Positions 1 to 64,000 of a DNA stretch of 64,000 nucleotides are shown here, piece after piece. The stretch is from positions 1 to 64,000 of IMG/VR virus record IMGVR_UViG_3300013936_000011, one strand, 5' to 3'. The DNA is from a virus. Lineage: Duplodnaviria; Caudoviricetes. Both the position numbers and the translations under genes were made by a program. The first letter of the stretch is position 1; every line of letters begins with the position of its first letter. The notes beneath the pieces were generated by a model. That model saw nothing but the letters and a program-made list of their open reading frames with translations. It did not search any database and was not told the origin of the DNA.

Positions 1-93
1 TACTATCGTTCCGCTAGGCTTAATGCTAGTAATAGTACTACCGTTATCGCCCAATATATTTATATCATGTGGTGTACAGTTTAGTATCTTCAT
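1..93 (-). CDS. 5' part of a phage hypothetical protein (MKILNCTPHDINILG...), continues off the left edge
   Basis: ATG at 93-91 with AGGAG SD at 107-103; open frame to the window edge; N-terminal NxTPHxI pattern seen in small phage proteins. Confidence 0.7.
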   Translation of the reverse strand, partial: MKILNCTPHDINILGDNGSTITSIKPSGTIV

Positions 94-981
94 TTTATTC
101 GTCTCCTTTCTTTTGTGGCGATGAGCGTAAATTATTCATAATTTCGCGAATGCCACGTCCCCATCCCGAAGGGATTACCTTAATTATTTTTACTAAAAAC
201 GTAATATAAAGCAAATATACTAGGTAACATATTTATTAACTCAATATTTAAATAAAAGAAGCAATAAATCACAAAATCGTATACTTATATAGTAGTTATA
301 TCTCACTTACATAATACTATAGTACAGATAATATATAAAGATAATATTATACCATATATATACAGAAATGGTATTACTTGACATATAAGTACAGTATACT
401 TATACACATATACACAGTAGTCTTGTGCATAACATAGACACAAATATGTGTACATAATATAGTGTTCATATAATGTAGATATCATTGAAATACAAATAGA
501 ATTCAGTAACGACAGTACGTCCCCGAAGGGGTGTTATTAAGCGTATATGTACAGGCTTACGTATAGTTTACTTGGCATATTTTATCGCTTACTTGACATG
601 CTACTTACACGTAAATACTCGTTACAGTTCGTAGAAAGCACATGATACAGGTCAGTAGAATCCGTAGTTCAGTTCATTAAAATTACTGCTTTAGTTTCAT
701 TAAAATACGTACTTCAGATCATTAAAATCTGTACGGAGACTACCTCCTGCCGTTTATCGTTATCATTTTTACTTGGATTTGCCAAAACGACACTGTAATA
801 TGCGTTTAACCCCGCCTTTTTTACTTATTTGCGCCGATTTTTGCATAAACCTGAGTTTTCTACTCAGAATTCTACTGTTTCCAATGATTGCAGATCAAAT
901 GAGTACTGTTGATACTTCATTATGATCTTCCGTGCCGACAGGCGACCGATTAACTCCTCGCTAGCGCTCGTCGTTAATAAT

Positions 982-1004
982 GCTCGCTCGCTTCGCTCGC
1001 TCGC
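982..1004 (-). other. GCGAAGC-core DNA hairpin extended by tandem G.A mismatches (GCGAGCGAGC-GAA-GCGAGCGAGC)
   Basis: Read directly on the minus strand; a smaller sister CGAGC-GCTA-GCGAG lies at 957-970. Confidence 0.55.
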
Positions 1005-1182
1005 GCGTTATTCAGATGTATATACTATTCAGATAATTCCCTTTACAGTTTGTTGTATGTACTATATATGTGAGAGCATTAACTGTAAAGCTAAGCGCTA
1101 TTCAGAGCGCGCACATGTAAATTCGTAAGCGACAGCTTTTTATAAGCACGAGAGACATAAAGCCTCCCGTACTGTTATGTAA

Positions 1183-1347
1183 TTATGCAAATGCTTTGAT
1201 GTTTTCTATGTCAATTTCATATTCTACGTCCTTTAATGCTTCTTCAAGTCTTTCTAGTCTACTATTAGCTTCACCTTTAACGTATGCTTCTTTTATTAAG
1301 TTTTCTAAGAACATTCTCTTTACAAATAATGATTCTAATTTTTTCAT
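1183..1347 (-). CDS. Hypothetical protein, 54 aa (MKKLESLFVKRMFLENLIKEAY...), not in the ORF track
   Basis: ATG 1347, AGGGGG SD at 1360-1355, TAA at 1185-1183, hairpin element upstream and terminator-like stem at about 1146-1172. Confidence 0.75.
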   Translation of the reverse strand: MKKLESLFVKRMFLENLIKEAYVKGEANSRLERLEEALKDVEYEIDIENIKAFA

Positions 1348-1378
1348 ATCAAATCCCCCTGGTAAAAATAATATTATT

Positions 1379-1413
1379 CACAAAAATGTAAAGTATTGAT
1401 GCGCGACAGCGCA
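1379..1413 (-). promoter_or_regulatory. Hairpin element, full copy (candidate phage RNAP promoter)
   Basis: + strand CACAAAAATGTAAAGTATTGA-TGCGC-GACA-GCGCA, upstream of gene 1183-1347; a short copy ATTCCAT-AGC-GACA-GCT follows at 1417-1433. Confidence 0.7.
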
Positions 1414-1437
1414 CACATTCCATAGCGACAGCTTTTT

Positions 1438-1470
1438 AAAAAAAGAGAGTAGGCCTAAGCCCACTCCCTT
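1438..1470 (-). terminator. Intrinsic terminator
   Basis: Minus strand AAGGGAGTGGGC-TTAG-GCCTACTCTCTT then a T-run, just after the stop of 1477-1989. Confidence 0.75.
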
Positions 1471-1476
1471 GTCTGA

Positions 1477-1989
1477 CTATTCTAATACAAAGCTATCAGG
1501 TGCAGAAGCTCTTTGTACTGGACATATCTTGTCCATAGCTTCCCATGTTCTAGCAAGTATCTTTTGTAGTCTTTCAGAACCATATCTTCTACCTTCATAT
1601 TCTCTAGGTCTTACAGAATAACTAGATAGTACAGATACTCTATCACCAAGTTGTTCACATATGCTATGTATAACTTTGATGTTTTCTAAGAATTCAGGTT
1701 CTAATACTTTATCACCTGCTTTAGTTTTGCCAGTATCTAACCATATTTGTCTATTTTCTGCTTTGTCGATACCTATCATACTTCTGTTTAATATGAAGAT
1801 ATATTTTTTATCTGTGTCAGCTTCTTCAGCAACTTTTTCTAATTGTGATGCTAATAGATATGTCATGTAACCTCTTATGTCTTCTACATTAGAGTATTTT
1901 TTACATTTACCTGTTTCAGTATTAGATACAAGTACTATGTCTTTTCTGTTAACCATACACATTATAGTTTCTTTTGAATATTTAGCCAT
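1477..1989 (-). CDS. Hypothetical protein, 170 aa; paralogue of the N-terminal domain of 5355-6176
   Basis: ORF with AGAGG SD; by-eye alignment to the 273-aa protein. Confidence 0.85.
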   Translation of the reverse strand: MAKYSKETIMCMVNRKDIVLVSNTETGKCKKYSNVEDIRGYMTYLLASQLEKVAEEADTDKKYIFILNRSMIGIDKAENRQIWLDTGKTKAGDKVLEPEFLENIKVIHSICEQLGDRVSVLSSYSVRPREYEGRRYGSERLQKILARTWEAMDKICPVQRASAPDSFVLE

Positions 1990-2074
1990 TTTTATACCTC
2001 TTTCTGTGCATTATGCACATTGCATGCTCGACGACATGCTACCAATTAATTATTATATGGAGGGGTTAACCTCT

Positions 2075-2110
2075 CACAAAAATGTAAAGTCTTCGTGCGC
2101 GACAGCGCAT
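2075..2110 (-). promoter_or_regulatory. Hairpin element, full copy
   Basis: CACAAAAATGTAAAGTCTTC-GTGCGC-GACA-GCGCAT upstream of 1477-1989. Confidence 0.7.
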
Positions 2111-2180
2111 ATACAAATTAACAAGGACCAGAGTGTACATGTACAATGCTCCAGTCCTTATTACTATTTATATGTTACTT

Positions 2181-2975
2181 CTATAAGCTTCTAGACATGA
2201 TAGAAGTTTGTTTCTTGTCACCATGGATTAGTCTTTTAAAACCTGCAACTGCTCTTTTAGCTGGTTCGTATTCTGTAAACTCTTCACGAGTTATATTACT
2301 AAATACTTCGTCAGCAAAAGTAGCACCAGCTTTATATGTAGCTTTAACTGCAGTAGAAGTAGTTAAACCAGCATATTTACCAGCACATTCAGCTAGAGGA
2401 GTTACGATATCATTAGCTACTATCTTAGCACTAGAATAACCAGTAGTAGTAGCAGATTGAACTAGCTTTTTAGTTTTAAGACCAACTGATTTCATAGAAG
2501 TAGTTCTATTTAAAAGTTTTATTTGGTCTTCTGTTAAACCAACTGCTAATAATGATATCTTGCAGAAAGTGAACATACCAGGAGCTACTGGTTTCATAGA
2601 TACATGAACATCATATACACCAGCTGATTTAAAAACGTCGTCTACGATTTCTTTAGCTCTTGCTTCATTTTCTACAGTGATTTCGAAGCTACCAAGTAAT
2701 AACTCACTATTACCATCAAGTACTTCGAAGTTTTGAGTCATTGCTTCATCAGCATAAATGTTTTCAAGTAAACCATCAGCTTTTCTGTTATAAAGTAAAG
2801 CTTCGATGATTCTAGCTTGGTTAAAAGTTAAAGATTCTAAGTCATATTTAATTAATTTATTTGGGTCATTATCTAAAACTTCTACACCTTCAAGTTCTTC
2901 ACCTAATACAGGTTTGAAAACATTATCTAGTATTTCTTGCATTGTGTTGATATTACCAATCATAATTCTTAACAT
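2181..2975 (-). CDS. Hypothetical protein, 264 aa
   Basis: Long ORF, GGAGG SD, stem-loop downstream at 2123-2159. Confidence 0.85.
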   Translation of the reverse strand: MLRIMIGNINTMQEILDNVFKPVLGEELEGVEVLDNDPNKLIKYDLESLTFNQARIIEALLYNRKADGLLENIYADEAMTQNFEVLDGNSELLLGSFEITVENEARAKEIVDDVFKSAGVYDVHVSMKPVAPGMFTFCKISLLAVGLTEDQIKLLNRTTSMKSVGLKTKKLVQSATTTGYSSAKIVANDIVTPLAECAGKYAGLTTSTAVKATYKAGATFADEVFSNITREEFTEYEPAKRAVAGFKRLIHGDKKQTSIMSRSL

Positions 2976-3012
2976 AAAAAATTACCTCCTAAAATATATA
3001 AAAATTTTATTA

Positions 3013-3126
3013 CACAAAACTGTTGAGTCTTCGTGTACGACAGTACACAGTATTCAGCCCCGACAGGGGCTACTTGAGAGCAACTATTCAGAAGTAGTCC
3101 TCTAATGAATTCGAGCCCGACAGGGC
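3013..3126 (-). promoter_or_regulatory. Cluster of three hairpin elements (one full, two short)
   Basis: CACAAAACTGTTGAGTCTTC-GTGTAC-GACA-GTACAC (3013-3048); GTATTC-AGCCCC-GACA-GGGGCT (3050-3071); ATTCGA-GCCC-GACA-GGGC (3109-3126). Confidence 0.7.
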
Positions 3127-3134
3127 GGGGGGTT

Positions 3135-3296
3135 CTATAGTAGAATAGAATTGATTTCTACCATAGAACATTTCACTTCAAGAGACCAACCTGCTGGTGT
3201 CTTTCTGATAATATTTCTTATGCCTTTTCTACTAAGGGCGATAGCTACGCCCTTTAAAGATTCAAAACTTTCAGAAAATAAATAGTTACTGTACAT
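3135..3296 (-). CDS. Hypothetical protein, 53 aa (MYSNYLFSESFESLKGVAIALSRKG...), not in the ORF track
   Basis: ATG 3296 with AGGGGG SD; TAG at 3137-3135; directly follows 3318-3503. Confidence 0.6.
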   Translation of the reverse strand: MYSNYLFSESFESLKGVAIALSRKGIRNIIRKTPAGWSLEVKCSMVEINSILL

Positions 3297-3317
3297 AATA
3301 CTTCCCCCTTTATAGTA

Positions 3318-3503
3318 TTAGTTTAAAGCTTTCAATTCGCCTTCTTCATCTATTATGTAACCAAGATCACGAAGACGTTTTTCAGTTCTTTTGATTACTG
3401 ATTTGCATTTCTTTCTGAATTCTTCACTATAGTTGTCAGGATTAAGAATCATATCTGATTCCAAATCTATTATATTATTGTACATATCAAGTATTTCACT
3501 CAT
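3318..3503 (-). CDS. Hypothetical protein, 61 aa
   Basis: ORF with AGGAGG SD. Confidence 0.75.
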   Translation of the reverse strand: MSEILDMYNNIIDLESDMILNPDNYSEEFRKKCKSVIKRTEKRLRDLGYIIDEEGELKALN

Positions 3504-3538
3504 TATAATAGCCTCCTTTCAAATAAAAAAAGGAGTGC

Positions 3539-3799
3539 TTAAATGCACTCCTTGTAATAATGCATACAATCTTTTACAAGATCATATACATTAGTTATAT
3601 GGCTTAAGTAAAATATCTTTTCTGTCTTGAAATCTTTAGGGTCTTGCATAGACTCAAAGAATTCATATTTATCTGATTCATCTGGAATAATGATAGACGG
3701 TTCACCATTGTCTTTAACAGTGTAAAAACAGATGAATTTATCATCTACATCTACTGCTCTAGTTCCAAGGGAATCAACACTAACAATAACTTGTTTCAT
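3539..3799 (-). CDS. Hypothetical protein, 86 aa
   Basis: ORF with GGAGG SD and upstream hairpin element. Confidence 0.8.
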   Translation of the reverse strand: MKQVIVSVDSLGTRAVDVDDKFICFYTVKDNGEPSIIIPDESDKYEFFESMQDPKDFKTEKIFYLSHITNVYDLVKDCMHYYKECI

Positions 3800-3829
3800 A
3801 ACAATACCTCCAGTAAATAATATTTATTT

Positions 3830-3863
3830 CACAAAACTGTATTGTATTCGCGTGCGACAGCAC
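3830..3863 (-). promoter_or_regulatory. Hairpin element, full copy
   Basis: CACAAAACTGTATTGTATTCGC-GTGC-GACA-GCAC upstream of 3539-3799. Confidence 0.7.
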
Positions 3864-3871
3864 ATAATAAT

Positions 3872-3912
3872 AATGGAAGAGAGCTTTTAAGGGATAAACT
3901 CTCTAGAACCCA
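3872..3912 (-). ncRNA. Repeated structured element, type A, copy 1 (possible pseudoknot at an mRNA 3' end)
   Basis: Minus strand TGGGTTCTAGAGAGTTTATCCCTTAAAAGCTCTCTTCCATT; related copy at 4648-4683. Confidence 0.4.
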
Positions 3913-3918
3913 TGTTGT

Positions 3919-4230
3919 CTATAAAATGTTAACTTTTAAAAATGTCATCTTAAATCCGTCAGGTAGTTTAGTAGCACCCGCAGGTAATCTACCTCCTACT
4001 ACTTGTGCAACAATCAAAGTGTCATGTGGTGTTAAACTGACAGAAACACGGTTGCAAGCAACGTCTTTACCAAGCATATCTGATAGTACAGCAGCTGTAT
4101 CAGGATGTCCTACTACAGATACAAAACCTGCAGTTTTAACGTCGTCTATAGATATTGGTTTGATAGAAACAGTGTGTGCAACAGTACAGTCTAACATTTG
4201 AAGTGAAAAAGCATTACCTAAATATAACAT
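3919..4230 (-). CDS. DUF1874 / STIV B116-like (YddF-like) protein
   Basis: Family pattern recognised: YLxNAFSLQML...SVVGHPDTA...NRVSVSL...LIVAQ..GGRLPxG; GGAGG SD. Confidence 0.8.
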   Translation of the reverse strand: MLYLGNAFSLQMLDCTVAHTVSIKPISIDDVKTAGFVSVVGHPDTAAVLSDMLGKDVACNRVSVSLTPHDTLIVAQVVGGRLPAGATKLPDGFKMTFLKVNIL

Positions 4231-4277
4231 ATAAATACCTCCTTGCCATTTAAGGCTAATATAACATTAAAATAACG

Positions 4278-4303
4278 AAGCAGTTTAACGACATGCTTAG
4301 GTC
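4278..4303 (-). ncRNA. Repeated structured element, type B, copy 1 (compact pseudoknot candidate)
   Basis: Minus strand GAC-CTAAGCAT-GTC-GTTAAAC-TGCTT; related copy at 13059-13085. Confidence 0.45.
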
Positions 4304-4311
4304 ACAATGAT

Positions 4312-4578
4312 TTATATATATTGATCTTCTTCTTCGTCACTTACGATTTCTCTATTTTTATAGCAGTATCTCATCATATCAGATAAAATACATTCGTCTT
4401 TACAAGTTGATAAGTTTAAGCAGAATAAAACTTCAAATACCATACAGTTCCAACCATATGTTTTTTGACATGCTATTCTAGCTTCTTCAGTTGTTTCTGC
4501 AGATACAATAAATTCTGCAAATTGTACACCATTATTGTGACTAGTTAAGTATTTAGCTCTAACAAAATATTTATTCAT
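4312..4578 (-). CDS. Hypothetical protein, 88 aa
   Basis: ORF with GGAGG SD. Confidence 0.8.
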   Translation of the reverse strand: MNKYFVRAKYLTSHNNGVQFAEFIVSAETTEEARIACQKTYGWNCMVFEVLFCLNLSTCKDECILSDMMRYCYKNREIVSDEEEDQYI

Positions 4579-4607
4579 AATAAAACCTCCTAATAAATAA
4601 TAATATA

Positions 4608-4643
4608 CACAATATTGTTAAGTATTCGAGCCCGACAGGGCTT
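4608..4643 (-). promoter_or_regulatory. Hairpin element, full copy
   Basis: CACAATATTGTTAAGTATTC-GAGCCC-GACA-GGGCTT upstream of 4312-4578. Confidence 0.7.
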
Positions 4644-4647
4644 ATTG

Positions 4648-4683
4648 AATGGTAGGAGCTTTAAGGGTAAACTCCTGAACCCA
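4648..4683 (-). ncRNA. Repeated structured element, type A, copy 2
   Basis: Minus strand TGGGTTCAGGAGTTTACCCTTAAAGCTCCTACCATT. Confidence 0.4.
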
Positions 4684-4720
4684 CACATTATTACCATCAT
4701 GTGTGAGGATGGTCTTGTTT

Positions 4721-5251
4721 CTAGTATTCAGACATTTGTCCAGTTGGACAATTATCATAATCTTCACATTGATGACAGCTGCCACCTATACAGTGACCGT
4801 CTACAGAAGGTCTAATTTCATCAGACATGACTGGTTCTTCTTTAGTGTCTGGTCTAACTGTAAAGTCTTTTAAAAGCATATCGTCATAAGCTTTTTTGAA
4901 TCTAGCTACATAATATTGAACAGATTCAAAGAATCTTTTAGTCCATGTATTATGTAATAAGAACACTTTAGAAGCTTTAGCGTATACTTTAATTAATACA
5001 GAATTCCATTCACCTTTCATAGTCATGTAAGCTCTGTTTAAATCAACTGCGGCGTCTTTTGTTTCGTCAAGAATGAATCCAGATCTTAGACAAGCTTCAA
5101 TTATGTATTCTTCTTTTATTTCTGTTTTTTCTTTTAAACTAGTTCTAATGTCATTTAATACTTTAACGTCTTCAGAATCACATAATACTTCCATTTTATC
5201 TAATAATTCATTGATACTCATTCTTTCTTTTTCAGTTAATAATATTTTCAT
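4721..5251 (-). CDS. Hypothetical protein, 176 aa, with C-terminal Cys cluster (CxxxxCxxCxxxxxC)
   Basis: ORF with GGAGG SD. Confidence 0.8.
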   Translation of the reverse strand: MKILLTEKERMSINELLDKMEVLCDSEDVKVLNDIRTSLKEKTEIKEEYIIEACLRSGFILDETKDAAVDLNRAYMTMKGEWNSVLIKVYAKASKVFLLHNTWTKRFFESVQYYVARFKKAYDDMLLKDFTVRPDTKEEPVMSDEIRPSVDGHCIGGSCHQCEDYDNCPTGQMSEY

Positions 5252-5310
5252 AATAATACCTCCGATTTAATAATAATATAGGAGAGAAGACTACTAACTA
5301 GCAATCTCCT

Positions 5311-5346
5311 CACAAAATTGTTTAGTATTCGTGTCTGACAAGACAC
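5311..5346 (-). promoter_or_regulatory. Hairpin element, full copy (T-A closing pair)
   Basis: CACAAAATTGTTTAGTATTC-GTGTCT-GACA-AGACAC upstream of 4721-5251. Confidence 0.7.
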
Positions 5347-5354
5347 ACTGCTTT

Positions 5355-6176
5355 CTAGAATGGAATTTGATCGTCAAAACCAGCAAATGGATCTTCACCA
5401 GAATCATCAAAGTCATCTGTGAAATCATCTGCATTAAAGTCTACCACTTCAGATTCTATTACTTGTGATTGTACAGGTTGAGATTTAGGAGCTAAAGTAG
5501 ATACAGGTTGTTCTATAACTGGTTCAACAATTGGTTGTTCAGGTTGTGCTACTGGTTGTTGTTGAACTGGTGCTGGATTATTACCCATAATACCTGCTAA
5601 TGCTTGTGCTACTGCATTTTGTATCATAGCATTAACTTGTTCTTGAGTAAACCCTTGTACAGGTTGAGATGCAGGTTGAGATTGAGTTTGACTATCTTCA
5701 ACTTGTACTTTATATAACACATCTAAAGCTCTTTGTTTAATCTTGACCATTTCTTCATCGACACTAGCTAAAGATAAACTATATATATTCACATTGAAGT
5801 TTCTGTCATTATATGCTTTAACTACATGTTTCATTTTATCTAGCATATATACAGGTATAATATCACCAGAACCAACGAATTTTTGTGTTCTGATATATTG
5901 TCTGAATGATGCACCGAATACACCTTTAATACAGTTAGGTATACCGATATCGATAACAAGTTCAGATATTGTGTCATTAGTAGGACATTTTTCTAATATG
6001 TAATCTAACGCTTCAAGTGAATTCATAATAGCATTTTTATTGTGATTAGAAAATCTTCTGAATTTATGCTCATCAGACATTAGTATTGCTATACCATTAC
6101 CTGCTACAAGAGCATATCTCTTTCTGTTACTATCTAAAGTAACACTTGATTTTTTATTGTTGTTGTAAGTAGCCAT
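5355..6176 (-). CDS. 273-aa protein with Gln/Pro linker and SSB-like acidic C-terminal tail (...DPFAGFDDQIPF)
   Basis: ORF with GGAGG SD; C-terminus matches the DDxPF tail of bacterial SSBs. Confidence 0.8.
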   Translation of the reverse strand: MATYNNNKKSSVTLDSNRKRYALVAGNGIAILMSDEHKFRRFSNHNKNAIMNSLEALDYILEKCPTNDTISELVIDIGIPNCIKGVFGASFRQYIRTQKFVGSGDIIPVYMLDKMKHVVKAYNDRNFNVNIYSLSLASVDEEMVKIKQRALDVLYKVQVEDSQTQSQPASQPVQGFTQEQVNAMIQNAVAQALAGIMGNNPAPVQQQPVAQPEQPIVEPVIEQPVSTLAPKSQPVQSQVIESEVVDFNADDFTDDFDDSGEDPFAGFDDQIPF

Positions 6177-6223
6177 AATAAGTACCTCCTAAAAAATAAA
6201 AATAACAGGTTACAAAAAACCTT

Positions 6224-6260
6224 CACAAAACTGTAAAGTATTCATGTGCGACAGCACATG
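6224..6260 (-). promoter_or_regulatory. Hairpin element, full copy
   Basis: CACAAAACTGTAAAGTATT-CATGTGC-GACA-GCACATG upstream of 5355-6176; a degenerate copy lies at 6350-6383. Confidence 0.7.
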
Positions 6261-6387
6261 CCCCTAGTGAGAGCCAATATTCAGTAACGGCCCCGCAGGG
6301 GAGTAATCACAAAAATGTACTACTGATATTATGATTACATATAATACTTCACAATACAGTTAAGTATTCCTCATACGACAGTACATA

Positions 6388-6414
6388 TAGAATAGAGCCC
6401 GAAGGCTCATTCTA
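6388..6414 (-). terminator. Terminator-like stem with a cUUCGg loop
   Basis: Minus strand TAGAATGAGCC-TTCG-GGCTCTATTCTA overlapping the stop of 6412-6951. Confidence 0.55.
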
Positions 6415-6951
6415 TTGCATGATTTCAAAAGGAGAAATGTAGAATTTCTTTCTCTTGTAATCTGCGTATGTAACTGTGCGCAACTGCCAGTATATCTTGA
6501 TACGTGGCTTTGAATCTGGTATTGTATACCAGATGTATTTAACTCTGTTGCGCCAGTAAGGTTCAGTTCGATATTCTTGTCCTCTTTCAAGGTAATATCG
6601 AACTCCTTGAGGAACTTGCGATAAATCGTATTCAATGTAAGCGCCGTAATCTCCGATTACTAGTCGCTCAAATGAAGTAGCGATTAACTTGCCATCATGT
6701 GTGTATAATGGCTTACTAGGATCTAGATGTAGCATATCAGTGTATTCTTTGTAAATAGCTCTGATTTGCTCACTTTTCCCAGAAGCTAGCTTTTTGTAAT
6801 TTTTCGGATTCTCAAAGTCAAAGTTAAATTCATCTTTGAGTCTGTAAATCATATCTCGCTTAATGCAAGATATTTTTTGAGAGTCCGTAGCAGGGCAAGG
6901 AGTAGGGCAATCATAGTTGAAGCATTCCTCGCAAATTCTTATATCGATCAT
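6412..6951 (-). CDS. Hypothetical protein, about 179 aa, N-terminal Cys cluster
   Basis: Track ORF 6412-6960; GGAGG at 6964-6960 favours the ATG at 6951. Confidence 0.8.
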   Translation of the reverse strand: MIDIRICEECFNYDCPTPCPATDSQKISCIKRDMIYRLKDEFNFDFENPKNYKKLASGKSEQIRAIYKEYTDMLHLDPSKPLYTHDGKLIATSFERLVIGDYGAYIEYDLSQVPQGVRYYLERGQEYRTEPYWRNRVKYIWYTIPDSKPRIKIYWQLRTVTYADYKRKKFYISPFEIMQ

Positions 6952-6982
6952 AAAAGACACCTCCGAATAAAAGAATAAATTT

Positions 6983-7017
6983 CACATAACTGTATAGTAT
7001 TCCCACGCGACAGCGTG
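6983..7017 (-). promoter_or_regulatory. Hairpin element, full copy
   Basis: CACATAACTGTATAGTATTCC-CACGC-GACA-GCGTG upstream of 6412-6951. Confidence 0.7.
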
Positions 7018-7050
7018 AGAAATTAATACAGCTATAATAATAAATGCAGG

Positions 7051-7458
7051 CTAAATGCCTACATTTATTATTTTCTTATGATGGCTTTCTGCATATTTAA
7101 TACAGTTATAAGTACCGCCTTTTTTACTACCATCATAAGCAGTAACTACGAACTTGGAATTATCGACCATATAATGGTTTCTAATATCCAATTTCTTAGC
7201 GATACTATAATTGCCAGTATAGCCATCAACAGTGTCGACATATATAACTTTATCTGCTAATTTCAGCATACGGTTATATCTATCGACACTTTCAGCGTTC
7301 CAACGGCCTTCTTGACCTTTAAAAGGAACAGCTAAGATATTCTTTACAGGATAGCCTTTAGATTTGACATATTCAACTGCAAAGAAAGCAACAGTATCAA
7401 GTCCTAATGCACCACCAGTAATAAAATTATCTACACTATATTTAGTATGTAGATTAAA
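7051..7458 (-). pseudogene. SLOG family (YspA/DUF1273-like) frame lacking its N-terminus and start codon
   Basis: The frame of track ORF 7051-7269 stays open to 7458 and reads FITGGALGLDT...LAVPFKGQEGRW...RNHYMVDNS...YDGSKKGGTYNCIKYA; TAG at 7461-7459 immediately upstream. Confidence 0.7.
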
Positions 7459-7900
7459 CTAATTGATACATTTTATCATCTTTAACAGTTATCATACCAG
7501 GCATCCAGTAGATAAACTCTGTATTTTTAAATGTATCAATTAGTTTTTGAATAAGGCCTCTACGTTGTTTTGCTAGAAACACAAGTTGTAAATCGTTGAG
7601 ACTGTATTCATAGTTACTACCAAGGATACTACGTAGAGACTCAATTTGTTTTTGAGTACAGCCTCTACGATCACGAGTATCTTTGATAAATGAACATTGT
7701 ATATCGACAAATCTGTCATTAATGATGATATCACGAATGACTTTACCAATAATATAGTCTGTATTATCACGATTTCTATCATAGATATATACAGTTTTAT
7801 AATCGAATAATTTAGTAAAGTCACTATCATCTAATAATTCTGGATTTGCGACTAACACACCTTGATATTCAAACATTTTTTCTTCAAATACTCTAATCAT
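7454..7900 (-). CDS. Hypothetical protein, about 148 aa
   Basis: Track ORF 7454-7930; GGAGG at 7911-7907 favours the ATG at 7900. Confidence 0.75.
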   Translation of the reverse strand: MIRVFEEKMFEYQGVLVANPELLDDSDFTKLFDYKTVYIYDRNRDNTDYIIGKVIRDIIINDRFVDIQCSFIKDTRDRRGCTQKQIESLRSILGSNYEYSLNDLQLVFLAKQRRGLIQKLIDTFKNTEFIYWMPGMITVKDDKMYQLV

Positions 7901-7927
7901 AACGTACCTCCTATAAATATAAAAATT

Positions 7928-7971
7928 CACAAAAACGTGTAATATTCGTGGCGACAGCCACAGCGACAGCT
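7928..7971 (-). promoter_or_regulatory. Hairpin element (spacing 1 nt shorter) plus a tandem mini-hairpin
   Basis: CACAAAAACGTGTAATATTC-GTGGC-GACA-GCCAC then AGC-GACA-GCT, upstream of 7454-7900. Confidence 0.65.
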
Positions 7972-8011
7972 TACAGATAGAACAAATAACAAGCGGCCCC
8001 GCAGGGGGCTA

Positions 8012-8392
8012 TTAAAGAACAGTAATAGTATAGCCCTTCTTGGAAAATAGGTGGCCGATAATACCTCTATGGCATTTGTTCACGTCGCGACAAAAACAAT
8101 AGATACATACATTACGTCCTTGGTCCAGTAGATGCTTAATTTCATTTAACTCGTCAATTGCTTTAGGGTCAGTTCTAAATTGGTTCATGTATCTCTTGCA
8201 ATAAATACTAAACCAATCAGGTCTATTCATATTGTTACGATACCAATAGAATAGTTCTTTGCTAGGAGCCAAGTGTATTAATCTATAATCAATACCTTTC
8301 ATATAGCCCCTAGCTACATTGATGTTAATTACGTCACCTCCTTTCATAACACCACTATGATAACTTTTCAAATACAGAGTACCTCTACTCAT
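8012..8392 (-). CDS. DUF488-like protein
   Basis: LAPSKELF...Y..RY...CIYCFC....CHR.II pattern typical of the DUF488/YeaO family. Confidence 0.7.
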   Translation of the reverse strand: MSRGTLYLKSYHSGVMKGGDVININVARGYMKGIDYRLIHLAPSKELFYWYRNNMNRPDWFSIYCKRYMNQFRTDPKAIDELNEIKHLLDQGRNVCIYCFCRDVNKCHRGIIGHLFSKKGYTITVL

Positions 8393-8403
8393 GCTATCAC
8401 CCC

Positions 8404-9042
8404 CTAGAATTCATCACCGTCAAAGTCTTCAACTTCTTCAGTTATATTTGTCGTATTTATTTTAGCCATGCTGTCATTTAATTGTTTGTCAACATTGAAG
8501 ATTAATTTGTATACTACATTATTAAGTTTATTTACGTCTGTGCCTGTTGATGGTCTTCTATCAAACTTATTAACTGAAAATACAAATCTTACATTTTTGT
8601 ATAGCACTGTTATGTCGTTACCTTTTTTATATGCAACAAATGCGTGACTTGTAACATAACCAAGGTATTTTTCTTCATTCTTGTCTGTTAAACCAGGTGC
8701 TTTATAAATCATGATGCCTTTACTTAAAAAGTCATATAAATATCTGTCTCTAAACACTGGGCTGTCAGGATTTGTGCTGTCACAAGCAGGTTCTCTGTTT
8801 GGTCTCATATGAGACTGAATAGCAGCACTTATTTTGTCAAGTTCTTCAAGAGTACCTTTAAAACCATACACAGTTGCTCTAAATACTCTTTCTGATGCCA
8901 TGAAACTATATGCATAGTTGTTAAATCTAACTACGCCATAGTATTTAAGCGAATTAGGCACTCTATACATATTAAGTATAGCGTTTACGCCTTTGTTTCC
9001 ACCAACAACAGCTAATTTGTTTTTCATTGTATATTCGTTCAT
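8404..9042 (-). CDS. Hypothetical protein, about 212 aa, directly downstream of the RNAP genes
   Basis: Track ORF 8404-9108; GGAGG at 9055-9051 favours the ATG at 9042; acidic C-terminus. Confidence 0.8.
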   Translation of the reverse strand: MNEYTMKNKLAVVGGNKGVNAILNMYRVPNSLKYYGVVRFNNYAYSFMASERVFRATVYGFKGTLEELDKISAAIQSHMRPNREPACDSTNPDSPVFRDRYLYDFLSKGIMIYKAPGLTDKNEEKYLGYVTSHAFVAYKKGNDITVLYKNVRFVFSVNKFDRRPSTGTDVNKLNNVVYKLIFNVDKQLNDSMAKINTTNITEEVEDFDGDEF

Positions 9043-9071
9043 ATCATTTACCTCCAGTAATTTAAAATAAT

Positions 9072-9100
9072 AAAAAAGGAAGACCATTACTGATCTTCCC
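9072..9100 (-). terminator. Intrinsic terminator
   Basis: GGGAAGATCA-GTAA-TGGTCTTCC then TTTTTT. Confidence 0.7.
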
Positions 9101-9124
9101 AAAAACAACTAAACTTACATATAA

Positions 9125-10825
9125 CTATCTAGTTCTAGCTACATATAAGTATTTAGCTAAATCTACATATTCTTCTTTTTCAAAGCATAGTAGATCTACA
9201 GTTTTTAATTTTAAGCCATTAAATAAAGTTGTATTGTTGAAGCCTACTGATTTAGCCTTAGTAGCTCCATCTACAACTACAGGTACATATATTTTGCTGA
9301 CACCATCTGCTGATACTTTAACTCTAGTCACGTCGCTGCTTTTTAAAGCATTTATAGCACCTTTTTTGTTCTTCACTAGTTTGCCTTCTTTTCTTTCATT
9401 TGGAGCAACTGGGAAGAAGTTATCTACTGGTATAGCTACATAGTTGTCATCTACTTGAGCGTATGGGTCATAGCTAGCTATTAATTGACCATTTACTACA
9501 GTAGCTTCACCTGTGAAGTTTTCTTCAACACAAAGTTCGAAGTCTTCACTAGCGCCATCTTCTAGTATATAGACATTACCATCAGCATAGTCGCTTGGTT
9601 TGTCTGTAACTGTAAGTGGCACATCTAGTTTGTTATCTGCATATTCAAACACTGCTATGTCACCGAATATTTTGTCAACTGCAGTTAACATTTTATTAAC
9701 TTCTACACATTTAAGATTTGCATCTTTGTAATAGAAGCCTTTGTTATCTAGGAAGCATATTTCAATTGCTAATGAATATACGTCTTTCATCTTCATGCCT
9801 TCTAGTTTTGCAACACCAAATATACAGTTTCTCAATACTGCTAAGAATTTATCTGTATATTTATCTGGTTCTTCTTCATCTGGTTGTGTGAACTTTCTAC
9901 CTCTTACTAATGAAGAAGCATAACTTATTACTCTACGTGTTTCAGGGTATAAGTCATGTAAGTTTGACAATCTCTTATAATAATTGTCGTAGTCAAAACC
10001 ATGTACTTTGGCTAGTTCACCATTAACACAGTCTTCTAAACTGTCTTTTACAGCTAGTTTCACATCGCCTATAGCGTCTTCAAATGCGTTTTCTAGCTCT
10101 TCTGGTAAAAACATTTGATAGCCTTCACCAGATCTCATAACAGCGCCTGAGTTCAAATATAAATTTGCAGTAAGCGCTTTCTTAGGGTCTCTACCTGCTT
10201 TCATGTTACCTATGCAGGCTGACCCTTTGCCAACGAACCCATGGATGTCTCTGCTGTAATGTCTGTCTCTATGTTTCTTTACATCTATAGAGCTTTCGCC
10301 TAGGGCTCTGACGATATTAACAAAGTCATTTACGAATGTATCAAATTCTTCTTCTGTTGTATCTATACCAAATGACTTGATTTGTTCTACTGCAGCTTGT
10401 ATTTCTGCTTCTGATATTCTCTTAAGTTGTCTAACCATGCCGAATCTATTAGTCATTGTTGCACAGTTTTTAGCGTCATAGATTGTTTTGATCTTTTTGC
10501 CACGAAGTTCTTTTATACTGTCTATATTCTTTATGTCTACTAATTCTTGTAAAGGAACTAGCATTTTATGTAATAAAGCTAAGCCTATTTCTGTCATTTT
10601 GCCATCTTCAAATATTAAGCTTTTCTTTATCATTAATACGTTGCTACCTCTGATGATAGTGATACCTATATCGCTGCCTAAAACTGTAGTTGATATTAAT
10701 AATGATAATGGGTCTTTTACATCTTTAATGTCTAATACTTGTTTTCTTGCTACAATTTCTTTATATGCATTGTTGCTAAGACCCATGATGTTTTCTATTT
10801 TTACGACTTTGTTTGTTTCTTTCAT
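9125..10825 (-). CDS. Probable C-terminal subunit of a split YonO/RdRP-like two-barrel RNA polymerase, 566 aa
   Basis: Directly follows the DFDGD gene; carries SDIG.. and LGESSIDVKKH, matching the IG and (V/I)DxxK motifs that follow the catalytic barrel in YonO/QDE-1-type enzymes. Confidence 0.6.
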   Translation of the reverse strand: MKETNKVVKIENIMGLSNNAYKEIVARKQVLDIKDVKDPLSLLISTTVLGSDIGITIIRGSNVLMIKKSLIFEDGKMTEIGLALLHKMLVPLQELVDIKNIDSIKELRGKKIKTIYDAKNCATMTNRFGMVRQLKRISEAEIQAAVEQIKSFGIDTTEEEFDTFVNDFVNIVRALGESSIDVKKHRDRHYSRDIHGFVGKGSACIGNMKAGRDPKKALTANLYLNSGAVMRSGEGYQMFLPEELENAFEDAIGDVKLAVKDSLEDCVNGELAKVHGFDYDNYYKRLSNLHDLYPETRRVISYASSLVRGRKFTQPDEEEPDKYTDKFLAVLRNCIFGVAKLEGMKMKDVYSLAIEICFLDNKGFYYKDANLKCVEVNKMLTAVDKIFGDIAVFEYADNKLDVPLTVTDKPSDYADGNVYILEDGASEDFELCVEENFTGEATVVNGQLIASYDPYAQVDDNYVAIPVDNFFPVAPNERKEGKLVKNKKGAINALKSSDVTRVKVSADGVSKIYVPVVVDGATKAKSVGFNNTTLFNGLKLKTVDLLCFEKEEYVDLAKYLYVARTR

Positions 10826-10863
10826 ACTACTTACCTCCAGTAATTTTTATTTTTTTTAAACAT

Positions 10864-10894
10864 AAAGAAAGAGAGACCATTTCTGATCTCTCTT
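10864..10894 (-). terminator. Terminator-like hairpin between the two RNAP genes
   Basis: AAGAGAGATCA-GAAA-TGGTCTCTCTT then TCTTT; core nearly identical to 9072-9100. Confidence 0.6.
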
Positions 10895-10909
10895 GAAGCA
10901 TGATGATGA

Positions 10910-13027
10910 TTATTTATAAGTGATTATAGCTGCTTGACCTACGTTGTTATTCTTGATTGCATATTTTCTAACAGCTAAACTAGTAAAGCCTGGTACGTGG
11001 CAATTAACTTCACCAGTTTCTTCATTTAATTCTTCGAATAAGCCATAGTGTACTAATTCATCGTTGTCATCATATTCGACTTCTTCAAAGTATATAGCTA
11101 AGTCGTCACCATCAAAATCTGAACCTGCACATTGGTTCTTCCAAGTATTGTCTGCTGGAACCATTATGCAGTTGTTTGGACAAGTTTCGTAGAATTCTAT
11201 TAAGTCTTGTTTCAATTCGTCATCTACGTCTAATACTGCAATTCTACCTTTAAGTTCTTCTAAGCTGACACATTTGAATACAGCATACTCGTCTGGAGCT
11301 TGAGATGGGTATTTAATACCTACACAAGTTCTTAAGCTATCGCTAAGTCTATTATCATATGTTCTTACTAGATGTTTTTCTTCAAATGCTGGACAATAAA
11401 CTTCTAGCATGTGAGTACCGTAACCTTCGTCAGCACCTGGTTCAACATAATCAACCCAAGTACTATTAAGGATTGAAGTACCACCAGTTAATATAATGCT
11501 GTCATCAGGAGTTAGTCTTAAGTACATAGCATTAACTGGTATATTTGCTGACGCTGTCATACTTCTTGCGAAGCTATCGTCAGCTTTAATTAGGCTTTCA
11601 CCTACATGTCTGTCATGTTCTGCTACGTCAGGATTAGCTGCTAACTTATTTTCATAAGCTTGACCTGCTAATTTTAATGTAGATGATTTGCTGTCAAATT
11701 TTAAACTGTATTTAGTTTCTCTGTTATAGAAAGCTCTAACTGCAGCCATTCTACAGAAGTGTTGAATTTCTTCTGCATAGTCTTTAGCAACTTTAGCAAC
11801 AGCTTGATTGCTTAATTTACCTGAAGTCACGTTGCTCATAGCTACTATATATAAATTGCAGCCATTTTTGATTTTAGCCATGTTGACTGCCTTGAATTCG
11901 TCTTTAGTGCCAACCAAATCTACATTGCTTAACATGGCATTTAATTTTGCTTTAGGTAATTTCTTAAGTGCTTTACCACTTATCATCTTACCGTTATACA
12001 CTAGATGACATTTGTTGATATTTTGAGCCATCATGATATTGCAATATCTTGCTATCATTCTGCCTCTGAAAAAGCGGCCATGAGCTTTCATAAGTAAAGT
12101 ATCGCATCTACCTTGTAAACTTAGGCCAAACATCATCCAAGGTTTTAATCTTGGGAATAATGTTTTAAATAGATGGTATAGTGTATCGCCATTATATCTA
12201 ACAGCACCATCTGCGAAGTTAGTACCTATTTCAGCACTGATGTCGTTGTTTTCTTCATAGTCACTGCCATAATCAAGTTCTGCATCCATAAAGAATACAT
12301 TATTGATATGACCTACCTTCATCATAGGTGTAGTTGTACATATACCTATTCTGTCGGCTATTTTACTTATGTCGTCTATACTAACGTTGTCTTTTAATAA
12401 CAGCTCAGCCCATTTATAGCCAACTGAATGGCCAGTGATAGCATCTATTTCATTGAATCTGGCTTGAGCTTGTTTTAACAAGTCACCATTCTTATCAACT
12501 ACTGCATAGTATATTCTACTGTGCTTAATAAGAGATGGTGACACAGCATAAGGCATCATTACAAGGTCAGCGTCTTTAATGTCTTTAGCAAGTCTAAACT
12601 TACCATTTTCTCTTTTGATGCCTATAAATATTAATGATCTTATTCTTTCTGCCATAACATCCTTAGTTGTCAAATCGATGATACCACTGAAGTCTACTAT
12701 ATATAGACCTTTGATGAAAGCTGCGTCTGCTTCTTTGCAGTCGCCTGTGATGTATTTTCTATTGCTAATAATTTTGCCATCTTCTTTTTTGATAGCTCTG
12801 ATGCTTCTTCTAGTGTTGTCAACTTCAAAGTTATTTAATATGTTTAACATACCAATATCTTCAAAAGTTCTTTCTACTAGAATTCTTTTCTTGCCTGTTC
12901 TTTTGCCATTAACTTTAACGTCTTCATAAACAAAGTTGAAGCCATTAACTATATTACAAGCTTCGTTTAATGGTTTAACTATTGCCTTTTGGATTTTTGT
13001 TTGTTGCCCTACAGATAAAACTTTCAT
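10910..13027 (-). CDS. Two-barrel (YonO/RdRP-like) DNA-dependent RNA polymerase, catalytic subunit, about 705 aa
   Basis: FADGAV, QGR..(K)AHG, KYPS and AGSDFDGDD (DFDGD at 11119-11105) in canonical order; AGGAGG at 13040-13035 favours the ATG at 13027. Confidence 0.8.
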   Translation of the reverse strand: MKVLSVGQQTKIQKAIVKPLNEACNIVNGFNFVYEDVKVNGKRTGKKRILVERTFEDIGMLNILNNFEVDNTRRSIRAIKKEDGKIISNRKYITGDCKEADAAFIKGLYIVDFSGIIDLTTKDVMAERIRSLIFIGIKRENGKFRLAKDIKDADLVMMPYAVSPSLIKHSRIYYAVVDKNGDLLKQAQARFNEIDAITGHSVGYKWAELLLKDNVSIDDISKIADRIGICTTTPMMKVGHINNVFFMDAELDYGSDYEENNDISAEIGTNFADGAVRYNGDTLYHLFKTLFPRLKPWMMFGLSLQGRCDTLLMKAHGRFFRGRMIARYCNIMMAQNINKCHLVYNGKMISGKALKKLPKAKLNAMLSNVDLVGTKDEFKAVNMAKIKNGCNLYIVAMSNVTSGKLSNQAVAKVAKDYAEEIQHFCRMAAVRAFYNRETKYSLKFDSKSSTLKLAGQAYENKLAANPDVAEHDRHVGESLIKADDSFARSMTASANIPVNAMYLRLTPDDSIILTGGTSILNSTWVDYVEPGADEGYGTHMLEVYCPAFEEKHLVRTYDNRLSDSLRTCVGIKYPSQAPDEYAVFKCVSLEELKGRIAVLDVDDELKQDLIEFYETCPNNCIMVPADNTWKNQCAGSDFDGDDLAIYFEEVEYDDNDELVHYGLFEELNEETGEVNCHVPGFTSLAVRKYAIKNNNVGQAAIITYK

Positions 13028-13058
13028 GTTATTACCTCCTACTAGGAAAAATATATTC

Positions 13059-13085
13059 AAGCCTTTTTAGGGCATGCTCAGGCCC
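13059..13085 (-). ncRNA. Repeated structured element, type B, copy 2, in the leader of the RNAP gene
   Basis: Minus strand GGGC-CTGAGCAT-GCCC-TAAAAAG-GCTT. Confidence 0.4.
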
Positions 13086-13135
13086 ATGAACTACTCAGCC
13101 AATCTGGTTTATGCAAATAAAAAAGAAACTTATGT

Positions 13136-13792
13136 TTATGCTCTGTTATAACGGCATAAATGCATATAAGCTTCTTTTAAGATTCTTTCTCTTTCTTTGT
13201 TGCTCATAGTGTAGACTTTTATATGAGCAAAATATCTAGCATCCTTTTCACAAGGTTGCTTTCTATAGGCAGCATAATCTACAAATGAGTTTATATATTC
13301 GTTATTGTCATATACATTATTGTCATTTTGCCATGCGTGTCTAAGTTCATGGCATATTGTATCTAGCAATGTATTTAAATCTGATATAGATCTTTTTTGT
13401 CTTATAGCTCTGTCTATATAAAAGCTATTTACGTATACATAATCGTCTACGTAATTATAGCTTCCTAAACTACATTCGTCTTTTTCATAGGCGATTGTAG
13501 ACATATTTCTACCTATTATGTCTTTTGCCAAAGTTGTCACAATTGACTTAGCTACTTCTTCCATAGCTATTTCTTTGTCGTCAATCTTTCTCATTTCAGC
13601 TCTTATAAGCTGTTTTATTGTCATAACTCCAATGTTTTCTTTTTGAAGTCTTGCAGATACTTTTTTGTATATTAATCTGCTTATTTCGTCTAATTCCTTA
13701 GCTGTTTCGTCGCTCATAGCGATTGCAAATATTGCTAAACCTGTCATAATACCAGCTAATACTAATAATACTATTTCTATCATTTTCAACAT
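13136..13792 (-). CDS. Zincin-like metallopeptidase with an N-terminal membrane anchor
   Basis: TICHELRHAWQ (HExxH) with downstream EKDA; hydrophobic N-terminus; AGGGGG SD favours the ATG at 13792. Confidence 0.7.
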   Translation of the reverse strand: MLKMIEIVLLVLAGIMTGLAIFAIAMSDETAKELDEISRLIYKKVSARLQKENIGVMTIKQLIRAEMRKIDDKEIAMEEVAKSIVTTLAKDIIGRNMSTIAYEKDECSLGSYNYVDDYVYVNSFYIDRAIRQKRSISDLNTLLDTICHELRHAWQNDNNVYDNNEYINSFVDYAAYRKQPCEKDARYFAHIKVYTMSNKERERILKEAYMHLCRYNRA

Positions 13793-13891
13793 AACCAATT
13801 CCCCCTATATGTACCTATATAATTGGATTTATATAAAGAAAGCGTATATAGGTAAAATCCATAAAACCCTATATACGCTTATATATGTATA

Positions 13892-14365
13892 TTATTTATC
13901 TAAAAGTTCTGCTATTACAGCAACAACAGCTATTATTAAAGCTGTAGCTACCATTACGCAGCCCATAGTTATTGTTGATATATTCATCATACTGCATTCT
14001 ATACTAGTATTTAATGTATCAACAGTATTGTATATTAGTTTACCTTCTTCGAATGTTACTATTGCTATATCACTATAGCTATTATCGTCTTCTTTAACTA
14101 GTCTTACTACTTCATTTTCAGTTAAGCCATTTTCTTTAGCTGTTTCTTCGCTGCATCCATTTAACATGAATGATAAGTTATCTTTAACTAATTCATGTTT
14201 AATGTCTTTTACATCTGTTGCTTCTATTACTGCTATTTGTTCTTTTGCTTCTAATATATCATCATTTCTACTTGCTGCTACACTTATTATAGATACCATT
14301 GATATTGTATCTATTACTATTACTAATACTACTAATAACATTATTTTCATTTTGTTTAACATCAT
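13892..14365 (-). CDS. Membrane protein with N- and C-terminal hydrophobic helices
   Basis: Track ORF 13892-14404; GGAGG at about 14377-14373 favours a start at 14365. Confidence 0.7.
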   Translation of the reverse strand: MMLNKMKIMLLVVLVIVIDTISMVSIISVAASRNDDILEAKEQIAVIEATDVKDIKHELVKDNLSFMLNGCSEETAKENGLTENEVVRLVKEDDNSYSDIAIVTFEEGKLIYNTVDTLNTSIECSMMNISTITMGCVMVATALIIAVVAVIAELLDK

Positions 14366-14572
14366 ACAAGGGCCTCCTACCCATATTTCATTATATACAT
14401 ACATATATAATGCTACACTGTTTGTACCATGAGATTGTAGCTTCTCATATCTTTAATTTACTAATAACTATGAATAAGCACTCCCCACACAATCATGTTT
14501 ACATATGTATGGAGTGCATATAGCTTACATATGTAAACAATACAAATAGAATACTATGTACTGGTTCAATTA

Positions 14573-14992
14573 TTATTTGCATTTACCTGATTTCTTTTTG
14601 AACCATTTCCCTACTTTGACTTTTGCATCTAGCCATTTCATTATTAGTATGTTAGAAGTAGGTCTAACACTATAATCTACTATATGGCCTGTTTTGCTGT
14701 ATTTGTAGCTGTCACCTACAAATTTAATGATTGCACTATCTTCTAGTGCATATAGTTCTTCATCTGTTAAGAACCATAGGTGATCTATTTTATCTAATAG
14801 TTCACCTTTCTTGTTGTATACTTGTACTTTTTCTAAAAGGTAAGTAGGTTGATCATTCCAACCATCCCAATCAACAACTCTGTACTTACCAATAACTGTT
14901 ATACCTTTCTTATTTTTTAGTACTTCTCTCATAATGTCCCCCATTGCAGCTGGTATGACGTTGCATATTACTCCAATACTGCTCATATACAC
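14573..14992 (-). CDS. Hypothetical protein, 139 aa; first gene of the leftward arm
   Basis: ORF track; start uncertain. Confidence 0.7.
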   Translation of the reverse strand: MYMSSIGVICNVIPAAMGDIMREVLKNKKGITVIGKYRVVDWDGWNDQPTYLLEKVQVYNKKGELLDKIDHLWFLTDEELYALEDSAIIKFVGDSYKYSKTGHIVDYSVRPTSNILIMKWLDAKVKVGKWFKKKSGKCK

Positions 14993-15204
14993 TACTCACC
15001 CAGGTCTAAGTACCCTGGGGCAACAATTCTATTGTTTGAGGAGTATATATATAAAGGTAGTACTGCTCGCAATTTTTGAAAAAATTTTTTCCCCTTATAC
15101 TGACATCATATATATTTCAAGGACGCTTATAGTTCTATTGACATCAGATGCGCGTAATATATTTATAACTATAGGTAATAAGAATAGAGATAGGAGATGG
15201 TTAT

Positions 15205-15657
15205 ATGGCTCAAGTAAAAATTAATAAAGAGAGATTTGTTGAAGGTAGATTTACAGTTAAACAAAGAGTTGTCGATACCGATGAAATAATAATAGATAAA
15301 GATGGTAATGAAGTACCTAAACAAGAAATAGTCATTCACGGTATATTTTCAACTCATGACTATATCGAAGAACTCGATACTTTAGAATCAGAACGTTATT
15401 TATTACAAGGCGTACATGTATTTGAAGAAACATTCGGTACTAACGATTATGAAATAACATATGAATTTACTGCTGATTCTCTTACTGTTAAAAAGGATTA
15501 TGTTCCAGATAAAGTCAAAGTAATTGTCGAAGCTAATCTGTATCAAGATGAAAATACAGAATACTTCCATAGTGTTAACTGGAATATAGCTGAAGGAATC
15601 TACGACGATATTATTAACGGAGGAAAGGAGGTATTAGAAGATGGCGAACAAGAGTAA
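15205..15657 (+). CDS. Hypothetical protein, 150 aa; first gene of the virion arm
   Basis: ORF with AGGAG SD; overlaps the next gene. Confidence 0.85.
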   Translation: MAQVKINKERFVEGRFTVKQRVVDTDEIIIDKDGNEVPKQEIVIHGIFSTHDYIEELDTLESERYLLQGVHVFEETFGTNDYEITYEFTADSLTVKKDYVPDKVKVIVEANLYQDENTEYFHSVNWNIAEGIYDDIINGGKEVLEDGEQE

Positions 15658-16420
15658 TAAACAAATAAGCGAATATGAATTCGAAGTAGATCAAGAAATA
15701 AGTCATGAACTTGTCGCTGACGAAGTTAAGCGTCAAGAAGTAGTAGAAAACAGAAAACGTTTAGAAAACGATTTAATTGCCGCTGATAATCCATGGGGAT
15801 ATTCTCCTGCAGGATTAGAGTCTAAAAGTGCAGCTATGGCTATGTTGTCTACTAAGTCTGGGCTTTATGCAAGAATTCCGATTACATGTAAAGGCGATTG
15901 TTGCCCATACAGTGAATCTTGCATGTTATTAAAATATGATATGGCTCCAGAAGGTGAAAAATGCGCTCTTGAGACTGCTTTAATAGAAAAGAATCTAGAG
16001 GGCTATAAACGTGATTTTGACCTAGATCCTAGTTCTTCATTTGTAGACTTCACATATGTTAAAGAACTGATAAATACAGATATAATGATAGAACGCGCCC
16101 AAGCTCTATTAACACAAGAGGGCGTAGCTGTAGAAGAAGTATATACTGGTTCTAATGAAAGAACAGGAGATGACTTCTTCAGAAAAGAAGTATCGAAAGC
16201 TCTCGAAATATATGAAAAACATTGCAGACGTAGAGATAAGATACTTGATAATATGTTAGCTACACGTAAAGCTAAAGCACAAATGAAACAAGGTGACGAA
16301 AAATCTATTTACGATATGATTCAAGAAAATATAAATATGGATTATGTAATAGAAGAAGTCCCTGAAGAATTCCAAGAAGAATATAGCACCAACAACGATA
16401 CTAATAATGAAGAGGAGTGA
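15641..16420 (+). CDS. Cys-motif protein, 259 aa; candidate terminase small subunit
   Basis: CxxxxCPYxxxC...C motif with helical C-half; position upstream of the terminase (function inferred only). Confidence 0.45.
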   Translation: MANKSNKQISEYEFEVDQEISHELVADEVKRQEVVENRKRLENDLIAADNPWGYSPAGLESKSAAMAMLSTKSGLYARIPITCKGDCCPYSESCMLLKYDMAPEGEKCALETALIEKNLEGYKRDFDLDPSSSFVDFTYVKELINTDIMIERAQALLTQEGVAVEEVYTGSNERTGDDFFRKEVSKALEIYEKHCRRRDKILDNMLATRKAKAQMKQGDEKSIYDMIQENINMDYVIEEVPEEFQEEYSTNNDTNNEEE

Positions 16421-16965
16421 TATATATGGCTGTTGGAGATATAGGAAAAAAAGCAATACAATTTGGTAGAAACGTAGCATATGGTTTAAAAGGTTCAACT
16501 GTAGGATGGGCCGAAGGTATAGGCATACGTCAAATACAAGCTAATATGACTGCAGACCAAAAGAAACATTTACTTGAATATGGTAAGAAAGCTGAACAAG
16601 CAGCTTTAAGGAATGGTAAAACTGCTAAACAAGCTAAAGACATATCACGTGACGCTAGAAGAGAGTTAGGAGAACGTATACTTGCTAAACAAACTAAGGG
16701 TTATCAAGTAGGAGATTTCCTTGGCTATGGCGTACGTAATATATATAAAAATAAAAAAGATGGAATGCCATTTGATAAAGCAGTACAAAAAGCATTCACT
16801 AAGACTGTTAAAGACGATAAAGGTAATCTTGTTAAACAACTTAATGCTAAAGCTATAGCTGGTACAGCAGTAACAGCTGGTATGGCTGCAAGGGTAGCAT
16901 CAGGTGGAGGTCTATACAAAGACCGTAACGGTAATACAAACATACCTGTTATTCCGTTTATTTAG
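16417..16965 (+). CDS. Basic Gly/Ala-rich protein, candidate internal virion/ejection protein
   Basis: Composition, C-terminal hydrophobic Gly/Ala stretch; start may be 16426. Confidence 0.55.
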   Translation: MIYMAVGDIGKKAIQFGRNVAYGLKGSTVGWAEGIGIRQIQANMTADQKKHLLEYGKKAEQAALRNGKTAKQAKDISRDARRELGERILAKQTKGYQVGDFLGYGVRNIYKNKKDGMPFDKAVQKAFTKTVKDDKGNLVKQLNAKAIAGTAVTAGMAARVASGGGLYKDRNGNTNIPVIPFI

Positions 16966-16980
16966 GAGTGTGATTTATAA

Positions 16981-17667
16981 ATGAAGATTCCAGGACTAGG
17001 TTTTATAGGGAAACGAATAGGTAAAGTTATAAGTCAATCTGGAGGACCTGAAGCTAGTGCGCTTAAAGCTATTGGAAAAGTTGGAGCCTTTGTAGGTAAA
17101 GGTATAACAAAAGGATTTAAAGTAGGTGCAAATGCTGCTGCTAAAGTTATTGGATTAACAGAAGAGGCTGCAGATGGAAGAACTATCTTTGAGATGGGTA
17201 AAGACATCGGCAAGGCTGCTGGTAAAAAAATAGGTAAGGCAGGAGCATATGTAGCTGCAGAAGGAGGGGCTCAGTTAAATTACGCTAATTTTATTGCACA
17301 ACAATTAACTGGTAAAGCACCAATAACTAGTTCCCTACTAGGAACTAATCATCCAGTAACAAAGATTATGAAAGCTATGGCTCCATTAAAACCTTCTGAT
17401 AAAAGCTTAATAGGATACAAATTAAGCAAAACAGGTAAAGGTTTAGTAATTGGTGGAGCTATAATGGCTGGAGTAAAAGACGGAGCTGTTGCTTTTAATA
17501 ATTCTAGAATTGGTACTAACGACGGTACTGTTTATAACAACTTATTGCAATCTAATGGTCAAGGTAATACTTGGCAAAGTATGCAACACAATTATTTAAA
17601 TAATGCAGGAGCTACAGGAGATCTTGGTCTTGCATTACATGACTTGCATCATTCTCCATATTATTAA
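16981..17667 (+). CDS. Basic Gly/Ala-rich protein, candidate internal virion/ejection protein
   Basis: Composition and position; AGGAG SD. Confidence 0.55.
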   Translation: MKIPGLGFIGKRIGKVISQSGGPEASALKAIGKVGAFVGKGITKGFKVGANAAAKVIGLTEEAADGRTIFEMGKDIGKAAGKKIGKAGAYVAAEGGAQLNYANFIAQQLTGKAPITSSLLGTNHPVTKIMKAMAPLKPSDKSLIGYKLSKTGKGLVIGGAIMAGVKDGAVAFNNSRIGTNDGTVYNNLLQSNGQGNTWQSMQHNYLNNAGATGDLGLALHDLHHSPYY

Positions 17668-17688
17668 AATTAAAGGAGGTGAGAATAG

Positions 17689-20600
17689 ATGCCAAGAACA
17701 CCAGATAATGAATATTACAGACAACGTATAATAAATAGTATGTGGAATAATATGGATCCAAATATGACTATCGGTGACGTACAACAATCGTTTGCTTCAT
17801 CTGGTATTGAACCTGTTAGACCAGGCGAAATAAATCCACAGCAAGCTTATCGAGATATGGTTAATAGGAGACAGCAAATACAGATAAATGATGCATGGAA
17901 AAATGTAAATAATAATATGAGCGTAGAAAATTTCATGGATCAATTTGTCGGCGTTGATGGACAAACGCAATTAGATATAAATGGACAAAAACTTCGTATG
18001 CGCGGTATTCAAAACAGAAATGCTGGCATACCTGAACAAGAAATCGGAGGAGATATATGGGATTATATTAATAGAAATAACATAAATGCTACTATAGGAG
18101 ACGTTCAAAAATCATTTGAAGCTGCAGGTGTGCAACCTGTCAACTCAGGAGACATCAATGCTCAACAAGCACATCAAGAAATGATAGGTCGTAGACAGCA
18201 ATCACAAATAGAAGACGCATATAAAAATATAGATAAGAATACAACTATTGAAGAATTCATGGACCGTTTTGTAGGTATAGATGGGCAAACACAACAAGAC
18301 ATAGACGCTATGAAGCTTTCTAATAGAGTAAAACAAAACAGAGCTGCTGGATTGTCAGAACAAGAATCTATAGACGATATGTGGAACTATATAAGTAGCA
18401 ACAATATAAATGCTTCTCTAGAAGATGTACAAAAGTCATTTGAGGCTGCAGGTGTAGAAGCAGTTAAGCCTGGAGAAATCGATACTCAACAAGCTGTTTC
18501 AGAATTACGAGCTCATAGAGATCAATCTCAAATCGATGATATATATAAAAACCTTGATCCTAACATGTCAATAGAAGACTTTATGGATCAATTCGTAGGT
18601 GTCGATGGACAGACTCAACAAGATATCGATGCTATGAAATTATCTAATAGAGTTAAACAGAACAAACGTGCTGGGCTATCTGAACAAGAATCAATAGATG
18701 ACATGTGGAATTACATTAACGACAATAACTTAAATGCATCTATCGAGGATGTTCAGAAATCATTTGAATCAGCTGGAGTTGAAGGAGTAGTGCCAGGTGA
18801 AGTAATTCCGAGCCAAGCTGTTTCTGAATTAGCTGGCGCGAGAGAACAAGAACGTATAGACAAGATATGGAACAATCTAGACCCTAATATGTCTGTTGAA
18901 GATTTTATGGACCAATTCGTTGGAATAGACGGTCAAACTCAACAAGATATCGACAGACAAAAACTTATAAACAGAGTTAAACAAAACAGAGCAGAAGGAT
19001 TAGGCGAACAAGAAGCTATCGATGATATGTGGAAATATATCAGTGATAATAATTTAAATGCATCAGTAGAAGATGTTCAAAAATCGTTCGAAGTAGCAAG
19101 AGGCGTAAGACCTGAATCTGACCTTCGTAGAGTTACTGAAGAAGCCGCTTTGACTTACGACGGTATTCCTGAAAGCGTAACAAAGCAATTCGATACATTT
19201 AAACCTACTGTTAAAACATTAAAAGATGGTTCAAGAATCGAAACCATAGATTTAGGTAATGACATGTTTACGAATGTCAAATTCGATAAAGATAACAATA
19301 TTTTAAGTAAAGGTTACACAAAAGGCAAAGATGCTTATAATGTTTATTATAATACAGAAGGAGATATTGTATCTGAAGCATATAAACACAATAAGGTAAC
19401 TAATAATGTTGTTGAATATAATAAAAAGTTTGAACCCACAGACATAACGACAACAAAAGAATTTGATTTAGAAACTGCTAAAGGACTTAAATCAGAAGCT
19501 AATAAATTATGGGAACAATTGCAATATGGTGGAATTAATGATCAAATACCTTATGTTCATTATAAAAATTATAATCAACCAATTAATCCGAACCCAAATC
19601 CACAACAACCACAACCAAAACCTGAGCCAAAAACTAAGCCAGGTCCACAACCTGAACCAAATACTTTCAATCCAGAACAACCAGATCCTACATTACATTT
19701 TAATCAACCAGATTATAAAAAATATAAAATGCATGATGTTGTAGCTGATGAATTTACACCTACTCCATTAAGCAGTTATGATAGACGAATGAAGGAGTAC
19801 AGTGATTACATAGAAGAATATGAAAGAATGCAAAAGATGGCTCAAGAGTCTGCTCTTACTTCTGAAGCAGGAGCTCGTAATTATGAAAAGAATAAAGATG
19901 CACTTGAAAAATTCTTTGGTAAAGATAAATTCAGTTCTGAAGATGCTGCATTAAAATATGAAGAAGCTAAACTTTATGGACCTCATAGAGACAATCCTAA
20001 CGATCCATTACGAAGAAATAGTAAAGCTTGGTGGGACGAACGTGAAGAACTTCTTCGCAAACGTAGAGCATGGAGCAAGAACAGACAAAGCTTTGTTAAT
20101 AGTGAAAAAGCTGCACGAGAACTTGCTGATACTAAATTCTTACATGAAGTAGCTGCTAACAGAGATATCTATGATTTGCTTAGAACTCAACCTCCTAATT
20201 ATCTTGGCACACCAGAAGTTATTAAATCAATAACTGATGCTGATAAATGGTTAAAAGATGAAGAGAATATAGCTCGTTACAATAGCATACCAGAAGAATT
20301 TAGGAATCAGGTCGAAGGAGACATCAAAAAGAAAAGATTCGAACTTAATAAAGCTAGACGTAACGCTAAGCTTGATGCTGATTACGCTAACTTCAGATCT
20401 AATTATGAGTCTTTAACAGCATCACAAAAAGAACAAATGAGACGTTTACGTAGATTAGAATCTAGATATAGAAAGGTTAATGACCCTACTAGACGTGCAG
20501 ATATCTTAGACGAAATAAATCAAACTAAAGATAAAATTAAAGATTTAAAGAGTCAAAGAAAAAGTACTAAAAAAGATATGAAGCGTACAAACGCTAAAAC

Positions 20601-21306
20601 GCGTGATAGAGCTAGTAATATCAAAGAAGAAATAGGAAATATAAAAAATGAAATAAATGATAATAAAATCTTCGGTTCAATTCAAGAAGCATTCGAAAAA
20701 GAAAGAGCTGCTAATCCTTCATTAACTATGGAACAGTATTTAAAAGATAATTATAAAAATACTCGATTCGAAAACTTTAAGCCTAAAGCCGATTACGAAG
20801 TAGAGCAACTTAAAGATAAATTACAATTCCATAAAGATTTATTAAAAGAAAAGGCTGGTATAGATATAGCTAAAGAAGAAGGAGATATAGTAGAGAGAGG
20901 TCTAGCTAAACTTAAGAAAGCTAGTAAGCTTGATATAGCAATGTCAACTGTCGGTGCTATCAGTAAATATAAAGATTCACGTAAACAAGGACGTGGAGTT
21001 ATGTCTTCTGCAGCACGTGCTGGTGTTGACTTCGCCGCATCTCAATTAATGGGTCCAGGATTATATATGGGTCTTACTGCATTTAGAGCAGCTCCTAAAG
21101 CGCTCGTTACTGGTGCAATGTATTTACAAAACGAGGTACGACAAATGAATACAGCTTCTAGATTCAGAGTATTTGGGGACGCTAGTTTCCAAGATTCAGA
21201 TCAATTAGCTACAATGAGACAATCTGGCATGGAAATGGCTAAGATGGCTAATTACAATCTAGAACAAACATTAATGGGTAACGAGGCTCGTTATTTACAT
21301 AAGTAA
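17689..21306 (+). CDS. 1205-aa protein: 108-aa tandem repeats, Pro linker, coiled coil, Gly/Ala C-terminus
   Basis: Long ORF with GGAGG SD; repeats visible in protein and DNA. Confidence 0.9.
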   Translation: MPRTPDNEYYRQRIINSMWNNMDPNMTIGDVQQSFASSGIEPVRPGEINPQQAYRDMVNRRQQIQINDAWKNVNNNMSVENFMDQFVGVDGQTQLDINGQKLRMRGIQNRNAGIPEQEIGGDIWDYINRNNINATIGDVQKSFEAAGVQPVNSGDINAQQAHQEMIGRRQQSQIEDAYKNIDKNTTIEEFMDRFVGIDGQTQQDIDAMKLSNRVKQNRAAGLSEQESIDDMWNYISSNNINASLEDVQKSFEAAGVEAVKPGEIDTQQAVSELRAHRDQSQIDDIYKNLDPNMSIEDFMDQFVGVDGQTQQDIDAMKLSNRVKQNKRAGLSEQESIDDMWNYINDNNLNASIEDVQKSFESAGVEGVVPGEVIPSQAVSELAGAREQERIDKIWNNLDPNMSVEDFMDQFVGIDGQTQQDIDRQKLINRVKQNRAEGLGEQEAIDDMWKYISDNNLNASVEDVQKSFEVARGVRPESDLRRVTEEAALTYDGIPESVTKQFDTFKPTVKTLKDGSRIETIDLGNDMFTNVKFDKDNNILSKGYTKGKDAYNVYYNTEGDIVSEAYKHNKVTNNVVEYNKKFEPTDITTTKEFDLETAKGLKSEANKLWEQLQYGGINDQIPYVHYKNYNQPINPNPNPQQPQPKPEPKTKPGPQPEPNTFNPEQPDPTLHFNQPDYKKYKMHDVVADEFTPTPLSSYDRRMKEYSDYIEEYERMQKMAQESALTSEAGARNYEKNKDALEKFFGKDKFSSEDAALKYEEAKLYGPHRDNPNDPLRRNSKAWWDEREELLRKRRAWSKNRQSFVNSEKAARELADTKFLHEVAANRDIYDLLRTQPPNYLGTPEVIKSITDADKWLKDEENIARYNSIPEEFRNQVEGDIKKKRFELNKARRNAKLDADYANFRSNYESLTASQKEQMRRLRRLESRYRKVNDPTRRADILDEINQTKDKIKDLKSQRKSTKKDMKRTNAKTRDRASNIKEEIGNIKNEINDNKIFGSIQEAFEKERAANPSLTMEQYLKDNYKNTRFENFKPKADYEVEQLKDKLQFHKDLLKEKAGIDIAKEEGDIVERGLAKLKKASKLDIAMSTVGAISKYKDSRKQGRGVMSSAARAGVDFAASQLMGPGLYMGLTAFRAAPKALVTGAMYLQNEVRQMNTASRFRVFGDASFQDSDQLATMRQSGMEMAKMANYNLEQTLMGNEARYLHK
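17713..19095 (+). repeat. Coding tandem repeat, period 324 nt (108 aa), about 4.3 copies
   Basis: DVQ(Q/K)SF codons start at 17776, 18100, 18424, 18748 and 19072. Confidence 0.9.
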
Positions 21307-21342
21307 ATAATATATTAATTAATAGGAAGGAGGAAATAGTGT

Positions 21343-23121
21343 ATGGCGAATATTTTGCCAAAAGCTCAACAACTAAAACTACAAAACGTAATGAATGATC
21401 CTGTTAAATGGGCTCAAACGTTTTTAATAAGTTATGATAAGAATTTGAAAAAAGATACGCCATGGACTGCACGTTGGTATCAAGTACAGATGCTCCGCGA
21501 TAAATCTCTTAAAAAGGTTTATCGTTGTGGGCGTCGTACTGGCAAATCCGAGGTTATGGTTGTAGAAGCACTATATAATGCAACCACTAACAGAAACTAC
21601 AGGGTTTTATTAATAACACCGTATGAAGCGCAAGTACGTTTATTATTCATGAGACTTAACGAATTGAAAAACTCTAGTCCGTTGCTTGCCAGTCTTATTA
21701 CATCTACTACTAAGAATCCATATAAGATGGAATTTAAAAATGGTAGCTGTATAATGGGATTTACAACAGGAGCATCCTCTGGTTCTTCAGGGGCTTCTAT
21801 TCGTGGTCAAGCCGCAGACTTACTAATACTAGATGAATGTGACTATATGGCCGATGGTGATTTCGATTCAATAATCATGATAGCAGGTGAAAGACCTGAC
21901 ATACGTGTTATAATGAGTTCTACTCCAACTGGTAGACGTGGTAATTTCTATAACTGTTGTACTAATAAAGCAACAGGTTATGTTGAACATTATCATCCAT
22001 CTACTCACAACCCTCAATGGTGCGAAAAGATGGAAGCAGAAATGAGAGCTATGCTTTCTGAACAAGGTTATATTCACGAAGTTTTAGCTGAATTTGGAGA
22101 TCAAGACACAGGTGTATTCAATAAAGATAGACTTGATGAAGCATTAACATTCTATGACTATTCATACAGAGAACTTGATTGCTATCAAAAAATGAGATGT
22201 GAAGAAAGTGGTAAATGGCCAGAAATGTTAATATATGACGAAACTAATCCAGCTCCACCTAATATATTCCGTACAATGGGTGTTGACTGGGATAAATACG
22301 GAGCGTCATCATCTATACTAATATTAGAATACAATATGGAATTACAGAAATTTATGGTTCTATTACGATATGAAATGCCGAAAGCAGAATACTCATATGA
22401 TGAAGCAGTTAACACTATCATAAGACTTAATAGAATATATAATCCATCATTTATCTATTGTGATAGAGGTGCAGGCGAATATCAAATAGAAAGATTACAT
22501 ATTTATGGAGACGAACATCCTGAAAGTGGTTTAAAACAAAAAGTAGTTGGTTGGTCATTCAGTAATAAATTAACAGTACATGACCCTGTTACTGGTGAAG
22601 AAGATAGTAAACCAATGAAACCATTTATGGTATCACAATTACAAATAGCTTTCGAAAGAAACAATTTAGCTTTATCTCCATATGATGAAGTATTATTCAA
22701 ACAATTAATAGACTATGAAGTAGAAAGAATGGGAGCTAATGGAATCCCTACTTTCACTAGTAAAGAAGAACACTTTATAGACGCACTTGGACTTGCTTAT
22801 TTAGCAATGACTTTACGTTTTAAACAATTAACAGGAGTAATGCAAGACCTAGAAGTATCTTCTAATTTCGTTACATCTAATGTTAATTTAGCTCGTAAAG
22901 ATGATACTCGTGCAATGGGTCTTGGAAGAACTGGTAAGGTAGCACCAGAAGTACAAGAATTCTATGAAAACTATCAATATGATGAACATCCAGACGAGCA
23001 ACAAAAATGGGTTAAAACTAATTTTAGTAGCAGTTATTATAATAATAACTCTTTCTACAATAGCTCAAGTAGGTCTACATGGGGCTCAAGATCTGGAGGA
23101 CTAGGGAATTTTAGAAGGTGA
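21343..23121 (+). CDS. terL: Terminase large subunit
   Basis: Walker A GRRTGKS, Walker B LLILDE, SSTP coupling motif, nuclease GVDW and HFIDAL. Confidence 0.93.
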   Translation: MANILPKAQQLKLQNVMNDPVKWAQTFLISYDKNLKKDTPWTARWYQVQMLRDKSLKKVYRCGRRTGKSEVMVVEALYNATTNRNYRVLLITPYEAQVRLLFMRLNELKNSSPLLASLITSTTKNPYKMEFKNGSCIMGFTTGASSGSSGASIRGQAADLLILDECDYMADGDFDSIIMIAGERPDIRVIMSSTPTGRRGNFYNCCTNKATGYVEHYHPSTHNPQWCEKMEAEMRAMLSEQGYIHEVLAEFGDQDTGVFNKDRLDEALTFYDYSYRELDCYQKMRCEESGKWPEMLIYDETNPAPPNIFRTMGVDWDKYGASSSILILEYNMELQKFMVLLRYEMPKAEYSYDEAVNTIIRLNRIYNPSFIYCDRGAGEYQIERLHIYGDEHPESGLKQKVVGWSFSNKLTVHDPVTGEEDSKPMKPFMVSQLQIAFERNNLALSPYDEVLFKQLIDYEVERMGANGIPTFTSKEEHFIDALGLAYLAMTLRFKQLTGVMQDLEVSSNFVTSNVNLARKDDTRAMGLGRTGKVAPEVQEFYENYQYDEHPDEQQKWVKTNFSSSYYNNNSFYNSSSRSTWGSRSGGLGNFRR

Positions 23122-23127
23122 TAAATA

Positions 23128-24915
23128 ATGGCTGACGATAAACAACGCTTAGGCTATACGCCACAGATAAAGTATACAGAAGATTATTATTCAGACTATA
23201 ATCCGCCTGCTACTACTCAGACATCAAATGTATCTACAACATCATCTCTTGCACAGGCTGCTAATAGAATAGACAGTTTAATAGATGGTTTACCATCAGA
23301 GTTAGCTAATGCAATACGAGATATCTACAATCCTGTAATAGATATGATTTACACTCCTTTCTTGAAGGATAAAGTTATACCCGATAAATCAATTCAAAAA
23401 GAATTAATAATTAAAATAAATAAGGATGATAAGACACCACCAGATCCTAATCCTAAACCACCAGGTGGAGACCCAGATAATCCTCCAGATAAACCGCCTA
23501 CTCCTGGCGGAGGTGACGATCCTGATAAACCACCTGTTAATCCACCAGGCCCTGATCCTGGTGGTGGAGATGATAAACCGAGTATAATTAATGTGCAATC
23601 TATCTATTTAGATAATAGAAGTATTTTTATTAATGTAGGTCAATACAGAAAATTAAACGCTACAATCGTACCATCAAATGCTACAGATAAAACTGTTTAT
23701 TGGTCAAGTGATGATGAATCTATTGCTACAGTAGACCAAGATGGTAATGTATATGGAGTAGCACTTGGTAAATGTAGTGTTTATGCAAGAACGTCAGATA
23801 GACGTAAATATGCAAAGTGTAGAGTCAGAGTATTAAAAAATGGTGGTTCAGGTACTGATGAACCTGAAAAGCCAGATCCTACTCCTGGCGGAGACGATGA
23901 TAAAGATATACATGTATTAAGAGTAGAGGTTGAACCTAAATATCATGCTATGAACAAACATAAAAAAGTACAACTTACAGCAACAATATATCCAGATAAC
24001 GCCAGTAATAAAGAAGTCATATGGTATTCTTCTGATACGAATATATGTACTGTAGATGAGTACGGCGTTGTTAATAGCCATGATGAAGTAGGACAATGTA
24101 AGATTTACGTAGAATCAGTTGATACGCATAAGAAAGCTACATGCTATATAAATGTAGTATCAGATGATGAAAATCCAGACGATAAACCAGATGACGATTC
24201 ACATCCTGGTCATCATCCTAATCCTGATCCAACACCTGGTGGTAATCCTGATGATGATCCATCAAAAGATAATCCTGATGGTTCTGATCCAGATGATGAT
24301 GATGATGATGATGGATTATGGGATACAGACGATTTACCAGAGCTTATAGTCAAGAGAGAAGATATACGTGACGTAATAGAAAATGAATTTATTAGAAATA
24401 TATCCGATTTGCTAGATTACTATTTTAATAGATTAATCAAACAATTAAGTGGTTATTACTATAATAATTTAAGCGCACTTATGGGGCTTAATACTTCTAG
24501 TGTTAAGAAGCTTGTAGGCAATATAGAAGATTTGACAGTAAAACTTGATTCTCAACATTTAAAAGATTTAGCTTTACGTCAAGAAAAAATATCAAACGTT
24601 AAATTAAGCTTCTTTGAAAATAATTTTAACGTACATCAAACTACACGTCATATTCAATCATTCTTAGTTACTTACGAATTAAAAAAACGTTATGTAAATA
24701 TACAATTCGGTAATAGCAAAACTAATGAAGGTTCGTTATCTAATACAGTTCTTAAAGGAGCTCGTCAATCTTACGATAAACAATATGAAGATACATATAT
24801 AGATTTATTTAAATATTTGAATTCATCTATTAAGATTTCAGATGATATTTTTGATGAAATAGCAAGAGGTTATAAAATGAAAGAATTAATGATTAAGAAA
24901 GGTGGAACACGATAA
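23128..24915 (+). CDS. Virion-associated protein with two Big_2 (bacterial Ig-like) domains and Pro/Asp-rich linkers
   Basis: LNATIVPSNATDKTVYWSSDDESIATVDQDG and LTATIYPDNASNKEVIWYSSD Big_2 signatures. Confidence 0.85.
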   Translation: MADDKQRLGYTPQIKYTEDYYSDYNPPATTQTSNVSTTSSLAQAANRIDSLIDGLPSELANAIRDIYNPVIDMIYTPFLKDKVIPDKSIQKELIIKINKDDKTPPDPNPKPPGGDPDNPPDKPPTPGGGDDPDKPPVNPPGPDPGGGDDKPSIINVQSIYLDNRSIFINVGQYRKLNATIVPSNATDKTVYWSSDDESIATVDQDGNVYGVALGKCSVYARTSDRRKYAKCRVRVLKNGGSGTDEPEKPDPTPGGDDDKDIHVLRVEVEPKYHAMNKHKKVQLTATIYPDNASNKEVIWYSSDTNICTVDEYGVVNSHDEVGQCKIYVESVDTHKKATCYINVVSDDENPDDKPDDDSHPGHHPNPDPTPGGNPDDDPSKDNPDGSDPDDDDDDDGLWDTDDLPELIVKREDIRDVIENEFIRNISDLLDYYFNRLIKQLSGYYYNNLSALMGLNTSSVKKLVGNIEDLTVKLDSQHLKDLALRQEKISNVKLSFFENNFNVHQTTRHIQSFLVTYELKKRYVNIQFGNSKTNEGSLSNTVLKGARQSYDKQYEDTYIDLFKYLNSSIKISDDIFDEIARGYKMKELMIKKGGTR

Positions 24916-25235
24916 TGAATATTAAACCAGCTAGAGGAAGAGTAGTACTTAGATTACCTAGAGAAGAAAGAAAAGAAGAAAAAACTTCTTCAGGTATAAT
25001 CATACCTAAAAATAGTAAAAGTGATGCCGAAGCTAGAAAAGACTTTGCTGAAGTATATGCAGTAGGGGAAGGTAAAATATTAAGCAATGGTGTCATAATG
25101 CCTATGGAATATGAACCTGGGCAAATAGTATTATTTAATAAATATGCAGGTATGCAAGTAATAGATGCTAGCGAACCTAACTATAAGTATTTAATAATAA
25201 GAGATACAGATATAGAAGGTATTATATCAGAATAG
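24915..25235 (+). CDS. groES: Co-chaperonin GroES (Cpn10)
   Basis: IKPARGRVVL, KTSSGIIIP mobile loop, VYAVGEG, VLFNKYAG, YLIIRDTDIEGII. Confidence 0.92.
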   Translation: MNIKPARGRVVLRLPREERKEEKTSSGIIIPKNSKSDAEARKDFAEVYAVGEGKILSNGVIMPMEYEPGQIVLFNKYAGMQVIDASEPNYKYLIIRDTDIEGIISE

Positions 25236-25248
25236 GAAGTGGTTACAC

Positions 25249-27417
25249 ATGAGTATAAGAGACCGCCTATTTCCGCCAAGCAAAAAAGACAAAATTGATC
25301 CTGTAGAAAAGGAATTAATAGAAACTATTCAAGAGGGATTGGTTAAATCCTCTCCCCTTGAGTTTAAAGAGGTGAGAGTAGACGAAGGCATATCTTTTAC
25401 TAAAAAGGTAAGCAGCTTATTTAATCCTAAAGCGATAAGCAATTTTGCTGTTAAATCTGTAGGATTCTTAACTTCTCAAGTATATCGTAGAGAAGTATTT
25501 AGTAGACCAGAGTACAATCTAGAAGAAATAAGAGACGCTAGTGAATCTGATTCATACATTAAGATTTCATTCTCTAAATATTCATACTTAATATTTAAAG
25601 CAGGATGGACATTTAAAAGTGATAATCAGGAAGCTATAGATTATCTTAATAAAAGATTTAAACTTATGTCTTATTGTACAGGCAAACCTATGGATATACT
25701 TTTACAGGAGATAGCCGACGACTTTACTAGATATTCAAACGTTATTCTATTAAAGTCTAGAGTTGATTCTATACCTGGAGTAAAAGCTACTCCGTTTGAC
25801 AGTGATCAAGTCGTAGGTGGATATTGTAGGGTAGATCCAGCTTCAGTAAAAATCAAAAGAGATAAATATGGTAATGTAATTAAATATGAACAAGGACATG
25901 GGGCTAATAAAAAACAATTCTTTCCACGTGATGTTATTCATATGTATTACGACAAAGATGCTAATAATGCTTTTGGTACACCAAGAATAATAGCAGCATT
26001 AGATGATGTTAAATTATTAAGAAAAATAGAAGGTAATATAGTAGCATTGATACATAGATTTTCTATGCCACTATATCAATGGAAGATAGGTATACCAGAA
26101 GTAGGATTTCAAGGTACTGATGCTGAAATAAATCGTGCTAAACGTGAAGTAGAATCAAGTTCACTTGATGGACTTATTATTACAAATGAAAAAACAGAAA
26201 TAAAAGCTATAGGAGCTGAAGGTCATGCTCTTAATGCAGAACCTTACTTAAGATATTTTGAAGACAGAGTTTTCTCTGCTCTTGGTGTTTCTGCTTCTCA
26301 AATGGGTAGAGGCGGAGCTAAACAAGATGCAGACTCTATGGAAGCTCAAATACATGATACAGTTAAGTTTATACAAAGAACTATATCTACATGGATAAAA
26401 GAAACTGTAATAACTGAGTTATTATTAGAAGGTGGATTTAATCCATTCGATGGTTCAGCAGATGTAGATTTTGCATTTGAAGAAATCTCACTTGAAACTA
26501 AACTTAAAAAAGAAAATCATGAAATGCTTAAATATCAATCTAACATTACTACATTTGAAGAAGCAAGAAGAAAAATGGGTATGAAAGATGAAGTAGAAGA
26601 TGAAGATAGATTATATCAACGTATGATAGCAGATAAATCTAGTCTTGATCAAATAGATAGAAATGGAGAATGGCAAGAAAGATTAGCTAAAATAAATGCA
26701 GCTAAGACTGCAGCTAATAATAGTTCAAGTTCTTCATCATCAAATTCTTCTAGTAAATCATCTGTTAGTACTAGCAAATCTAAAACAAGAAACACTAGTG
26801 GTCAAAAGCAACCAAGTAAGGCTGCTACTAATAATAACAGACCACAAAATCAACATGGTACTTCTAGCGTAAAAGTTAAAGAGCTATCAGATTTAGTATT
26901 AGATTTTATATTAGACTTACAGGAAGATAGCATTTCTAATGAAACTGTAATAAGTCTGTATGAAAATACAATATATGACTACTTTATAAGAGAGCTAAAC
27001 AGAATAAGCCTTAGAGCCATTAATGAAGCGACAATCGAAATCAATTCAGTTGACGAATCTTATCACTTACTTCCTAATAAGAAAATTGATATTTCTAGTC
27101 AAAATAAAGAATTACAAAAAAATATTCGTACAATCCTTGAAGATATGAATGATTCTAGTAGTAATAATAAAGATGATATCAGTAGTTTATCTAATTACTG
27201 TACATATCGTTTAAAACTACTATTAGAACAGCATGCGAAAACTACATATGATTTTTCTTATATTAAAGCAGGTTCTTTATTAGGAATGAAGGAAGTCTAT
27301 ATTAAACAAGGAAATGAAATTGAAAATATAGATATTAATTTTGTAGAAAGTTTAAATGATGTAGAAGTTTTTAATAACTATACAATCACTTACGATAAGA
27401 GAGGTGATAATGAATAA
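25249..27417 (+). CDS. Portal protein
   Basis: Position between terminase and protease; DVIH, FGTPRI, ALGVS and TFEEARRKMG portal-like motifs. Confidence 0.8.
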   Translation: MSIRDRLFPPSKKDKIDPVEKELIETIQEGLVKSSPLEFKEVRVDEGISFTKKVSSLFNPKAISNFAVKSVGFLTSQVYRREVFSRPEYNLEEIRDASESDSYIKISFSKYSYLIFKAGWTFKSDNQEAIDYLNKRFKLMSYCTGKPMDILLQEIADDFTRYSNVILLKSRVDSIPGVKATPFDSDQVVGGYCRVDPASVKIKRDKYGNVIKYEQGHGANKKQFFPRDVIHMYYDKDANNAFGTPRIIAALDDVKLLRKIEGNIVALIHRFSMPLYQWKIGIPEVGFQGTDAEINRAKREVESSSLDGLIITNEKTEIKAIGAEGHALNAEPYLRYFEDRVFSALGVSASQMGRGGAKQDADSMEAQIHDTVKFIQRTISTWIKETVITELLLEGGFNPFDGSADVDFAFEEISLETKLKKENHEMLKYQSNITTFEEARRKMGMKDEVEDEDRLYQRMIADKSSLDQIDRNGEWQERLAKINAAKTAANNSSSSSSSNSSSKSSVSTSKSKTRNTSGQKQPSKAATNNNRPQNQHGTSSVKVKELSDLVLDFILDLQEDSISNETVISLYENTIYDYFIRELNRISLRAINEATIEINSVDESYHLLPNKKIDISSQNKELQKNIRTILEDMNDSSSNNKDDISSLSNYCTYRLKLLLEQHAKTTYDFSYIKAGSLLGMKEVYIKQGNEIENIDINFVESLNDVEVFNNYTITYDKRGDNE

Positions 27418-28838
27418 TGGCTATAGAAATTAGAGAAGAGGTTGATGCTCAAATAAAGTTTGTTCCTAACTATATACCAGGTAAAGATCTTAATGAATCT
27501 TTAAGTGTGAATCCAATAAGTGAGGATTCAATAATGGTAGATATAGAAGGTATACATTCTGTTATTACAAGAAATCTAAATTATTACGAGCCACACTGTT
27601 TAGAAACAAGTGTTCCTAGATGGACAGAACCTTATGAACGACCTTTAATTATGCATCATAAAGAACAAGATGGCGTAACTATAGGGAGAATTAAACAGTG
27701 TACATATGTTGATTCATGCGAAAGAACAAAAGGCCCAGGATTAGTATTCACATGTAATGTAGGTAATAAAGATGGTATAGAAGGTATTAAAAATGGTACT
27801 TTAGTTACTACTAGCATAGGTGTTATGGTTCGAGACTTACGTTGTTCTATATGTGGTAAGAATCTAGCTGAAGAAGGCGAATGTGAACATGTTAAAGGAC
27901 AAAGATATGATGGCAAATTATGTTTCTGGATTATAAAAGATATGGAACCTAAAGAATTGTCATACGTAATTGTTCCTAGTGACAAATATGCTCATAATAT
28001 AAAAATTTATAAGCCTGATGCAAAGATGCTAGGAGTATCAGAATCTTATAATAATGAAGATGAGGTGAATGAATTGTCAATTAAAGATTTGTATTACGAC
28101 GAAATCTCTAAGAGCTTAGCGATGAAAGAAGCTAAAGCATTAGAAGAAGATGGCGAAAAACCAGAGGATAAACAAGTCCCTGATCAGCCTAAACCTGAAG
28201 GTGATGAACCTAAAGACGACAAAGCTACAGAAGACAAAAAGCCTGAAAATGACAAACCAAAAGATGATAAACCTGAAGGCGAAGATCCAAAAGGTAAAGA
28301 TGAGCCAAAGGATGATCCTAAAAAAGATGATCCAGATAATGGTGATGCTGCTAAAGATGAAGACAAAGACGATGAAGCTAAAAAAGAAAACGAAGCGTTA
28401 AAAGCTGAAGTAGCAGAACTTAAAAAAGAAATAACTAAATTGAAAAAAGAAGTTACTGACCTTCAAGGTGAACGCGACAAAGAAAAAGAAACTAGAGAAG
28501 CAGTTGAATTAAAATATCTTGAAGTAAAGAAACAACAAAGAATTGCATTAGCTGAAAAGGTTAATGAAATGAGAACATCTCTTGGCCTTGAAGGTGAAAA
28601 TATTGAGATATTATCTAAATCTACTGAAGAAGCACTTAATACAAAAATAGAAGTATTAAAAGAATTCATGTGCAGTGGTCCTGAATTAGCTAAGGCATTA
28701 CCAAAAGTTAATTCTAAAATATCTATAGATGAAAGTGCTGATAACACAATTAAGCAAAATAATAAGGACAAAAAAGATAGTAATAATAACATTGAAATGC
28801 AAATGAAAGAAAAATACAACAATCTATTAAGAAGATAA
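27417..28838 (+). CDS. Prohead protease with C-terminal scaffold (acidic linker and coiled coil)
   Basis: PLIMHH...IGRI, TSIG, CSICG..CEH.KG..Y, ELSYVIVPSD. Confidence 0.82.
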   Translation: MAIEIREEVDAQIKFVPNYIPGKDLNESLSVNPISEDSIMVDIEGIHSVITRNLNYYEPHCLETSVPRWTEPYERPLIMHHKEQDGVTIGRIKQCTYVDSCERTKGPGLVFTCNVGNKDGIEGIKNGTLVTTSIGVMVRDLRCSICGKNLAEEGECEHVKGQRYDGKLCFWIIKDMEPKELSYVIVPSDKYAHNIKIYKPDAKMLGVSESYNNEDEVNELSIKDLYYDEISKSLAMKEAKALEEDGEKPEDKQVPDQPKPEGDEPKDDKATEDKKPENDKPKDDKPEGEDPKGKDEPKDDPKKDDPDNGDAAKDEDKDDEAKKENEALKAEVAELKKEITKLKKEVTDLQGERDKEKETREAVELKYLEVKKQQRIALAEKVNEMRTSLGLEGENIEILSKSTEEALNTKIEVLKEFMCSGPELAKALPKVNSKISIDESADNTIKQNNKDKKDSNNNIEMQMKEKYNNLLRR

Positions 28839-28858
28839 AAAGAGGAAGGTGAAGCGGT

Positions 28859-30457
28859 ATGGCACTAATGCCTTATACAAATATGTCTCAAGATTTTATG
28901 CAACCTGGTGCATATGGAGAGATGTTTATAAATGATGGAATACCAGGACATAGACGTGATGGGCAAAGAATAAACAGAAGTAATAATTCTTTAAACATAA
29001 ACGACCATGACGTTCTAAATTTTAAATATGGTTTAGACCCTAGACTACCTGATCAATTTAGATATGGTTGGGCTTATGGTTACAATGCAATGGTTATACC
29101 TAAAGGTAGAATAGTTGCAGCTGACCCTTATTTAATGGTAATGGATACAGACACTAACCACTATTTAAATGCTGTTACTATAGCTAATGGTGGTAAAAAT
29201 GTAAGATTAGCACAACCTGCTGACTTTGAAGCTGGTGGAAGTTTAGAAAAATACACTGGTGTTGCTGAATTCCTAATAGGAAAAATATGGGTTGAACTTG
29301 ATGGCGAAATAAACGAAGATGAAGATTTCTTAAAAGCTAACGGCGGTAACGTAGGTGTTGGCGGTGTAGCTAGAAGAGACGTAAGACCTGGTAATATACC
29401 AGTTGGTATATTAGAAAGAAATGAATATACTAGATTCGCTGATGCTTTCAATGGTATAACTTTTGGTCCTATCAGAACTGATGCAATAGTAGAATTACCT
29501 TGGTTCATAGAAGGAGAAAAAGCTCTTAAAAATCCATGGGGTTCAGTTGTAGGTAATGTAAAACCTGGTGATGAAGTATGCTCTGATGAAAATGGTAGAT
29601 TTGTATTATCACCATTATCTAAGAGACATCCTGATCATGCAGCAGTTATGGCTGACATGGAATTATACGAAGAAGCAAGAAGACAAGTTATAGGTGAAGT
29701 ATATGCTACAGATGCATCACTATTACCAGAAGGTGCTGCTAGATTTGCTCAATGGGCTTTAGACGACAGATTAAGATTCAATGATTACAATCCTTACATA
29801 TATCCAACTTCTAATAGAGCTGGTGAAGATTTTGTAGAAAATCCTCCAACTTTATATCAATCAGATTTTAGATATCCTGGATATCCTTACGATAGAACTC
29901 CAATGATGAATGATTTACATATGTTAGCTTCTTCAAGAGAAGGATTATATAGCAGCAGATTTGATGAAGCTCATAGATTAGATAGAGGTATTCCTGGTCT
30001 ATTAGATGGTACTAACGCAGTAGTAAAAGCTTATGGTTCATCTGAAAAATCAGGAGATATAGAATTAGCAGGAGATCCTTTATTAAAAGTATCTACTATA
30101 GGTGTATTAGCTGATCAAGCTGATATAGATGATCCAGAAAGAAGAGAAATACCTATTATATTCCCAAGTACTAAATTAGAATCTTTAAAAGTACAAATAG
30201 GTAAAGATACTGCAGATAGTTGTATCATAACTGAAACTTTAGCACCTGGTGCTGTATTAGAATGTGGTAAATTCGATATAGTTTACGCTGACTTACATAA
30301 AGGTTTAATAATGATAAAACAAAGAGAAGTAGCTGACAAAGCTGACATGAAATGTCCAGTTTACGGTGCATATGTTAAACGTGGCGAAGCAGGGGTTCCA
30401 ACTAATCTAGACTGGGACGGATGCAAAGGTACAGTAAGAATATTAATGACTAAATAG
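28859..30457 (+). CDS. Capsid-associated structural protein (decoration/auxiliary)
   Basis: Between protease and major capsid gene; IPKGRIV and KPGDEV.SDENGRF patterns. Confidence 0.55.
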   Translation: MALMPYTNMSQDFMQPGAYGEMFINDGIPGHRRDGQRINRSNNSLNINDHDVLNFKYGLDPRLPDQFRYGWAYGYNAMVIPKGRIVAADPYLMVMDTDTNHYLNAVTIANGGKNVRLAQPADFEAGGSLEKYTGVAEFLIGKIWVELDGEINEDEDFLKANGGNVGVGGVARRDVRPGNIPVGILERNEYTRFADAFNGITFGPIRTDAIVELPWFIEGEKALKNPWGSVVGNVKPGDEVCSDENGRFVLSPLSKRHPDHAAVMADMELYEEARRQVIGEVYATDASLLPEGAARFAQWALDDRLRFNDYNPYIYPTSNRAGEDFVENPPTLYQSDFRYPGYPYDRTPMMNDLHMLASSREGLYSSRFDEAHRLDRGIPGLLDGTNAVVKAYGSSEKSGDIELAGDPLLKVSTIGVLADQADIDDPERREIPIIFPSTKLESLKVQIGKDTADSCIITETLAPGAVLECGKFDIVYADLHKGLIMIKQREVADKADMKCPVYGAYVKRGEAGVPTNLDWDGCKGTVRILMTK

Positions 30458-30479
30458 AAACAGATAGGAGGATTTTGAT

Positions 30480-31727
30480 ATGAGTTTAAACAGTTTTTTA
30501 AATGAAATAAACGAGCTTAAACAAGACGTAAAAGAAGCTGTTTCTGAAGGTGTAGCACCCGTAGTTACTAAAGAAGGTTTCGACTCTATGGAAAAAATGG
30601 TTAGAAACGCTTATGGAGATTATTCTAAAGGTGCTATGACTATAAAAGAAGCAATAACTACTACAGATACAATAAAATTAATACCTAAAGTAATAGAAGG
30701 AAAATTAAGAGAAGCTATGGAACCTACTTATTTAGGTACACAGTTTTTCCAAAAAGTAAGAGTAGATGGTGGTTCATCAGCTGTATATGTAATTCCAGTA
30801 GTTGGGGAATTAATAGCTTATGAAGTTGGTGAAGGTACTAAGTACCAAGAATCAAGAGCAGACGTTAACACTTTAGAAAACGCAACTCTTGAAATCAGAG
30901 TTAAAAAATTCGGTGTAAGAGTTTCAATGACTGAAGAAGCTATAAACGATTCTTCTTGGGATATACTTGGTATAAACTTAAGAAAAATGGGTCAAGCAAT
31001 GGGAAGAATAAAAGAAGAACAAATATTCAATAACTTCTCTCAACATGGTAAACCTATTTTTGATAATAATTTAAGACAACAATTACCTGAAGCTGGTACT
31101 ACTGGTTTAGGTAAAGATGGTAACTATAATGACACATTAGCTGTTGAAGATTTATTAGATTTAGCAATGGCTTTATTAGGCCAAGGATTTAATCCTACAG
31201 ATGTTATAATGCATCCACTTGTTTGGGTTGTATTTGCTAGAAATAACATGATAGGCAATGGTTTAACTTATGGTGCATTAGGTGGTAACTATGTTCATCC
31301 TAATGGTGCTATACAAGGTACACCTGCTGCATTTGGTATGGCTAATAATGGCGACGGTCAAAAATTCATAATGAGACCTGACCAAATACAAGGTAGAATA
31401 CCTGTAATGGGATTAACAGTAAGCTTCTCTCCATGGATTCATTTTGATAAAATGGGCAAAAAATTTGATATGTATTGCTTAGATAGAGAAGAAGTTGGTA
31501 TAATCGCACAACGTGAAGAATTAAGTATGGACGACTGGGTAGATCCAGAAAGAGATATCAAATTACTTAAATGTAAAGAAAGATATGGTATAGGATTATT
31601 AAATAATGGTAGAGCTATAACAGTAGCTAAGAATATAGCAGTAGCTCCATCTTATCCAGCTCAACCTGTTATAAATGTAAGAGCTACAGAATCAGGTATA
31701 GGATATCCAGATAGACCTACTAATTAA
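30480..31727 (+). CDS. Major capsid protein (HK97-fold)
   Basis: LIPKVIE, AYEVGEG..Y, KKFGVRVSMTEEAINDS, TDVIMHP, KERYG; size and position. Confidence 0.88.
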   Translation: MSLNSFLNEINELKQDVKEAVSEGVAPVVTKEGFDSMEKMVRNAYGDYSKGAMTIKEAITTTDTIKLIPKVIEGKLREAMEPTYLGTQFFQKVRVDGGSSAVYVIPVVGELIAYEVGEGTKYQESRADVNTLENATLEIRVKKFGVRVSMTEEAINDSSWDILGINLRKMGQAMGRIKEEQIFNNFSQHGKPIFDNNLRQQLPEAGTTGLGKDGNYNDTLAVEDLLDLAMALLGQGFNPTDVIMHPLVWVVFARNNMIGNGLTYGALGGNYVHPNGAIQGTPAAFGMANNGDGQKFIMRPDQIQGRIPVMGLTVSFSPWIHFDKMGKKFDMYCLDREEVGIIAQREELSMDDWVDPERDIKLLKCKERYGIGLLNNGRAITVAKNIAVAPSYPAQPVINVRATESGIGYPDRPTN

Positions 31728-31749
31728 TTATAGAAATTGAGGTGATACA

Positions 31750-32247
31750 ATGAAACGAGCTATAGCTAAAATCAGATTAGCACCTGGCAACGCTGGTTGG
31801 TTTGATCCTCTAACTAATATATATTTAACTTTATCTGAAAAAGAATGTTTCGTATATAATGATCAAGATACTTCAAATATACGTAAAGCAATTAAAGAAA
31901 ATAAACTGGAATTGAAGGAAGGACGACTTCCTTCTCCAGTTTCTAAAGACAAAAAAGAAGTGGTTAAAAAAAAGTCTGTAAATAAACTAGAAGAACCAGA
32001 ACAAGTTAAAGATGAAGTTATAGAAAAGATAGAGGTTATAGAAGAAAAGAAGGAAGAAGTAAAGGCCGAAAGACCTAGAAAAAAAGTTAAAAGAAAACCA
32101 GATGATTCTAATAAGCTACTAAAACAAGAAGAGGAAGTAAAGGAAGAAGAAGCGAAAAAAGAAGAAGTTCCTGATGAAAGTCCACTTGCTAAAGTAGCAG
32201 AGCTTATTAAAGAAAAAGATAAGGCTGAAGAAAATAACAATGGCTAA
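31750..32247 (+). CDS. Hypothetical head-associated protein, Lys/Glu-rich C-half
   Basis: ORF with GAGG SD after the capsid gene. Confidence 0.75.
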   Translation: MKRAIAKIRLAPGNAGWFDPLTNIYLTLSEKECFVYNDQDTSNIRKAIKENKLELKEGRLPSPVSKDKKEVVKKKSVNKLEEPEQVKDEVIEKIEVIEEKKEEVKAERPRKKVKRKPDDSNKLLKQEEEVKEEEAKKEEVPDESPLAKVAELIKEKDKAEENNNG

Positions 32248-33262
32248 TGTTCAAAATGTATTTTGTATTACTGGAATAGATACTAATTTTTCTAAAAAAA
32301 CAATAATTATCGAAACTAATTTTCATGTTGATGCAAATACTGTAGATTTAGATACAGTTAGAGTTTATAGTATAAACAACGAAGTTGATATTGAATTACC
32401 ACAGACAATTAAAATAAGAGGTAAAAAGATATATGTATACTTAGAAGATTTTCCTACTCCTAATGAATCTTATTATTTAATAGTAAGAAACATAAAGGAT
32501 AAACTAGGAAGAGTATTAGCAGACGCTTTTGATAAACGTATTTATTTCGATTTTGGATCTATGGGTGAACTTAAAATAGTATCACCTAAAGACCAATATT
32601 TGCACACAATTAAAGACGAGCCTATAAGGATTAAATTAGCTATATCTAACGAAGATACTGAAACTAAATATAGATTCGAGATTTCGTCTGATATAGCTTT
32701 TTTTAATAAAGAAACAATTCTAATTAGTAATAGTAAAGCTATAGAAATGCCTAATAATTCTATGTACGAATTAGGAGATGTATCAAAAGAAAATATAGTA
32801 TATGCGACAGACGAAAAAGGAAATGTTCTCGTTGATGAAAATGGTACACGTGTTATTGAATCTAGTGAGATTGTAGTTAACTTATTCATTAAGAAAAATG
32901 AGATATTCTACTTAAGAGCTAGATTAGAAAAGACTGAAAATTACTTCAGTGATTGGAGTGAAATGGTACAATTCCAGACTTGTTATACAGCTCCATTAGA
33001 AGATGAATCTGGTTATTTAGATGATAATGTTATATCTAACAGAGAAGCTTTTGAAGACTTTTTATCTTATGAAGATATGTTTGCTGAAGAAGATGAGGTA
33101 GCTCCTGAGATAGTAAGTAAATCTGAAATAGGTAAAACAAATCAAGAGTTCTATGTTGAATACAATAAAAATATTAAATTTAAGAAAACTGATGAATCGC
33201 AGTTTACTGAGGATGGTTTATTATATATAGGAAAAACATTTATGACAAGGAGGGATTTATAA
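32240..33262 (+). CDS. Hypothetical virion protein (beta-rich)
   Basis: ORF, translationally coupled within the head-neck cluster. Confidence 0.7.
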   Translation: MANVQNVFCITGIDTNFSKKTIIIETNFHVDANTVDLDTVRVYSINNEVDIELPQTIKIRGKKIYVYLEDFPTPNESYYLIVRNIKDKLGRVLADAFDKRIYFDFGSMGELKIVSPKDQYLHTIKDEPIRIKLAISNEDTETKYRFEISSDIAFFNKETILISNSKAIEMPNNSMYELGDVSKENIVYATDEKGNVLVDENGTRVIESSEIVVNLFIKKNEIFYLRARLEKTENYFSDWSEMVQFQTCYTAPLEDESGYLDDNVISNREAFEDFLSYEDMFAEEDEVAPEIVSKSEIGKTNQEFYVEYNKNIKFKKTDESQFTEDGLLYIGKTFMTRRDL

Positions 33263-34005
33263 TGGCTCAATTCGAATTTCCAGATGACAAACCTAGGGTA
33301 CTAGCTGGACGTGAAAAGATACCTGTGTATATGTTTATTGATCCAGATGAGCCTAACATTGTATATTTCCAACATAATGATCAAGTAGAGATACTTGATA
33401 ATAGTGAGTATACATTAAACGTCCCTTCTTTTGAATTTGAAGATGGTACTACTAGTGCTAAAGAAAGTATAAAGGTAACAACTGAATTAAAACCAATGTA
33501 TGTATCAATACAAGATGTGAAGAGTTTAGCTGGAGGGCTTCCATTAGAAGATGCAGATATTGCTTATCATATAAGACAAGCTAGCTTAATAGCTGAATAC
33601 TGGTCATGCAAAGATTCTGAACTTGTACCAGAAAAGTTAGCTGATATATTTGGTACTACAGAACAAATAAAAGAGGATTATTATCCTTTTCATATGTTCA
33701 TTAAATATCAAGCTGTAGTTGATTGCATACGTGAGTTTTATATAGCAGCTGTAGCAAGACCTTCTGAATATCATGATGTATTATCAGATTTAGAGAGAAA
33801 AGAAAAGATGGATCTTGGCGCTATTAAAGATTTATTAGATGCTTTAACTGGAGAAGCTGAAGATTGGTTGGCATATGTAGTAACAATTACTGCAGATCCT
33901 CAATGGGCATTACGTGGTAAATACTCATACGCTATTACTAATAAATCTTATAAACCTTATCACCCTACTCTACTTGATAGAGGCGGATGGAACAGGGGGT
34001 ATTAG
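33262..34005 (+). CDS. Probable head-tail adaptor
   Basis: Position; YVSIQDVK motif typical of adaptor N-termini. Confidence 0.5.
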   Translation: MAQFEFPDDKPRVLAGREKIPVYMFIDPDEPNIVYFQHNDQVEILDNSEYTLNVPSFEFEDGTTSAKESIKVTTELKPMYVSIQDVKSLAGGLPLEDADIAYHIRQASLIAEYWSCKDSELVPEKLADIFGTTEQIKEDYYPFHMFIKYQAVVDCIREFYIAAVARPSEYHDVLSDLERKEKMDLGAIKDLLDALTGEAEDWLAYVVTITADPQWALRGKYSYAITNKSYKPYHPTLLDRGGWNRGY

Positions 34006-34008
34006 AAT

Positions 34009-34479
34009 ATGAAAACAGACGAAATTAATGAAAAAACTGTCCGATTGTTACTTAATAGATATGGATATTATTTCTATATTATAAAAAGGATACCTAATAC
34101 TAGATGTACATGTGTAGACCCTACAACCAAAGATCCCGATTTATCATGTAAAAAATGTCTAGGATTAGGTACAAGGGTTAAAATAAAAAAAGTATTTGGT
34201 GCCATTCGTGAATCACAAGAACGTGAAACTAGTGTTGCACAAAATATATCTTCTACTCCTAAAATAGTATATATAGACGGATTAGAATATGTAAATAAAG
34301 ATGATGTCGTCATAGATTCTGAAAATGTATATAATGTATTGCATATACAATATCATAGAGGAGGTAAAGGTAGTCAACAATTTACCAGACTAGTATGTCC
34401 TAATAGAAAAAGTAATACTGCTAAATTTGCTAAAAATTTTAAAGAGGTTTTACATGATCATAAATTACGAAAAAAATAA
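34009..34479 (+). CDS. Probable head-closure/neck protein with a Zn ribbon
   Basis: CTC...CKKCLGLG motif; position. Confidence 0.55.
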   Translation: MKTDEINEKTVRLLLNRYGYYFYIIKRIPNTRCTCVDPTTKDPDLSCKKCLGLGTRVKIKKVFGAIRESQERETSVAQNISSTPKIVYIDGLEYVNKDDVVIDSENVYNVLHIQYHRGGKGSQQFTRLVCPNRKSNTAKFAKNFKEVLHDHKLRKK

Positions 34480-35518
34480 TATTAATTATAAGTCTAGTAT
34501 TAACATAAATTACAATGAAATGAGCATTGTTCTATTAGGTCCAGCAGATACCATGAATGAAAAATGTAATATTATAAATCCTATGAGTCTAGATAATGCG
34601 ATAATATTATATGGCGAAGATTCTGATTTAGCACAAGCTTATAAACAGGCTTACGCTATAACAGATACTCTTAACATATTTACAGTTAATTGTCAAACTG
34701 TATCTGATTATATAAATATTATAGATGACTTAATACAGTATGATTTTACATTTATAGTTCCTATTGGTATATATCTTAGTGATACATTCTATGACCCATC
34801 AACACAAAGAACGCGAAGTTTTGTATTTTATTATCTTGAAACTTTAAAAAATGTTAATAGTTTAGCTACTTTAATCATGACAGATAAACATGCTGAACTA
34901 TATGAAGATATCGATGATTATCTAACAAAGATGAAGAAAGTATGGAATACTATAAAGCGTAGAACAGGCTTTATGTCTTTATTAACAAACTATGGTTCTA
35001 ACTTATTAATAACTCTTAATATGCTAAAAGATATTAAATACAGCAATGTTATATTAAGCGCACTTCTAGCATCTTGTGACTTACCTAATTATCCTAAATC
35101 TATAAATTATACGCCAATCTATGATTTAGATGTTAACGATCTAACAGGACTTAGCGATTTCATTCATTTTAAATATAATTACATGACTGAAAGCACAAGT
35201 ATAGAAAATCTAGTTAACTGTAGAACAACTAGAAATATCTATAAAAATGCAATAATAGACATGATAATTAAAAAGGTTATTAAAGTAATGGACTTAAATG
35301 AATATAAAGGTAAGTTATATAATGCCTATACTAAGCTGCAAATCTCAAATAAAATTACTAATGTTTTAAAGCCATATATCAATAAACTTTTCAAATCATA
35401 TGAATTAATAAATATCGGATTTGTTAAAACAGGTCCTAGCTTTGGTTATATATATATAGAACTATCTATTATTCCGTTTGGATCAATTGAAGAATTAAAA
35501 GTTGTAATGGAGGTTTAG
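34454..35518 (+). CDS. Short tail-sheath paralogue, about 354 aa
   Basis: Both ends align by eye with the 988-aa sheath; GAGG at 34444 favours the ATG at 34454. Confidence 0.6.
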   Translation: MIINYEKNNINYKSSININYNEMSIVLLGPADTMNEKCNIINPMSLDNAIILYGEDSDLAQAYKQAYAITDTLNIFTVNCQTVSDYINIIDDLIQYDFTFIVPIGIYLSDTFYDPSTQRTRSFVFYYLETLKNVNSLATLIMTDKHAELYEDIDDYLTKMKKVWNTIKRRTGFMSLLTNYGSNLLITLNMLKDIKYSNVILSALLASCDLPNYPKSINYTPIYDLDVNDLTGLSDFIHFKYNYMTESTSIENLVNCRTTRNIYKNAIIDMIIKKVIKVMDLNEYKGKLYNAYTKLQISNKITNVLKPYINKLFKSYELINIGFVKTGPSFGYIYIELSIIPFGSIEELKVVMEV

Positions 35519-35521
35519 GAT

Positions 35522-36310
35522 ATGAAACAAGATGATTTTAAACAACTTGAAGACATATTAACCACATTAGATGTTACTCTATTAAATCGACACTCATACA
35601 TACAAAACGAATTTGATAGCATACCAACAAGTGATTTAGAAACAAAGAAGAAAAGATTAAGAGCTCAAGGTAATGCTCAGGTCAGAGATTTTGTATCAAT
35701 GGTAGGGTTAATAGTGGAGTCAATATTTGAAGATCAACATGTCGAATACTTACCATATGAAAAAACATACAGCGTACGTGAAGATATGGATCAAACTATA
35801 ACACATCCTTATATAGCATGGAGAATAGTTCACAGAGAATATAGAGATAAATCAGCTTTGGGTCCTTATATCAGAGACACATTAATAGATGATGAAGGGC
35901 GTACAGGAGAGGTAAGTTCAGAGTGTTTTCAAACTAGAGTTAGATTTTACATAATTAATACAGAAATGAATTTATGTTGGGATCTAATGGATGAGTTTGA
36001 AGATATGTTAATTGAATATAAACCACATATTAAGAAACAGGGTATAGTTAATTATTATTTCGATCAACAACTAGAAGATGATTTTGCACAAGACTTCAGA
36101 GATATCGTCTCTATCTTAACCCTTGACTACATAATATTAACAGAAAAAAATAGGGTAATATTTAGAGAGAATACAAAAAGTATTTTGCTTCGTGGAGAAG
36201 CTGTTAACGAAGATGGTTCACCAATAACAGCTAGCGGTAAAGTATATACCGATAATGAAGAAGAGGTATTAGCTTCATTAAAAAATAATACTGATATTAA
36301 TAGAAAATAA
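35522..36310 (+). CDS. Probable tail terminator/completion protein
   Basis: Position immediately before the sheath; PYIAWR motif. Confidence 0.45.
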   Translation: MKQDDFKQLEDILTTLDVTLLNRHSYIQNEFDSIPTSDLETKKKRLRAQGNAQVRDFVSMVGLIVESIFEDQHVEYLPYEKTYSVREDMDQTITHPYIAWRIVHREYRDKSALGPYIRDTLIDDEGRTGEVSSECFQTRVRFYIINTEMNLCWDLMDEFEDMLIEYKPHIKKQGIVNYYFDQQLEDDFAQDFRDIVSILTLDYIILTEKNRVIFRENTKSILLRGEAVNEDGSPITASGKVYTDNEEEVLASLKNNTDINRK

Positions 36311-36332
36311 ATACATAAGGAGGATAAAACCT

Positions 36333-39299
36333 ATGAGTATGACTTTATTTGATGATGAATTGACACTTCCTGGTGTCATAACTCAGGTAGTTCCAGATTA
36401 TTCTAGTGGATATGATACAAGTGCTTGGGGTACTACTGAATCTGTAACAATAATAGGTACAGCATTCAATGGTCCTGTAGGTAAGCCAGTACAAATTGCT
36501 ACTCCTGAACAAGCTAAATATATATTTGGTGACAGTTTTGATACTGCAACTAAAAGAGAAGCTACATTAGTAGCTGAAGTATACGATGCTTGGCAAAGAG
36601 GATGTAGAACTATATATGCAGTCAGAGTATCTGGAGACGAAATGTATAAAGACTACGACTTAGCAGTTGAGTCTAATTTAAAATTAAGAATTAGTGGATT
36701 ATTCCCTTCTAATGGTAATAAAGCTTGCTACATGACTTTTGCTTGTAAACAAGGTTCAAGTACAGCTTTTGGTGATGAAGAAGGTGTAATCAAAATCTAT
36801 AAACCTGGCGATAAAACAACTATAGATGAAAAAATAGCTGGTGTTGTAGATTCAATTGACGAATTATTAGTTACTACTATAAACTTAGATGAAAATGGAT
36901 TTGAACGTGGATCAAGATTAAGCGACTTATTAGATACTATAAATAATAATAGCCATAATAATGTTTTACGTGTAGATTTAGTTGATAAAGATGGTGTACC
37001 AAGAACTAATTCAGACCCTGAAGTTCAACAATTAACTGTAGCAGCTATGTTCCCAGGCATATATACTATATGTAGAGATAAAACAGCTGAAGGTGTGACA
37101 TTAACTACTGACGTTAAAGTTGTTGCTGATCAAACTTTATCTGGGGCTGAATCAGAACCAGTATGGAAACACTTAATAGCTAATACAAATCCTGACAAAC
37201 CATATCCTATATTTGCAGAAAATATTTCTACATTTGATAAATTACTTCCAAGCGGAATAGTAGTTGATGCAAACTTCGATTTCTTAAACGATACAGGTGT
37301 AATAGATAGAATATTAGTAGCTGATAACGTAGATTACGAAGGTGTAGATGTTACTGGATTTGAACTATACAAAAAATTAGGTTCTGGATTTGCTAGAACA
37401 GCTTGCTTAAAGAAACTAGGAGACAAATTAGTAAGTGGTTCAGTAGAAGAAGGAAATGCAGTATACGAACCTAGATATAAAGTTATAGCTGCTCCTGATG
37501 GTGACAAATACAAAGTAGTAGGAATAAATGATGGTATTTATTCTGTATTACAAATGCATGAATCAGATTATCTTGTATTAGCAGCTGCTACTGCAGAAAC
37601 TGATTTGAGTGCTAAATTACCTAAGAAAAAAGATTTCTTATTCGTAGAATCTAACGATGGTATAGCTGTAAATGACGCAGAACAAAATAAAATAATGAAC
37701 ATAAGCTGTAAGATAGACAAAGAAGATTTAAATGCTATGCCATGTAAATACGATATAAAATTAGCTTCGTATCCTGGTGATGAAGATGTTAAATCTAAAT
37801 TAATGGACGAACAAATCTTAAGATTACCTTGCGTAACTAAAGACGCTGCATTCGACCATGGTGTTGAAAAAGGACAATTAGCATTTGTTTTAGCTGACGG
37901 TATAATTCAAAAATTTGATGGTAAAAAATTCGTTGATGCTGAAGCAGGTATAGTTGAATTATCTAGAGTACTTGTAGAAGAAAGCGGCGAATTAAAAGTA
38001 TACGAAAAAGGAACAGAAACAACTGATAGTGGAGCTGTTAAGTTTACTGCTGTAGCTGATCCATTTACTAGTGATTCTGGTACTTACGAATATTTAGTTG
38101 CTTTCTGTGATGATGAAGCATTCGTTTATAAAAAAGATGATGATAAGATAGTACCATTTATGTCATTAAAAGACTTAGCAGATAACGTAATATCTACTGA
38201 AGACTTTATGTTGGTAGCTGCTGAACCAGATATCCCAGTATTAGATTGTGATAATATAACATTTATACATATCTATTCTGATATGATGGATTACTGTACA
38301 GTAGAAGAATTTGTTAAAGAACTTAATGAATGTGAAATGTTAAATGACAGATTTACTTTTGAATGTGTTGAAGGTAAAGATCAAGATGAATTAGAAGGAT
38401 TAGTATTAACTGGTTCTGGAACTAATTTAGCATTAGATGAAAAAGGTAACGTAGTTACTGCATACGATACTACTTTACGTATACCATATACTACTACAGA
38501 TAACTTTGCAAGACACCTTGCTCAACATTGTTTATATACTTCATTAAAATCTTATCCAACTCATGGTGTTATAGGTTGCGATAGATTACAAGGTATATCA
38601 TTAAACAATATAGCTGATAGAGTAAATGAAATATGCAACTTAGATTTAGATATGTATGCTAAGAAATCTAATGGACGTAATATGTATGACGCCAATAATG
38701 AACCACATCCAATAGGACGTTGTTTATCAGTTACATTTATGCAATACACAGTTACTACTGGTAATGGTTATTATTATATTTCTTCTGGTGCAGCTGGATA
38801 TGCTGGTATGATATCTACATTAGATCCAGATAGATCTTCAACTAATCAACCTTTCAATATAGACTCATTACAATACACATTATCAAATGCTCAATTAACT
38901 AAGTTAAATACAATTGGTATAGTATGTTGTAAAGAATCTCCTACTCTAGGAATAGTTGTAGTAGATGGTGTAACTCAAGCTCCTGCAACTTCAGTATACA
39001 GAAGATTATCTACTACTAAGATAATAAATGCAATAGGTAGAATATTAAAAGAAGTTATCGAACCATTCATCGGTAAACCAAGAACATTATCTAACTTAAA
39101 TGCTATGGAAACAGCTATAAAATCTGCTTTAAATAAAATAGTAGGCGTATTAATCAATGACTATTCATTTGAAATAGTTACAGATAGTGCTTCTGCTAGA
39201 TTAGGTGTCGTTAAGATAGATTATGCTATATATCCAGCTTACGAAATCAGAGAAGTAAGAAATACTATAACTGTTACTGAAAATGCTATAAACGAATAA
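36333..39299 (+). CDS. Tail sheath protein with a large central insertion
   Basis: LPGV, IIGTAFNGPVGKP, IYAVRV at the N-terminus; LSTTKII, IEPFIGKP, IYPAYEI at the C-terminus. Confidence 0.88.
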   Translation: MSMTLFDDELTLPGVITQVVPDYSSGYDTSAWGTTESVTIIGTAFNGPVGKPVQIATPEQAKYIFGDSFDTATKREATLVAEVYDAWQRGCRTIYAVRVSGDEMYKDYDLAVESNLKLRISGLFPSNGNKACYMTFACKQGSSTAFGDEEGVIKIYKPGDKTTIDEKIAGVVDSIDELLVTTINLDENGFERGSRLSDLLDTINNNSHNNVLRVDLVDKDGVPRTNSDPEVQQLTVAAMFPGIYTICRDKTAEGVTLTTDVKVVADQTLSGAESEPVWKHLIANTNPDKPYPIFAENISTFDKLLPSGIVVDANFDFLNDTGVIDRILVADNVDYEGVDVTGFELYKKLGSGFARTACLKKLGDKLVSGSVEEGNAVYEPRYKVIAAPDGDKYKVVGINDGIYSVLQMHESDYLVLAAATAETDLSAKLPKKKDFLFVESNDGIAVNDAEQNKIMNISCKIDKEDLNAMPCKYDIKLASYPGDEDVKSKLMDEQILRLPCVTKDAAFDHGVEKGQLAFVLADGIIQKFDGKKFVDAEAGIVELSRVLVEESGELKVYEKGTETTDSGAVKFTAVADPFTSDSGTYEYLVAFCDDEAFVYKKDDDKIVPFMSLKDLADNVISTEDFMLVAAEPDIPVLDCDNITFIHIYSDMMDYCTVEEFVKELNECEMLNDRFTFECVEGKDQDELEGLVLTGSGTNLALDEKGNVVTAYDTTLRIPYTTTDNFARHLAQHCLYTSLKSYPTHGVIGCDRLQGISLNNIADRVNEICNLDLDMYAKKSNGRNMYDANNEPHPIGRCLSVTFMQYTVTTGNGYYYISSGAAGYAGMISTLDPDRSSTNQPFNIDSLQYTLSNAQLTKLNTIGIVCCKESPTLGIVVVDGVTQAPATSVYRRLSTTKIINAIGRILKEVIEPFIGKPRTLSNLNAMETAIKSALNKIVGVLINDYSFEIVTDSASARLGVVKIDYAIYPAYEIREVRNTITVTENAINE

Positions 39300-39341
39300 T
39301 TCCCTACTAGGAATTTAAATTAATAAAGGAGGAATTTAACT

Positions 39342-40010
39342 ATGGCTAATATGACAACTGAGCAATATACTAGTACATATTCAAGTTTTGGTGGTTGTGA
39401 TATAACTTGTACATTTAATGGTAAAGTTATCGGAGAATTACAAGCTATAAGTTATTCTATAAATAGAGAAAAAGTTGCAATCTATACTTTAGGTTCAGCA
39501 GAACCAAGATCTTTTTCAAGAGGTAAAAGAAGTATAGCTGGTAACTTAGTATTCGTATCTTTCGATAGAGATGCACTATTAGCTGAATTAGGTACAGAAC
39601 AAAAAATCTCTAAATTCAAAGCAAATGATGCTTATGCTTTTATGAGTAATGATGAACCTAGATTCATGAGCGTAGAAGATTGGGACAAATACATGTCAGA
39701 ATTAGCTTCACCTAATGGATTCACAGGTGGAGGAGAAACTGGCGGTACTTCTTCTGATATGGTTAACGACAGTGCTACTCCAGTTTATGCAGACGAATTA
39801 CTTCCATTCGATATCACAATAACATTAGCTAATGAATATGGACAAAAAGCTAGCATAGTATTATACGGAGTTGAACTATTAAATGAAGGTATGGGATTCT
39901 CTGTAGACTCATTAACTACTGAAAAAGCTTATACATTTATATGCAGATCAGTAGATACTATGAAAGCTATAGATGAAAATAATGCAGGTAAAATTTATAG
40001 TACTTGGTAG
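39342..40010 (+). CDS. Tail tube protein
   Basis: Follows sheath; SFGGCDI, LQAISYS, RGKRSIAGNLVF, ADELLPFDITIT. Confidence 0.8.
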   Translation: MANMTTEQYTSTYSSFGGCDITCTFNGKVIGELQAISYSINREKVAIYTLGSAEPRSFSRGKRSIAGNLVFVSFDRDALLAELGTEQKISKFKANDAYAFMSNDEPRFMSVEDWDKYMSELASPNGFTGGGETGGTSSDMVNDSATPVYADELLPFDITITLANEYGQKASIVLYGVELLNEGMGFSVDSLTTEKAYTFICRSVDTMKAIDENNAGKIYSTW

Positions 40011-40043
40011 AATATATACATTGATAAGTAATATATTATAGAG

Positions 40044-40071
40044 AAGAGGGATAGTATTATCCCTCTTTTTT
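40044..40071 (+). terminator. Intrinsic terminator after the tube gene
   Basis: AAGAGGGATA-GTAT-TATCCCTCTT then TTTT. Confidence 0.8.
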
Positions 40072-40093
40072 AATACGCGAAGGTGGTGAAAAA

Positions 40094-42832
40094 ATGGCTA
40101 CGTATTTTAATATAGACGGGTATAATAGCTATTCTGGTTGTGATGCTATAGTTACTGCTCAATTGGCTAATATAGACGAAGATAGCTCTATCAGTAAAAA
40201 CTGTTATATTCTAGGCTCTTTACAAACTCTGAGTACATCTACACATCAAGATAAAGTTCCTGTACGTAATATAGGAAATATTAATGCTGTAGAATATACA
40301 ATGGGGCAAAGAACAATAGCAGGGTCTATGGTATTTGCTGTATTTGACAGACATTTTGCCGATGAAATATTTAATGATTTAAAAGAATATACTAACGATA
40401 CTGTTATATTAGCAGACGAAATACCAGCTCTTAACCTTACAATTACTTTGGCTAATGAGTATGGCTCTAGAAGTAGAATGGCTTTATACGGAGTAAAATT
40501 TGTAGATGAAGGACAAGTATTAAGTATAAACGATTTATATACAGAAAATACATTTCAGTTTGTTGCTGTAGGAATGGATCCATTAACAGCTGAAAAAACA
40601 GAATGGGCTAAAAGCACATCTAAGTCGAAAAAAAATAAAACATATATCTCTAAAGGTAATACACCTTTCCCTTCATATGATGGTAAGAGCTATCCTGGAA
40701 GTAGTGGTAAACCATCAGACGGTGAAGGTAATCCACAAGGTCCTAGCGATATTAATAAATATCAACCTGATGACGATGGGAATAAAGAGCCGTATTATAG
40801 AATAAATCAACCTTTAGCTCCTGGCAATAAAGGAATAATATCTGTCGATTTAAATGATCATCCTGACGTAACAGTTACGATAACAGATATAAACACAAAT
40901 AAATCTTATAATTCAGTTGGAGCCAATTTAAGTAATAATATATGGTATGTAGAATTAAGCGAAGGTAATTACAATATTAAATTCTTTGATAGAAAGAATA
41001 ATAAAGAATTAGGCTCTGAATATTTTAGCATAAACTCGAAATTAGGTAATTTAGAATCATCAAACAATGATTATCCGATTATAGTAAATATGACTCATAA
41101 CAGTGCTGAAATAGAAGCAAATGATTCTAGACATGATGAAGCTGTATTAATCGACAGAACTAATCAAATAGTTTATGATCATATACCTTTAACTAAAAGC
41201 ACCGTAACATTGAATGAAGAAAGTATTGGAACCAATTTAATTAGCGGTAACGTATATGAATTATATACAATCAATTCAAAAGAAGGTTATTCTAGTAAGA
41301 GCAAATCTATTATGTTCTCTCCATTAGAAAGACAAGACTATGATGTTGAATTGTTAGAAGACTACGTTAAATCTAATAAAAAGCTATGGGTCAATGATCT
41401 TAATGAATTCGATTATCATGCTTTATACAATAATGAAGATGATAACAATCTTATAGATAAAGTATTAAACGCGCCTACCGCTACTAGAATGACAAGAAAT
41501 TTTGCAACTTATGCAGCTGCTCCTGTTAATAGAGCTACTCCTACTGATAAAGAAGCGATTAAACAAGAAGTACTTCTATACGCAATTAAGCTACAGAATC
41601 AATTAGCATTAATATACAATAATGCAATAGCAGAAAACTCTATTTATAATAACAATATTCTTAATCTTGACATACAGATAAATGATGCTATAAACAGAAT
41701 CAATCTATATAAGATTAAAGGACACAAAGCTTATTATATGTACTCTGTTAAAGAACAAGACGAAATGAAGTTCTACGGGACTCCTAATGTAAGATATTAT
41801 CTGCAACCTATATTCAATCAATGCAAAGGTATATCTTATAATTACTGTTGCTTCAATAATGATACTAAAGAGGATCTAAATGTTTATAGCGATATAAATA
41901 ATTTATACGCATATGATTTTAATAATTATAAAACTAAATATGCTAAATACTCTAAAGACTTTTTATATGCATTAATTGCTCGTGATAATTTTTATTCTGA
42001 TAAATATATGATAGACGGTCCATATTGTTATTATGAAAACAATATATTATACGCTGATGTTGATTATTCTGAAACATTACAAAAAGGTGACTACTATTTA
42101 TGTATAGCTTCTATATACGAAGTATTAGACCACACTCCTATCAGAAAATATAAGTTTAGTACAGATGATAAACATCTTGAATTAGATAATTACAAGACTT
42201 CAATTACAAAAGATAATTATTATTTGACATGGATAGAGGATAATGAATTTAATAGTATATGCAAACCTACTATTCTTTGTACTTATGAAGACAATTCAGA
42301 TTTAGTAGATTTCGAATCTTCACTTATAAAGAATTACTTAAAGAGCAGAATCGATTCTATTAAAGCACGCTATTCTTATTCTGGAGTACTAGAATCTATT
42401 TACTTGTCTCTTATATCAGAAACATTATCATTTAAAAATACTATGTACAGATTACAACAAGAATTTATTAGTCAATTTGATGAATCATCTTATTTTTTAT
42501 ATCTTGATGAAATATTCTATGATTTAATCAGACAAGATTATGAATCATATAGCTTAGTATGTAGTGTACAGCAAAAAAATAAAGTATTTAATTTTAGTAG
42601 TAATATGGATGATACTCACCTAGTTTTAATAGATTACAAGATAGGAGAAGATTTGCCAACTAAGTCTACGCTTTATGATACAAACACTGTCGACTTAACA
42701 GATAGAAATAGTGATTATACATTAATCTATATGATAGATAAAACTATGGTCTACAGATCAGGCTTCTTACTAATAAATAACGTAACTAATAAAGTTTATA
42801 ATTACAACATGTCTTTGGAGGTGATTAAGTAA
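40094..42832 (+). CDS. Tube-domain protein with a roughly 750-aa C-terminal extension
   Basis: N-terminus SYSGCD, GQRTIAGSMVF, ADEIPALNLTITLANEYG closely parallels 39342-40010. Confidence 0.75.
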   Translation: MATYFNIDGYNSYSGCDAIVTAQLANIDEDSSISKNCYILGSLQTLSTSTHQDKVPVRNIGNINAVEYTMGQRTIAGSMVFAVFDRHFADEIFNDLKEYTNDTVILADEIPALNLTITLANEYGSRSRMALYGVKFVDEGQVLSINDLYTENTFQFVAVGMDPLTAEKTEWAKSTSKSKKNKTYISKGNTPFPSYDGKSYPGSSGKPSDGEGNPQGPSDINKYQPDDDGNKEPYYRINQPLAPGNKGIISVDLNDHPDVTVTITDINTNKSYNSVGANLSNNIWYVELSEGNYNIKFFDRKNNKELGSEYFSINSKLGNLESSNNDYPIIVNMTHNSAEIEANDSRHDEAVLIDRTNQIVYDHIPLTKSTVTLNEESIGTNLISGNVYELYTINSKEGYSSKSKSIMFSPLERQDYDVELLEDYVKSNKKLWVNDLNEFDYHALYNNEDDNNLIDKVLNAPTATRMTRNFATYAAAPVNRATPTDKEAIKQEVLLYAIKLQNQLALIYNNAIAENSIYNNNILNLDIQINDAINRINLYKIKGHKAYYMYSVKEQDEMKFYGTPNVRYYLQPIFNQCKGISYNYCCFNNDTKEDLNVYSDINNLYAYDFNNYKTKYAKYSKDFLYALIARDNFYSDKYMIDGPYCYYENNILYADVDYSETLQKGDYYLCIASIYEVLDHTPIRKYKFSTDDKHLELDNYKTSITKDNYYLTWIEDNEFNSICKPTILCTYEDNSDLVDFESSLIKNYLKSRIDSIKARYSYSGVLESIYLSLISETLSFKNTMYRLQQEFISQFDESSYFLYLDEIFYDLIRQDYESYSLVCSVQQKNKVFNFSSNMDDTHLVLIDYKIGEDLPTKSTLYDTNTVDLTDRNSDYTLIYMIDKTMVYRSGFLLINNVTNKVYNYNMSLEVIK

Positions 42833-43935
42833 TGGCTACTAGAGATTATTATACATACGGTACCAATCTTAGTGATAGAGAGTTTTTCACAACTACCGTT
42901 AACACTCCTTATGGCATTAAAAGATATTTTTCAAATGTTGATTCTGAAATATATTTTGGCAATATATTAATGGAAGATATCTATAAGTTTGATTTCACTG
43001 TAGAAGAAAAGAAGCTGCCTATATATGGCTATAATTGTTTCTATGCAGATATTATAGTTCCTGGTCAAAGATTCGTAAGTGGCTCTTTCGTTCTTAATTA
43101 TACTAATAGTGCGCACATAAATGATGTGCTATCTAAGATTGATGATTCTATTATGAACAAAACAATATTAGAGTCAGAAGTTTATAATCCTGGCGACAAA
43201 GAACGTGATAAGCCATTATGGTCTAAGAACTTTGATATTATGTTAGGATATGGTTATTACAAATCAGATTTACCAACTTATAATGCAAATTGTCAAACCA
43301 TTTGTGGAGTACAAATATCTGGTATGCAAACAGTGCTTGATACTACAGGCCAGCCTATAATGGAAGTATACAGCTTCGTTGCTAAAGACTTTATAGAAGG
43401 TGACGGAACAGGAATGACTCCATCTAAAGACGATAGCACTAAGAAAGATGATAAAAATGACGATAAAGGTTCTACAAGTAAAACTGATTCATCTACTGAT
43501 AAAGTAATATGTGCAGATGCAAATGATAGTGATGATTACAGTAAAAAATATCTTGAATATCAAAAATCTGATGGAAGTGATATAGGTGTAGTTCATAGTA
43601 TATTGTATGCTGATGATGAAAATAGTTATTACTACATTAAAGTCAATATAAAAGATTTCGATGGTAATGTATTAAATATAAGCGACTTCAAACTTATTAT
43701 CGATGACCAGAGAATAGAATCTAATATACAGTTTACTGGTAAACAAGACAATAATGGAATCATATATGTATCTTTATTAGATCATCCTACAATAAGTAAA
43801 TACATAAATGAGATATTATATGATAAAGACGAAACTGATCCTAAAATTGGTTGTACGCTTAAGTATACACTTACGCACAATAAAAAGAAATACGACGTCC
43901 TTTATGAAGGAAATATGTATTTAGCAAAACAATAA
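42832..43935 (+). CDS. Third, divergent tube-domain protein (tube initiator/hub-like)
   Basis: YFSNVD, KLPIYGY, GQRFVSGSFVLN, YSFVAKD. Confidence 0.6.
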   Translation: MATRDYYTYGTNLSDREFFTTTVNTPYGIKRYFSNVDSEIYFGNILMEDIYKFDFTVEEKKLPIYGYNCFYADIIVPGQRFVSGSFVLNYTNSAHINDVLSKIDDSIMNKTILESEVYNPGDKERDKPLWSKNFDIMLGYGYYKSDLPTYNANCQTICGVQISGMQTVLDTTGQPIMEVYSFVAKDFIEGDGTGMTPSKDDSTKKDDKNDDKGSTSKTDSSTDKVICADANDSDDYSKKYLEYQKSDGSDIGVVHSILYADDENSYYYIKVNIKDFDGNVLNISDFKLIIDDQRIESNIQFTGKQDNNGIIYVSLLDHPTISKYINEILYDKDETDPKIGCTLKYTLTHNKKKYDVLYEGNMYLAKQ

Positions 43936-43955
43936 AAAATATGGAGGTTATATAA

Positions 43956-44348
43956 ATGAAAGTTAATGAAAAAGCTAAAATTACAGAAGAGGAAATAAAA
44001 GAAGTAGAAGAAATGGATACAGAAGAAATAGCTGTACAAAAAATAATCGATAAATTCAAAAAGCAATATAAAAGAATTTACGAAACAGACGTTGCAGGAG
44101 AAAGAATAATATGGAGACCTATAAAACGTTCTGAATATAGAGAGATAATGGCCTATGAAGATAAAGAATTATCTGACAGAGAAATAGTTTATGTCAGAGA
44201 AGAAATGATGGCTAAGAAAGTTATATTGTATCCTAAAACTGAAGATATAATAGAAGAATTCGCAGGAGTAGCAGAAGTTATAGCTGATGAATGTATGTAC
44301 TATTCAGGATTCATGCCAAATGGAATAAAACCTACAAAACAACTATAA
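43956..44348 (+). CDS. Probable tail assembly chaperone
   Basis: Position; GERIIWRPIKRSEY motif. Confidence 0.55.
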   Translation: MKVNEKAKITEEEIKEVEEMDTEEIAVQKIIDKFKKQYKRIYETDVAGERIIWRPIKRSEYREIMAYEDKELSDREIVYVREEMMAKKVILYPKTEDIIEEFAGVAEVIADECMYYSGFMPNGIKPTKQL

Positions 44349-44349
44349 G

Positions 44350-45159
44350 ATGAAAACTAACGGCAAAGACTATAATCAAGTTGCATTTGATGCTATCGTA
44401 GAGAAGTTATCAAACGAATATGATAGCATCATCTACACTGAGATTATGGGTGAAATATTTATTTACCGCCCTATTACTAGATATGAATACAAAAATATAA
44501 TGATGGCTGACGTAGAAGATATTGAGAAGCAAGATTTAATATGTGATACCTGTGTATTGTATCCCGACGATTATGATTGGGATGATTGCATTGGAGGTAT
44601 ACCGAATGAATTGTGTACTGAGATATTAGATAAATCTTGTGTGTCATTAGAAGATATGGGTATTCTATTAGAAATGTATAGGGATGAAATGCATGAACTA
44701 GAAAACCAAATGACATGTATCATAACTAAAGCTTTCCCTGCTTATAAATTAGAAGAAATAGAAAAGATGGATACTATTAAGTTTACTAAACTATTTACAA
44801 GGGCTGAATGGATTTTAGAAAATCTTGATGGTCTAGAAGTCAATACAGATGTAGTTGAAGTTATTAATAATGCTTTAGGCAAATCTAAAAAAGCAGCAAT
44901 TGATGAAAATAAAGAAACTGAAGAAGTTGCTGCTGAAGCTAATGACGAAGAAAATAAAACTGAGCAACCACAGAAATCTAATAGACCAGCTATGTCTCCT
45001 GAACAATACAGACAATATCAGGAATTTTGTAAGAAATTCCCTGAATTTGATATGCGTACTGATTATGCTTTTACTGGTGATACAGGTATGAATGCTAGTA
45101 CTGTTAACCCAGCACAAAGAGTAGGTTGGGGTATATCTGATAGATATTCAAGTAGGTGA
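44350..45159 (+). CDS. Probable tail assembly chaperone, paralogue of 43956-44348
   Basis: GEIFIYRPITRYEY and VLYP shared with the previous gene. Confidence 0.55.
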   Translation: MKTNGKDYNQVAFDAIVEKLSNEYDSIIYTEIMGEIFIYRPITRYEYKNIMMADVEDIEKQDLICDTCVLYPDDYDWDDCIGGIPNELCTEILDKSCVSLEDMGILLEMYRDEMHELENQMTCIITKAFPAYKLEEIEKMDTIKFTKLFTRAEWILENLDGLEVNTDVVEVINNALGKSKKAAIDENKETEEVAAEANDEENKTEQPQKSNRPAMSPEQYRQYQEFCKKFPEFDMRTDYAFTGDTGMNASTVNPAQRVGWGISDRYSSR

Positions 45160-45166
45160 TAATTAA

Positions 45167-48100
45167 ATGGCAAGAAAAAGAAGAGATAAAAAACGTGATC
45201 CTTCAACTCTGGAAAGATTAAGTAAAGTAAGTGTAACTGCTCTGGCTGTTGGTGCTGGAGCAGTTTTTTTAAATCGTAATAAATCTGTTAATAAGTTTTT
45301 GACGGATACAGCCTCTCCTTTACTTAAAAGTACAAAAGGATTCAAAAAAGATTTAATAGGTCGTGATAAGAAAAATCTTATGACTTATTACAGAGCTTAT
45401 CAAAAGAACTTTGGTAAGAACAGATCCAAACTTAGAGATGAAATTAAAAGAAGAAAGATTAGTCCTTTAGCTCTTAACGTAAAGAATTCAAAAGCTGTAC
45501 GTGATGCTTTAGAGCATAAACAATTTGTTTCTAAGACTGGATACAAAGCGTTAGAAAAGAACAAGAGAATTGCTGGTAAGATATTAGCACGACAAGAGCT
45601 TTATAAATATTTCTTACAAAGCGAAAAATACAAACATCTTACTGAAGATAATGCAAGACAAATAGTAAAAAACGTATATGATAAATTAGACGACGAAGCT
45701 ATTGCGAGCAAGATAATAGATGAAATGATACCGAAGACCATGGAAGGTATAGGTATAGAGAAAATAGACTTTAATGAAATATTCACTCTTATCAATGAAG
45801 TTAAAAAGAAAAGTAGTCCAAAGACTAATTCATTAGATCCTTATTTACGAAAGAATAAAGATTTATTCGATAGCTTAAAAGGGCATAGAACTCGTGAAGA
45901 AAGTGCATTTGATAAAGTCGATAAGTTTTTTAAGAAATTCTTAGATGTAGATATAAACTCCGAAAAGTTTATAACAAGTTCTAAGGCTGCAACCATCGGA
46001 GATTTAGAAGATAATTTAGAGAAGTTTGATTTTGAATCTCCTCTGTATGAAAAGATGAATGTTACGGCCAAGAAGCCTTCGACTAGATCTAAACGTAAAG
46101 AGTTTGACTACGATACATTTATCCAAACATTGAAAGATATGTATGGTGAAGAAGACTACAGAAATGTAGTATTGGATCCTTCTATAAGAATAAAAGATGG
46201 AGCCGACGGTCCTGAATTCTTCTCTGTAGAAGAAATGTCAGAGACTATGAAGAATATCAAAAATGGATTTAAAGATACTTTACCTGGTCAAATATTAGCA
46301 AAAGGTTTCGACGATAAACGTGGAATGCCTGACATAGCTATTATACCAGCAGATACTAAATCAGCATTTGCTAGAGCCAGAACATTTGATATAGATGAAG
46401 TAGGTCAAGCATTTAAAGAAGATAGAGAAAGAAATATATCATCAACTCCGTCTTTATATATGGATGGCTATCTATATGATATGAGAGAAAATGCTGACGG
46501 CAAGGTAACTATAGATTTTGATAGCGGTCAAAGAGTTAAAATGGTCAGCGGTTATAAGCGCAGAGTATTAAATGAATTACTAGGTACTACTGATGAATAT
46601 AAACCAGAGGCTTTCCATAGTGAGCTTGCTAAGAAACTTGGATTAGTACAAGATGGTAAGTTCAATCCTATAAATCATCTTATGAGATCACTAACAAAAT
46701 TTGAAGATCCTAACTGGGAATTTAATCAAATTGAATCTATAGAAGGTATTTATTTATCTACTGCATCTCCTGCTGATACTGTAAAAGACATGAGATCTCT
46801 TGGTACAGCTGAGACAGAGATTAGTAAATATAAATCTAGATTGCATAGAAATGAAGAAACAGTGGCTGCATTACTTAATAAGAAGCTTACTGGTATAACA
46901 GATGAAACTATGGAAGCTATCATTGATAGTGGAAATATAACAGAAAAACAAAGAGATATGTTACAAGCTTTGATGGATGGGGACATAACATTTTATATTA
47001 AAGCCGCTGCTTTTGACGAAGCTGGTAACTATAATCTTAAAGATATTAAGAATGATAAGCTTAGAAATATAGTTAATAACTTAATAACTGATACTAAAGC
47101 TACATTAGATTCTACAGAAACATTATATAAAAAGGGTGCAGCGTTACCTATATTAGAACTAGAGTTTGATTCTTCTACTAAACTTAATCTTGAAGGTCAA
47201 TTAAGAATAGAAACAGTTAAAGATATCTTACTTAATAAACAAGGCACAGATGATGCTATGTTTAACTGGATAGACGAATTGAATGTTAATGATATTCCTA
47301 TTACTAGTAAAGACAATGCTATGTTAAAGAGTATGGGTACATTAGCTGTATTCGAAGATAGAACTCATTTAGGTACTATATCTAATTTTACTAGCGCAGT
47401 TAACTCTTTATATGAAAATACTGATTATACCTTAAACACTGAATTAGAGCTTAATCCTCAAATGAAAAATAGATTTGAAAATGATTTAGGCTCCATTAAA
47501 AGTGATTTCGGTTTATTCTCTATAGGATATAATAAAAATCTAAACGAAGAATATGGTACAGACTATACTAAGTATGGATTAATCCATATGTCTAGTGCAT
47601 CTCAAATATTAACATATAATATGAATGAGGGCATTAAGTTTAATGCACAAGCATTAAAAGATACTGTACGTGAACTTAATGCTGGACGTAATGATCCTGA
47701 ACATATAACTGAGCTTACAATAAATCTACAATACTTATTGTCTAGATTAAGCTACAGTGTTGAAGGCGAAGGTCTTGGTTTAAGTGCAAATGATATGGGT
47801 AGTCCCCTTGAAACTGTAAAGAATATAGCACTTAAAAGATTATTGCCTGCAGCCGCTATATATCAAGGTTATAACGTATTAAATTATGAATCACAGAAAT
47901 TGACTGGAACTTCTATACCTGGTGCTTTTGCTAACTCTTTAGCTAACATAGATATAGCAAGTAGAAGATTAATAGAGAATACGCCTTTATACGGTGCATT
48001 AAATTCATTAGCTGAATCTTCTGTAATCCATGAATATTATTTTGGTGATCGTCATTTTAATACAGCTGAAGAAGAGCAAGAATATTATGAAACAGGTTAT

Positions 48101-51100
48101 TCTCCAGTACGTAAAGGTAGATTCTGGAGTTTTGGTTCTGCTTCTGAATACAGAGGTGGAAGTATTACTTATTGGGAACCTAACTATTTAAAGAGAGCTA
48201 ACAGTGATTGGAAAGATGCTGGTATTTATGGAAGTATAGATAATAGATGGGCTCATAGCTGGATACCAACTCCACAACATCCATTAGCTCCTATTAGAAG
48301 ATTACTAGACCCATACTGGCTAGAAAAATATCATTTAAAAGAAAATGACAGACCTTATCCTTTAACTGGTAAAATGTTTACTGAAGGTACAGCCTGGGGT
48401 GCAGTACTTAATCCTACTATTGGACAAATATTAAAACCAGTTAAAATGCTACCTCAAGTTAAACGTCGTTTAGGTAGAGACGGTAGAGATTCTGTAGCTA
48501 TAATAGAAAACTTAAATAACAGAATCAAACAACGTGCTAAAGAAAATGATGACTTAATGGTAGTTAATGGTACAGATATAAGAAATGCTGAGTACGTTCC
48601 ATACGGTAATCCAGATGATGATGAACTTAATGTAACTGTTTCAAATGGACATGCAACTGTACAAGGCATGAATTATATGGACCAAGTTAAGAACATAAGA
48701 GAGTATGAGCCTCCAGATGGAGTGACTTATACAAATGATACTATAGATTATAATAGTGGTACAGTTAGCAGAAAACAACAATACATAGTAAGCAAAGCTG
48801 AAAAATTTGTAGATGAATTGGATAGAAGCAGTTACAATGCTACTAGTATAACTGAAAGTGCTACTAATATAATTAAAAAAGTAAATACAGCAATTAAACG
48901 TAAGAGTAAACATGCTAGACGAATAGATAATTCTACTTTAATGCCAGATAAACGTGAAGGTACTTTTGTATATCGTAACTTAGCAAATGAAAGGCTTAAT
49001 TACGATAATCAATATTACTCAGACCATGAAATTAAAAAGATGGTTGATCGTAGCGTTTATAAAGATTATGCCAGAGATGTTAAGCACAGTATAAAAGACC
49101 TTACTGGTATATATGGATTCCTTGGTGATAAAGCATTTGGTACAGATACATATACTTATCGTTTTGCTAATGCTGGTGAAATGACAAGTTTCAGCCGTGG
49201 ATTCTGGGATTCTAACATTGGTGGTTTAGGTGGAGAATTTATGGAAATCGCTAGACGTTTCTTCCCTAATACTGATAAGTCTAGAGTAAGTTATAATCCA
49301 TTAAGAAATAATATGCCAGATTGGATACCAGATACATATCATTATGGAGACCCTTATGTAGAAATACCTAAAGGCGAAATGAGACTTCCTGGTAAGGGTT
49401 ATGAAGCTATGTATGATTTGCATCCTGACCAATTCGGTAGATATGGTGCATTTGATAGATATAAAATCTTAGCAGATATTGCTCCTAACAGTACTGAATT
49501 TAAGAAATGGAAGAACATAGCTAAGAATACAGTAACGGATCCTAATTTAGTTAAAGAGATGGAAGACATTGGCGTACGTGCATCCAAGATGAGTGGTAAT
49601 CACGAATTCTTTGATTATAAATACATACGCAACAATCTTGAATACAGAAAAGGTAGAGTTCAAGGAATAAGCAATGGCCAAGTCGTATTAGCTGGCGGTG
49701 AAACATTAACATTAGCTGGACTTAACGTAAATGACCAAACTACTGAAGCATTAAAAGAATACTTAAAACCTGGACAAAAGATTACATATCGTACATATAA
49801 AGACAAGAAGATAGATTTAGAAAATACTCAAAGAATAACAGAAGCTGTAGTATATAGTGGCTCATCAAATATAAATGAGAGATTATTAAACGAAGGATAT
49901 GCTGAAAAGAACAAAGAAGATAATTCGGCTCTTGGTATAGCTGGTACACAATCTGGTCATCAAGAAGTTATGGGCGGTCTTCAAGAAGTTATAGCACATG
50001 CTCCTTTACCATACGTACACAGTAAATTCTTAAAAGTAGAAACTCCTCTTGAATCTTATAAGAATGAATTGTATTATGGACATCCATTTAATACATGGGA
50101 CCATCCTATTAAAGGATTCGTAACTCCTGCATTTAATAAAAATAGCGGTAAGAGTCTTGCAGGTGAAGCAGTAGCATTAGGATATGCTTATCTACACTTT
50201 AGTAAAATAGCAGGTAAAACTAGTAGTAAGTTATTAAGTAACGTTAGCACATTTACTATGGCTACATTAAATCCTGCATCATTCCTTGGTATAGCTTTAG
50301 GTTATGCTACTAGATTAAGTAATGGTAAGATAGAAGGTAATGGCGGAAGCTCTTTAACTAATGCACAAAAAGGAGCAGCTATTACTACTGCTATTAGTGC
50401 TGCTAAATATGGTTGGGATAATGCAGATAATCCTCTTAAAGCAGCTACTACATTTGCATTTGCTGGTAGTGTAATATCTCATAACCTAAAAGGCGTAAAT
50501 GAATTTGCAAGAGAAGCATTTAATAAAGAACTTAATTTCTTGCCTGGTGATTTTAAAGCTGGTGCTAAGATAGGAGCTCTCGTAGGTTTAGGAGTGTCAG
50601 CTATAAAGAACTCTCATTTTGACAAAGACAAAATATTCTCAACTAAATTTGTTCCTAAAGAAACAAAGGAAAGATGGGACATAGATGAATATTATGACAG
50701 AATGGAATATGTTAAATATATGGGATTATACAGAAAAGCAGCTAGAAAAGCTGAATTTTTTGAACATTCTAATATAAGAAGCACATTTAAAGAGTTAGAC
50801 AAGAATAAAGAAAAGATAGCTAAGCTTGATAGAAAAGCTACTAAACTTGCAACTAAGAATTCTACTAATGAAAAGATACAAAGCAAATTAACTGAAATAC
50901 AACAACAAAGACAAGCTCTTGAAGAACAAAACAACATGTTCTTTAAAGGTGGCAAATATACACAATCTGCTGTAGCTTATAAGAAGAAAGCAGAATCTAC
51001 ATTATATGGATTAAGCCCTACATCTACTAAAGATGAGTTACTAGCTGCAGTTCCAGATGAATATAAAGATCACTTCCAAGCATTTATGGACGTTACAGAT

Positions 51101-51595
51101 AAACATGAACAAAAACAAATATTAAAATATATGCCAGATTATTTAAAACGTCCATTGCAAATATCATGGGGACAAAAACCTGATAAGATGGAATCTAATT
51201 ACAGATATTTCAAAAGAAAGAAAATGCCTTCTATGTTCTGGAAAGGTTGGAAACCTAATGTGAATCTTAAATACGTTAAGATGAAAACTATTCAAAACGA
51301 AGGTATGATGTTATCTGATTTTGGTTACTATGAATCTGAAAAAGCTAAGCCTATGTATGAGGCAGCTCCTAGTATAGATGATTATAATAATAATTCAGGA
51401 CAATTATATAGAACTAATCTATTAACATCTTTACATGGTATGGGAATAGGACCAATGAATATATCTGTTAAAACTACATCAGCCCCTGGTCTATGGATAT
51501 ACGGTGATGTAAAGAGTACAGTAAGCGATGCTACAAAAGTAGCAGGCTATAAAGTAGCTACTGCAGCTCAAACATTGTCTAGTTTAATATTTTAA
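45167..51595 (+). CDS. 2142-aa virion protein in the tape-measure position, with a degenerate SNase-like segment and hydrophobic Gly/Ala helices
   Basis: Follows the chaperones; TLAGL...VVY...NINERLLNEGYA segment; hydrophobic segments near both ends. Confidence 0.6.
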   Translation: MARKRRDKKRDPSTLERLSKVSVTALAVGAGAVFLNRNKSVNKFLTDTASPLLKSTKGFKKDLIGRDKKNLMTYYRAYQKNFGKNRSKLRDEIKRRKISPLALNVKNSKAVRDALEHKQFVSKTGYKALEKNKRIAGKILARQELYKYFLQSEKYKHLTEDNARQIVKNVYDKLDDEAIASKIIDEMIPKTMEGIGIEKIDFNEIFTLINEVKKKSSPKTNSLDPYLRKNKDLFDSLKGHRTREESAFDKVDKFFKKFLDVDINSEKFITSSKAATIGDLEDNLEKFDFESPLYEKMNVTAKKPSTRSKRKEFDYDTFIQTLKDMYGEEDYRNVVLDPSIRIKDGADGPEFFSVEEMSETMKNIKNGFKDTLPGQILAKGFDDKRGMPDIAIIPADTKSAFARARTFDIDEVGQAFKEDRERNISSTPSLYMDGYLYDMRENADGKVTIDFDSGQRVKMVSGYKRRVLNELLGTTDEYKPEAFHSELAKKLGLVQDGKFNPINHLMRSLTKFEDPNWEFNQIESIEGIYLSTASPADTVKDMRSLGTAETEISKYKSRLHRNEETVAALLNKKLTGITDETMEAIIDSGNITEKQRDMLQALMDGDITFYIKAAAFDEAGNYNLKDIKNDKLRNIVNNLITDTKATLDSTETLYKKGAALPILELEFDSSTKLNLEGQLRIETVKDILLNKQGTDDAMFNWIDELNVNDIPITSKDNAMLKSMGTLAVFEDRTHLGTISNFTSAVNSLYENTDYTLNTELELNPQMKNRFENDLGSIKSDFGLFSIGYNKNLNEEYGTDYTKYGLIHMSSASQILTYNMNEGIKFNAQALKDTVRELNAGRNDPEHITELTINLQYLLSRLSYSVEGEGLGLSANDMGSPLETVKNIALKRLLPAAAIYQGYNVLNYESQKLTGTSIPGAFANSLANIDIASRRLIENTPLYGALNSLAESSVIHEYYFGDRHFNTAEEEQEYYETGYSPVRKGRFWSFGSASEYRGGSITYWEPNYLKRANSDWKDAGIYGSIDNRWAHSWIPTPQHPLAPIRRLLDPYWLEKYHLKENDRPYPLTGKMFTEGTAWGAVLNPTIGQILKPVKMLPQVKRRLGRDGRDSVAIIENLNNRIKQRAKENDDLMVVNGTDIRNAEYVPYGNPDDDELNVTVSNGHATVQGMNYMDQVKNIREYEPPDGVTYTNDTIDYNSGTVSRKQQYIVSKAEKFVDELDRSSYNATSITESATNIIKKVNTAIKRKSKHARRIDNSTLMPDKREGTFVYRNLANERLNYDNQYYSDHEIKKMVDRSVYKDYARDVKHSIKDLTGIYGFLGDKAFGTDTYTYRFANAGEMTSFSRGFWDSNIGGLGGEFMEIARRFFPNTDKSRVSYNPLRNNMPDWIPDTYHYGDPYVEIPKGEMRLPGKGYEAMYDLHPDQFGRYGAFDRYKILADIAPNSTEFKKWKNIAKNTVTDPNLVKEMEDIGVRASKMSGNHEFFDYKYIRNNLEYRKGRVQGISNGQVVLAGGETLTLAGLNVNDQTTEALKEYLKPGQKITYRTYKDKKIDLENTQRITEAVVYSGSSNINERLLNEGYAEKNKEDNSALGIAGTQSGHQEVMGGLQEVIAHAPLPYVHSKFLKVETPLESYKNELYYGHPFNTWDHPIKGFVTPAFNKNSGKSLAGEAVALGYAYLHFSKIAGKTSSKLLSNVSTFTMATLNPASFLGIALGYATRLSNGKIEGNGGSSLTNAQKGAAITTAISAAKYGWDNADNPLKAATTFAFAGSVISHNLKGVNEFAREAFNKELNFLPGDFKAGAKIGALVGLGVSAIKNSHFDKDKIFSTKFVPKETKERWDIDEYYDRMEYVKYMGLYRKAARKAEFFEHSNIRSTFKELDKNKEKIAKLDRKATKLATKNSTNEKIQSKLTEIQQQRQALEEQNNMFFKGGKYTQSAVAYKKKAESTLYGLSPTSTKDELLAAVPDEYKDHFQAFMDVTDKHEQKQILKYMPDYLKRPLQISWGQKPDKMESNYRYFKRKKMPSMFWKGWKPNVNLKYVKMKTIQNEGMMLSDFGYYESEKAKPMYEAAPSIDDYNNNSGQLYRTNLLTSLHGMGIGPMNISVKTTSAPGLWIYGDVKSTVSDATKVAGYKVATAAQTLSSLIF

Positions 51596-51620
51596 AGCCA
51601 TGTTAAACCATGGCTTTCTT
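51594..51620 (+). terminator. Terminator-like hairpin
   Basis: AAAGCCATG-TTAAAC-CATGGCTTT then CTT. Confidence 0.55.
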
Positions 51621-51654
51621 CGTAATATACATAAGAAGGTAGGTGTGTGCGTAT

Positions 51655-54600
51655 ATGGCGAATTTTAATAAAAATATTACGATATATGATAATAAATATA
51701 GTGTCGTTAAAGGTAGAAGAGCTGATGGTACTTTTAGAAGTGGCAGTGAGACATTAGCAGACAGACAGAAGAGAGTAAGTACTAAGTTTGCTGATGACAT
51801 AACAGCTATTCAAGACTTTGTTGATACTTTTGCCAATCAATCTAAAGTCATCTTTAGAGATGATAATACATTGGTTCTTAAAACTTCTCATAAGCCATTT
51901 GATAGAGTAGAAGAAAGCGAAGCTGCTAAGAAAGCTTTAGATATATTAAATACTAATAAATTTTTCAATACTATCACAAACAAAACAAGTCCTAGTAACG
52001 TAACTCTTAAATATCATAATTTAGCTAATATAAATACTACTGCTTCTTATGATAATATGAGTCATGTATTTGATAAATATCAAAACATAATAAAGAGTAA
52101 TGGTACTATAGTCGGTTACGACCTTGAAACACTTGGTGGTATGTCTGATGGTATATGGAATCCATTAGGTATAACTGAATTCGGTATTAATAAACAACAC
52201 ATAGTTAATGGTAAAGTAGCTAAAACAACTAGTGAGAATATCATGCTATCTGGTACTGTAAATCATACAGCTGAGTTAAATAAAATCAGAGCCGTACTTA
52301 TGAGTCCTAATGGTGCTAAGAAATTAGCAGAAGATCCTCAATATAGAGGTCTACTTGTTTCTGCAAAACGTTATAGTATGTACGGTCATAAAGATACTAA
52401 GATACATTTTGATGGAAAGAAAGGCTACGGAGTAATCGACTCATTCGTCGGTGAAAAAGGAGAAGCTTGGGGTAATTTAGAACAGATTACTGCAGGTGTT
52501 AATAAATTTATAAATATAGAAAAACAAGCTTCACAAGCCATAGATGAAGCTTCAGGATTAAGAAAAGATGTTAAAACATCTATTGATTATATATTCGATA
52601 TAATGAAGACAGGAAACGATCAACACGGTTTAGTAGTAGGTCATAATATACGTGGATTCGATAATGCTGCACTTAATCAATATGTAAAGAAACTTTATAA
52701 CAGTGATAAAGCTGCACAGAAATATATAACTAGTAAAATGGGTATCCTAGGAATAAATACTCCAGGATTCCATTTAGGACCTATTGCACAAGCCGATTCA
52801 TTAAACTTTTCTAGGGTAGTAAATAACAAGAATTATATGGGTGCATTACTTGATGTATCTGATAGAGGACGTCAAATACTTGCTCAAGCTGGACGTGGAA
52901 TTAATAAGCAAGAAAATATAGGAGCAGTATTCTTCCCTCACTTATTCGAAGGTGCTATGGCGCATAGTGCAGGTAACGATACAGCCGTAGTTAATGCGTT
53001 CTTTACTCATAGATTTACAGAAGATTATTTAAAGAAGATAGGTATCGATCAAGATGCTATCGGTACTTTTAAAGGCAAAACTCTTATAGAAGCTATGAAT
53101 GATATGATGGGCTCTTTCGATAATGCTGTCGATATTAAAGCTAATCGTCAACAAATATTTATGGCTAATAAAACTATGAATGGTAGCTTTGGCGGTAAGA
53201 AAGTATTTAACTTTACACGAGATAGCCAAGGAAATATAATAACTTCTACTGGTCATTTTATTAATCCAAATGGAGGTATAGAATATAATCCTGTACATGG
53301 TAAACAAATAGGTGTAGTTAGAAATCAACCATATACTATAGTTAATTATGGTTCCGTAAACACATCTCAATATTCAGGGCAATTAGCTAACTTAGTACCT
53401 GAGTTTGCAACGGATGAAGCGTATTATTTAAATCTAGAACAAGTAGTTGGTGATAAATATAAATCAAGAACAAATCCTACACAGACTACTATGTTGTTCT
53501 CTACTAAAGAAGAAATGGAAGGCTTTATAGATTCATACTTGACTCCATTTGCTGAATCTACTACAGGTGGAGGATATAAATATCTTGGTAACAGAAAAGT
53601 AGCTGAATCATACGCTAAACAATATATGCTTACTGATAAAGGTTTAGAATTTAATCAACAACAATGGAATAGTATGTTTGAAGCTGAACAAATCAAAGGT
53701 GCTTTAAATTCTAATTTCGAAAGAAGATACGAAAAGAAAGCTGCTGAAAACTTCTTATTTGGAGATAAGTCTGCTAAAAGAATTGGTGAGTCATTAGACT
53801 TTATAGAATACTTGAACAAAAAGAATTTATCTGCAATGACTGCTGATGATTTAGGACGTATCTATTACAATAAATACAGCGGAATGAAAGTAGGAAATGT
53901 AGAAATTACTAAGAACCTAGCCGATGAAATTAGAGAGAACATCAAAGATACATTCGGATTCCATCCTAGAGACGAAAACGGTAAGCCTCTTGAAAAGAAA
54001 ATATTATTAGATGCTACTGCAGATAATGCTATAGCTTCATTCGAACATGTTAAAGAACAAGAGAAATATTATAGAAATGCGTTAAACACAGTTTTTAAAG
54101 CTCACAATATAAATCCTAGTCAACATGGTAGTTATGGAGTAACTATAGCTAAAAGTGGTCAAGTCATGGCTGCAATTAATAATGACTTTATTACTCTTAA
54201 TGATGCATTAAGTGTTCCAGTAGCTAATTCTGTAGGAGAATTTATGGATTTATCTGAAAAAGGCGTACGTAACTTAGCATTAAATGCTGATACTCAACTT
54301 ATGCCTAAAGCTTTAGTAGATAATATGTATGAATTCAAATTAAGTAAAGATTTTTATTTCAATAAGAAAGCTAGTAATATTAATGGCCTTATGTCACCTA
54401 AAGAGTATCAAAACATAATTCAATATAGTCTTGATAGTTCTGACCCTGGCATGAACTTTATAGATAAGCTTATTAAAATACAAACAGGTGCTACACGTCA
54501 ATTAACAGAGACAGAAAGAATACAATCTGGTAGACAAGTATTTTATCAATTTGTAAATGACGAGTTATCTAAAGATAAAGTACTTAGCAAAAATCAACAT

Positions 54601-57600
54601 ATAATAGAACTAGGTAGTTATGTACAAAAGAAAGACTATAACCTACGTCATGCTTTATCATATTTAGAACAAGGTATTTCCGAAGTTCGTGAAGCAAATC
54701 CAGAAGCTGGAGTTATTAGATCAACTGCAAAACGTGGAATAAAAACTAATTATTTAATGAGTAAATACAGAAATAATCTAACTCCTGAAGCGATGGCAGA
54801 AACCATGAAAGGTATAGGTAAAACCGTAGATGTATCTTCAGCAAAGGGTACAGAGAGAAAGAAAATGGTTGAAAAACTAGTCAACAGCTTTATCATAGAT
54901 GAAGGCACTTTCTCTAGAGATTTAAAAGCATTGCATGGTTCAAACACTGACGCCATAGAAGATACTATGTTAGCATATCGTACATTAAAGAAACAATATG
55001 GAACATTTGTTAATGACTTAATAGATGCTGCAGGTAACGTAGATATGAATTTAGTATTTAATGAAAAGTCTGGCAGACTATTTGTTCAAAAAGGAGAAAA
55101 GATGGTCGACTTAGATAATATAGCTAGAATTATAAGCGACCAAGGTGCTTTATATGGTAAGAGTGGAAGTCAAAGACTTGCTATACACCATGTACTAGAA
55201 TATGATCAAAGAGCGAAGGCTTTAAAATATAGAACTAATTTAGATGACCATTTCGGCGGAATGAAGACTTTAGTTAAAAGAATTGATAAGTTAGCTGAAA
55301 AGGGCGAAGTAGACCTTGACTCATTCAGAAGAGCTGTTGGTAAATTACAAGTTGATCTTAATGAAGCTCCTGTTTATAAATATAATTATGGTTCTTTATT
55401 ATTAGCTAATAGCCCAGTTGATATAAGAGGAGTAGATCCATTATATCCTGAACTATTTAAAGAAGATGGAGAATTCCATAGCATTATAACTCGTATGAGT
55501 AATAACGATAAATTCAATGTTGATGATTTACAAAACATAATGGAAAGAAGAATACCAGAGTCTTTAGAGCCTGGTAAACTTGATCCTATGCAAAGATCAT
55601 TAATGTCTCCAGACGTAGTCCCTATACTACAAGAGTTCAATAGAGCTACTACTAATAACTCTGTTGTCGATAGAATATTAAAACATATAAATGATACTGG
55701 TAAAGAAACTAAAGAGACTAAAGGTATAAAAGTAGTCAATGAATTGTATATTCCACAAGGCTCTGGAGGATTTGATAACTATGGTCGTCCAGTATCAGTA
55801 TCTGCTTTTAATAGAAACTGGATAAAAGCGAACACTATAGAAGAAGCTAGTAAGACATATGAAAATCTATTAATAGGTGCTAGAGTTATAGATACTAAAC
55901 AAGTACATGCAAACATATATAAAAATGTTAAAGAAGTCGGTAATCTAGCAGGTGACTTTGCAATAAGACAATTAAATATGTCAAACCAAAACATATCTCA
56001 ATTAGTTAAATACAAGAGAAATTCAGTAATTGATTCTATTATAAATAAATATTCAAACGATCCAGATAGAAAATATATAGCAGATGATGTTGAACAAATA
56101 ATGTCTGAAGTGGAACATATAGTAAGAGGTTCTGTATATGAACAAGGTAAACTTATGGACCCTGAATTATTTGAAAGACTTATCGGAGATAATCCTCAAG
56201 ACGTTAGAAAGATAAGTTATAACTTAAATGCTATTCCTGCTATAGAAGCTATGCTTGAAAGGGAAGATCCTGAGAAATTAATCAAGACTAAAATCCCTCA
56301 AATGAGGGAGATGTTTGGTGAATTAAAGAGAGACGAAAATGGACATTACAGATATGTTAAGACTCCTGGTACTATTATTAAACGTGGAGAAACTATATTC
56401 CCTTATGAAGCATTCGGCGATATAGAAAAGAGATTCGGTTCTAAATTCCCAGAGAGTGTATTAAGTCTGAAGTTTAGAAACAAAGAAGGTATTGAATTAT
56501 CTGAAGCCGAAATATCAAAAATTATAAATGATACTTTTGGTAAACAGGATATTGATATAAAAGATGTAATCAATCTATTTTCAAATGGCGATGAGTTTAC
56601 TGCAGCATATGAAGTAGCGCATATTTCTCAACAAGAATTACCTAAGACTTTCTCTAACAGTGCTGAAAAATCTATGACTCGTATACCATATGCAAAAACT
56701 GGTTCGCACGATCCGAGAATAAGAAAGATATTAACTGATACTGAAAATGATCATTGGGTTAAAAATATTGTATTGAGAGATGAGACTCTTGATGCTTGGT
56801 ATCATGATTTAGAAAAAGCTTATAAAGATGGTGGCAAGACAGCAAAAGATATTCTTAAACAAAATGGTTTTGATACTATACAAGATTTAAAAGAAGCTGC
56901 TAAACGCGAAAGATTACTTTATCGTGATTTTGTATTTGGTGAAAATAGTATATTTGGCATGGTATCTGTAATAGCTAATGATAATGTTACAGGCCATGAA
57001 AATATGGGTCATCAAATGTCTAGTGCATTAGGTGAAGCTATAAGACTTACTGGTAAATACACAGCTAAACCTGGTGCTAGCAATACTGAACAATGGGAAT
57101 CAGGTATAAATAAAGTAGCTGAAATAATAGCTTCCGATCCTAAGAAATTTGGCTTTATAAGAGAAATGGATAGTAGCAAAGGTGTAAATGAAGCTAAGAC
57201 ACTTGATATTTCTCAAAACCTATCATTGCTATTTAGTACAAATACATATGATAAAAATAAAAAAGGCATTGAAGTATTAGACTCTGAAAAGATAGTTAAT
57301 TTATTCAGAGAGATAGATAAAACTATACTTAAGAATGCTCCAGAAGAAGATAGACTAGTTCATACTAATCTTGAAGGTGTAGATGAATTAGTTGGAGCTG
57401 TTAAGACAATAACTGTAGACGGCAAGAGACATGCTATTGGTTCTGTAGGTGTTACTTCTACTGCATTTGCTGAAGATTCAGAAGTGCAATCTGGTGTCAG
57501 TCAAGAATATCTTGATGCTAAAAAAGCTTTAAGACAATACACTCATATGTTGGATCAAGTAAAGGCTATTAAGCCTGAAGATCTTACAGAACAACATATT

Positions 57601-60600
57601 AACTTGCTTAAGATTCTACCAGAGAGAATAGAAGAAATACGTAACGAAATAGATGCTATGTCTGACGGTGCTGCATTTATGAAAATAGATGATCAGCTTA
57701 GAAACATACTTAGTAACTCAGCTTTAAACAGTACTACTGAAAGACGTTTAAGTAATTTAATTGCAAACAGTAGTGATCCTTATGGGTATACTAAATTGAT
57801 AGAAGAAGCTTCTGATAAGTTAATAGCTCGTAATAAAGATGGAGAATTTGAAATAAATAAAAAGTATAAAACAGATAATGTCAATAGACCATGGCTAGAA
57901 GATGTTAAACAACAAATTACTTTCAATCCATTAGAAGAAGACGAGTTAACTGAAAAGATGTTAAAGGAAGAAGAATACAGACATCTTGAGCCTATATACA
58001 ATGAAGTAGTCAGAAAACGTGGTATGAAACTAGGAACTGATAGCGCCGAATTATTCTATCAAGGTAATATCGCTTATGCTGGTGCTAAATTTAATGCTGG
58101 CGGAAATGTTGATTTACAGCCTTTATTAGACAAAGGAGTTGAAGTTGTACCTGCAGAAAAATATGTAGGTAATCTTGGCAGAGCTTCAGCTGGTCAATTT
58201 GTAAGCTCATATGCTGACAAAACTATATTATTAGACTTAGGTGAAAACTATGCTAATATGTCTGAAACAGGAAACAGATACATAGCAGTACCTGGATTAG
58301 GTAATGTAGTGAACAGTCAAGAAATTAAAAGAGATTGGCAAAAGACTGCAGGCGCTTTAGCTAATACATGGCAAGAATGGTCTAACCTAGGATTTAATGA
58401 TACTGAAGAAGGTCTTAGATTAGTTAGCAGAATGGATGACTTATACGATAAATTAAATACTGAAAGTCAACAAATAGTTAAGAAAGGTAACGTATTTGCA
58501 GAGAAAGCGAAAGTAAGAGTTAATGCTCCTGCACAACGTCTTAAAATACAAGCTACTCTTGGCGAATCAGAACTTCACGATCCATTAATAGATAAGATAA
58601 GAGCAAATACTCCTGATAATTATAAGGTTGATGAAGACTGGTTCAGAGACAATGCGACAATATTAGGTAAATCAGTATCTGAATGGGAAAAACATGGTCC
58701 TAATGGTCCTAGCTTATATTATAACTACAGATTATCATCAATGTCAGACTTCCAAAATAAAGGTTATTTTGATTATGATTTCATGAGACAAATGGGATTC
58801 ACTAAGAAAGATGCTAGTGGAAACATGGTACCTATTACTGATAAAACTGAGTTACGAAGTGAAATGATAAACTATTTAAAAACTCATGGTACTATGGATA
58901 TCTCAGACCGTTATCCTAATATATATGATACATCTGCACTTACTAACTATACATTCTTAGACACAACATTAGCTGATAATGCTACAGCTATAGCAGGACA
59001 TACTTTATCTAATCTTAATGGTGACCTTGACGGTGATTCAGATTCAACAGTTAAAATAGCAAAGAATAACGTAAACTATCTTTTATATAATAAGCATAAA
59101 GAAGATTCTATGGCACAAATGAAAGCTGATTTAAAAGCTCAAAACATAGATATAGATTCTTTAGACAAAGATATGGTTGAAGAAAACTTACGTAGAAATA
59201 CTATTCAATCAATGAAGCAAAATAATGTCAGAGGTACTGCTGAAGAACTTGGCGAAGCTTATGATTTCTTTAGAGGAAAAGAATTAGAATCTATTAGAGT
59301 CGCTGTAGATAATGCTAAAGTTGTAAGAGAAAACGTAGCAGAGACACTTGCTAAAGATAGTGGTAGAGCTTATAAATCTATGGCTTTATCAGTAGATGGT
59401 AAAAACTTGTTAGCAGAAGTAGAAGGTGGACGTTCATCTCTTGGTAGATTAAGAACGTTTAATAGAAGAGAAAACGTTGGAGCTGGAGAATTAGTTAAAA
59501 GCGATAACGAATTAAAAGATTATTTCGCAGAAGCTGTAAATGTATTAGATAAACAACCTGATTTATTTAAAGGCGAAAAGTTTAAATACGTTGAAGGCAT
59601 GAGAGAAATAGGAGATAAAGAATCTGCTAAGACTGTTGTTTCATTTGGTAATAACCAAAGAGAAGCTTTAGATGAAATGCTTTACATATTACAAAAGAGT
59701 GGTAGTCAGATGGCTGACCAAGCAGAAACTGCAGCACTTGGAAGAATTCAACAAAATAAATATGTCGAATCACTATTATTCAAAGGTTCTAAAGATGCCA
59801 TAGGTTTGGTTGATGCTCAATTATATGCTATGAAGCAAGCATCTGATAATTACTTTGCTCAAGCAGAAAAAGATACTGAACGTAGATTAAGATTATCTGG
59901 TATGAGCGAAAGTGAAATCAGAAATAGTCCTGAACTAAAATCTATTGCATTAAAAAGAGGAAATATAACTTTATTCTCTGGCGGTTCAGAACAAGATATT
60001 ATATCAGCTAAAAAGCTTAAAATGTACGCTGGTGATGATCGTTTCATGTCATTTGGTGGAACAATGCAATCAATAAGAAGTGGTAGAGCTACACAAGAAA
60101 CTCGTGAAGACTTCTTAGATTGGTTCGAACGTTACGGTAAATTCTCTACTGTAGCTAGTCAATTTGATACATGGGCAGATGATGGTACATTAAGTGAATC
60201 TATGATTAATAAAGCTTCTTCTTATATTGATAAATATGAAAAAGAAGGCGTTAAAGATGCTGCTGAAAAAGGTAAAGCTATGTATCTTGCTGAACACTAT
60301 TATGATACTATAGATACATTAAATAAGAATAATGAAAGCTTTAGAGCAGATGCTAACTTATTTGCTGTATTCGGTAGAAATGGTGGTAGCGTAGAAAGAT
60401 TAGTTAATGTAGAAGGAGCTTCTGGTGAGAGTCACACAGCTTTAATACAAAGTTTATTAAGTGGCCAAGATGTATCTTATAAAGACCATGACTTTGAAAA
60501 ACAAGGCACTAGAGTTATGGCAGATAGATTAAAGAATATAAATAACTTTAAGAACATTACTAAAGCTAGTAGCGAAACATTAGAACATATAGTTGAAGGT

Positions 60601-61002
60601 GGCAAAGATAGTTTATTAAGTAGCCCCGCTTCTATAATAGGATTTAGTGCTATCGGTTTAGCTATAGGTGTAGCTGCTGCAGGATATGCAGGTGGACCAC
60701 TTAAGAAGAGTAAAGCTGTTCAAGACGAACAACAACAAAGACAACAAACAGACGATAGAATGACTGTCCCTGAATTTTTTGACAATCAAGGAGGCTTTGT
60801 TACAGGAAATTCACAACAGGGCTATATTATCAATATCAATGCTAATACTAAGAAAGGTGAACGTCATATGAAGAGAGCTATGAAAGAAGCTGTATCAGCT
60901 TCTGTTGGTGGCGCAGTAAGTATAAATATGAATTTCAAAAGTAATAGTAGTGGTGGATGGTCAGATAAAGATATCGAAAAAATAATTAATAATTATATGT
61001 AA
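51655..61002 (+). CDS. Giant two-barrel RNA polymerase (candidate virion RNAP) with an N-terminal DEDDh exonuclease domain, about 3115 aa
   Basis: Exo motifs GYDLET, VGHNIRGFD, AHSAGND; polymerase motifs PKTFSNSAEKS (K-x7-K), RYP, NLNGDLDGD (DLDGD at 59023-59037), EQDIISAKK; ATG at 51655 preferred to the track GTG at 51643. Confidence 0.8.
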   Translation: MANFNKNITIYDNKYSVVKGRRADGTFRSGSETLADRQKRVSTKFADDITAIQDFVDTFANQSKVIFRDDNTLVLKTSHKPFDRVEESEAAKKALDILNTNKFFNTITNKTSPSNVTLKYHNLANINTTASYDNMSHVFDKYQNIIKSNGTIVGYDLETLGGMSDGIWNPLGITEFGINKQHIVNGKVAKTTSENIMLSGTVNHTAELNKIRAVLMSPNGAKKLAEDPQYRGLLVSAKRYSMYGHKDTKIHFDGKKGYGVIDSFVGEKGEAWGNLEQITAGVNKFINIEKQASQAIDEASGLRKDVKTSIDYIFDIMKTGNDQHGLVVGHNIRGFDNAALNQYVKKLYNSDKAAQKYITSKMGILGINTPGFHLGPIAQADSLNFSRVVNNKNYMGALLDVSDRGRQILAQAGRGINKQENIGAVFFPHLFEGAMAHSAGNDTAVVNAFFTHRFTEDYLKKIGIDQDAIGTFKGKTLIEAMNDMMGSFDNAVDIKANRQQIFMANKTMNGSFGGKKVFNFTRDSQGNIITSTGHFINPNGGIEYNPVHGKQIGVVRNQPYTIVNYGSVNTSQYSGQLANLVPEFATDEAYYLNLEQVVGDKYKSRTNPTQTTMLFSTKEEMEGFIDSYLTPFAESTTGGGYKYLGNRKVAESYAKQYMLTDKGLEFNQQQWNSMFEAEQIKGALNSNFERRYEKKAAENFLFGDKSAKRIGESLDFIEYLNKKNLSAMTADDLGRIYYNKYSGMKVGNVEITKNLADEIRENIKDTFGFHPRDENGKPLEKKILLDATADNAIASFEHVKEQEKYYRNALNTVFKAHNINPSQHGSYGVTIAKSGQVMAAINNDFITLNDALSVPVANSVGEFMDLSEKGVRNLALNADTQLMPKALVDNMYEFKLSKDFYFNKKASNINGLMSPKEYQNIIQYSLDSSDPGMNFIDKLIKIQTGATRQLTETERIQSGRQVFYQFVNDELSKDKVLSKNQHIIELGSYVQKKDYNLRHALSYLEQGISEVREANPEAGVIRSTAKRGIKTNYLMSKYRNNLTPEAMAETMKGIGKTVDVSSAKGTERKKMVEKLVNSFIIDEGTFSRDLKALHGSNTDAIEDTMLAYRTLKKQYGTFVNDLIDAAGNVDMNLVFNEKSGRLFVQKGEKMVDLDNIARIISDQGALYGKSGSQRLAIHHVLEYDQRAKALKYRTNLDDHFGGMKTLVKRIDKLAEKGEVDLDSFRRAVGKLQVDLNEAPVYKYNYGSLLLANSPVDIRGVDPLYPELFKEDGEFHSIITRMSNNDKFNVDDLQNIMERRIPESLEPGKLDPMQRSLMSPDVVPILQEFNRATTNNSVVDRILKHINDTGKETKETKGIKVVNELYIPQGSGGFDNYGRPVSVSAFNRNWIKANTIEEASKTYENLLIGARVIDTKQVHANIYKNVKEVGNLAGDFAIRQLNMSNQNISQLVKYKRNSVIDSIINKYSNDPDRKYIADDVEQIMSEVEHIVRGSVYEQGKLMDPELFERLIGDNPQDVRKISYNLNAIPAIEAMLEREDPEKLIKTKIPQMREMFGELKRDENGHYRYVKTPGTIIKRGETIFPYEAFGDIEKRFGSKFPESVLSLKFRNKEGIELSEAEISKIINDTFGKQDIDIKDVINLFSNGDEFTAAYEVAHISQQELPKTFSNSAEKSMTRIPYAKTGSHDPRIRKILTDTENDHWVKNIVLRDETLDAWYHDLEKAYKDGGKTAKDILKQNGFDTIQDLKEAAKRERLLYRDFVFGENSIFGMVSVIANDNVTGHENMGHQMSSALGEAIRLTGKYTAKPGASNTEQWESGINKVAEIIASDPKKFGFIREMDSSKGVNEAKTLDISQNLSLLFSTNTYDKNKKGIEVLDSEKIVNLFREIDKTILKNAPEEDRLVHTNLEGVDELVGAVKTITVDGKRHAIGSVGVTSTAFAEDSEVQSGVSQEYLDAKKALRQYTHMLDQVKAIKPEDLTEQHINLLKILPERIEEIRNEIDAMSDGAAFMKIDDQLRNILSNSALNSTTERRLSNLIANSSDPYGYTKLIEEASDKLIARNKDGEFEINKKYKTDNVNRPWLEDVKQQITFNPLEEDELTEKMLKEEEYRHLEPIYNEVVRKRGMKLGTDSAELFYQGNIAYAGAKFNAGGNVDLQPLLDKGVEVVPAEKYVGNLGRASAGQFVSSYADKTILLDLGENYANMSETGNRYIAVPGLGNVVNSQEIKRDWQKTAGALANTWQEWSNLGFNDTEEGLRLVSRMDDLYDKLNTESQQIVKKGNVFAEKAKVRVNAPAQRLKIQATLGESELHDPLIDKIRANTPDNYKVDEDWFRDNATILGKSVSEWEKHGPNGPSLYYNYRLSSMSDFQNKGYFDYDFMRQMGFTKKDASGNMVPITDKTELRSEMINYLKTHGTMDISDRYPNIYDTSALTNYTFLDTTLADNATAIAGHTLSNLNGDLDGDSDSTVKIAKNNVNYLLYNKHKEDSMAQMKADLKAQNIDIDSLDKDMVEENLRRNTIQSMKQNNVRGTAEELGEAYDFFRGKELESIRVAVDNAKVVRENVAETLAKDSGRAYKSMALSVDGKNLLAEVEGGRSSLGRLRTFNRRENVGAGELVKSDNELKDYFAEAVNVLDKQPDLFKGEKFKYVEGMREIGDKESAKTVVSFGNNQREALDEMLYILQKSGSQMADQAETAALGRIQQNKYVESLLFKGSKDAIGLVDAQLYAMKQASDNYFAQAEKDTERRLRLSGMSESEIRNSPELKSIALKRGNITLFSGGSEQDIISAKKLKMYAGDDRFMSFGGTMQSIRSGRATQETREDFLDWFERYGKFSTVASQFDTWADDGTLSESMINKASSYIDKYEKEGVKDAAEKGKAMYLAEHYYDTIDTLNKNNESFRADANLFAVFGRNGGSVERLVNVEGASGESHTALIQSLLSGQDVSYKDHDFEKQGTRVMADRLKNINNFKNITKASSETLEHIVEGGKDSLLSSPASIIGFSAIGLAIGVAAAGYAGGPLKKSKAVQDEQQQRQQTDDRMTVPEFFDNQGGFVTGNSQQGYIININANTKKGERHMKRAMKEAVSASVGGAVSINMNFKSNSSGGWSDKDIEKIINNYM

Positions 61003-61030
61003 AACTATATTATTAAGTAGGATATATTAT

Positions 61031-61062
61031 GATAGGCTTAGATTGTCCTAGGCCTATCGTTT
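61031..61062 (+). terminator. Intrinsic terminator
   Basis: GATAGGCTTAG-ATTGTC-CTAGGCCTATC then GTTT. Confidence 0.6.
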
Positions 61063-61086
61063 ATTATATGTAAAGGAAGTGAAAAA

Positions 61087-64000
61087 ATGGCTAATAATCT
61101 TTCAGATATAAGAGATAAATGGGCAGAGATGAAAGTCTCTAAAGTAGAAAATACTGATATGGATATAGAAGATTTTGTCCCTAATATCTACGAAATGATA
61201 AAAGAAGATTGTATTACTGAATATCTAGGGTCTATATCTGATTCTTTAAATAAAGGCAAAGATGATTATAAGAACGTAGCTTATTATTGCGAAGCTCCTT
61301 ACAGTGAAACTCTAGGCTATGATGATAAAGAAAAGGTCTGGGTATTAAGTGTAGACGGAATAGAATATAGTAAAAATATGCTTGATATGGGTTCTATAGA
61401 TGGTGATACATATGGTTTTAGTTTTTCTGATATAGATGATGGTGGCAAAAGCGCAACTATAGGTTCTAAAACATATAAAGGATTTGAAGATTATATTAAA
61501 TCTATGAACTGCGTTAGTAGTGGTGGCGACGACAGAGGCGGTATTAAAGTCAGAGCCGCAGGTGTAGACTGTGCCGAAATCCCTCACTACGAAGCTGTGG
61601 TTGTTTACAATAAAGATACAGAACTAGAAGCATTGACATGGGACCAAATAGAAGGTTTAGCTGTATCTAAAAAAGCTGAGATACAATATGCTCCTTATCT
61701 TATAAATAAGAATAAGAGTGATGATCCTGATAAATGGACTCTTTCAGAAAGAGATAAATCACACTCTGTTTTATTCTACAAAAACAAACAAGACGGAATT
61801 ACTACTTATCTAGAAGTAGTTAAAAAAGATGCTTCTTATTTATTTAGCTCATCTAGTGATTATGCTGGCGGTACTCCTATGTTAGTTGTAGGAGCTGGTA
61901 AATCTTGGGGCAAGGATACAGTATTAGATGGTTATAAAGCTCAAAGAAGAATCAAAGAGCTTTTAATAGATAAAAAGAGCAGCATACAAGATATGATACT
62001 AATACTTGATGCTCACACTACTACTGCAGTTAGAACAGCTCCTACATATACATGTTATACCTCTTTATATTATTTCCCTGAAACAGTAAAAAATATAATA
62101 CAAAGTTGGATTGATAAACAAGATGGTAGACCATTAAGCAGATTAACTTATTCTCCATTCGGTACAGATAAATATGGACGTTTACTAGGAACACTATACG
62201 TTAAGATGAAAATGAACGGAGAATCTGTATGGATTAATGTATCTAAATATGTTCAAGCAGGAACAAACCTTACTGAACCAGATCCTGATTTTAGTGGTTC
62301 TCCAGAATTAGAAGGTATTTACAACGGACTAAGTAACGATGCATTTAAAATAGGAAGTTATAATAACTCTTATAGATTTATAGATGATAGTAATGTTAGC
62401 GGAAATGAATCATTTGAAAAAATGATCAAACTTCATGAATCTCTTACTGGTTTAGAATGGAACGCAGAAAAAGAATGTACTGTATTGCTTGGTGATAGCT
62501 TCTTCTTAATTCCTCCACAAAGTATTCGTAATGTAAGTAACATAGATTATACAAAAGTACCACTATTAAGAAGTAAAGGTACCATGGTTAAGAATCAAGC
62601 TAACCGTGAACAAGTACTCGAAATGGACGTATTCTTCTATGGTGAAAATGGTATCAACGGTATTCCGTATAAAGCAGAAACGCCTAATGGTACAGAAGTT
62701 ACTTACTATATGAATGGTCTAAGAGCATTATTTGCTCAGTTCAGAATATGCCCTTTCTTACCTATTCATAATTATTATATCAATAATGTATTAGGAATAG
62801 AAGCTGTAACAATGGTAGGCATCTCACTTGATACGGTTGAAGGATTTCCTAAATTGCTTAAAGCTACTCTTACTCTTCGTGAGTTTAACTACAGAGTTTA
62901 TATGCCAGATTTACCTATACAATATGTAAATAGTGATACTGGTAAAATACAAGACTTTGAACCTATATTTGCCAAATGTTTCGAATGGGAAGTTTACAGA
63001 TATTATTATCAAAGATGTATTATGCACGGAGAAGAAATAAGTAAGTATACTTACAATACATATGAATACGGTGAATACTATTATTCTTATAAGAATGTCT
63101 TACAACGTGCAAATTTAACTTCTCAAAGTATAGAGTTTTATGTGCCAGATGATAATTGGTTAACTAAAGCTTTACAATGCAAAAAAGATAAGGATAGATA
63201 TGGTCAAATGATATCTTCAGTATCATTAAATGATGATGAATCAAGTTATGTAAATGAAATAGCTGGCGATGATCCATTAGTAGATAACGATACTTTTAAA
63301 AGCAAACTTAAAACATTGCTTAAGGATAGTAAGGTTCAACTTAAAAATAAATATAATACTTCAGATAGTGTAGTTGGTGTCAACACCAATGATATATACC
63401 GTACTGATGATTATGCTACAACATGGTCTAAATCAAGAACTCATGTTATGGATGTTAAACCTAGCGATCTTAAAACTATATTCAAGAACAGACTAAATGT
63501 ATTATTTAACTTAGGATGGGTTAATGATGTTACATTAGATGAAGGATTAAATAGTGCTAATACAGCAGTCGTATGGACTTTTAATATCAAGCTTGATACT
63601 AGTAAAGTTAGTTTAGATAATATCAGAGAATATGTCAGAGACTTATCAACTAAGACAGATGAAGGTGCTTCATCAGCTAACTTCTTTAAAGATGGATGCG
63701 GTAAATATATCGTAACAGCTCAATATGATGAAAACAGTAAGTTTGTCGGCGTATCAGCTGCTTATGATGCAGGACTTGCCGCTATAATGGCCGCAGGTTC
63801 AGGAAGTAATAAGCCATCTGAAGTTAGCACAACTTCTGAAGTATTCAATTATGCAAACTATACAGATCCTAAAGCTATGAAGTTTGTTCCTTACATAAAA
63901 GATTTAAATGGTAACAGTGTAAGCATAGATCTAGATTTATTACATGTAGTAACACAAAACACTTTTACAGAAATGTATTTAAAAGCTCAAGATGGTTTTG
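61087..64000 (+). CDS. Large virion/baseplate-region protein with a thermonuclease (SNase) domain; runs off the right edge, absent from the ORF track
   Basis: ATG 61087 with AAGGAAG SD; in-frame IDGDT (about 61396-61410), VRAAGVDCAE (about 61549-61578) and DKYGRLLGTLYV (about 62167-62202). Confidence 0.8.
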   Translation, partial: MANNLSDIRDKWAEMKVSKVENTDMDIEDFVPNIYEMIKEDCITEYLGSISDSLNKGKDDYKNVAYYCEAPYSETLGYDDKEKVWVLSVDGIEYSKNMLDMGSIDGDTYGFSFSDIDDGGKSATIGSKTYKGFEDYIKSMNCVSSGGDDRGGIKVRAAGVDCAEIPHYEAVVVYNKDTELEALTWDQIEGLAVSKKAEIQYAPYLINKNKSDDPDKWTLSERDKSHSVLFYKNKQDGITTYLEVVKKDASYLFSSSSDYAGGTPMLVVGAGKSWGKDTVLDGYKAQRRIKELLIDKKSSIQDMILILDAHTTTAVRTAPTYTCYTSLYYFPETVKNIIQSWIDKQDGRPLSRLTYSPFGTDKYGRLLGTLYVKMKMNGESVWINVSKYVQAGTNLTEPDPDFSGSPELEGIYNGLSNDAFKIGSYNNSYRFIDDSNVSGNESFEKMIKLHESLTGLEWNAEKECTVLLGDSFFLIPPQSIRNVSNIDYTKVPLLRSKGTMVKNQANREQVLEMDVFFYGENGINGIPYKAETPNGTEVTYYMNGLRALFAQFRICPFLPIHNYYINNVLGIEAVTMVGISLDTVEGFPKLLKATLTLREFNYRVYMPDLPIQYVNSDTGKIQDFEPIFAKCFEWEVYRYYYQRCIMHGEEISKYTYNTYEYGEYYYSYKNVLQRANLTSQSIEFYVPDDNWLTKALQCKKDKDRYGQMISSVSLNDDESSYVNEIAGDDPLVDNDTFKSKLKTLLKDSKVQLKNKYNTSDSVVGVNTNDIYRTDDYATTWSKSRTHVMDVKPSDLKTIFKNRLNVLFNLGWVNDVTLDEGLNSANTAVVWTFNIKLDTSKVSLDNIREYVRDLSTKTDEGASSANFFKDGCGKYIVTAQYDENSKFVGVSAAYDAGLAAIMAAGSGSNKPSEVSTTSEVFNYANYTDPKAMKFVPYIKDLNGNSVSIDLDLLHVVTQNTFTEMYLKAQDGF

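What the first reader, a model, noticed from the sequence alone, without database searches (positions are those of the whole stretch)
501..7971. Array of fixed-geometry, covarying GACA-loop DNA hairpins upstream of the early genes: candidate template-strand hairpin promoters
Seen: 17 hairpins with loop GACA (loop starts 511, 937, 1131, 1405, 1427, 2101, 3039, 3062, 3119, 3856, 4634, 5337, 6250, 6377, 7009, 7953, 7965), all intergenic. Stems change freely but stay paired (TGCGC/GCGCA, GTGTAC/GTACAC, AGCCCC/GGGGCT, GAGCCC/GGGCTT, GTGTCT/AGACAC, CATGTGC/GCACATG, CACGC/GCGTG, GTGGC/GCCAC), so structure plus loop is what is conserved. In 14 copies an (A/C)TTC (once ATTG) ends exactly 6 nt before the loop. 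Ten copies add CACAW-N3-TGT (degenerate in two) starting 25-27 nt, usually 26, before the loop, and nine of these are the element nearest a minus-strand start codon. Known: c(GNNA)g and c(GNA)g loops form extra-stable DNA mini-hairpins, and the N4 virion RNAP recognises such hairpins on the template strand. Here GACA is on the + strand, the template for these genes; the mRNA loop would be an unremarkable UGUC. Inference: these are promoters for one of the two phage RNAPs. I know of no hairpin promoter for a two-barrel RNAP. Alternative: recombination or cassette-boundary sites.
Basis: partly seen in the sequence, partly recalled or inferred. Interest (0 to 1): 0.92.

Follow-up and report, generated by a model that had tools for sequence, protein, structure and literature searches.

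The report
Hairpin start signals before phage early genes
An uncultured 147-kb phage puts a small DNA hairpin with a fixed GACA loop and a fixed-distance GAA in front of its small early genes; this is most likely a promoter read by one of the phage's own cell-type ("two-barrel") RNA polymerases, a design proven so far only for the unrelated polymerase of coliphage N4.

Summary
The pattern TTC-N5-CGACAG occurs 12 times in the window against 0.10 expected. All copies lie on one strand within 502-7013, and none occurs in the other 138 kb of the genome.

Read in gene sense (minus strand), the element runs in this order:
- a variable stem, loop TGTC, and the return stem;
- GAA exactly 6 nt after the loop, whatever the stem length;
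- often ACA-N4-TGTGA, then a ribosome-binding site and ATG.

Relatives whose polymerase is 64-84% identical carry the same element with different stems. Across 56 distinct copies, 82.7% of cells are paired against 56% in shuffles, and all six stem pairs show compensatory changes.

Several arguments point to a start signal rather than a stop signal:
- Ordinary terminators (hairpin plus T-run, UUCG-type loops) sit just upstream of many copies.
- Some relatives keep only hairpin plus GAA directly before a ribosome-binding site.
- No sigma-70-type boxes are conserved.

The phage does encode a QDE-1-like two-barrel RNA polymerase, split over two early genes. It also encodes a giant tail-module protein with a beta-subunit-like fold and an invariant GDxDGD motif.

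Three things are not shown: that the DNA (template strand) rather than the RNA forms the hairpin, where transcripts start, and which polymerase reads the element. An RNA processing site is the main rival. This scan has noted similar hairpin arrays in at least seven other phage genomes.

The parts
7928..7961 (-). Composite element: box CACAAAAACGT (7928-7938, + strand spelling), ATTC one base off register, hairpin GTGGC-GACA-GCCAC (7948-7961). Nearest element to the ATG at 7900.
7962..7971 (-). Tandem upstream hairpin AGC-GACA-GCT (3 bp), with no GAA and no box. Weak copy.
6983..7017 (-). Composite element: box 6983-6993, ATTC, hairpin CACGC-GACA-GCGTG. It lies 51 nt (from the GAA) before the ATG at 6951 of a YpsA-like gene.
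   Evidence: Pfam YpsA on orthologues
6350..6383 (-). Composite element with a weak 3-bp stem (TAC-GACA-GTA; 5 bp if G.U pairs are allowed on the sense strand). GAA is shifted by one base. It follows the terminator at 6395-6408.
6224..6260 (-). Composite element: box, ATTC, 7-bp hairpin CATGTGC-GACA-GCACATG. The seventh pair overlaps the G of GAA. It lies 67 nt before the ATG at 6176.
5311..5346 (-). Composite element: hairpin GTGTCT-GACA-AGACAC. This is the only copy with a T-A closing pair.
4608..4642 (-). Composite element: hairpin AGCCC-GACA-GGGCT, 49 nt before the ATG at 4578.
3830..3863 (-). Composite element: hairpin GTGC-GACA-GCAC, 50 nt before the ATG at 3799.
3013..3126 (-). Triple array before the gene at 2181-2975. 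Hairpin-only copies at 3115-3126 and 3056-3071, then a composite copy at 3013-3048. A CTGAATAG..GCTCTCA motif lies between them at about 3070-3091.
2075..2109 (-). Composite element: hairpin TGCGC-GACA-GCGCA, 105 nt before the ATG at 1989.
1379..1433 (-). Tandem pair: hairpin-only copy at 1424-1433 and composite copy at 1379-1413 (ATTG variant). Both follow the intrinsic terminator at 1443-1470 and precede the ATG at 1347.
501..1138 (-). Three orphan hairpin+GAA copies (loops at 1131, 937, 511) after the last early gene. They point into a non-coding region with direct repeats.
10910..13027 (-). p716: two-barrel RNA polymerase catalytic chain (GSDFDGDD at aa 648).
   Evidence: AF2 pLDDT 89. Foldseek hits: QDE-1 2j7n E 5e-12, phi14:2 gp66 6vr4 1e-6, P74-26 gp62 2e-3.
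9125..10825 (-). p566: C-terminal module of the same polymerase. It is fused to the p716-like part in the 1709-aa relative P0091.
51643..61002 (+). 3119-aa tail-module protein, candidate virion RNA polymerase. Aa 1350-1950 have an RNAP beta-subunit-like fold. GDxDGD at aa 2461 is invariant in 26 homologues.
7996..8009 (-). GC hairpin with a T-rich tail (terminator-like), immediately upstream in sense of the 7965/7953 elements. Others of this class lie at 6395-6408, 1443-1470 and 521-531.
   Evidence: by direct reading

Best explanation
The GACA/TGTC hairpin plus the GAA six bases downstream of the loop is the core of a phage-specific promoter for the small early genes of the minus-strand arm.

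A phage-encoded two-barrel RNA polymerase recognises the shape (a 3-7 bp stem of any sequence) and the invariant loop. It starts at or within a few bases of the GAA, which lies at a fixed distance from the loop. The most likely form recognised is a hairpin extruded on the template (+) strand, where C-GACA-G belongs to the very stable d(GNNA) mini-hairpin class, as in coliphage N4.

The ACA-N4-TGTGA box present in gene-proximal copies would then lie at about +10 to +21. It would be an accessory element, such as an operator or leader signal.

Shown: existence, strand specificity, covariation, fixed geometry, position relative to terminators and genes, and the presence of the polymerases. Inferred: promoter function, DNA rather than RNA folding, the start point, and the enzyme. 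On the enzyme I lean slightly to the non-virion p716/p566 enzyme over the giant virion protein, about 55:45.
For: 1. Non-random and strand-specific. 12 matches against 0.10 expected, all on one strand and confined to 8 kb.

2. Conserved with covariation in relatives. 56 distinct copies from the window and from L004, L006, L007, L009 and L011 show 82.7% paired cells against 56.1% in shuffles (0/500). The covariation score is 0.684 against 0.212. Slid controls give 20-47% paired, and all 6 pairs have compensatory changes. The loop is invariant, and G, A, A at +10 to +12 are invariant.

3. GAA is measured from the loop, not from the stem base. Stems run 3-7 bp, and the seventh pair overlaps the G. 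N4 shows the same ruler-like geometry (PMC4496689).

4. Order along the genes. The sequence is stop codon, canonical terminator (stem plus T-run, UUCG-type loop), TGTC hairpin, RBS, in the window and in L007. TGTC hairpins lack T-runs.

5. In L007 three genes, including the conserved YpsA-like gene, have only hairpin plus GAA. The RBS follows 1-10 nt later and there is no box. Any start signal there must be the hairpin core.

6. No sigma-70 explanation. Consensus sites number 74 against 79.5 in shuffles, and none is at a fixed offset. No Rfam family matches.

7. The phage encodes a QDE-1-like two-barrel RNAP and a probable second one. Enzymes of this class prefer single-stranded templates (phi14:2 gp66, bioRxiv 10.1101/2020.03.07.982082).

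8. Template-strand d(GC-GACA-GC) fits the GCGNNAGC mini-hairpin class. GABA-loop variants melt at about 71 C, against 33 C or no melting transition for pyrimidine loops (PMC13037366). The RNA-type hairpins of the same region use UUCG-type loops instead.
Against:
- Nearest-neighbour DNA folding gives nearly equal energies for the two strands.
- G.T wobbles within the inner five pairs are commoner on the sense strand (14 cells against 4; about 9 against 3 independent events). That is what an RNA hairpin would tolerate. The difference is not significant.
- Three copies (1131, 937, 511) follow the last gene and have nothing obvious to transcribe.
- The sequence conserved for about 20 nt downstream of the GAA would be unusual for a transcribed region.
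- Three large (205-265 kb) relatives carry both polymerase homologues at 27-31% identity but have no copy of the motif. The one read in full (265 kb) has no other fixed-loop hairpin array. The link between enzyme family and hairpin is therefore not general.
- The polymerase operon itself has no hairpin element, so an N4-style cascade (virion enzyme reads hairpins to make the second polymerase) does not fit.
Confidence: 0.58

Rival explanations
1. RNA-level signal. The hairpin forms in the sense RNA (loop UGUC) of long read-through transcripts and is bound by a phage or host protein. It would be an endonuclease site cut at the fixed-distance GAA (as RNase III sites separate T7 early genes), a 3'-end or 5'-end stabiliser, or a terminator specific to the phage polymerase. 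The real promoters would be other motifs, such as the ACA-N4-TGTGA box or CTGAGTAG..GCTCTCA.
For: - An invariant loop, a free stem and a fixed-distance flank are also typical of RNA-protein sites.
- G.U-compatible wobbles are somewhat commoner on the sense strand.
- The orphan copies after the last gene and the tandem copies make sense as 3'-end or processing signals.
- In the distant relative L013, one TGTC-loop hairpin has an 8-bp stem followed by TTTTT, like a terminator.
- A second motif, CTGAGTAG..GCTCTCA, ends 9-14 nt before the loop of several hairpins. If it is a promoter, the hairpin would sit at an RNA 5' end.
Against: - Canonical terminators lie upstream of many copies. Read-through RNA would be needed, but is not excluded for a phage enzyme.
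- UGUC is not a stable RNA tetraloop, whereas the terminator hairpins of the same region use UUCG-type loops. The complement GACA is a stable DNA loop type (PMC13037366).
- The window's hairpins have no T-run.
- The box almost never occurs without the hairpin, so it is not an independent promoter class.
- No Rfam family matches.
Confidence: 0.24
2. The whole 45-nt composite is a linear promoter with the start point downstream of TGTGA. The inverted repeat would be an upstream insulator or terminator, as in the PeSL terminator-promoter cassettes of T4-type phages. Hairpin-only copies would be remnants.
For: - The box lies at a fixed 26 nt from the loop and is the element nearest the gene in 9 of 10 cases.
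- The layout of small early genes in a plastic region resembles PeSLs (PMC4122927).
- Gene content between elements differs among relatives.
Against: - Hairpin+GAA is conserved without the box in 7 window copies and directly before an RBS in L007.
- No conserved sequence or spacing lies between TGTGA and the RBS; the gap is 14-31 nt.
- The box is not sigma-70-like.
- The loop is invariant, which a mere terminator stem would not need.
Confidence: 0.1
3. The hairpins are primarily DNA sites for recombination or cassette exchange, for replication priming, or for DNA entry, and are not expression signals.
For: - The repeated elements flank variable gene cassettes.
- The IMG/VR relatives share identical stems with the window although their polymerase is only 71% identical, which indicates mosaicism.
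- The orphan copies face a repeat-rich non-coding stretch that could be an origin or a genome end.
Against: - Orientation strictly follows the genes, and the position is constant relative to the RBS.
- No recombinase is associated with the elements.
- Recombination at repeated promoters, as proposed for PeSLs, would be a by-product of the repeats.
Confidence: 0.06

Closest known systems
Early promoters P1-P3 of coliphage N4, read by the virion RNA polymerase gp50 (PMC4496689)
   Same: - A small hairpin (5-7 bp in N4, 3-7 bp here) whose stem sequence is free but must pair.
- A conserved purine loop on the template strand with a possible sheared G:A pair.
- A conserved point at a fixed distance from the loop that does not depend on stem length.
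- Tandem copies, clustered in one arm of the genome ahead of early genes.
   Different: - The loop has 4 nt (GACA), not 3.
- There are 17 copies, not 3.
- The conserved GAA begins 6 nt after the loop, whereas N4's +1 lies 9 nt after it.
- An extra ACA-N4-TGTGA box follows in many copies.
- No T7-like polymerase was detected (the control for that search was uninformative). The phage's polymerases are two-barrel enzymes unrelated to gp50.
- The operon of the second polymerase is not under hairpin control.
- Function is untested here.
PeSL (promoter-early stem-loop) terminator/promoter cassettes of T4-type phages (PMC2839356, PMC4122927)
   Same: - A stem-loop plus promoter-like box is repeated before small, variable early genes.
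- Gene content between the elements differs among relatives.
   Different: - PeSLs carry sigma-70 early promoters, and their stem-loop acts as a terminator.
- Here there are no sigma-70 boxes.
- Separate canonical terminators lie upstream.
- The loop is invariant while the stem is free.
Promoters of other phage two-barrel RNAPs: P23-45 gp96/gp64 (PMC10770324), phi14:2 gp66 (bioRxiv 10.1101/2020.03.07.982082), YonO (PMC5467207)
   Same: - The same enzyme superfamily.
- P23-45 also pairs a tail-protein-fused virion RNAP with a non-virion RNAP.
- gp66 prefers single-stranded DNA.
   Different: [quoted passage not shown]
- gp66 early transcripts have no common motif.
- The YonO promoter is undefined.
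- None of these is described as a hairpin.

Membership tests
N4-type DNA-hairpin promoter | Inverted repeat giving a short hairpin whose stem identity is free but whose pairing is required | tested here: met
   Covariation on 56 copies: 82.7% paired against 56% in shuffles, and all six pairs show compensatory changes. The requirement for function was not tested.
N4-type DNA-hairpin promoter | Conserved 3-nt purine loop centred at -11 with a sheared G:A pair on the template strand | tested here: inconclusive
   The loop is invariant but has 4 nt (GACA on the template strand). It fits the GNNA mini-hairpin class (PMC13037366). The structure was not determined.
N4-type DNA-hairpin promoter | Transcription start at a fixed distance from the loop | not testable with these tools
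   Only a fixed-distance invariant GAA is seen. No RNA data were available.
N4-type DNA-hairpin promoter | Read by a T7-like single-subunit virion RNAP (gp50 family) | tested here: inconclusive
   PF00940 gave no match in the genome, but the control genomes did not ring either. The polymerases found are two-barrel enzymes.
N4-type DNA-hairpin promoter | Extrusion dependent on supercoiling and SSB | not testable with these tools
   This needs chemical or enzymatic probing.
PeSL cassettes of T4-type phages | Sigma-70-type early promoter next to the stem-loop | tested here: not met
   Sigma-70-like sites are not enriched (74 against 79.5 in shuffles) and none lies at a fixed offset. The conserved box is ACA-N4-TGTGA.
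PeSL cassettes of T4-type phages | Elements flank variable small ORFs in a plastic region | tested here: met
   The gene sets between elements differ among the window, L007 and L009.
Intrinsic (rho-independent) terminator | GC-rich stem followed by a T-run on the transcribed strand | tested here: not met
   No TGTC hairpin of the window is in the minus-strand terminator list. Separate terminators lie upstream of them.
Any Rfam RNA family | Covariance-model match | tested here: not met
   No match at E of 1 or below in window 1-16000.
Two-barrel (QDE-1/RdRP-like) RNA polymerase, for p716 | Double-psi beta-barrel fold with a DxDGD metal site | tested here: met
   AF2 pLDDT 89. Foldseek hits: QDE-1 E 5e-12, RDR2, gp66 1e-6. 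D637, D639 and D641 are invariant in 34 homologues.
Two-barrel RNA polymerase, for the 3119-aa protein | Beta-like and beta-prime-like barrels with a DxDGD motif | tested here: inconclusive
   - GDxDGD is invariant in 26 homologues.
- All top structural hits are RNAP beta subunits, but at Foldseek E 1e-2 and VIA Z 9.3, rmsd 4.0, 215 residues aligned.
- The motif region was modelled at low confidence.

The most novel reading that the evidence does not exclude
A QDE-1-like two-barrel RNA polymerase of a phage recognises its promoters as extruded template-strand DNA mini-hairpins (C-GACA-G loop, free stem) and starts at a ruler-fixed GAA. This would be a convergent reinvention of the N4 strategy by an unrelated enzyme class, and would define the first structured promoter for two-barrel polymerases.
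Probability: 0.42. Interest if true: 0.88.

Novelty: new variant of a known kind. Interest (0 to 1): 0.78.

Why it matters
Promoter recognition by single-chain two-barrel RNA polymerases (YonO, crAss-like gp66, P23-45 gp64/gp96 and their many metagenomic relatives) is largely unknown. No common motif was found for gp66, and the YonO promoter is undefined.

This work gives a sharply defined 25-nt element, 56 natural variants that amount to a ready-made mutational series, and two candidate enzymes that can be expressed. Together they make the question directly testable in vitro.

If the element is confirmed, DNA-shape readout of promoters evolved at least twice, in T7-like and in two-barrel polymerases. 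It would also give a compact orthogonal promoter/polymerase pair.

If the element instead proves to be an RNA processing signal, it would define a new hairpin-specific RNA-protein system in phage early regions.

Tried and rejected
**Searches that gave nothing**
No read mapping was possible.
- Megablast of window 1-12000 and tblastn of p716 against GenBank phages: no match. There is no cultured relative.
- PHROGs and Pfam on the early proteins: almost nothing.
- phmmer or profile searches against PDB for the giant proteins and p716: nothing.
- hhalign of the p716 profile against the giant protein: no relation seen.
- The full composite pattern in 185,579 prokaryote genomes: 0 hits.
- The pattern GTGCTGTCGCAC-N2-GAA in IMG/VR: 110 hits, nearly all chance. 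Only known relatives show arrays.
- The search for related loci with p566 alone: nothing.

**Distant relatives**
- Five IMG/VR records that carry distant p716 homologues (27-29% identity or weaker) were searched. Three of them (205-265 kb) also carry the giant-protein homologue (30-31%). Those three have 0 copies of CTGTCG-N5-GAA; the other two have one isolated match each.
- A full read of the 265-kb one showed no fixed-loop hairpin array.

**Tests that did not discriminate or were rejected**
- Sigma-70 promoter explanation: rejected.
- Known RNA family: rejected.
- The box as an RNA hairpin (UUUACA/UGUGAA): only the ACA/UGU core pairs, with no covariation, so rejected.
- Nearest-neighbour DNA folding of both strands: energies within 0.5 kcal/mol, so not discriminating.
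- Wobble-asymmetry test for strand: not significant.
- PF00940 (T7-like RNAP) search of the genome: no hit, but the control was uninformative.

Full report
**Setting**

The window is the first 64 kb of a single 146.6-kb contig with 31.7% G+C. An open reading frame runs across the contig's end and start, so the assembly is probably circular or permuted. CheckV nevertheless rates it 56% complete.

Genes on the minus strand occupy about 120-15000. Everything else is on the + strand. No GenBank phage resembles it at DNA level, or at protein level for the polymerase. The early proteins have almost no family matches.

- In the whole genome, 12 of the 13 GACA hairpins with 4 bp or more lie in 1131-7953. 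All nine GC-rich ones with 5 bp or more lie there too. The opposite orientation has none.
- TTC-N5-CGACAG gives 12 matches against 0.10 expected from shuffles. All are on the + strand within 502-7013.

**Anatomy in gene sense (minus strand)**

The element runs as follows: 5' arm, TGTC, 3' arm, then GAA beginning exactly 6 nt after the loop whatever the stem length. The usual form is GAA(T/A/G)AC. In ten copies (T)TTACA-N4-TGTGA(A/G) follows. After that come 14-31 AT-rich bases, a Shine-Dalgarno sequence and the start codon.

If transcription started at the G of GAA, leaders would be 46-105 nt long. Seven copies have only hairpin plus GAA. These are the upstream members of tandem arrays (3119, 3062, 1427, 7965) and three orphans after the last gene (1131, 937, 511).

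**Relatives and covariation**

The composite pattern finds three IMG/VR contigs from one metagenome and nothing in 185,579 prokaryote genomes. Homologues of the neighbouring polymerase gene led to contigs at 84, 71, 67 and 64% protein identity. All carry the same array downstream of the polymerase operon, on the gene strand. In the 64% and 71% genomes the stems differ.

An ungapped alignment of 56 distinct copies has invariant TGTC, a C-G closing pair in 53 copies, and invariant G, A, A at +10 to +12. For the six stem pairs:
- 82.7% of cells pair, against 56.1% in shuffles (0 of 500 reach this).
- The covariation score is 0.684 against 0.212.
- Slid registers give 20-47% paired.
- Every pair has compensatory changes.

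A contig whose polymerase is only 30% identical (L013) has two clear TGTC hairpins, and a weaker 3-bp one, in one intergenic region. Structure plus loop plus GAA is therefore what selection keeps.

**What it is not**

- Sigma-70-type sites are not enriched, and none sits at a fixed offset.
- No Rfam family matches.
- The hairpins lack T-runs. Genuine intrinsic terminators exist separately and lie just upstream, in the order stop codon, terminator, TGTC hairpin, RBS. This is seen at 1470-1443, 6408-6395 and 8009-7996 in the window and in most intergenic regions of L007.
- Those terminator hairpins often carry UUCG-type loops, the classical stable RNA loops. The TGTC class carries a loop with no special RNA stability.
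- The ACA-N4-TGTGA box rarely occurs away from a hairpin: once clearly, at 6318, with two looser matches at 14498 and 449. It shows no covariation as an RNA hairpin.

**Why a start signal is the best reading**

Each unit is bracketed by a terminator upstream and a gene downstream, and the hairpin core is the only conserved candidate between them.

In L007 three genes, including the conserved YpsA-like gene, are preceded by a terminator, the hairpin, GAA, and then the RBS within 1-10 nt, with no box. If these genes have their own promoter, it is the hairpin core, and the start must lie at or near GAA.

GAA is measured from the loop, not from the base of the stem. In the 7-bp copy the last pair overlaps the G. 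This is the ruler-like behaviour described for N4, where the virion polymerase melts the base of long stems and starts a fixed number of bases from the loop (PMC4496689).

On the template strand, about half of the copies read GC-GACA-GC. That is the GCGNNAGC mini-hairpin class, whose G-A-B-A loop variants melt near 71 C. Pyrimidine-loop octamers melt at 33 C or show no transition (PMC13037366).

**The polymerases**

- **p716 (10910-13027, minus strand).** It has GSDFDGDD near its C-terminus. An AlphaFold model built on 34 homologues (pLDDT 89) matches QDE-1 (E 5e-12), plant RDR2, crAss-like phi14:2 gp66 (1e-6) and the P74-26/P23-45 non-virion polymerase (2e-3).
- **p566 (9125-10825).** It aligns to residues 1197-1630 of a 1709-aa relative whose residues 497-1100 match p716. 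The enzyme is therefore split over two genes here.
- **The 3119-aa tail-module protein.** It has GDxDGD invariant in 26 homologues. A moderate-confidence model of aa 1350-2549 hits only RNAP beta subunits, weakly (Foldseek E 1e-2; VIA Z 9.3, rmsd 4.0, 215 residues). I regard it as a probable, unproven virion polymerase, analogous to the tape-measure-fused enzyme of P23-45 (PMC10770324).

**Which enzyme reads the hairpins is open**

The polymerase operon (8-15 kb) has no hairpin element in any relative. In L007 and L009 the p716 gene is preceded by another conserved motif, CTGAGTAGT(C/G)GCTCTCA. That motif also occurs in the long intergenic regions of the hairpin arm.

This suggests a cascade like that of P23-45. 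One enzyme (virion or host) would read the second motif and make the non-virion polymerase. The non-virion polymerase would then read the 15 or more hairpin promoters.

The N4-style alternative, in which the injected enzyme reads the hairpins, fits the position of the array next to a repeat-rich non-coding stretch. It does not explain how the second polymerase is made.

**Weaknesses**

- No transcript data could be obtained.
- The nearest-neighbour model folds both DNA strands about equally.
- Wobble pairs inside stems are somewhat commoner on the sense strand, as an RNA hairpin would allow. The number of independent events is small, about 9 against 3.
- The three orphan copies have no gene to serve. 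They would suit 3'-end or processing signals, or promoters firing into a possible origin.
- Three 205-265-kb relatives with both polymerase homologues lack the motif. The 265-kb one, read in full, lacks any fixed-loop hairpin array.

The main rival is therefore an RNA-level site (processing, stabilising, or phage-polymerase termination), which I put at about one in four.

**Literature and earlier notes**

Notes of this scan report comparable hairpin arrays next to two-barrel polymerases in at least seven other phage genomes. Those notes are unchecked and are not counted as evidence here. They do suggest that the phenomenon may be general.

Noticed in passing
window ~3070-3091, ~6262-6284, ~13091-13098 (minus strand); L007:9912, 17423, 17462, 20067; L009:7093, 9155, 9917, 16433, 20648: A second conserved sense-strand motif, CTGA(G/A)TA(G/T)-T(G/C/T)-GCTCTCA. 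In L007 and L009 it lies 73-89 nt before start codons in the polymerase operon, including the p716 gene. It ends 9-14 nt before the loop of several TGTC hairpins. It is a candidate promoter of another class.
   Followed up: partly
window 15174; genome 83637, 88107, 122203, 135612, 142795 (+ strand): GGTAATA(A/G) sits 25-45 nt before + strand genes, four of the six copies directly after a terminator's T-run. GTAATAT variants occur at other intergenic sites. It is a possible promoter class for the late, + strand genes.
   Followed up: partly
window 4655-4690 and 3875-3912 (minus strand); L007 ~18745; G002:C1:202715: A conserved hairpin, GGGTTC-N-stem-TTTA(T)CCCTTAAA-stem, lies after some early genes. 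It is kept even in a 265-kb relative whose polymerase is 27% identical. Its function is unknown.
   Followed up: no
window 9125-13027 (minus strand): The QDE-1-like polymerase is split into p716 and p566. Relatives of 1300-1900 aa are fused, and two of them (P0095, P0098) carry a Rho_N domain.
   Followed up: partly
window 120-1010: A non-coding stretch at the convergence of the two gene arms. It holds three spaced copies of TCATTAAAAT (about 677-715), AT-rich repeats at 240-480 and a GC-rich CGCTCG run (960-1010). It may be an origin or a packaging/end region. The three orphan hairpins point into it.
   Followed up: no
L001-L005 versus L124-L126 (IMG/VR 3300045988 contigs): These contigs share hairpins with stems identical to the window's, yet their p716 homologue is only 71% identical. 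The early arm is therefore mosaic. Gene sets between hairpins also differ among the window, L007 and L009.
   Followed up: partly
window 14992-15204 (divergent region) and orthologous regions of L006, L007, L009, L011: The conserved blocks (G)TGATGTCAGT(A/T)TAAGGGG and ACCTTTATATATAT lie between the two divergent gene arms. They are candidates for the first promoters used after infection.
   Followed up: no
window 521-531, 6289-6300, 6395-6408, 7996-8009 (minus strand): GC-rich hairpins whose sense-strand loops are UUCG or UGCG-like (classical stable RNA tetraloops). They sit immediately upstream of TGTC hairpins. They form a hairpin class distinct from the finding and probably serve as terminators or RNA stabilisers.
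   Followed up: partly

Follow-up and report, generated by a model that had tools for sequence, protein, structure and literature searches.

The 64,000-nt window that was analyzed comes from a human-gut jumbo myovirus with a genome of approximately 263 kb and covers its early arm along with its head and tail module. The phage is a distant relative of Bacillus phage 0305phi8-36 and Moorella phage MTATph1, and its group occurs in assemblies labeled human gut metagenome. An earlier note on this DNA had described a DxDGD ORF of approximately 3115 aa in the virion module, a second DxDGD polymerase spread over two adjacent early genes, hairpin elements and an early protein with an SSB-type tail; all four were found to be real (Table 1). 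The record scanned for hairpins and profiles measured 146.6 kb.

Table 1. Features of the 64,000-nt window, with positions counted from its first nucleotide
Feature	Position	Strand	Content or basis
Hairpin array, 16-17 elements	502..7978	- (sense of minus-strand genes)	Stem, CTGTCG, stem; GAA 7 nt after loop; mostly then (T/G)ACnnnACAnTTTTGTGA
Hairpin loop starts	511, 937, 1131, 1405, 1427, 2101, 3039, 3062, 3119, 3856, 4634, 5337, 6250, 6377, 7009, 7953, 7965	+ (numbering)	
SSB-type early protein, 273 aa	5355..6176	-	Globular N-terminal domain, P/Q-rich linker, acidic DDQIPF tip
A566, C-terminal part of predicted split polymerase	9125..10825	-	Directly downstream of B716
B716, N-terminal part of predicted split polymerase	10910..13060	-	Probable start 13027 (705 aa); SDFDGDD at aa 647-653; Asp triad at nt 11105-11119
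Divergent intergenic region, early arm/late arm boundary	14993..15204	.	Highly conserved; TGATGTCA(A/G)TA present twice
Virion structural protein, 2142 aa, directly upstream of giant ORF	45167..51595	+	tblastn to 0305phi8-36 ORF145
Giant ORF, candidate virion RNA polymerase	51655..61002 (3115 aa from ATG 51655); 51643..61002 (3119 aa from GTG 51643)	+	ORF and 15 homologues
DEDDh-type exonuclease motifs, N-terminal in giant ORF	52120..52980	+	D160/E162, N335/D340, H441/D446
Beta-subunit-like motif block	55786..56670	+	R1382-P, FEQ (E1500), K1668-x7-K1676; invariant in homologue alignment
Beta-prime-like region, aa 2154-2474	58102..59064	+	Structure comparison and motifs; ends with DRYPNI and GDLDGD
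Gly/Ala-rich hydrophobic segment near giant C-terminus	60610..60702	+	Weak Bacteriocin_IIc and ZapG-like matches
Third giant ORF, tail lysin slot, 2791 aa	61087..64000 (to 69462 of record)	+	Peptidoglycan-hydrolase domain; PHROG 20474 endolysin, 3e-38

Of the two possible starts of the giant ORF, the ATG is favored because homologues measure 3115 aa. Fifteen homologues were found (2981 to 3119 aa, identity down to 26%), and GDxDGD, which contains the Asp triad DxDxD, was invariant in all 16 sequences; in the giant it reads GDLDGD (aa 2460-2465). The longest invariant run of the whole protein was DRYPNI (aa 2422-2427). Its P2425 lies 36 residues ahead of D2461, within the spacing of two-barrel enzymes, in which R-x-P lies approximately 33-36 residues ahead of the triad (Rpb1 R446/P448; PMC2919709). 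Toward the N-terminus, E1500 and the K1668-x7-K1676 pair were collinear as well as invariant, and no profile matched this block. In the giant, the beta "ED" pair reads EQ, with Q in place of the second acidic residue, which counts against the polymerase reading. The spacing of the block parallels that of R678, E813 and K1065-x7-K1073 in E. coli beta; the beta-type barrel residues of Rpb2 are K979, K987 and the acidic D837. Near the N-terminus, the six residues of the DEDDh motifs were all invariant across the homologues, and no Pfam or PDB profile matched the region; the motifs suggest a DEDDh-type exonuclease. The most conserved C-terminal domain comes after the hydrophobic segment, with conservation of 0.6-0.7 over the last 120 aa.

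No polymerase profile match was obtained when the giant was compared with Pfam, PHROGs and PDB sequences, and PF00623, PF00562 and PF05183 gave no match to it even at E 10 per genome. A profile of the giant core found no polymerase among PDB sequences. Against the whole record, PF00623, PF00562 and PF00940 (T7-like RNAP) found nothing, and control genomes likewise gave no match to PF00940. Neither the giant nor B716 matched any of 50,697 phage records by blastn or tblastn. An Atlas feature search with aa 1850-2900 of the giant gave no usable match, an ESM Atlas shape search returned only noise, and in a wide VIA search with the giant model, coiled-coil matches to a single pair of helices overwhelmed the result. 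The fold model of the giant had a pLDDT of 61, and of less than 50 in the catalytic loop. One homologue (P0096) was left out of the alignments for fold prediction. In a second look with VIA, approximately 35 of 50 rows were RNAP largest subunits, with Z 5.3-6.8 (the tool calls Z 5-7 common). The model aligned to beta-prime residues approximately 20-470, the N-terminal halves, of many RNAPs, including the beta-prime-type largest-subunit chains of phages AR9 (7s01_d, Z 6.8) and phiKZ (8que_A, Z 5.3). Model residue 624 fell on E. coli beta-prime 472, T. thermophilus 751 and Pol I A190 639, each of which is 8 residues past the third Asp of the triad, as in the giant model; the alignment stopped at this distance from the triad in all three chains. 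The top Foldseek match was Pol I A190, with an E of 0.33 that is not significant. These findings suggest, within a low-confidence model, that the giant keeps its Asp triad in register with RNAP beta-prime, and together with the motifs they indicate a probable RNA polymerase of fused beta-beta-prime-like type at approximately aa 1380-2900.

The genes on both sides of the giant place it in the tail module. The 2142-aa protein was 30% identical to ORF145 of 0305phi8-36 (E 3e-31, tblastn) and had no meaningful match in Pfam or PHROGs. The giant occupies the slot of ORF146 of that phage, a hypothetical tape measure, and the third giant ORF has the position of the ORF147 endolysin. ORF145 and ORF146 are virion proteins by mass spectrometry, and this synteny suggests that the giant is packaged in virions as well. 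ORF146 contains no DxDGD, and its similarity to the giant was not detectable. The slot would also suit a tape-measure or ejection protein and nothing more, with DxDGD as an unrelated metal site; the phage would then have one polymerase, the split one, and otherwise use host RNAP. The lack of a polymerase-family profile match and the weak fold model agree with such a protein. We consider it improbable in view of the collinear universal two-barrel catalytic residues, which have beta/beta-prime-like spacing and are invariant at 26% identity, and of the model register, for which several independent structures show agreement at the catalytic loop of beta-prime.

The second candidate polymerase was found in the early arm. 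The B716 chain stops approximately 64-65 residues past its Asp triad, and the remainder of the enzyme is A566. In P0109 (1335 aa), B716-like residues 22-726 and A566-like residues 817-1249 (BLASTP 5e-21) stand in a single chain, and a partner gene of approximately 600 aa also follows P0104, a relative 27% identical. B716 and A566 belong together because they are fused in relatives. An exhaustive profile search found 119 relatives of B716. Among 101 family representatives, 54 end at most 130 aa from the triad and 44 have 590-800 further residues, so split forms make up approximately half of the family. The residues K583, P585, E591, D648, D650 and D652 of B716 were invariant in 43 sequences at 16-27% identity, and the K/R-x-P and DxDxD barrel was kept across the family.

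PF05183 matched B716 in the triad region only, with 12.1 bits (E 0.003 per genome), below the gathering score of 23.8; the control, B. subtilis (the SPbeta host), was likewise under the cut-off, and the profile reached E ≤ 0.001 in 3 of the 43 sequences scanned (B716 and 42 relatives). The Atlas feature matches of B716 were clusters with PF05183 in 16-19% of their members. Pfam and PHROGs scans gave no meaningful match for B716 or A566, and no polymerase was found when their profiles were compared with PDB sequences; the only match of the A566 profile there was a weak, sub-threshold LacI-type HTH resemblance at residues approximately 125-165 (E 0.2). The AlphaFold model of B716 (pLDDT 49) was too poor to search with. 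At E ≤ 0.01, nothing in the genomes of 0305phi8-36 and the Moorella phage matched the B716-family profile (A6). By motifs and by the split/fusion relation, B716 and A566 are predicted to form a split YonO/RdRP-like two-barrel polymerase. Comparison of the B716 family with the giant family by hhalign and hmmsearch gave nothing significant, and the two enzymes are therefore not detectable paralogues: both of the DxDGD polymerase candidates named earlier are present, but they are not copies of one enzyme.

The hairpins have a single orientation, stand each ahead of a small gene and are confined to 0.5-8 kb. No further element was found in the 146.6-kb record, including the 8-15 kb polymerase operon and the late arm, which bears out the observation that 8-15 kb and the right arm had none. 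Most copies carry a ACAnTTTTGTGA box downstream. Hairpins with a GACA loop and a stem of at least 4 bp numbered 13 on the + strand compared to 3.1 expected from shuffles. For stem pairs 1-3, pairing was intact in 28 of 28 distinct elements and involved 2-4 pair types, and for pairs 2-5 the paired fraction was 0.90 compared to 0.50 in shuffles (maximum 0.60). These findings show that the stems covary and that there is selection for pairing. The array was kept in relatives whose polymerase is 64-71% identical and in 14 stretches of gut metagenome contigs. The co-occurrence of hairpins with both polymerases, proposed in the earlier note as a check, was seen in every relative found; the sole additional IMG/VR contig with a giant homologue is a 32-kb fragment, from which the split enzyme is absent. 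Two tandem elements (6377 and 6250) precede the gene of the SSB-tailed protein, which belongs to no Pfam or PHROGs family and whose orthologues end in EEIPF.

As single-stranded DNA, the hairpins had predicted energies of -4.7 to -7.3 kcal/mol. In the mRNA-sense strand of the stems, G-T wobbles were found 3 times and A-C once, which fits an RNA hairpin as well as a DNA hairpin. The hairpins might thus act in RNA, by processing, stabilizing or protein binding at the 5' ends of early mRNAs, with the promoter in the ACAnTTTTGTGA box or elsewhere. This slight excess of G-T, the loop and orientation fixed relative to the mRNA, and several hairpin-only copies 10-20 nt ahead of the ribosome-binding site in the relative L014 would all suit such a role. 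However, RNase III would require stems longer than the 4-7 bp seen here, several elements have separate terminator-like hairpins immediately ahead of them and transcription must therefore restart there, and the fixed 7-nt spacing between loop and GAA joins hairpin and downstream box as one element, so that a function in RNA appears doubtful to us. A role as promoters is preferred, and because the distance from loop to GAA is fixed at 7 nt, the likely start would lie approximately 11 nt from the loop centre. Sigma-70-like sites were not enriched in 1-17 kb (77 compared to 83.5 expected), and a simple host-promoter reading of the hairpin array therefore finds no support. Among public sequencing runs, no RNA run containing the phage was found.

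The divergent region at 15 kb was near-identical even where a relative's polymerase had an identity of only 64-68%, and its TGATGTCA(A/G)TA repeat occurs nowhere else in the record; the first promoters may lie in this region. The late arm of 131 kb is gap-poor, with 75 genes and only 9 gaps of at least 70 nt, and it showed no shared motif. The best explanation of the whole, and in our judgment a fairly probable one, is that the phage has two unrelated two-barrel RNAPs, the virion-borne giant and the split enzyme, with the hairpins as phage-polymerase promoters. The giant would be packaged, be injected with the DNA and begin transcription. Its likely first target would be the operon that starts at the divergent region and includes the second polymerase, of which B716 and A566 must assemble into a single enzyme. 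The 16-17 hairpins would then be promoters of a phage polymerase, each for one small early or middle gene, one of these encoding the SSB-tailed protein. A processive phage enzyme would probably transcribe the late arm, starting at very few promoters, as YonO does on the SPbeta late operon.

The earlier caution over which enzyme reads the hairpins was justified. Because they occur only downstream of the split RNAP genes, we have a mild preference for the split enzyme, a reading that we hold to be about evenly balanced; the giant is a rather unlikely reader, and something else is less likely still. The precedents of N4 and P23-45 speak against the split enzyme: there it is the virion enzyme, rather than the second one, that is linked to hairpins or to dense promoter clusters. 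Were the giant the reader, the hairpins would be promoters of the injected enzyme, on the pattern of N4 (single-stranded hairpins and SSB) and of P23-45 (virion-RNAP promoters densely clustered in a small pre-early block; PMC10770324), and the split enzyme would read the late arm. One promoter per small gene in a uniform direction and the SSB-tailed protein encoded in the hairpin block would fit such an arrangement, as would the reading of late genes by YonO (PMC5467207) and the few late-arm gaps, which suit a processive enzyme. The 8-15 kb polymerase operon has no hairpin, however, and its transcription would call for host RNAP or for another type of promoter that the virion enzyme could use. 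In all characterized systems known to have both kinds of RNAP, the genes of the non-virion polymerase are a target of the virion enzyme, which also counts against the giant as the reader.

No better living models exist for the possible origin of cellular RNA polymerases than the two-barrel enzymes that phages encode, and few of these have been studied. The giant is a candidate for a minimal fused beta-beta-prime enzyme that must pass a contractile tail. In the YonO-like family, fused and split forms are about equally common and provide a natural map of a separable module, and with approximately 17 promoter-like hairpins, covariation already defines what is recognized. If a two-barrel enzyme reads them, promoter recognition via extruded DNA hairpins would be general and not an oddity of N4, and YonO-type enzymes, whose promoter and specificity factors are still unknown (PMC5467207), would become approachable in this respect. 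We tentatively suggest, as a possibility that goes further than the explanation given above, that a two-barrel RNAP, split or giant, reads single-stranded DNA hairpin promoters of fixed geometry with an SSB-tailed helper, that the N4 mechanism has been reinvented in another superfamily, and that the giant represents a new family of tail-delivered fused beta-beta-prime enzymes with a 3'-5' exonuclease.

Coliphage N4 (Schitoviridae) has the virion RNAP gp50, a heterodimeric RNAPII, hairpin early promoters and SSB cofactors. Shared with it are a giant of approximately 3100-3500 aa (here a candidate whose packaging is suggested by synteny), a two-polypeptide second enzyme, an SSB-type protein, and promoter-like DNA hairpins whose stems measure 5-7 bp and whose distance from the start (here a predicted one) is fixed. 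N4 is a podovirus with T7-like right-hand polymerases, whereas two-barrel motifs are found here, and it has three early promoters with 3-nt loops compared to the CTGTCG loop and approximately 17 copies in the window. The phage resembles N4 in function and not through common descent, and there is no homology. Of the earlier claim that an N4-like scheme had arisen by convergence, the parts list was right, and a division of labor between an injected and a post-infection polymerase is the most economical reading, but this is not the first such case, which phiKZ/AR9 and P23-45 precede.

The RNAPs of phiKZ and AR9 have 4-5 separate subunits and are detected by Pfam beta/beta-prime models. Like the phage described here, phiKZ/AR9-type phages are jumbo myoviruses with a virion and a non-virion two-barrel pair (the virion status here being presumed), but their enzymes are multisubunit, whereas the candidate here is one chain inside a 3115-aa protein, unseen by beta/beta-prime models. 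The very large two-barrel single chains of phi14:2, a crAss-like phage (gp66), and of NCgl1702-like fusions are, by description, like the giant in being known mainly by catalytic residues; phi14:2 gp66 is virion-packaged and QDE-1-like, in a podovirus, and NCgl1702 is a 2169-aa protein like a beta::beta-prime fusion, encoded chromosomally in C. glutamicum and of possible phage or mobile-element origin (PMC2919709). The barrel with K/R-x-P and DxDGD is common to B716, SPbeta YonO and the YonO-like enzymes of 0305phi8-36 and Clostridium phage c-st (PMC5467207, PMC2919709, PMC7824862). B716 also shares the weak PF05183 signal with B. subtilis and a Firmicutes-type large-phage context. YonO-like enzymes have been described as single chains with both barrels, whereas the enzyme here is cut after the triad.

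Both phiKZ/AR9-type jumbo phages and Thermus phage P23-45 have virion and non-virion two-barrel RNAPs (PMC10770324, PMC7824862). In P23-45, these are gp96, a virion RNAP fused to the tape measure, and gp64, and the virion enzyme transcribes the gene of the non-virion one (PMC10770324). As predicted here, a tail protein of giant size contains a two-barrel polymerase together with a hydrophobic segment, another two-barrel polymerase is made once infection has begun, and there is a small block of short genes, each with its own strongly conserved promoter motif. Unlike the phage described here, P23-45 is a siphovirus with the polymerase at the tape-measure N-terminus; its enzymes are paralogues; its non-virion RNAP is a single chain encoded inside the motif block, compared to a split enzyme outside it; and its promoter motifs are not hairpins. 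The scheme of virion and non-virion two-barrel enzymes is thus already known, and the present phage is another case of it. What is new is that one phage has two-barrel enzymes of two unrelated lineages, that the YonO-like form is split, and that there are hairpin promoter candidates in the style of N4.

The ORF at 51643-61002 (+ strand; 3115 aa, or 3119 aa from GTG), hereafter the giant, is genuine; its length was kept at 2981-3119 aa in 15 homologues with identity down to 26%. When these were aligned, only 217 of the 3119 positions were invariant. The longest invariant run was DRYPNI (aa 2422-2427), and further invariant motifs were GDxDGD (2460-2465), K1668-x7-K1676, FEQ (1499-1501) and R1382-P, which correspond to the universal two-barrel polymerase residues listed by Ruprich-Robert and Thuriaux (PMC2919709). 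Their order and spacing resemble those of beta followed by beta-prime, with 785 residues from K1676 to D2461. The E. coli counterpart, from beta K1073 via the end of beta to beta-prime D460, spans approximately 730 residues. No sequence method tried (Pfam, PHROGs, PDB sequences, phage tblastn, polymerase profiles and hhalign against the B716 family described below) recognized the giant as a polymerase.

The fold model of giant aa 1850-2900 was only moderate (pLDDT 61), and Foldseek found no significant match for it, the first match being Pol I A190. In a second look with VIA, approximately 35 of the 50 best rows were largest subunits of multisubunit RNAPs (Z 5.3-6.8) from bacteria, archaea, plastids, Pol I and the phages AR9 and phiKZ. 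Model residues ~305-625 aligned with the first ~470 residues of beta-prime, and the alignments ended at residue 472 in E. coli beta-prime, 751 in T. thermophilus and 639 in A190. In the giant model, the third catalytic Asp is at 616 and the alignment end at 624, 8 residues apart; the three ends in the known subunits also lie 8 residues past the third catalytic Asp. This register, together with the invariant motifs, makes it likely, if not conclusive, that the core of a two-barrel polymerase, of fused beta-beta-prime type, is contained in the giant. Its N-terminus carries invariant DEDDh-type exonuclease motifs, backed by no profile searched, and its C-terminal end consists of a Gly/Ala-rich hydrophobic segment followed by a well-conserved domain. 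One 3061-aa homologue with 26% identity to the giant (P0098; gene 10001-19186 of the 82-kb ENA contig k141_2349360) was translated correctly only with TGA as Trp, which suggests that its genome, distantly related to the phage group, is read with a recoded genetic code. The same contig keeps the order of three giant genes (2128, 3061 and 3028 aa).

The gene order in phage 0305phi8-36 is sheath, tube, two chaperonins, ORF145, ORF146 ('hypothetical tape measure protein'), ORF147 (endolysin) and baseplate, and ORF145 and ORF146 were detected in its virions by mass spectrometry. In this phage, ORF145 has a homologue in a 2142-aa protein (E 3e-31), a 2791-aa protein 3' of the giant has a peptidoglycan hydrolase domain like ORF147, and the giant occupies the ORF146 slot between them. 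Since ORF146 lacks a DxDGD motif and does not resemble the giant, it is from position only that we infer packaging of the giant in the virion. The tape-measure-fused polymerase of P23-45 (PMC10770324) offers a suggestive parallel to this placement. In another distant relative (ENA contig k141_830691), replication genes (primase, DnaB) and unrelated 600-aa and 567-aa proteins (genes 1-9356) precede the giant (10001-18946) with no tail module ahead of it, and a 3009-aa protein with an Endonuclease_NS_2 match follows. The giant and the next giant form a pair that is more conserved than the tail context.

The second polymerase is split between B716 (10910-13060, - strand) and A566 (9125-10825, - strand). 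B716 carries SDFDGDD at aa 647-653, 64 residues from its C-terminal end, and an exhaustive profile search found 119 relatives. The PF05183 model, which covers YonO-like enzymes, gave a weak match at the B716 triad region and likewise in B. subtilis, host of the YonO-encoding SPbeta prophage; it was found in 3 of 43 scanned sequences (B716 and 42 relatives), plus one 'faint' precomputed match. An Atlas feature search with B716 led to clusters with PF05183 in 16-19% of members. K583, P585, E591 and the three Asp were invariant in the 43 family sequences at 16-27% identity. The split is old, recurrent and always in the same place, because a fused 1335-aa relative matches B716 over residues 22-726 and aligns with A566 over 817-1249, because 54 of 101 family representatives end within 130 residues after the triad while 44 run on for 590-800 residues, the size of A566, and because even at 27% identity a relative has retained a gene of 606 aa immediately downstream. 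In P23-45 gp96, the minimal active fragment (residues 327-1124) extends approximately 340 residues past the triad (779-783), and no activity was seen with a fragment that stops at residue 1050 (PMC10770324); by this analogy, A566 most likely supplies essential parts of the core and is not a mere accessory. Residues ~125-165 of A566 showed a sub-threshold likeness to the LacI helix-turn-helix (E 0.2). Two terminator-like hairpins in this operon, the second overlapping the annotated start of the ORF downstream of A566, could set the B716:A566 ratio. The 234-aa product of that ORF makes the second early protein to end in a short acidic peptide, and the tails of two orthologues are EFDASDF and EFDESDF.

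Features located in the window
Feature	Position	Strand	Remark
Two similar terminator-like hairpins, GATCAGnAATGGTC core and T-run	10869-10894 and 9077-9100	-	First lies between B716 and A566
234-aa protein after A566	8404-9108	-	Conserved acidic tail EDFDGDEF
DUF488 protein and DUF3920/HExxH metallopeptidase-like protein	8012-8392 and 13136-13798	-	Early operon; DUF488 = PF22751, 2e-15
45-nt repeat (71% identity), TTGTAT-17 nt-TATATG on gene strand	458-502 and 14508-14552		Only two copies in record
912-aa protein, downstream of the sheath gene and separated from it only by a 222-aa ORF	40094-42832		Residues 1-180 match PHROGs families labelled 'major head protein'

In the mRNA sense, the hairpin element consists of stem, CTGTCG, stem, and a GAA that starts 7 nt past the TGTC loop, followed in the majority by (T/G)ACnnnACAnTTTTGTGA. 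There are 16-17 elements between 502 and 7978, all intergenic and in gene orientation. The window and a relative at 64% identity together supplied 28 distinct elements. In these the loop was invariant, the three inner pairs were always paired and drew on two to four types of pair, and pairs 2-5 showed pairing of 0.90 compared to 0.50 in shuffles. The loop-to-GAA distance is constant and the stem varies from 4 to 7 bp, so that hairpin and downstream box belong to a single element. Folding energies of the hairpins as DNA are -4.7 to -7.3 kcal/mol. The distance from loop centre to GAA, 9-11 nt, matches that of N4 early promoters. Separate terminator-like stem-loops are located just 5' of several elements (1470-1443, 6408-6395 and 8009-7996), which speaks for transcription stopping there and beginning anew, and against the GACA hairpins (GACA being the loop on the + strand) as the terminators. 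In one relative, some hairpin-only copies sit 10-20 nt ahead of a ribosome-binding site, and any start therefore lies just after the hairpin. A relative of 187 kb has the array in its interior, with 30 kb of hairpin-free genes on the same strand after it, indicating a discrete 7.5-kb block and not an assembly-defined genome end. The 45-nt repeat, which occurs once ahead of the gene at 13892-14404 and once at the distant end of the array, may be a third promoter type. The hairpin block of relatives additionally encodes a YpsA-like protein. Two tandem elements precede ORF 5355-6176, for which the earlier note had proposed an SSB-type tail; a variable, P/Q-rich linker and a DDQIPF or EEIPF tip were present in all three orthologues. 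With its conserved globular N-terminal domain, which belongs to no known family, the layout is that of bacterial SSB. The protein might bind ssDNA, or the tail might merely be borrowed for host-protein contact.

The array and both polymerases occurred together in three IMG/VR contigs, and every metagenome contig reaching far enough upstream had hairpins with the split polymerase; among the IMG/VR and metagenome contigs, none had hairpins without polymerases. A test of such co-occurrence had been suggested in the earlier note. Its remark that the hairpins occur only downstream of the split RNAP genes was borne out too, since the polymerase operon (15.0 to 8.0 kb) and the rest of the 146.6-kb record have none. 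A 210-nt divergent region at 15 kb, with a double TGATGTCA(A/G)TA unique in the record, is almost unchanged in relatives in which protein identity is only 64-68%. In both N4 and phiKZ, transcription of the non-virion polymerase genes is the task of the virion enzyme. The same is true of P23-45 (PMC10770324). Since a non-virion enzyme cannot make itself, the simplest order is that the injected enzyme would start at the 15-kb region, the split enzyme would be made next, and the split enzyme would then transcribe the hairpin block; we give this reading an even chance. That the injected enzyme itself reads the hairpins is a less probable rival, to which the promoters of N4 and P23-45 and the role of YonO in late-gene transcription (PMC5467207) lend analogies. 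The earlier view that position suggests the split enzyme is thus mildly favoured, with the injected enzyme retained as a rival.

The window covers the opening 64 kb of the 146.6-kb IMG/VR record, for which CheckV gives a completeness of 56%, and contigs with the label human gut metagenome, of up to 262,744 and 263,913 bp, carry the same elements, indicating a jumbo phage of ~263 kb. Genes are on the minus strand at 1-15 kb and exclusively on the plus strand from 15.2 kb to the record end. The first genes of the plus arm encode terminase, portal, major head protein and a tail sheath of 988 aa, which makes the phage a myovirus. For the sheath and for the 2142-aa protein, all relatives found were distant (28-32% identity) and came from Moorella phage MTATph1 and 0305phi8-36-type Bacillus phages, which points to a Firmicutes host. 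The PHROGs label of the 912-aa protein is probably misleading, because its 0305phi8-36 counterparts were noted as tail tube and tail tube paralogue. Among the 75 late-arm genes only nine gaps are at least 70 nt long, and no shared motif was found, which fits a few long operons under a processive enzyme. In three IMG/VR relatives, the giant core was 98% identical to the window (L020-L022) and B716 only 71% (L006-L008). Early and structural arms therefore differ in history, through mosaicism or faster early-gene evolution.

The proposal that this phage converged on the N4 scheme with two-barrel polymerases is supported in part, the parts listed being present; a virion and non-virion two-barrel pair, however, is already known for phiKZ/AR9-type phages (PMC7824862) and P23-45 (PMC10770324), and YonO-like enzymes have been described from phages 0305phi8-36 and c-st (PMC2919709, PMC7824862). 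The novel features are the giant family, which no profile method tried here recognizes and for which 50,697 deposited phage records gave no match, the presence of two unrelated two-barrel lineages side by side in a single phage, a YonO-like enzyme in split form together with the frequency of that form, and the hairpin elements.

Follow-up and report, generated by a model that had tools for sequence, protein, structure and literature searches.

RNA polymerases (RNAPs) that are injected into the host allow phage infection to begin independently of host transcription, and four architectures of such enzymes are known, those of coliphage N4, of phiKZ and AR9, of crAss-like phages (gp66) and of P23-45 (gp96). 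The virion RNAP of N4 is a giant protein (~3500 aa) with flanking packaging/ejection domains; it is injected and a second phage polymerase follows it. The enzymes of phiKZ and AR9, both virion and non-virion, are multisubunit RNAPs, as are those of cells. [quoted passage not shown] In the siphovirus P23-45 the polymerase is the N-terminal part (residues 1-1200 of 5002) of the giant protein encoded where the tape measure is expected, and this tape-measure-fused virion RNAP acts alongside a non-virion RNAP (PMC10770324). So far, polymerases joined to a tape measure have been seen in a single small group of Thermus phages, to which P23-45 belongs.

In the jumbo contractile-tailed phage 0305phi8-36, orf146 was assigned as the tape measure gene through a correlation with tail length, and Hardies et al. 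noted that, within the lineage, alignment of the protein encoded at this position is confined to its final ~60 residues (PMC2147016). The RNAP of this phage is the product of a separate gene and belongs to the RdRP/YonO family (orf99, PMC2147016; ABS83659.1, PMC7824862). Here, we describe a giant open reading frame (ORF) in a window of 64,000 nucleotides, a part of a metagenomic phage record which is ~56% complete. We consider it probable that the product of this ORF is a tail-delivered virion RNAP fused to a DEDDh-like exonuclease in the lineage of 0305phi8-36, and the best reading of it is as a variant of the tape-measure-fused polymerase of the P23-45 type.

A giant gene and its metagenomic family

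The giant ORF (51655..61002) is on the plus strand, as are all features given below unless the minus strand is named. It can be read from an ATG at 51655 (3115 aa) or from a GTG at 51643 (3119 aa); residue numbers in this text run from the GTG, and 4 has to be subtracted from them to obtain those of the ATG form. The start at 51655, as proposed in an earlier note on this DNA, is borne out by the homologues, which share the ATG: their consensus MAxxNK begins there and the nearest relative is 3115 aa long. The members of the family, all of them from metagenomes, are ~2890-3170 aa in length and 22-98% identical.

Sequence methods do not tie the protein to any known family, RNAPs included. There was no match for it in PHROGs or Pfam, and Pfam was also empty for 16 family members. 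No RNAP family, such as RNA_pol_Rpb1_2 (PF00623) or RNA_pol_Rpb2_6 (PF00562), was reported for the query and 15 relatives at E <= 0.01, and nothing was found for PF00623 across the genome of the record at E <= 10, so the protein stands outside these families by sequence and its likeness to them is structural only. Searches of the PDB with phmmer and with profiles returned no RNAP and a lone non-significant exonuclease row, and neither the query nor the distant member P0077 matched any of 50,697 phage records in blastn and tblastn searches. HMMER, run exhaustively against 1.84 billion representatives, matched the protein's own family alone, and the ESM Atlas, searched by features and by shape, gave only sub-threshold, unrelated rows. 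Since the family escapes sequence profiles, it would add a very divergent branch to studies of RNAP evolution.

Conserved motifs and the β'-like catalytic barrel

The motifs by which the earlier note had recognized a polymerase are all present where it had quoted them and are invariant or nearly so: YEQG (residue 1499, nt 56137-56148), K-x7-K (K1668/K1676, nt 56644-56670), RYP (residue 2423, nt 58909-58917), NLNGDLDGD (residue 2457, nt 59011-59037, 34 residues past RYP), KDAIG (residue 2717, nt 59791-59805) and EQDIISAKK (residue 2783, nt 59989-60015). Three family alignments were compared, of 22, 49 and 26 sequences, which outside close relatives have 22-38% identity to the query; in them K1668, K1676, R2423, P2425, D2461, D2463, G2464 and D2465 are invariant, and E1500, Q1501, E2783 and K2790 are invariant or conserved in at least 90%. 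Given such invariance in divergent members, the presence of the motifs exceeds chance. Also invariant is N1779-D1780...H1785 (56977..56997) in the connector that joins the two barrels described below. The conserved stretches around KDAIG (K2714...G2721...N2724) and EQDIISAKK (E2783, K2790/K2791), which together span 59791..60015, are candidates for the bridge-helix and trigger-loop elements.

An AlphaFold2 model of residues 1451-2650 was obtained with a pLDDT of 86.2 and a pTM of 0.83. RYP and DLDGD sit in this model in a strand-strand-strand-helix-loop-strand unit, that is, both the R-x-P strand (R2423-Y-P2425) and the D-x-D-x-D loop (D2461-x-D2463-G-D2465, nt 59023-59037) that make up the signature of the β'-like double-psi barrel (DPBB-A) are there. 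The best matches of the model in the PDB are the largest subunits of RNAPs (Foldseek E 7e-4, probability 0.97-1.0), the partners being β', A190 and RpoA' chains and chain 7s01_d of the AR9 nvRNAP. The β'-like module (58099..59352) consists, according to the model, Foldseek and VIA-align, of a clamp-core-like N-terminal part followed by DPBB-A. VIA-align places model residues 703-1120 on residues 22-506 of E. coli β' with Z 7.0-7.7 over 255-295 residues, and aligns 283 of the 426 residues of the AR9 chain 7s01_d at Z 7.3; Z values of 7-8 are near the stated background of this tool, and the scores are middling for a model this large. In hhalign comparisons NGDxDGDS was weakly placed on NADFDGDQ (E 0.042). 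Among BFVD models the top matches after unnamed giants are β' subunits of jumbo phages and giant viruses. A wide VIA search of the PDB with the 1200-residue model was swamped by a 60-residue helical hairpin (model residues 499-561). The RYP...DLDGD region is thus predicted to fold like the N-terminal half of RNAP β'. This clamp-containing half is what the model aligns to, whereas the solved gp96 of P23-45 is clamp-less.

The candidate β-like barrel and the proposed two-barrel layout

The second, β-like barrel (DPBB-B) would lie upstream, at 56110..56712, and contain E1500-Q1501 (nt 56140-56145) and K1668/K1676, each of the two lysines being located within a short β strand of the 1451-2650 model. 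When the upstream domain was folded separately, 15 of the 16 top Foldseek rows were second-largest subunits (A135/Rpb2/β) at weak E values of 0.015-0.7, and the Foldseek probability of this barrel was at most 0.38. VIA-align superposes DPBB-B on Rpb2 784-979, Thermus β 678-993 and A135 777-962 with Z 2.1-2.5 over 145-168 residues; these matches, weak in score, cover the double-psi barrel plus the flap region of second-largest subunits. An unbiased VIA search of the PDB with the upstream domain model had no match exceeding Z 4, and hhalign found nothing between the β-like block and residues 790-1110 of E. coli β. The model thus lends weak support to the identity of this barrel, yet its matches are specific to second-largest subunits. 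Tentative fold matches also point to a β-sandwich insertion within DPBB-B (residues ~1520-1660, 56200..56622), the partners of which are BCCP, the flap region of A135 (803-907), P. aeruginosa β (837-1073) and RpoC2 SI3 (Z 2.1-2.8). The insertion may resemble the sandwich-barrel-hybrid/biotinyl-carrier fold and would then occupy the position of the flap of cellular β. We infer that K1668 and K1676 correspond to the β lysines and E1500/Q1501 to the ED motif.

The arrangement of both double-psi barrels on one chain, which the earlier note had proposed, is strengthened by the β' fold and by three single-chain enzymes that align across both barrels: QDE-1 (7y7s_B) with Z 7.2 over 219 residues (model residues 1-1108), and P74 gp62 and P23-45 gp64, also with Z 7.2 (45-1106), all three at an rmsd of 3.4-3.9. 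The β-like barrel is the part of the proposal that stays weak. A predicted structure lacking two double-psi barrels around DLDGD, named beforehand as grounds for giving the proposal up, is not what was obtained. The suggested comparison with QDE-1 and phi14:2 gp66 came out for the former, with the alignment just given; gp66 turned up in BFVD with low scores only (E 0.19, probability 0.18).

The layout sets the protein apart from the multisubunit RNAPs of cells and of phiKZ and AR9, which nevertheless provide the best structural matches for both of its halves. Unlike these enzymes, it would have both barrels on one chain with ~700 residues between them; it is missed by the Pfam models, is encoded by a tail-module gene and ends in a tail-type C-terminus; the flap of multisubunit β may have its counterpart in the sandwich-barrel insertion. 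The proposed single-chain layout is that of gp66, YonO and QDE-1, to none of which the giant protein has sequence similarity. These three are devoid of a sandwich-barrel insertion in the β-like barrel (PMC7824862), while the giant protein seems to have one.

An exonuclease-like region at the N-terminus

The polymerase-like core is preceded by a region (52090..52992) that resembles DEDDh-type 3'-5' exonucleases, with ExoI (D160/E162), ExoII (D340) and ExoIII (H441-x4-D446) motifs, all five residues of which are invariant in the family alignments. The motifs are colinear with those of a PDB chain of a DEDD exonuclease in a non-significant match (E 3.5), and PF03104 (DNA_pol_B_exo1) is matched below threshold by 3 of 9 members (E 7.7e-4, 2.2e-3 and 0.098). 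We know of no precedent for the fusion of an exonuclease to an RNAP, which, together with the invariant DEDDh motifs and the sub-threshold matches to a family B exonuclease domain, would fit a two-barrel polymerase that makes, repairs or primes DNA, with the exonuclease as its proofreader. Archaeal PolD, which shares both barrels with RNAPs (PMC10770324), sets the precedent, as it makes DNA with two barrels and has a proofreading nuclease as its partner. We regard this possibility as quite unlikely, since the fold ranking favours RNAP β'-type chains, including the clamp-like region, and not PolD, the gene is located in the tail module, and every complete relative has two genes for PolIII-alpha, so that a replicase is already present. 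An RNAP with an exonuclease-like domain joined to its core is the reading that we prefer.

The gp146 slot and the tail-type C-terminus

The earlier note had placed the gene between one at the tape-measure position and one of the baseplate region, and this has to be corrected. The upstream giant gene (45167..51595, 2142 aa) was itself considered as the tape measure and dropped, as it is a homologue of gp145, a virion protein of 0305phi8-36 (BLASTP E 2e-37, 6e-31 and 1e-24). The downstream giant gene (2791 aa; 61087..64000 in the window and on to genome position 69462) encodes a baseplate hub homologous to gp147 of 0305phi8-36 (BLASTP E 3e-22) and matches phrog_20474. Because its flanks are homologues of gp145 and gp147, the giant ORF takes the place that gp146 has in 0305phi8-36. 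Relatives keep the three giant genes in the same order at 23-27% identity. The gp145-like gene separates chaperone-like genes from the giant ORF, for which PHROGs give no tape-measure match. A crAss-like phage, suspected at first as the source of the DNA, was ruled out by the presence of tail sheath and tail tube genes.

The gp146 protein of 0305phi8-36 (2537 aa; EF583821; PMC2147016), whose annotation as a virion protein is based on mass spectrometry, has the same slot, a comparable giant size and, as detailed here, the same C-terminal module as the protein that we describe. In a hydropathy scan the latter has a sole strongly hydrophobic segment, which is Gly/Ala-rich (residues 2990-3018, 60610..60696). 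This segment, a Gln-rich linker and a GYIINI... block form a C-terminal module (60655..60999) delimited by conservation and hhalign. The last 119 residues are better conserved than any other part of the family, with a mean identity to the query of 52% compared with 18-40% elsewhere, and hhalign places the C-terminus on residues 2407-2531 of gp146 with both ends flush, 29% identity and E 0.0018, at a probability of just 14.8%. Beyond the last ~100 residues the family and gp146 do not align. There is no DxDxD motif in gp146, and holding the gp146 slot therefore does not imply polymerase function.

That the protein fills the slot of a tape-measure gene whose product is devoid of DxDxD, and that its length is fairly constant in relatives (~2890-3170 aa), as expected if length matters, could mean that it is a tape measure or another structural protein of the tail lumen, the polymerase-like core being a relic that has lost its activity and persists for its structural role. 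We find this very unlikely. At ~25% identity there is no variation in the aspartate triad, in R-x-P, in the two lysines or in the exonuclease residues, which argues for selection on catalysis. Neither does the modelled part of the protein look like an extended α-helical, coiled-coil ruler: its 1200 residues are predicted with confidence (pTM 0.83) to be globular and mixed α/β.

A cultured phage with a comparable gene is the jumbo myovirus vB_AbaM_ME3 of Acinetobacter, in which the hypothetical protein ME3_36 (KU935715) has the same slot. It matches the model structurally (BFVD A0A172Q021_2, E 8e-6, probability 1.0) and has an REP...GGDHDQD signature and a hydrophobic segment close to its C-terminus. 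At 1603 aa ME3_36 is half the size of the giant protein; the two are alignable through structure only, and a profile comparison with the giant family gave nothing. We found neither an RNAP annotation in the ME3 record KU935715 nor a publication on such an enzyme.

The earlier proposal that the protein is expressed late and packaged is an extrapolation from its surroundings, which is now better grounded, as its C-terminus matches that of gp146, a virion protein verified by mass spectrometry.

A candidate second polymerase and the gene content of relatives

In the divergent minus-strand block of the window, at 10910..13060, there is a gene for a smaller protein of ~705 aa with the signature KYPSQ...AGSDFDGDD, a candidate for a second RNAP; a protein of 566 aa is its neighbour, and the divergent region lies near 15.0-15.2 kb. 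The smaller protein had no match in the libraries searched, including blastn/tblastn of 50,697 phage records. Its homologues are present in a separate block in 5 of 5 distant relatives, with DxDxD in the form of DFDGD or DTDYD. Profile comparison of its family with the giant family, using either the whole proteins or the catalytic barrel only, gave nothing, so that no paralogy is detectable between the giant polymerase and the candidate second one. Neither a β' recognized by Pfam nor a clear sigma factor was found in four near-complete relatives. The record's missing DNA polymerase was dropped as evidence because the record is only 56% complete, and for the same reason complete relatives were used for questions of gene content.

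The candidate second polymerase bears on whether the giant protein is packaged at all. It is unlikely, in our view, that an active two-barrel RNAP is made late and transcribes late genes inside the cell without ever entering the virion, the location among tail genes being incidental. Such a scenario would draw on the extent of the plus-strand block, which begins at ~15 kb and continues as far as the record goes, making membership in it weak evidence, and on the globular core, awkward for a protein of the tail lumen. Against it, the hydrophobic segment and the most conserved C-terminal module are common to the virion protein gp146, the position between the gp145-like gene and that of the hub is strictly kept, and the non-virion role would already be filled by the smaller candidate polymerase.

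A further possibility is that the protein is injected as a polyvalent effector with RNA-template or dual activity like that of QDE-1, which together with the exonuclease would act on host nucleic acids or defences. QDE-1 ties with β' in Z (7.2), and the neighbouring hub has a weak SNase match and a relative has Endonuclea_NS_2, which suggests a payload of delivered enzymes. We consider it most improbable: there is no specific evidence for an effector, and the constant company of a second polymerase, along with the absence of canonical RNAP and sigma genes, is a better fit to transcription.

A proposed scheme of delivery and transcription

Returning to the tail-delivered RNAP, we propose that residues ~1450-2830 form a single-chain β-like plus β'-like core, to which the β'-like barrel would contribute Mg-binding D2461/D2463/D2465 and the β-like barrel K1668 and K1676, with the DEDDh-type domain joined to it at the N-terminus. 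The hydrophobic segment and the C-terminal module, present likewise at the end of gp146, would anchor the protein to the tail. Made late, it would be incorporated in the tail, either in the lumen or in the hub, and expelled into the cell upon contraction. Once injected, the enzyme would transcribe the first phage genes without the host polymerase, these genes probably including the divergent minus-strand block, from which the smaller DxDxD polymerase would be made and then take over. Of all this, the motifs with their invariance, the β'-like fold, the conserved gene order and the co-occurrence with the small protein are observed, whereas catalysis, packaging, delivery, the choice of templates and the part played by the exonuclease belong to the proposal. 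According to the model, the globular 1200-residue core would be hard to fit within a tail tube, and this raises the mechanical question of how an enzyme of 350 kDa passes through the tube or is seated inside it.

The scheme is closest to that of P23-45. As in gp96 (PMC10770324), a two-barrel RNAP would be part of a giant protein whose gene has the tape-measure position, recognizable at first by D-x-DGD alone, accompanied by a hydrophobic segment in the same protein and paired with a smaller non-virion two-barrel RNAP, here a candidate, encoded elsewhere. In contrast to gp96, the tail is contractile, an exonuclease-like domain precedes the core, which is located at ~1450-2830 of 3119 and not at the N-terminus, and ~290 residues follow it. 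Comparison by hhalign of the giant family with residues 1-1200 of gp96 gave nothing, and the part of the supplementary RNAP survey table of Chaban et al. available to us lists no entries with DLDGD or DSDGD. The overall logic is also that of the N4 enzyme, which is of an unrelated fold, being a T7-like palm-domain polymerase carried in a podovirus capsid. In 0305phi8-36 itself, unlike here, the RNAP is kept in a gene separate from that of gp146.

If the proposal is true, the giant protein would represent a fifth architecture of injected RNAPs, the first to be placed both in a contractile tail and at the tape-measure position. Its two barrels, of cellular type, would share a single chain with a nuclease, and the pairing of exonuclease and RNAP would be a combination of enzymes without earlier description. 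The joining of polymerase and tape measure would then recur in an unrelated and widespread lineage of jumbo phages. More tentatively, and with considerable doubt, we suggest that the 0305phi8-36/ME3-like lineage, which includes metagenome-only genomes of 240-265 kb, has turned the protein of the tape-measure position into an injected exonuclease-RNAP that starts a host-independent cascade of two polymerases. Giant tail genes so far labelled as encoding hypothetical or minor tail proteins, the one in the cultured phage ME3 among them, would thereby acquire a function that can be tested.

Expression signals around the giant gene

A consensus scan places a hairpin with a 13-bp stem 27 nt past the stop codon of the giant ORF (61029..61060), which may serve as a terminator or an attenuator. 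Stop-codon recoding tends to affect late phage genes. In one relative (G001) the three tail giants contain 13, 5 and 7 in-frame TGA codons and the small polymerase pair contains none, a pattern that fits late expression of the tail giants as opposed to early expression of the small pair.

The giant open reading frame and its family

On the plus strand, a single uninterrupted frame of the window runs from 51643 (GTG) or 51655 (ATG) to 61002. The start assigned in the earlier note, ATG 51655, is likely correct because the homologues begin with MAxxNK and the nearest of them is 3115 amino acids long; residue numbers used here count from 51643 and are thus four higher than those of the ATG form. 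All six motifs quoted in that note (YEQG, K-x7-K, RYP, NLNGDLDGD, KDAIG and EQDIISAKK) are present where it had placed them. Searches of PHROGs, Pfam and the PDB with the single sequence and with a profile, as well as of 50,697 phage records, returned nothing for the giant protein, and the Pfam β' model has zero matches in the whole record (G000) or in four near-complete relative genomes, G001-G004 (240-265 kb), the latter also containing no convincing sigma factor. E. coli NADFDGDQ was aligned with the family's NGDxDGDS by hhalign, weakly (E 0.042).

A word-indexed search yielded a family of 23 proteins of 2907-3143 amino acids with 24-98% identity, from metagenomes only. In an exhaustive HMMER search, residues 1451-2650 retrieved 59 cluster representatives, every one belonging to the same family of ~3000 amino acids or being a fragment of it, with no tie to any other family. 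Conservation was read from alignments of 22, 49 and 26 family sequences, in which K1668, K1676, E1756, N1779 and H1785 and, in the catalytic region, R2423, P2425, D2461, D2463, G2464 and D2465 are invariant; E1500, Q1501, E2783, K2790 and K2714 are invariant or almost so. The motifs must therefore be under selection, which excludes chance strings.

Predicted structure of the polymerase-like core

An AlphaFold2 model of residues 1451-2650, built with 25 homologues as input, reached a mean pLDDT of 86.2 and a pTM of 0.83. Foldseek matched it to RNAP largest-subunit-type chains (E from 7e-4, probability 0.97-1.0), and VIA-align superimposed E. coli β' 22-506 on model positions 703-1120 (protein 2153-2570) over 255-295 residues with Z 7.0-7.7, values of 7-8 being near background for large models. 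Besides the score, the reading draws on how consistently the hits agree, on the region they cover and on the invariant catalytic residues. The match to the AR9 non-virion RNAP chain 7s01_d comprises 283 residues covering positions 6-422 of the 426-residue chain. RYP and DLDGD lie within the β'-aligned stretch, inside a strand-strand-strand-helix-loop-strand unit, and in the model the stretch that holds them is shown to have a β'-like fold. In single-chain two-barrel enzymes the aligned ranges also take in the upstream region: QDE-1 (7y7s_B) aligns with model 1-1108 (219 residues, rmsd 3.9, Z 7.2), and P74 gp62 and P23-45 gp64 with model 45-1106 (about 170 residues, Z 7.2).

Of the two double-psi barrels proposed in the earlier note, the one at RYP/DLDGD is thus recovered as a β'-like fold, whereas the signal for the β-like one is weak. 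In a separate model of residues 1451-1800 (pLDDT 86.4), second-largest subunits make up 15 of the first 16 Foldseek rows, A135 first, with Rpb2 and bacterial β lower down, at weak scores (E 0.015-0.7, probability at most 0.38). VIA-align placed the barrel-plus-flap regions of Rpb2 (784-979), Thermus β (678-993) and A135 (777-962) on model positions 43-345 over 145-168 residues (Z 2.1-2.5, rmsd 6-7). K1668 and K1676 each fall within a short strand of the larger model, and unbiased structure searches with the core and domain models gave nothing for the second barrel, which, as modelled, is supported in kind and not proven. A β sandwich inserted at positions 70-210 of the smaller model resembles biotinyl-carrier and flap-type sandwich-barrel folds (Z 2.1-2.8). 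Its interest lies in a published description of insertions of this kind as a hallmark of cellular-type β barrels that the YonO/RdRP group lacks (PMC7824862).

Among viral structures in BFVD, the top rows for the 1451-2650 model cover nearly all of it. One is an unnamed protein aligned over 1181 columns (E 2.5e-9), another an uncultured siphovirus's "minor tail protein" (E 2.5e-6) and another A0A172Q021_2 from Acinetobacter phage ME3 (E 8e-6). Jumbo-phage and giant-virus β' subunits come after these, and the crAss-like phi14:2 protein is reached only at E 0.19.

The tail-module slot

In the window, the genes for terminase, portal, major head protein, sheath (36333-39299), a tube-like protein and small chaperone-position proteins are followed by three consecutive giant genes of 2142, 3119 and 2791 amino acids, a trio kept with similar lengths in relatives with a giant protein of just 23-27% identity. 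A GroES-like co-chaperonin gene (24915-25235, +) is flanked by the genes for the Ig-domain protein and the portal, and a 1205-amino-acid ORF directly upstream of the terminase (17689-21306, +) has weak SWIB/MDM2 and Myb-like DNA-binding matches and no match in PHROG.

What decides the identity of the slot is comparison with cultured phages. In Bacillus phage 0305phi8-36 the order is chaperonins gp143/144, gp145, gp146 ("hypothetical tape measure protein") and hub gp147, and the record annotation states that gp145 and gp146 were identified in virions by mass spectrometry. Because homology to gp145 is clear for the 2142-aa upstream giant (E 2e-37) and the 2791-aa downstream one is homologous to gp147 (E 3e-22), the polymerase-like gene occupies the gp146 slot. 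The placement inside the tail module proposed earlier therefore stands, but the slot is itself that of the presumed tape measure and the upstream neighbour is a gp145 homologue. No stretch of the family is better conserved than the last ~115 residues, which consist of a hydrophobic segment rich in Gly and Ala, a linker rich in Gln and a GYIINI block; hhalign pairs them, from one end to the other, with the C-terminal ~125 residues of gp146 (E 0.0018, 29% identity, probability only 14.8%). Orf146 was assigned as tape measure from tail length and is alignable in its own lineage over the last ~60 residues only (Hardies et al., PMC2147016).

Phage ME3 has sheath, tube-like proteins, chaperonin, ME3_35, ME3_36 (1603 aa, hypothetical) and hub ME3_37. 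Gp146 contains no DxDxD motif, and ME3_36 contains REP...GGDHDQD; thus, what is conserved is the slot, and some branches of the lineage have a polymerase core in it. The core could instead be an inactive relic inside a ruler protein, as the gp146 slot might suggest; its catalytic residues being invariant, we consider this very unlikely. ME3_36 (L024:33172-37983) is unannotated, matches the model structurally and belongs to a cultured, sequenced phage, which makes it a possible experimental handle.

A hairpin with a 13-bp stem (61029-61060, +) lies 27 nt past the giant gene's stop, in the 84 nt that separate this gene from the hub gene. The latter occupies 61087-64000 (+) of the window and extends to genome position 69462; its 2791-aa product has a weak match to staphylococcal nuclease (E 0.0072) and a region assigned to phrog_20474 ("endolysin"), and a relative's counterpart has Endonuclea_NS_2; judging by these matches, the tail tip may deliver nucleases as well.

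Proposed function

On the best-supported reading, which is inferred, the giant is probably a tail-associated virion protein combining a single-chain two-barrel RNAP core, an N-terminal DEDDh-like exonuclease and a tail-anchoring C-terminus. The candidate exonuclease is read from N-terminal motifs: D160, E162, D340, H441 and D446 are invariant, the three motifs align colinearly with a DEDD exonuclease chain in the PDB, non-significantly (E 3.5), and PolB-exonuclease matches occur in 3 of 9 family members, all sub-threshold. A DNA-synthesising two-barrel enzyme with its own proofreader would also join these modules; set beside a core resembling RNAP largest subunits, this seems quite unlikely. 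That the protein is an injected effector acting on RNA we regard as most improbable.

In P23-45 the pre-early genes, among them that for the non-virion RNAP, are transcribed by gp96, an RNAP fused to the tape measure (PMC10770324). By analogy, the giant polymerase would be packaged, expelled on tail contraction and then start transcribing the early block that encodes a small candidate polymerase. A late polymerase that is never packaged could be encoded in the same module; next to the gp146-like C-terminus it appears unlikely.

An injected phage RNAP is a known kind of enzyme, and fusion to a tape measure already exists in P23-45. What appears to be undescribed is the giant family itself, its occurrence in jumbo phages with contractile tails, the features it shares with cellular enzymes, the place of the core along the protein and the fused exonuclease. 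No published description of the family was found, the accessible part of a published RNAP survey table holds no entry for it, and it is absent from the searched phage collection.

A second candidate polymerase and possible TGA recoding

In a divergent block, a gene for ~705 amino acids (10910-13060, -) with KYPSQ...AGSDFDGDD is followed by a 566-aa gene (9125-10825, -); the two are a candidate split non-virion two-barrel RNAP. Homologues of the small polymerase accompany the giant in all five distant relatives (E 1e-45 to 1e-9), with DFDGD or DTDYD as the triad, and the 1707-aa open frame of G003 may be a fused form. Library searches with the small polymerase gave no matches, and profile comparison showed no resemblance between it and the giant family. 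A DUF488-N3a gene (8012-8392, -) belongs to the early block on the minus strand.

In phages, recoding of stop codons is mostly a matter of late genes. G001, a complete relative of 263 kb that has terminal repeats, carries in-frame TGA codons in all three tail giants (13, 5 and 7) and none in the small polymerase pair; the five are those of the counterpart of the giant polymerase gene (L009:9692-18544, also L021), which ends in TAA. TGA recoding thus looks, by codon content, confined to the late module, in keeping with a giant that is expressed late and a small enzyme that is expressed early. Each of the near-complete relatives has two separate PolIII-alpha (PF07733) genes, one of which, in G002, is split and contains one in-frame TGA, and DNA polymerases of families A and B were not found in these genomes.

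The record under study (146.6 kb) has an estimated completeness (CheckV-type) of 56%, its relatives being 240-265 kb. Further downstream it encodes giants of 1708, 1650, 2836 and 2077 amino acids, and one of these four (109334-115567) holds a DIDGD string.
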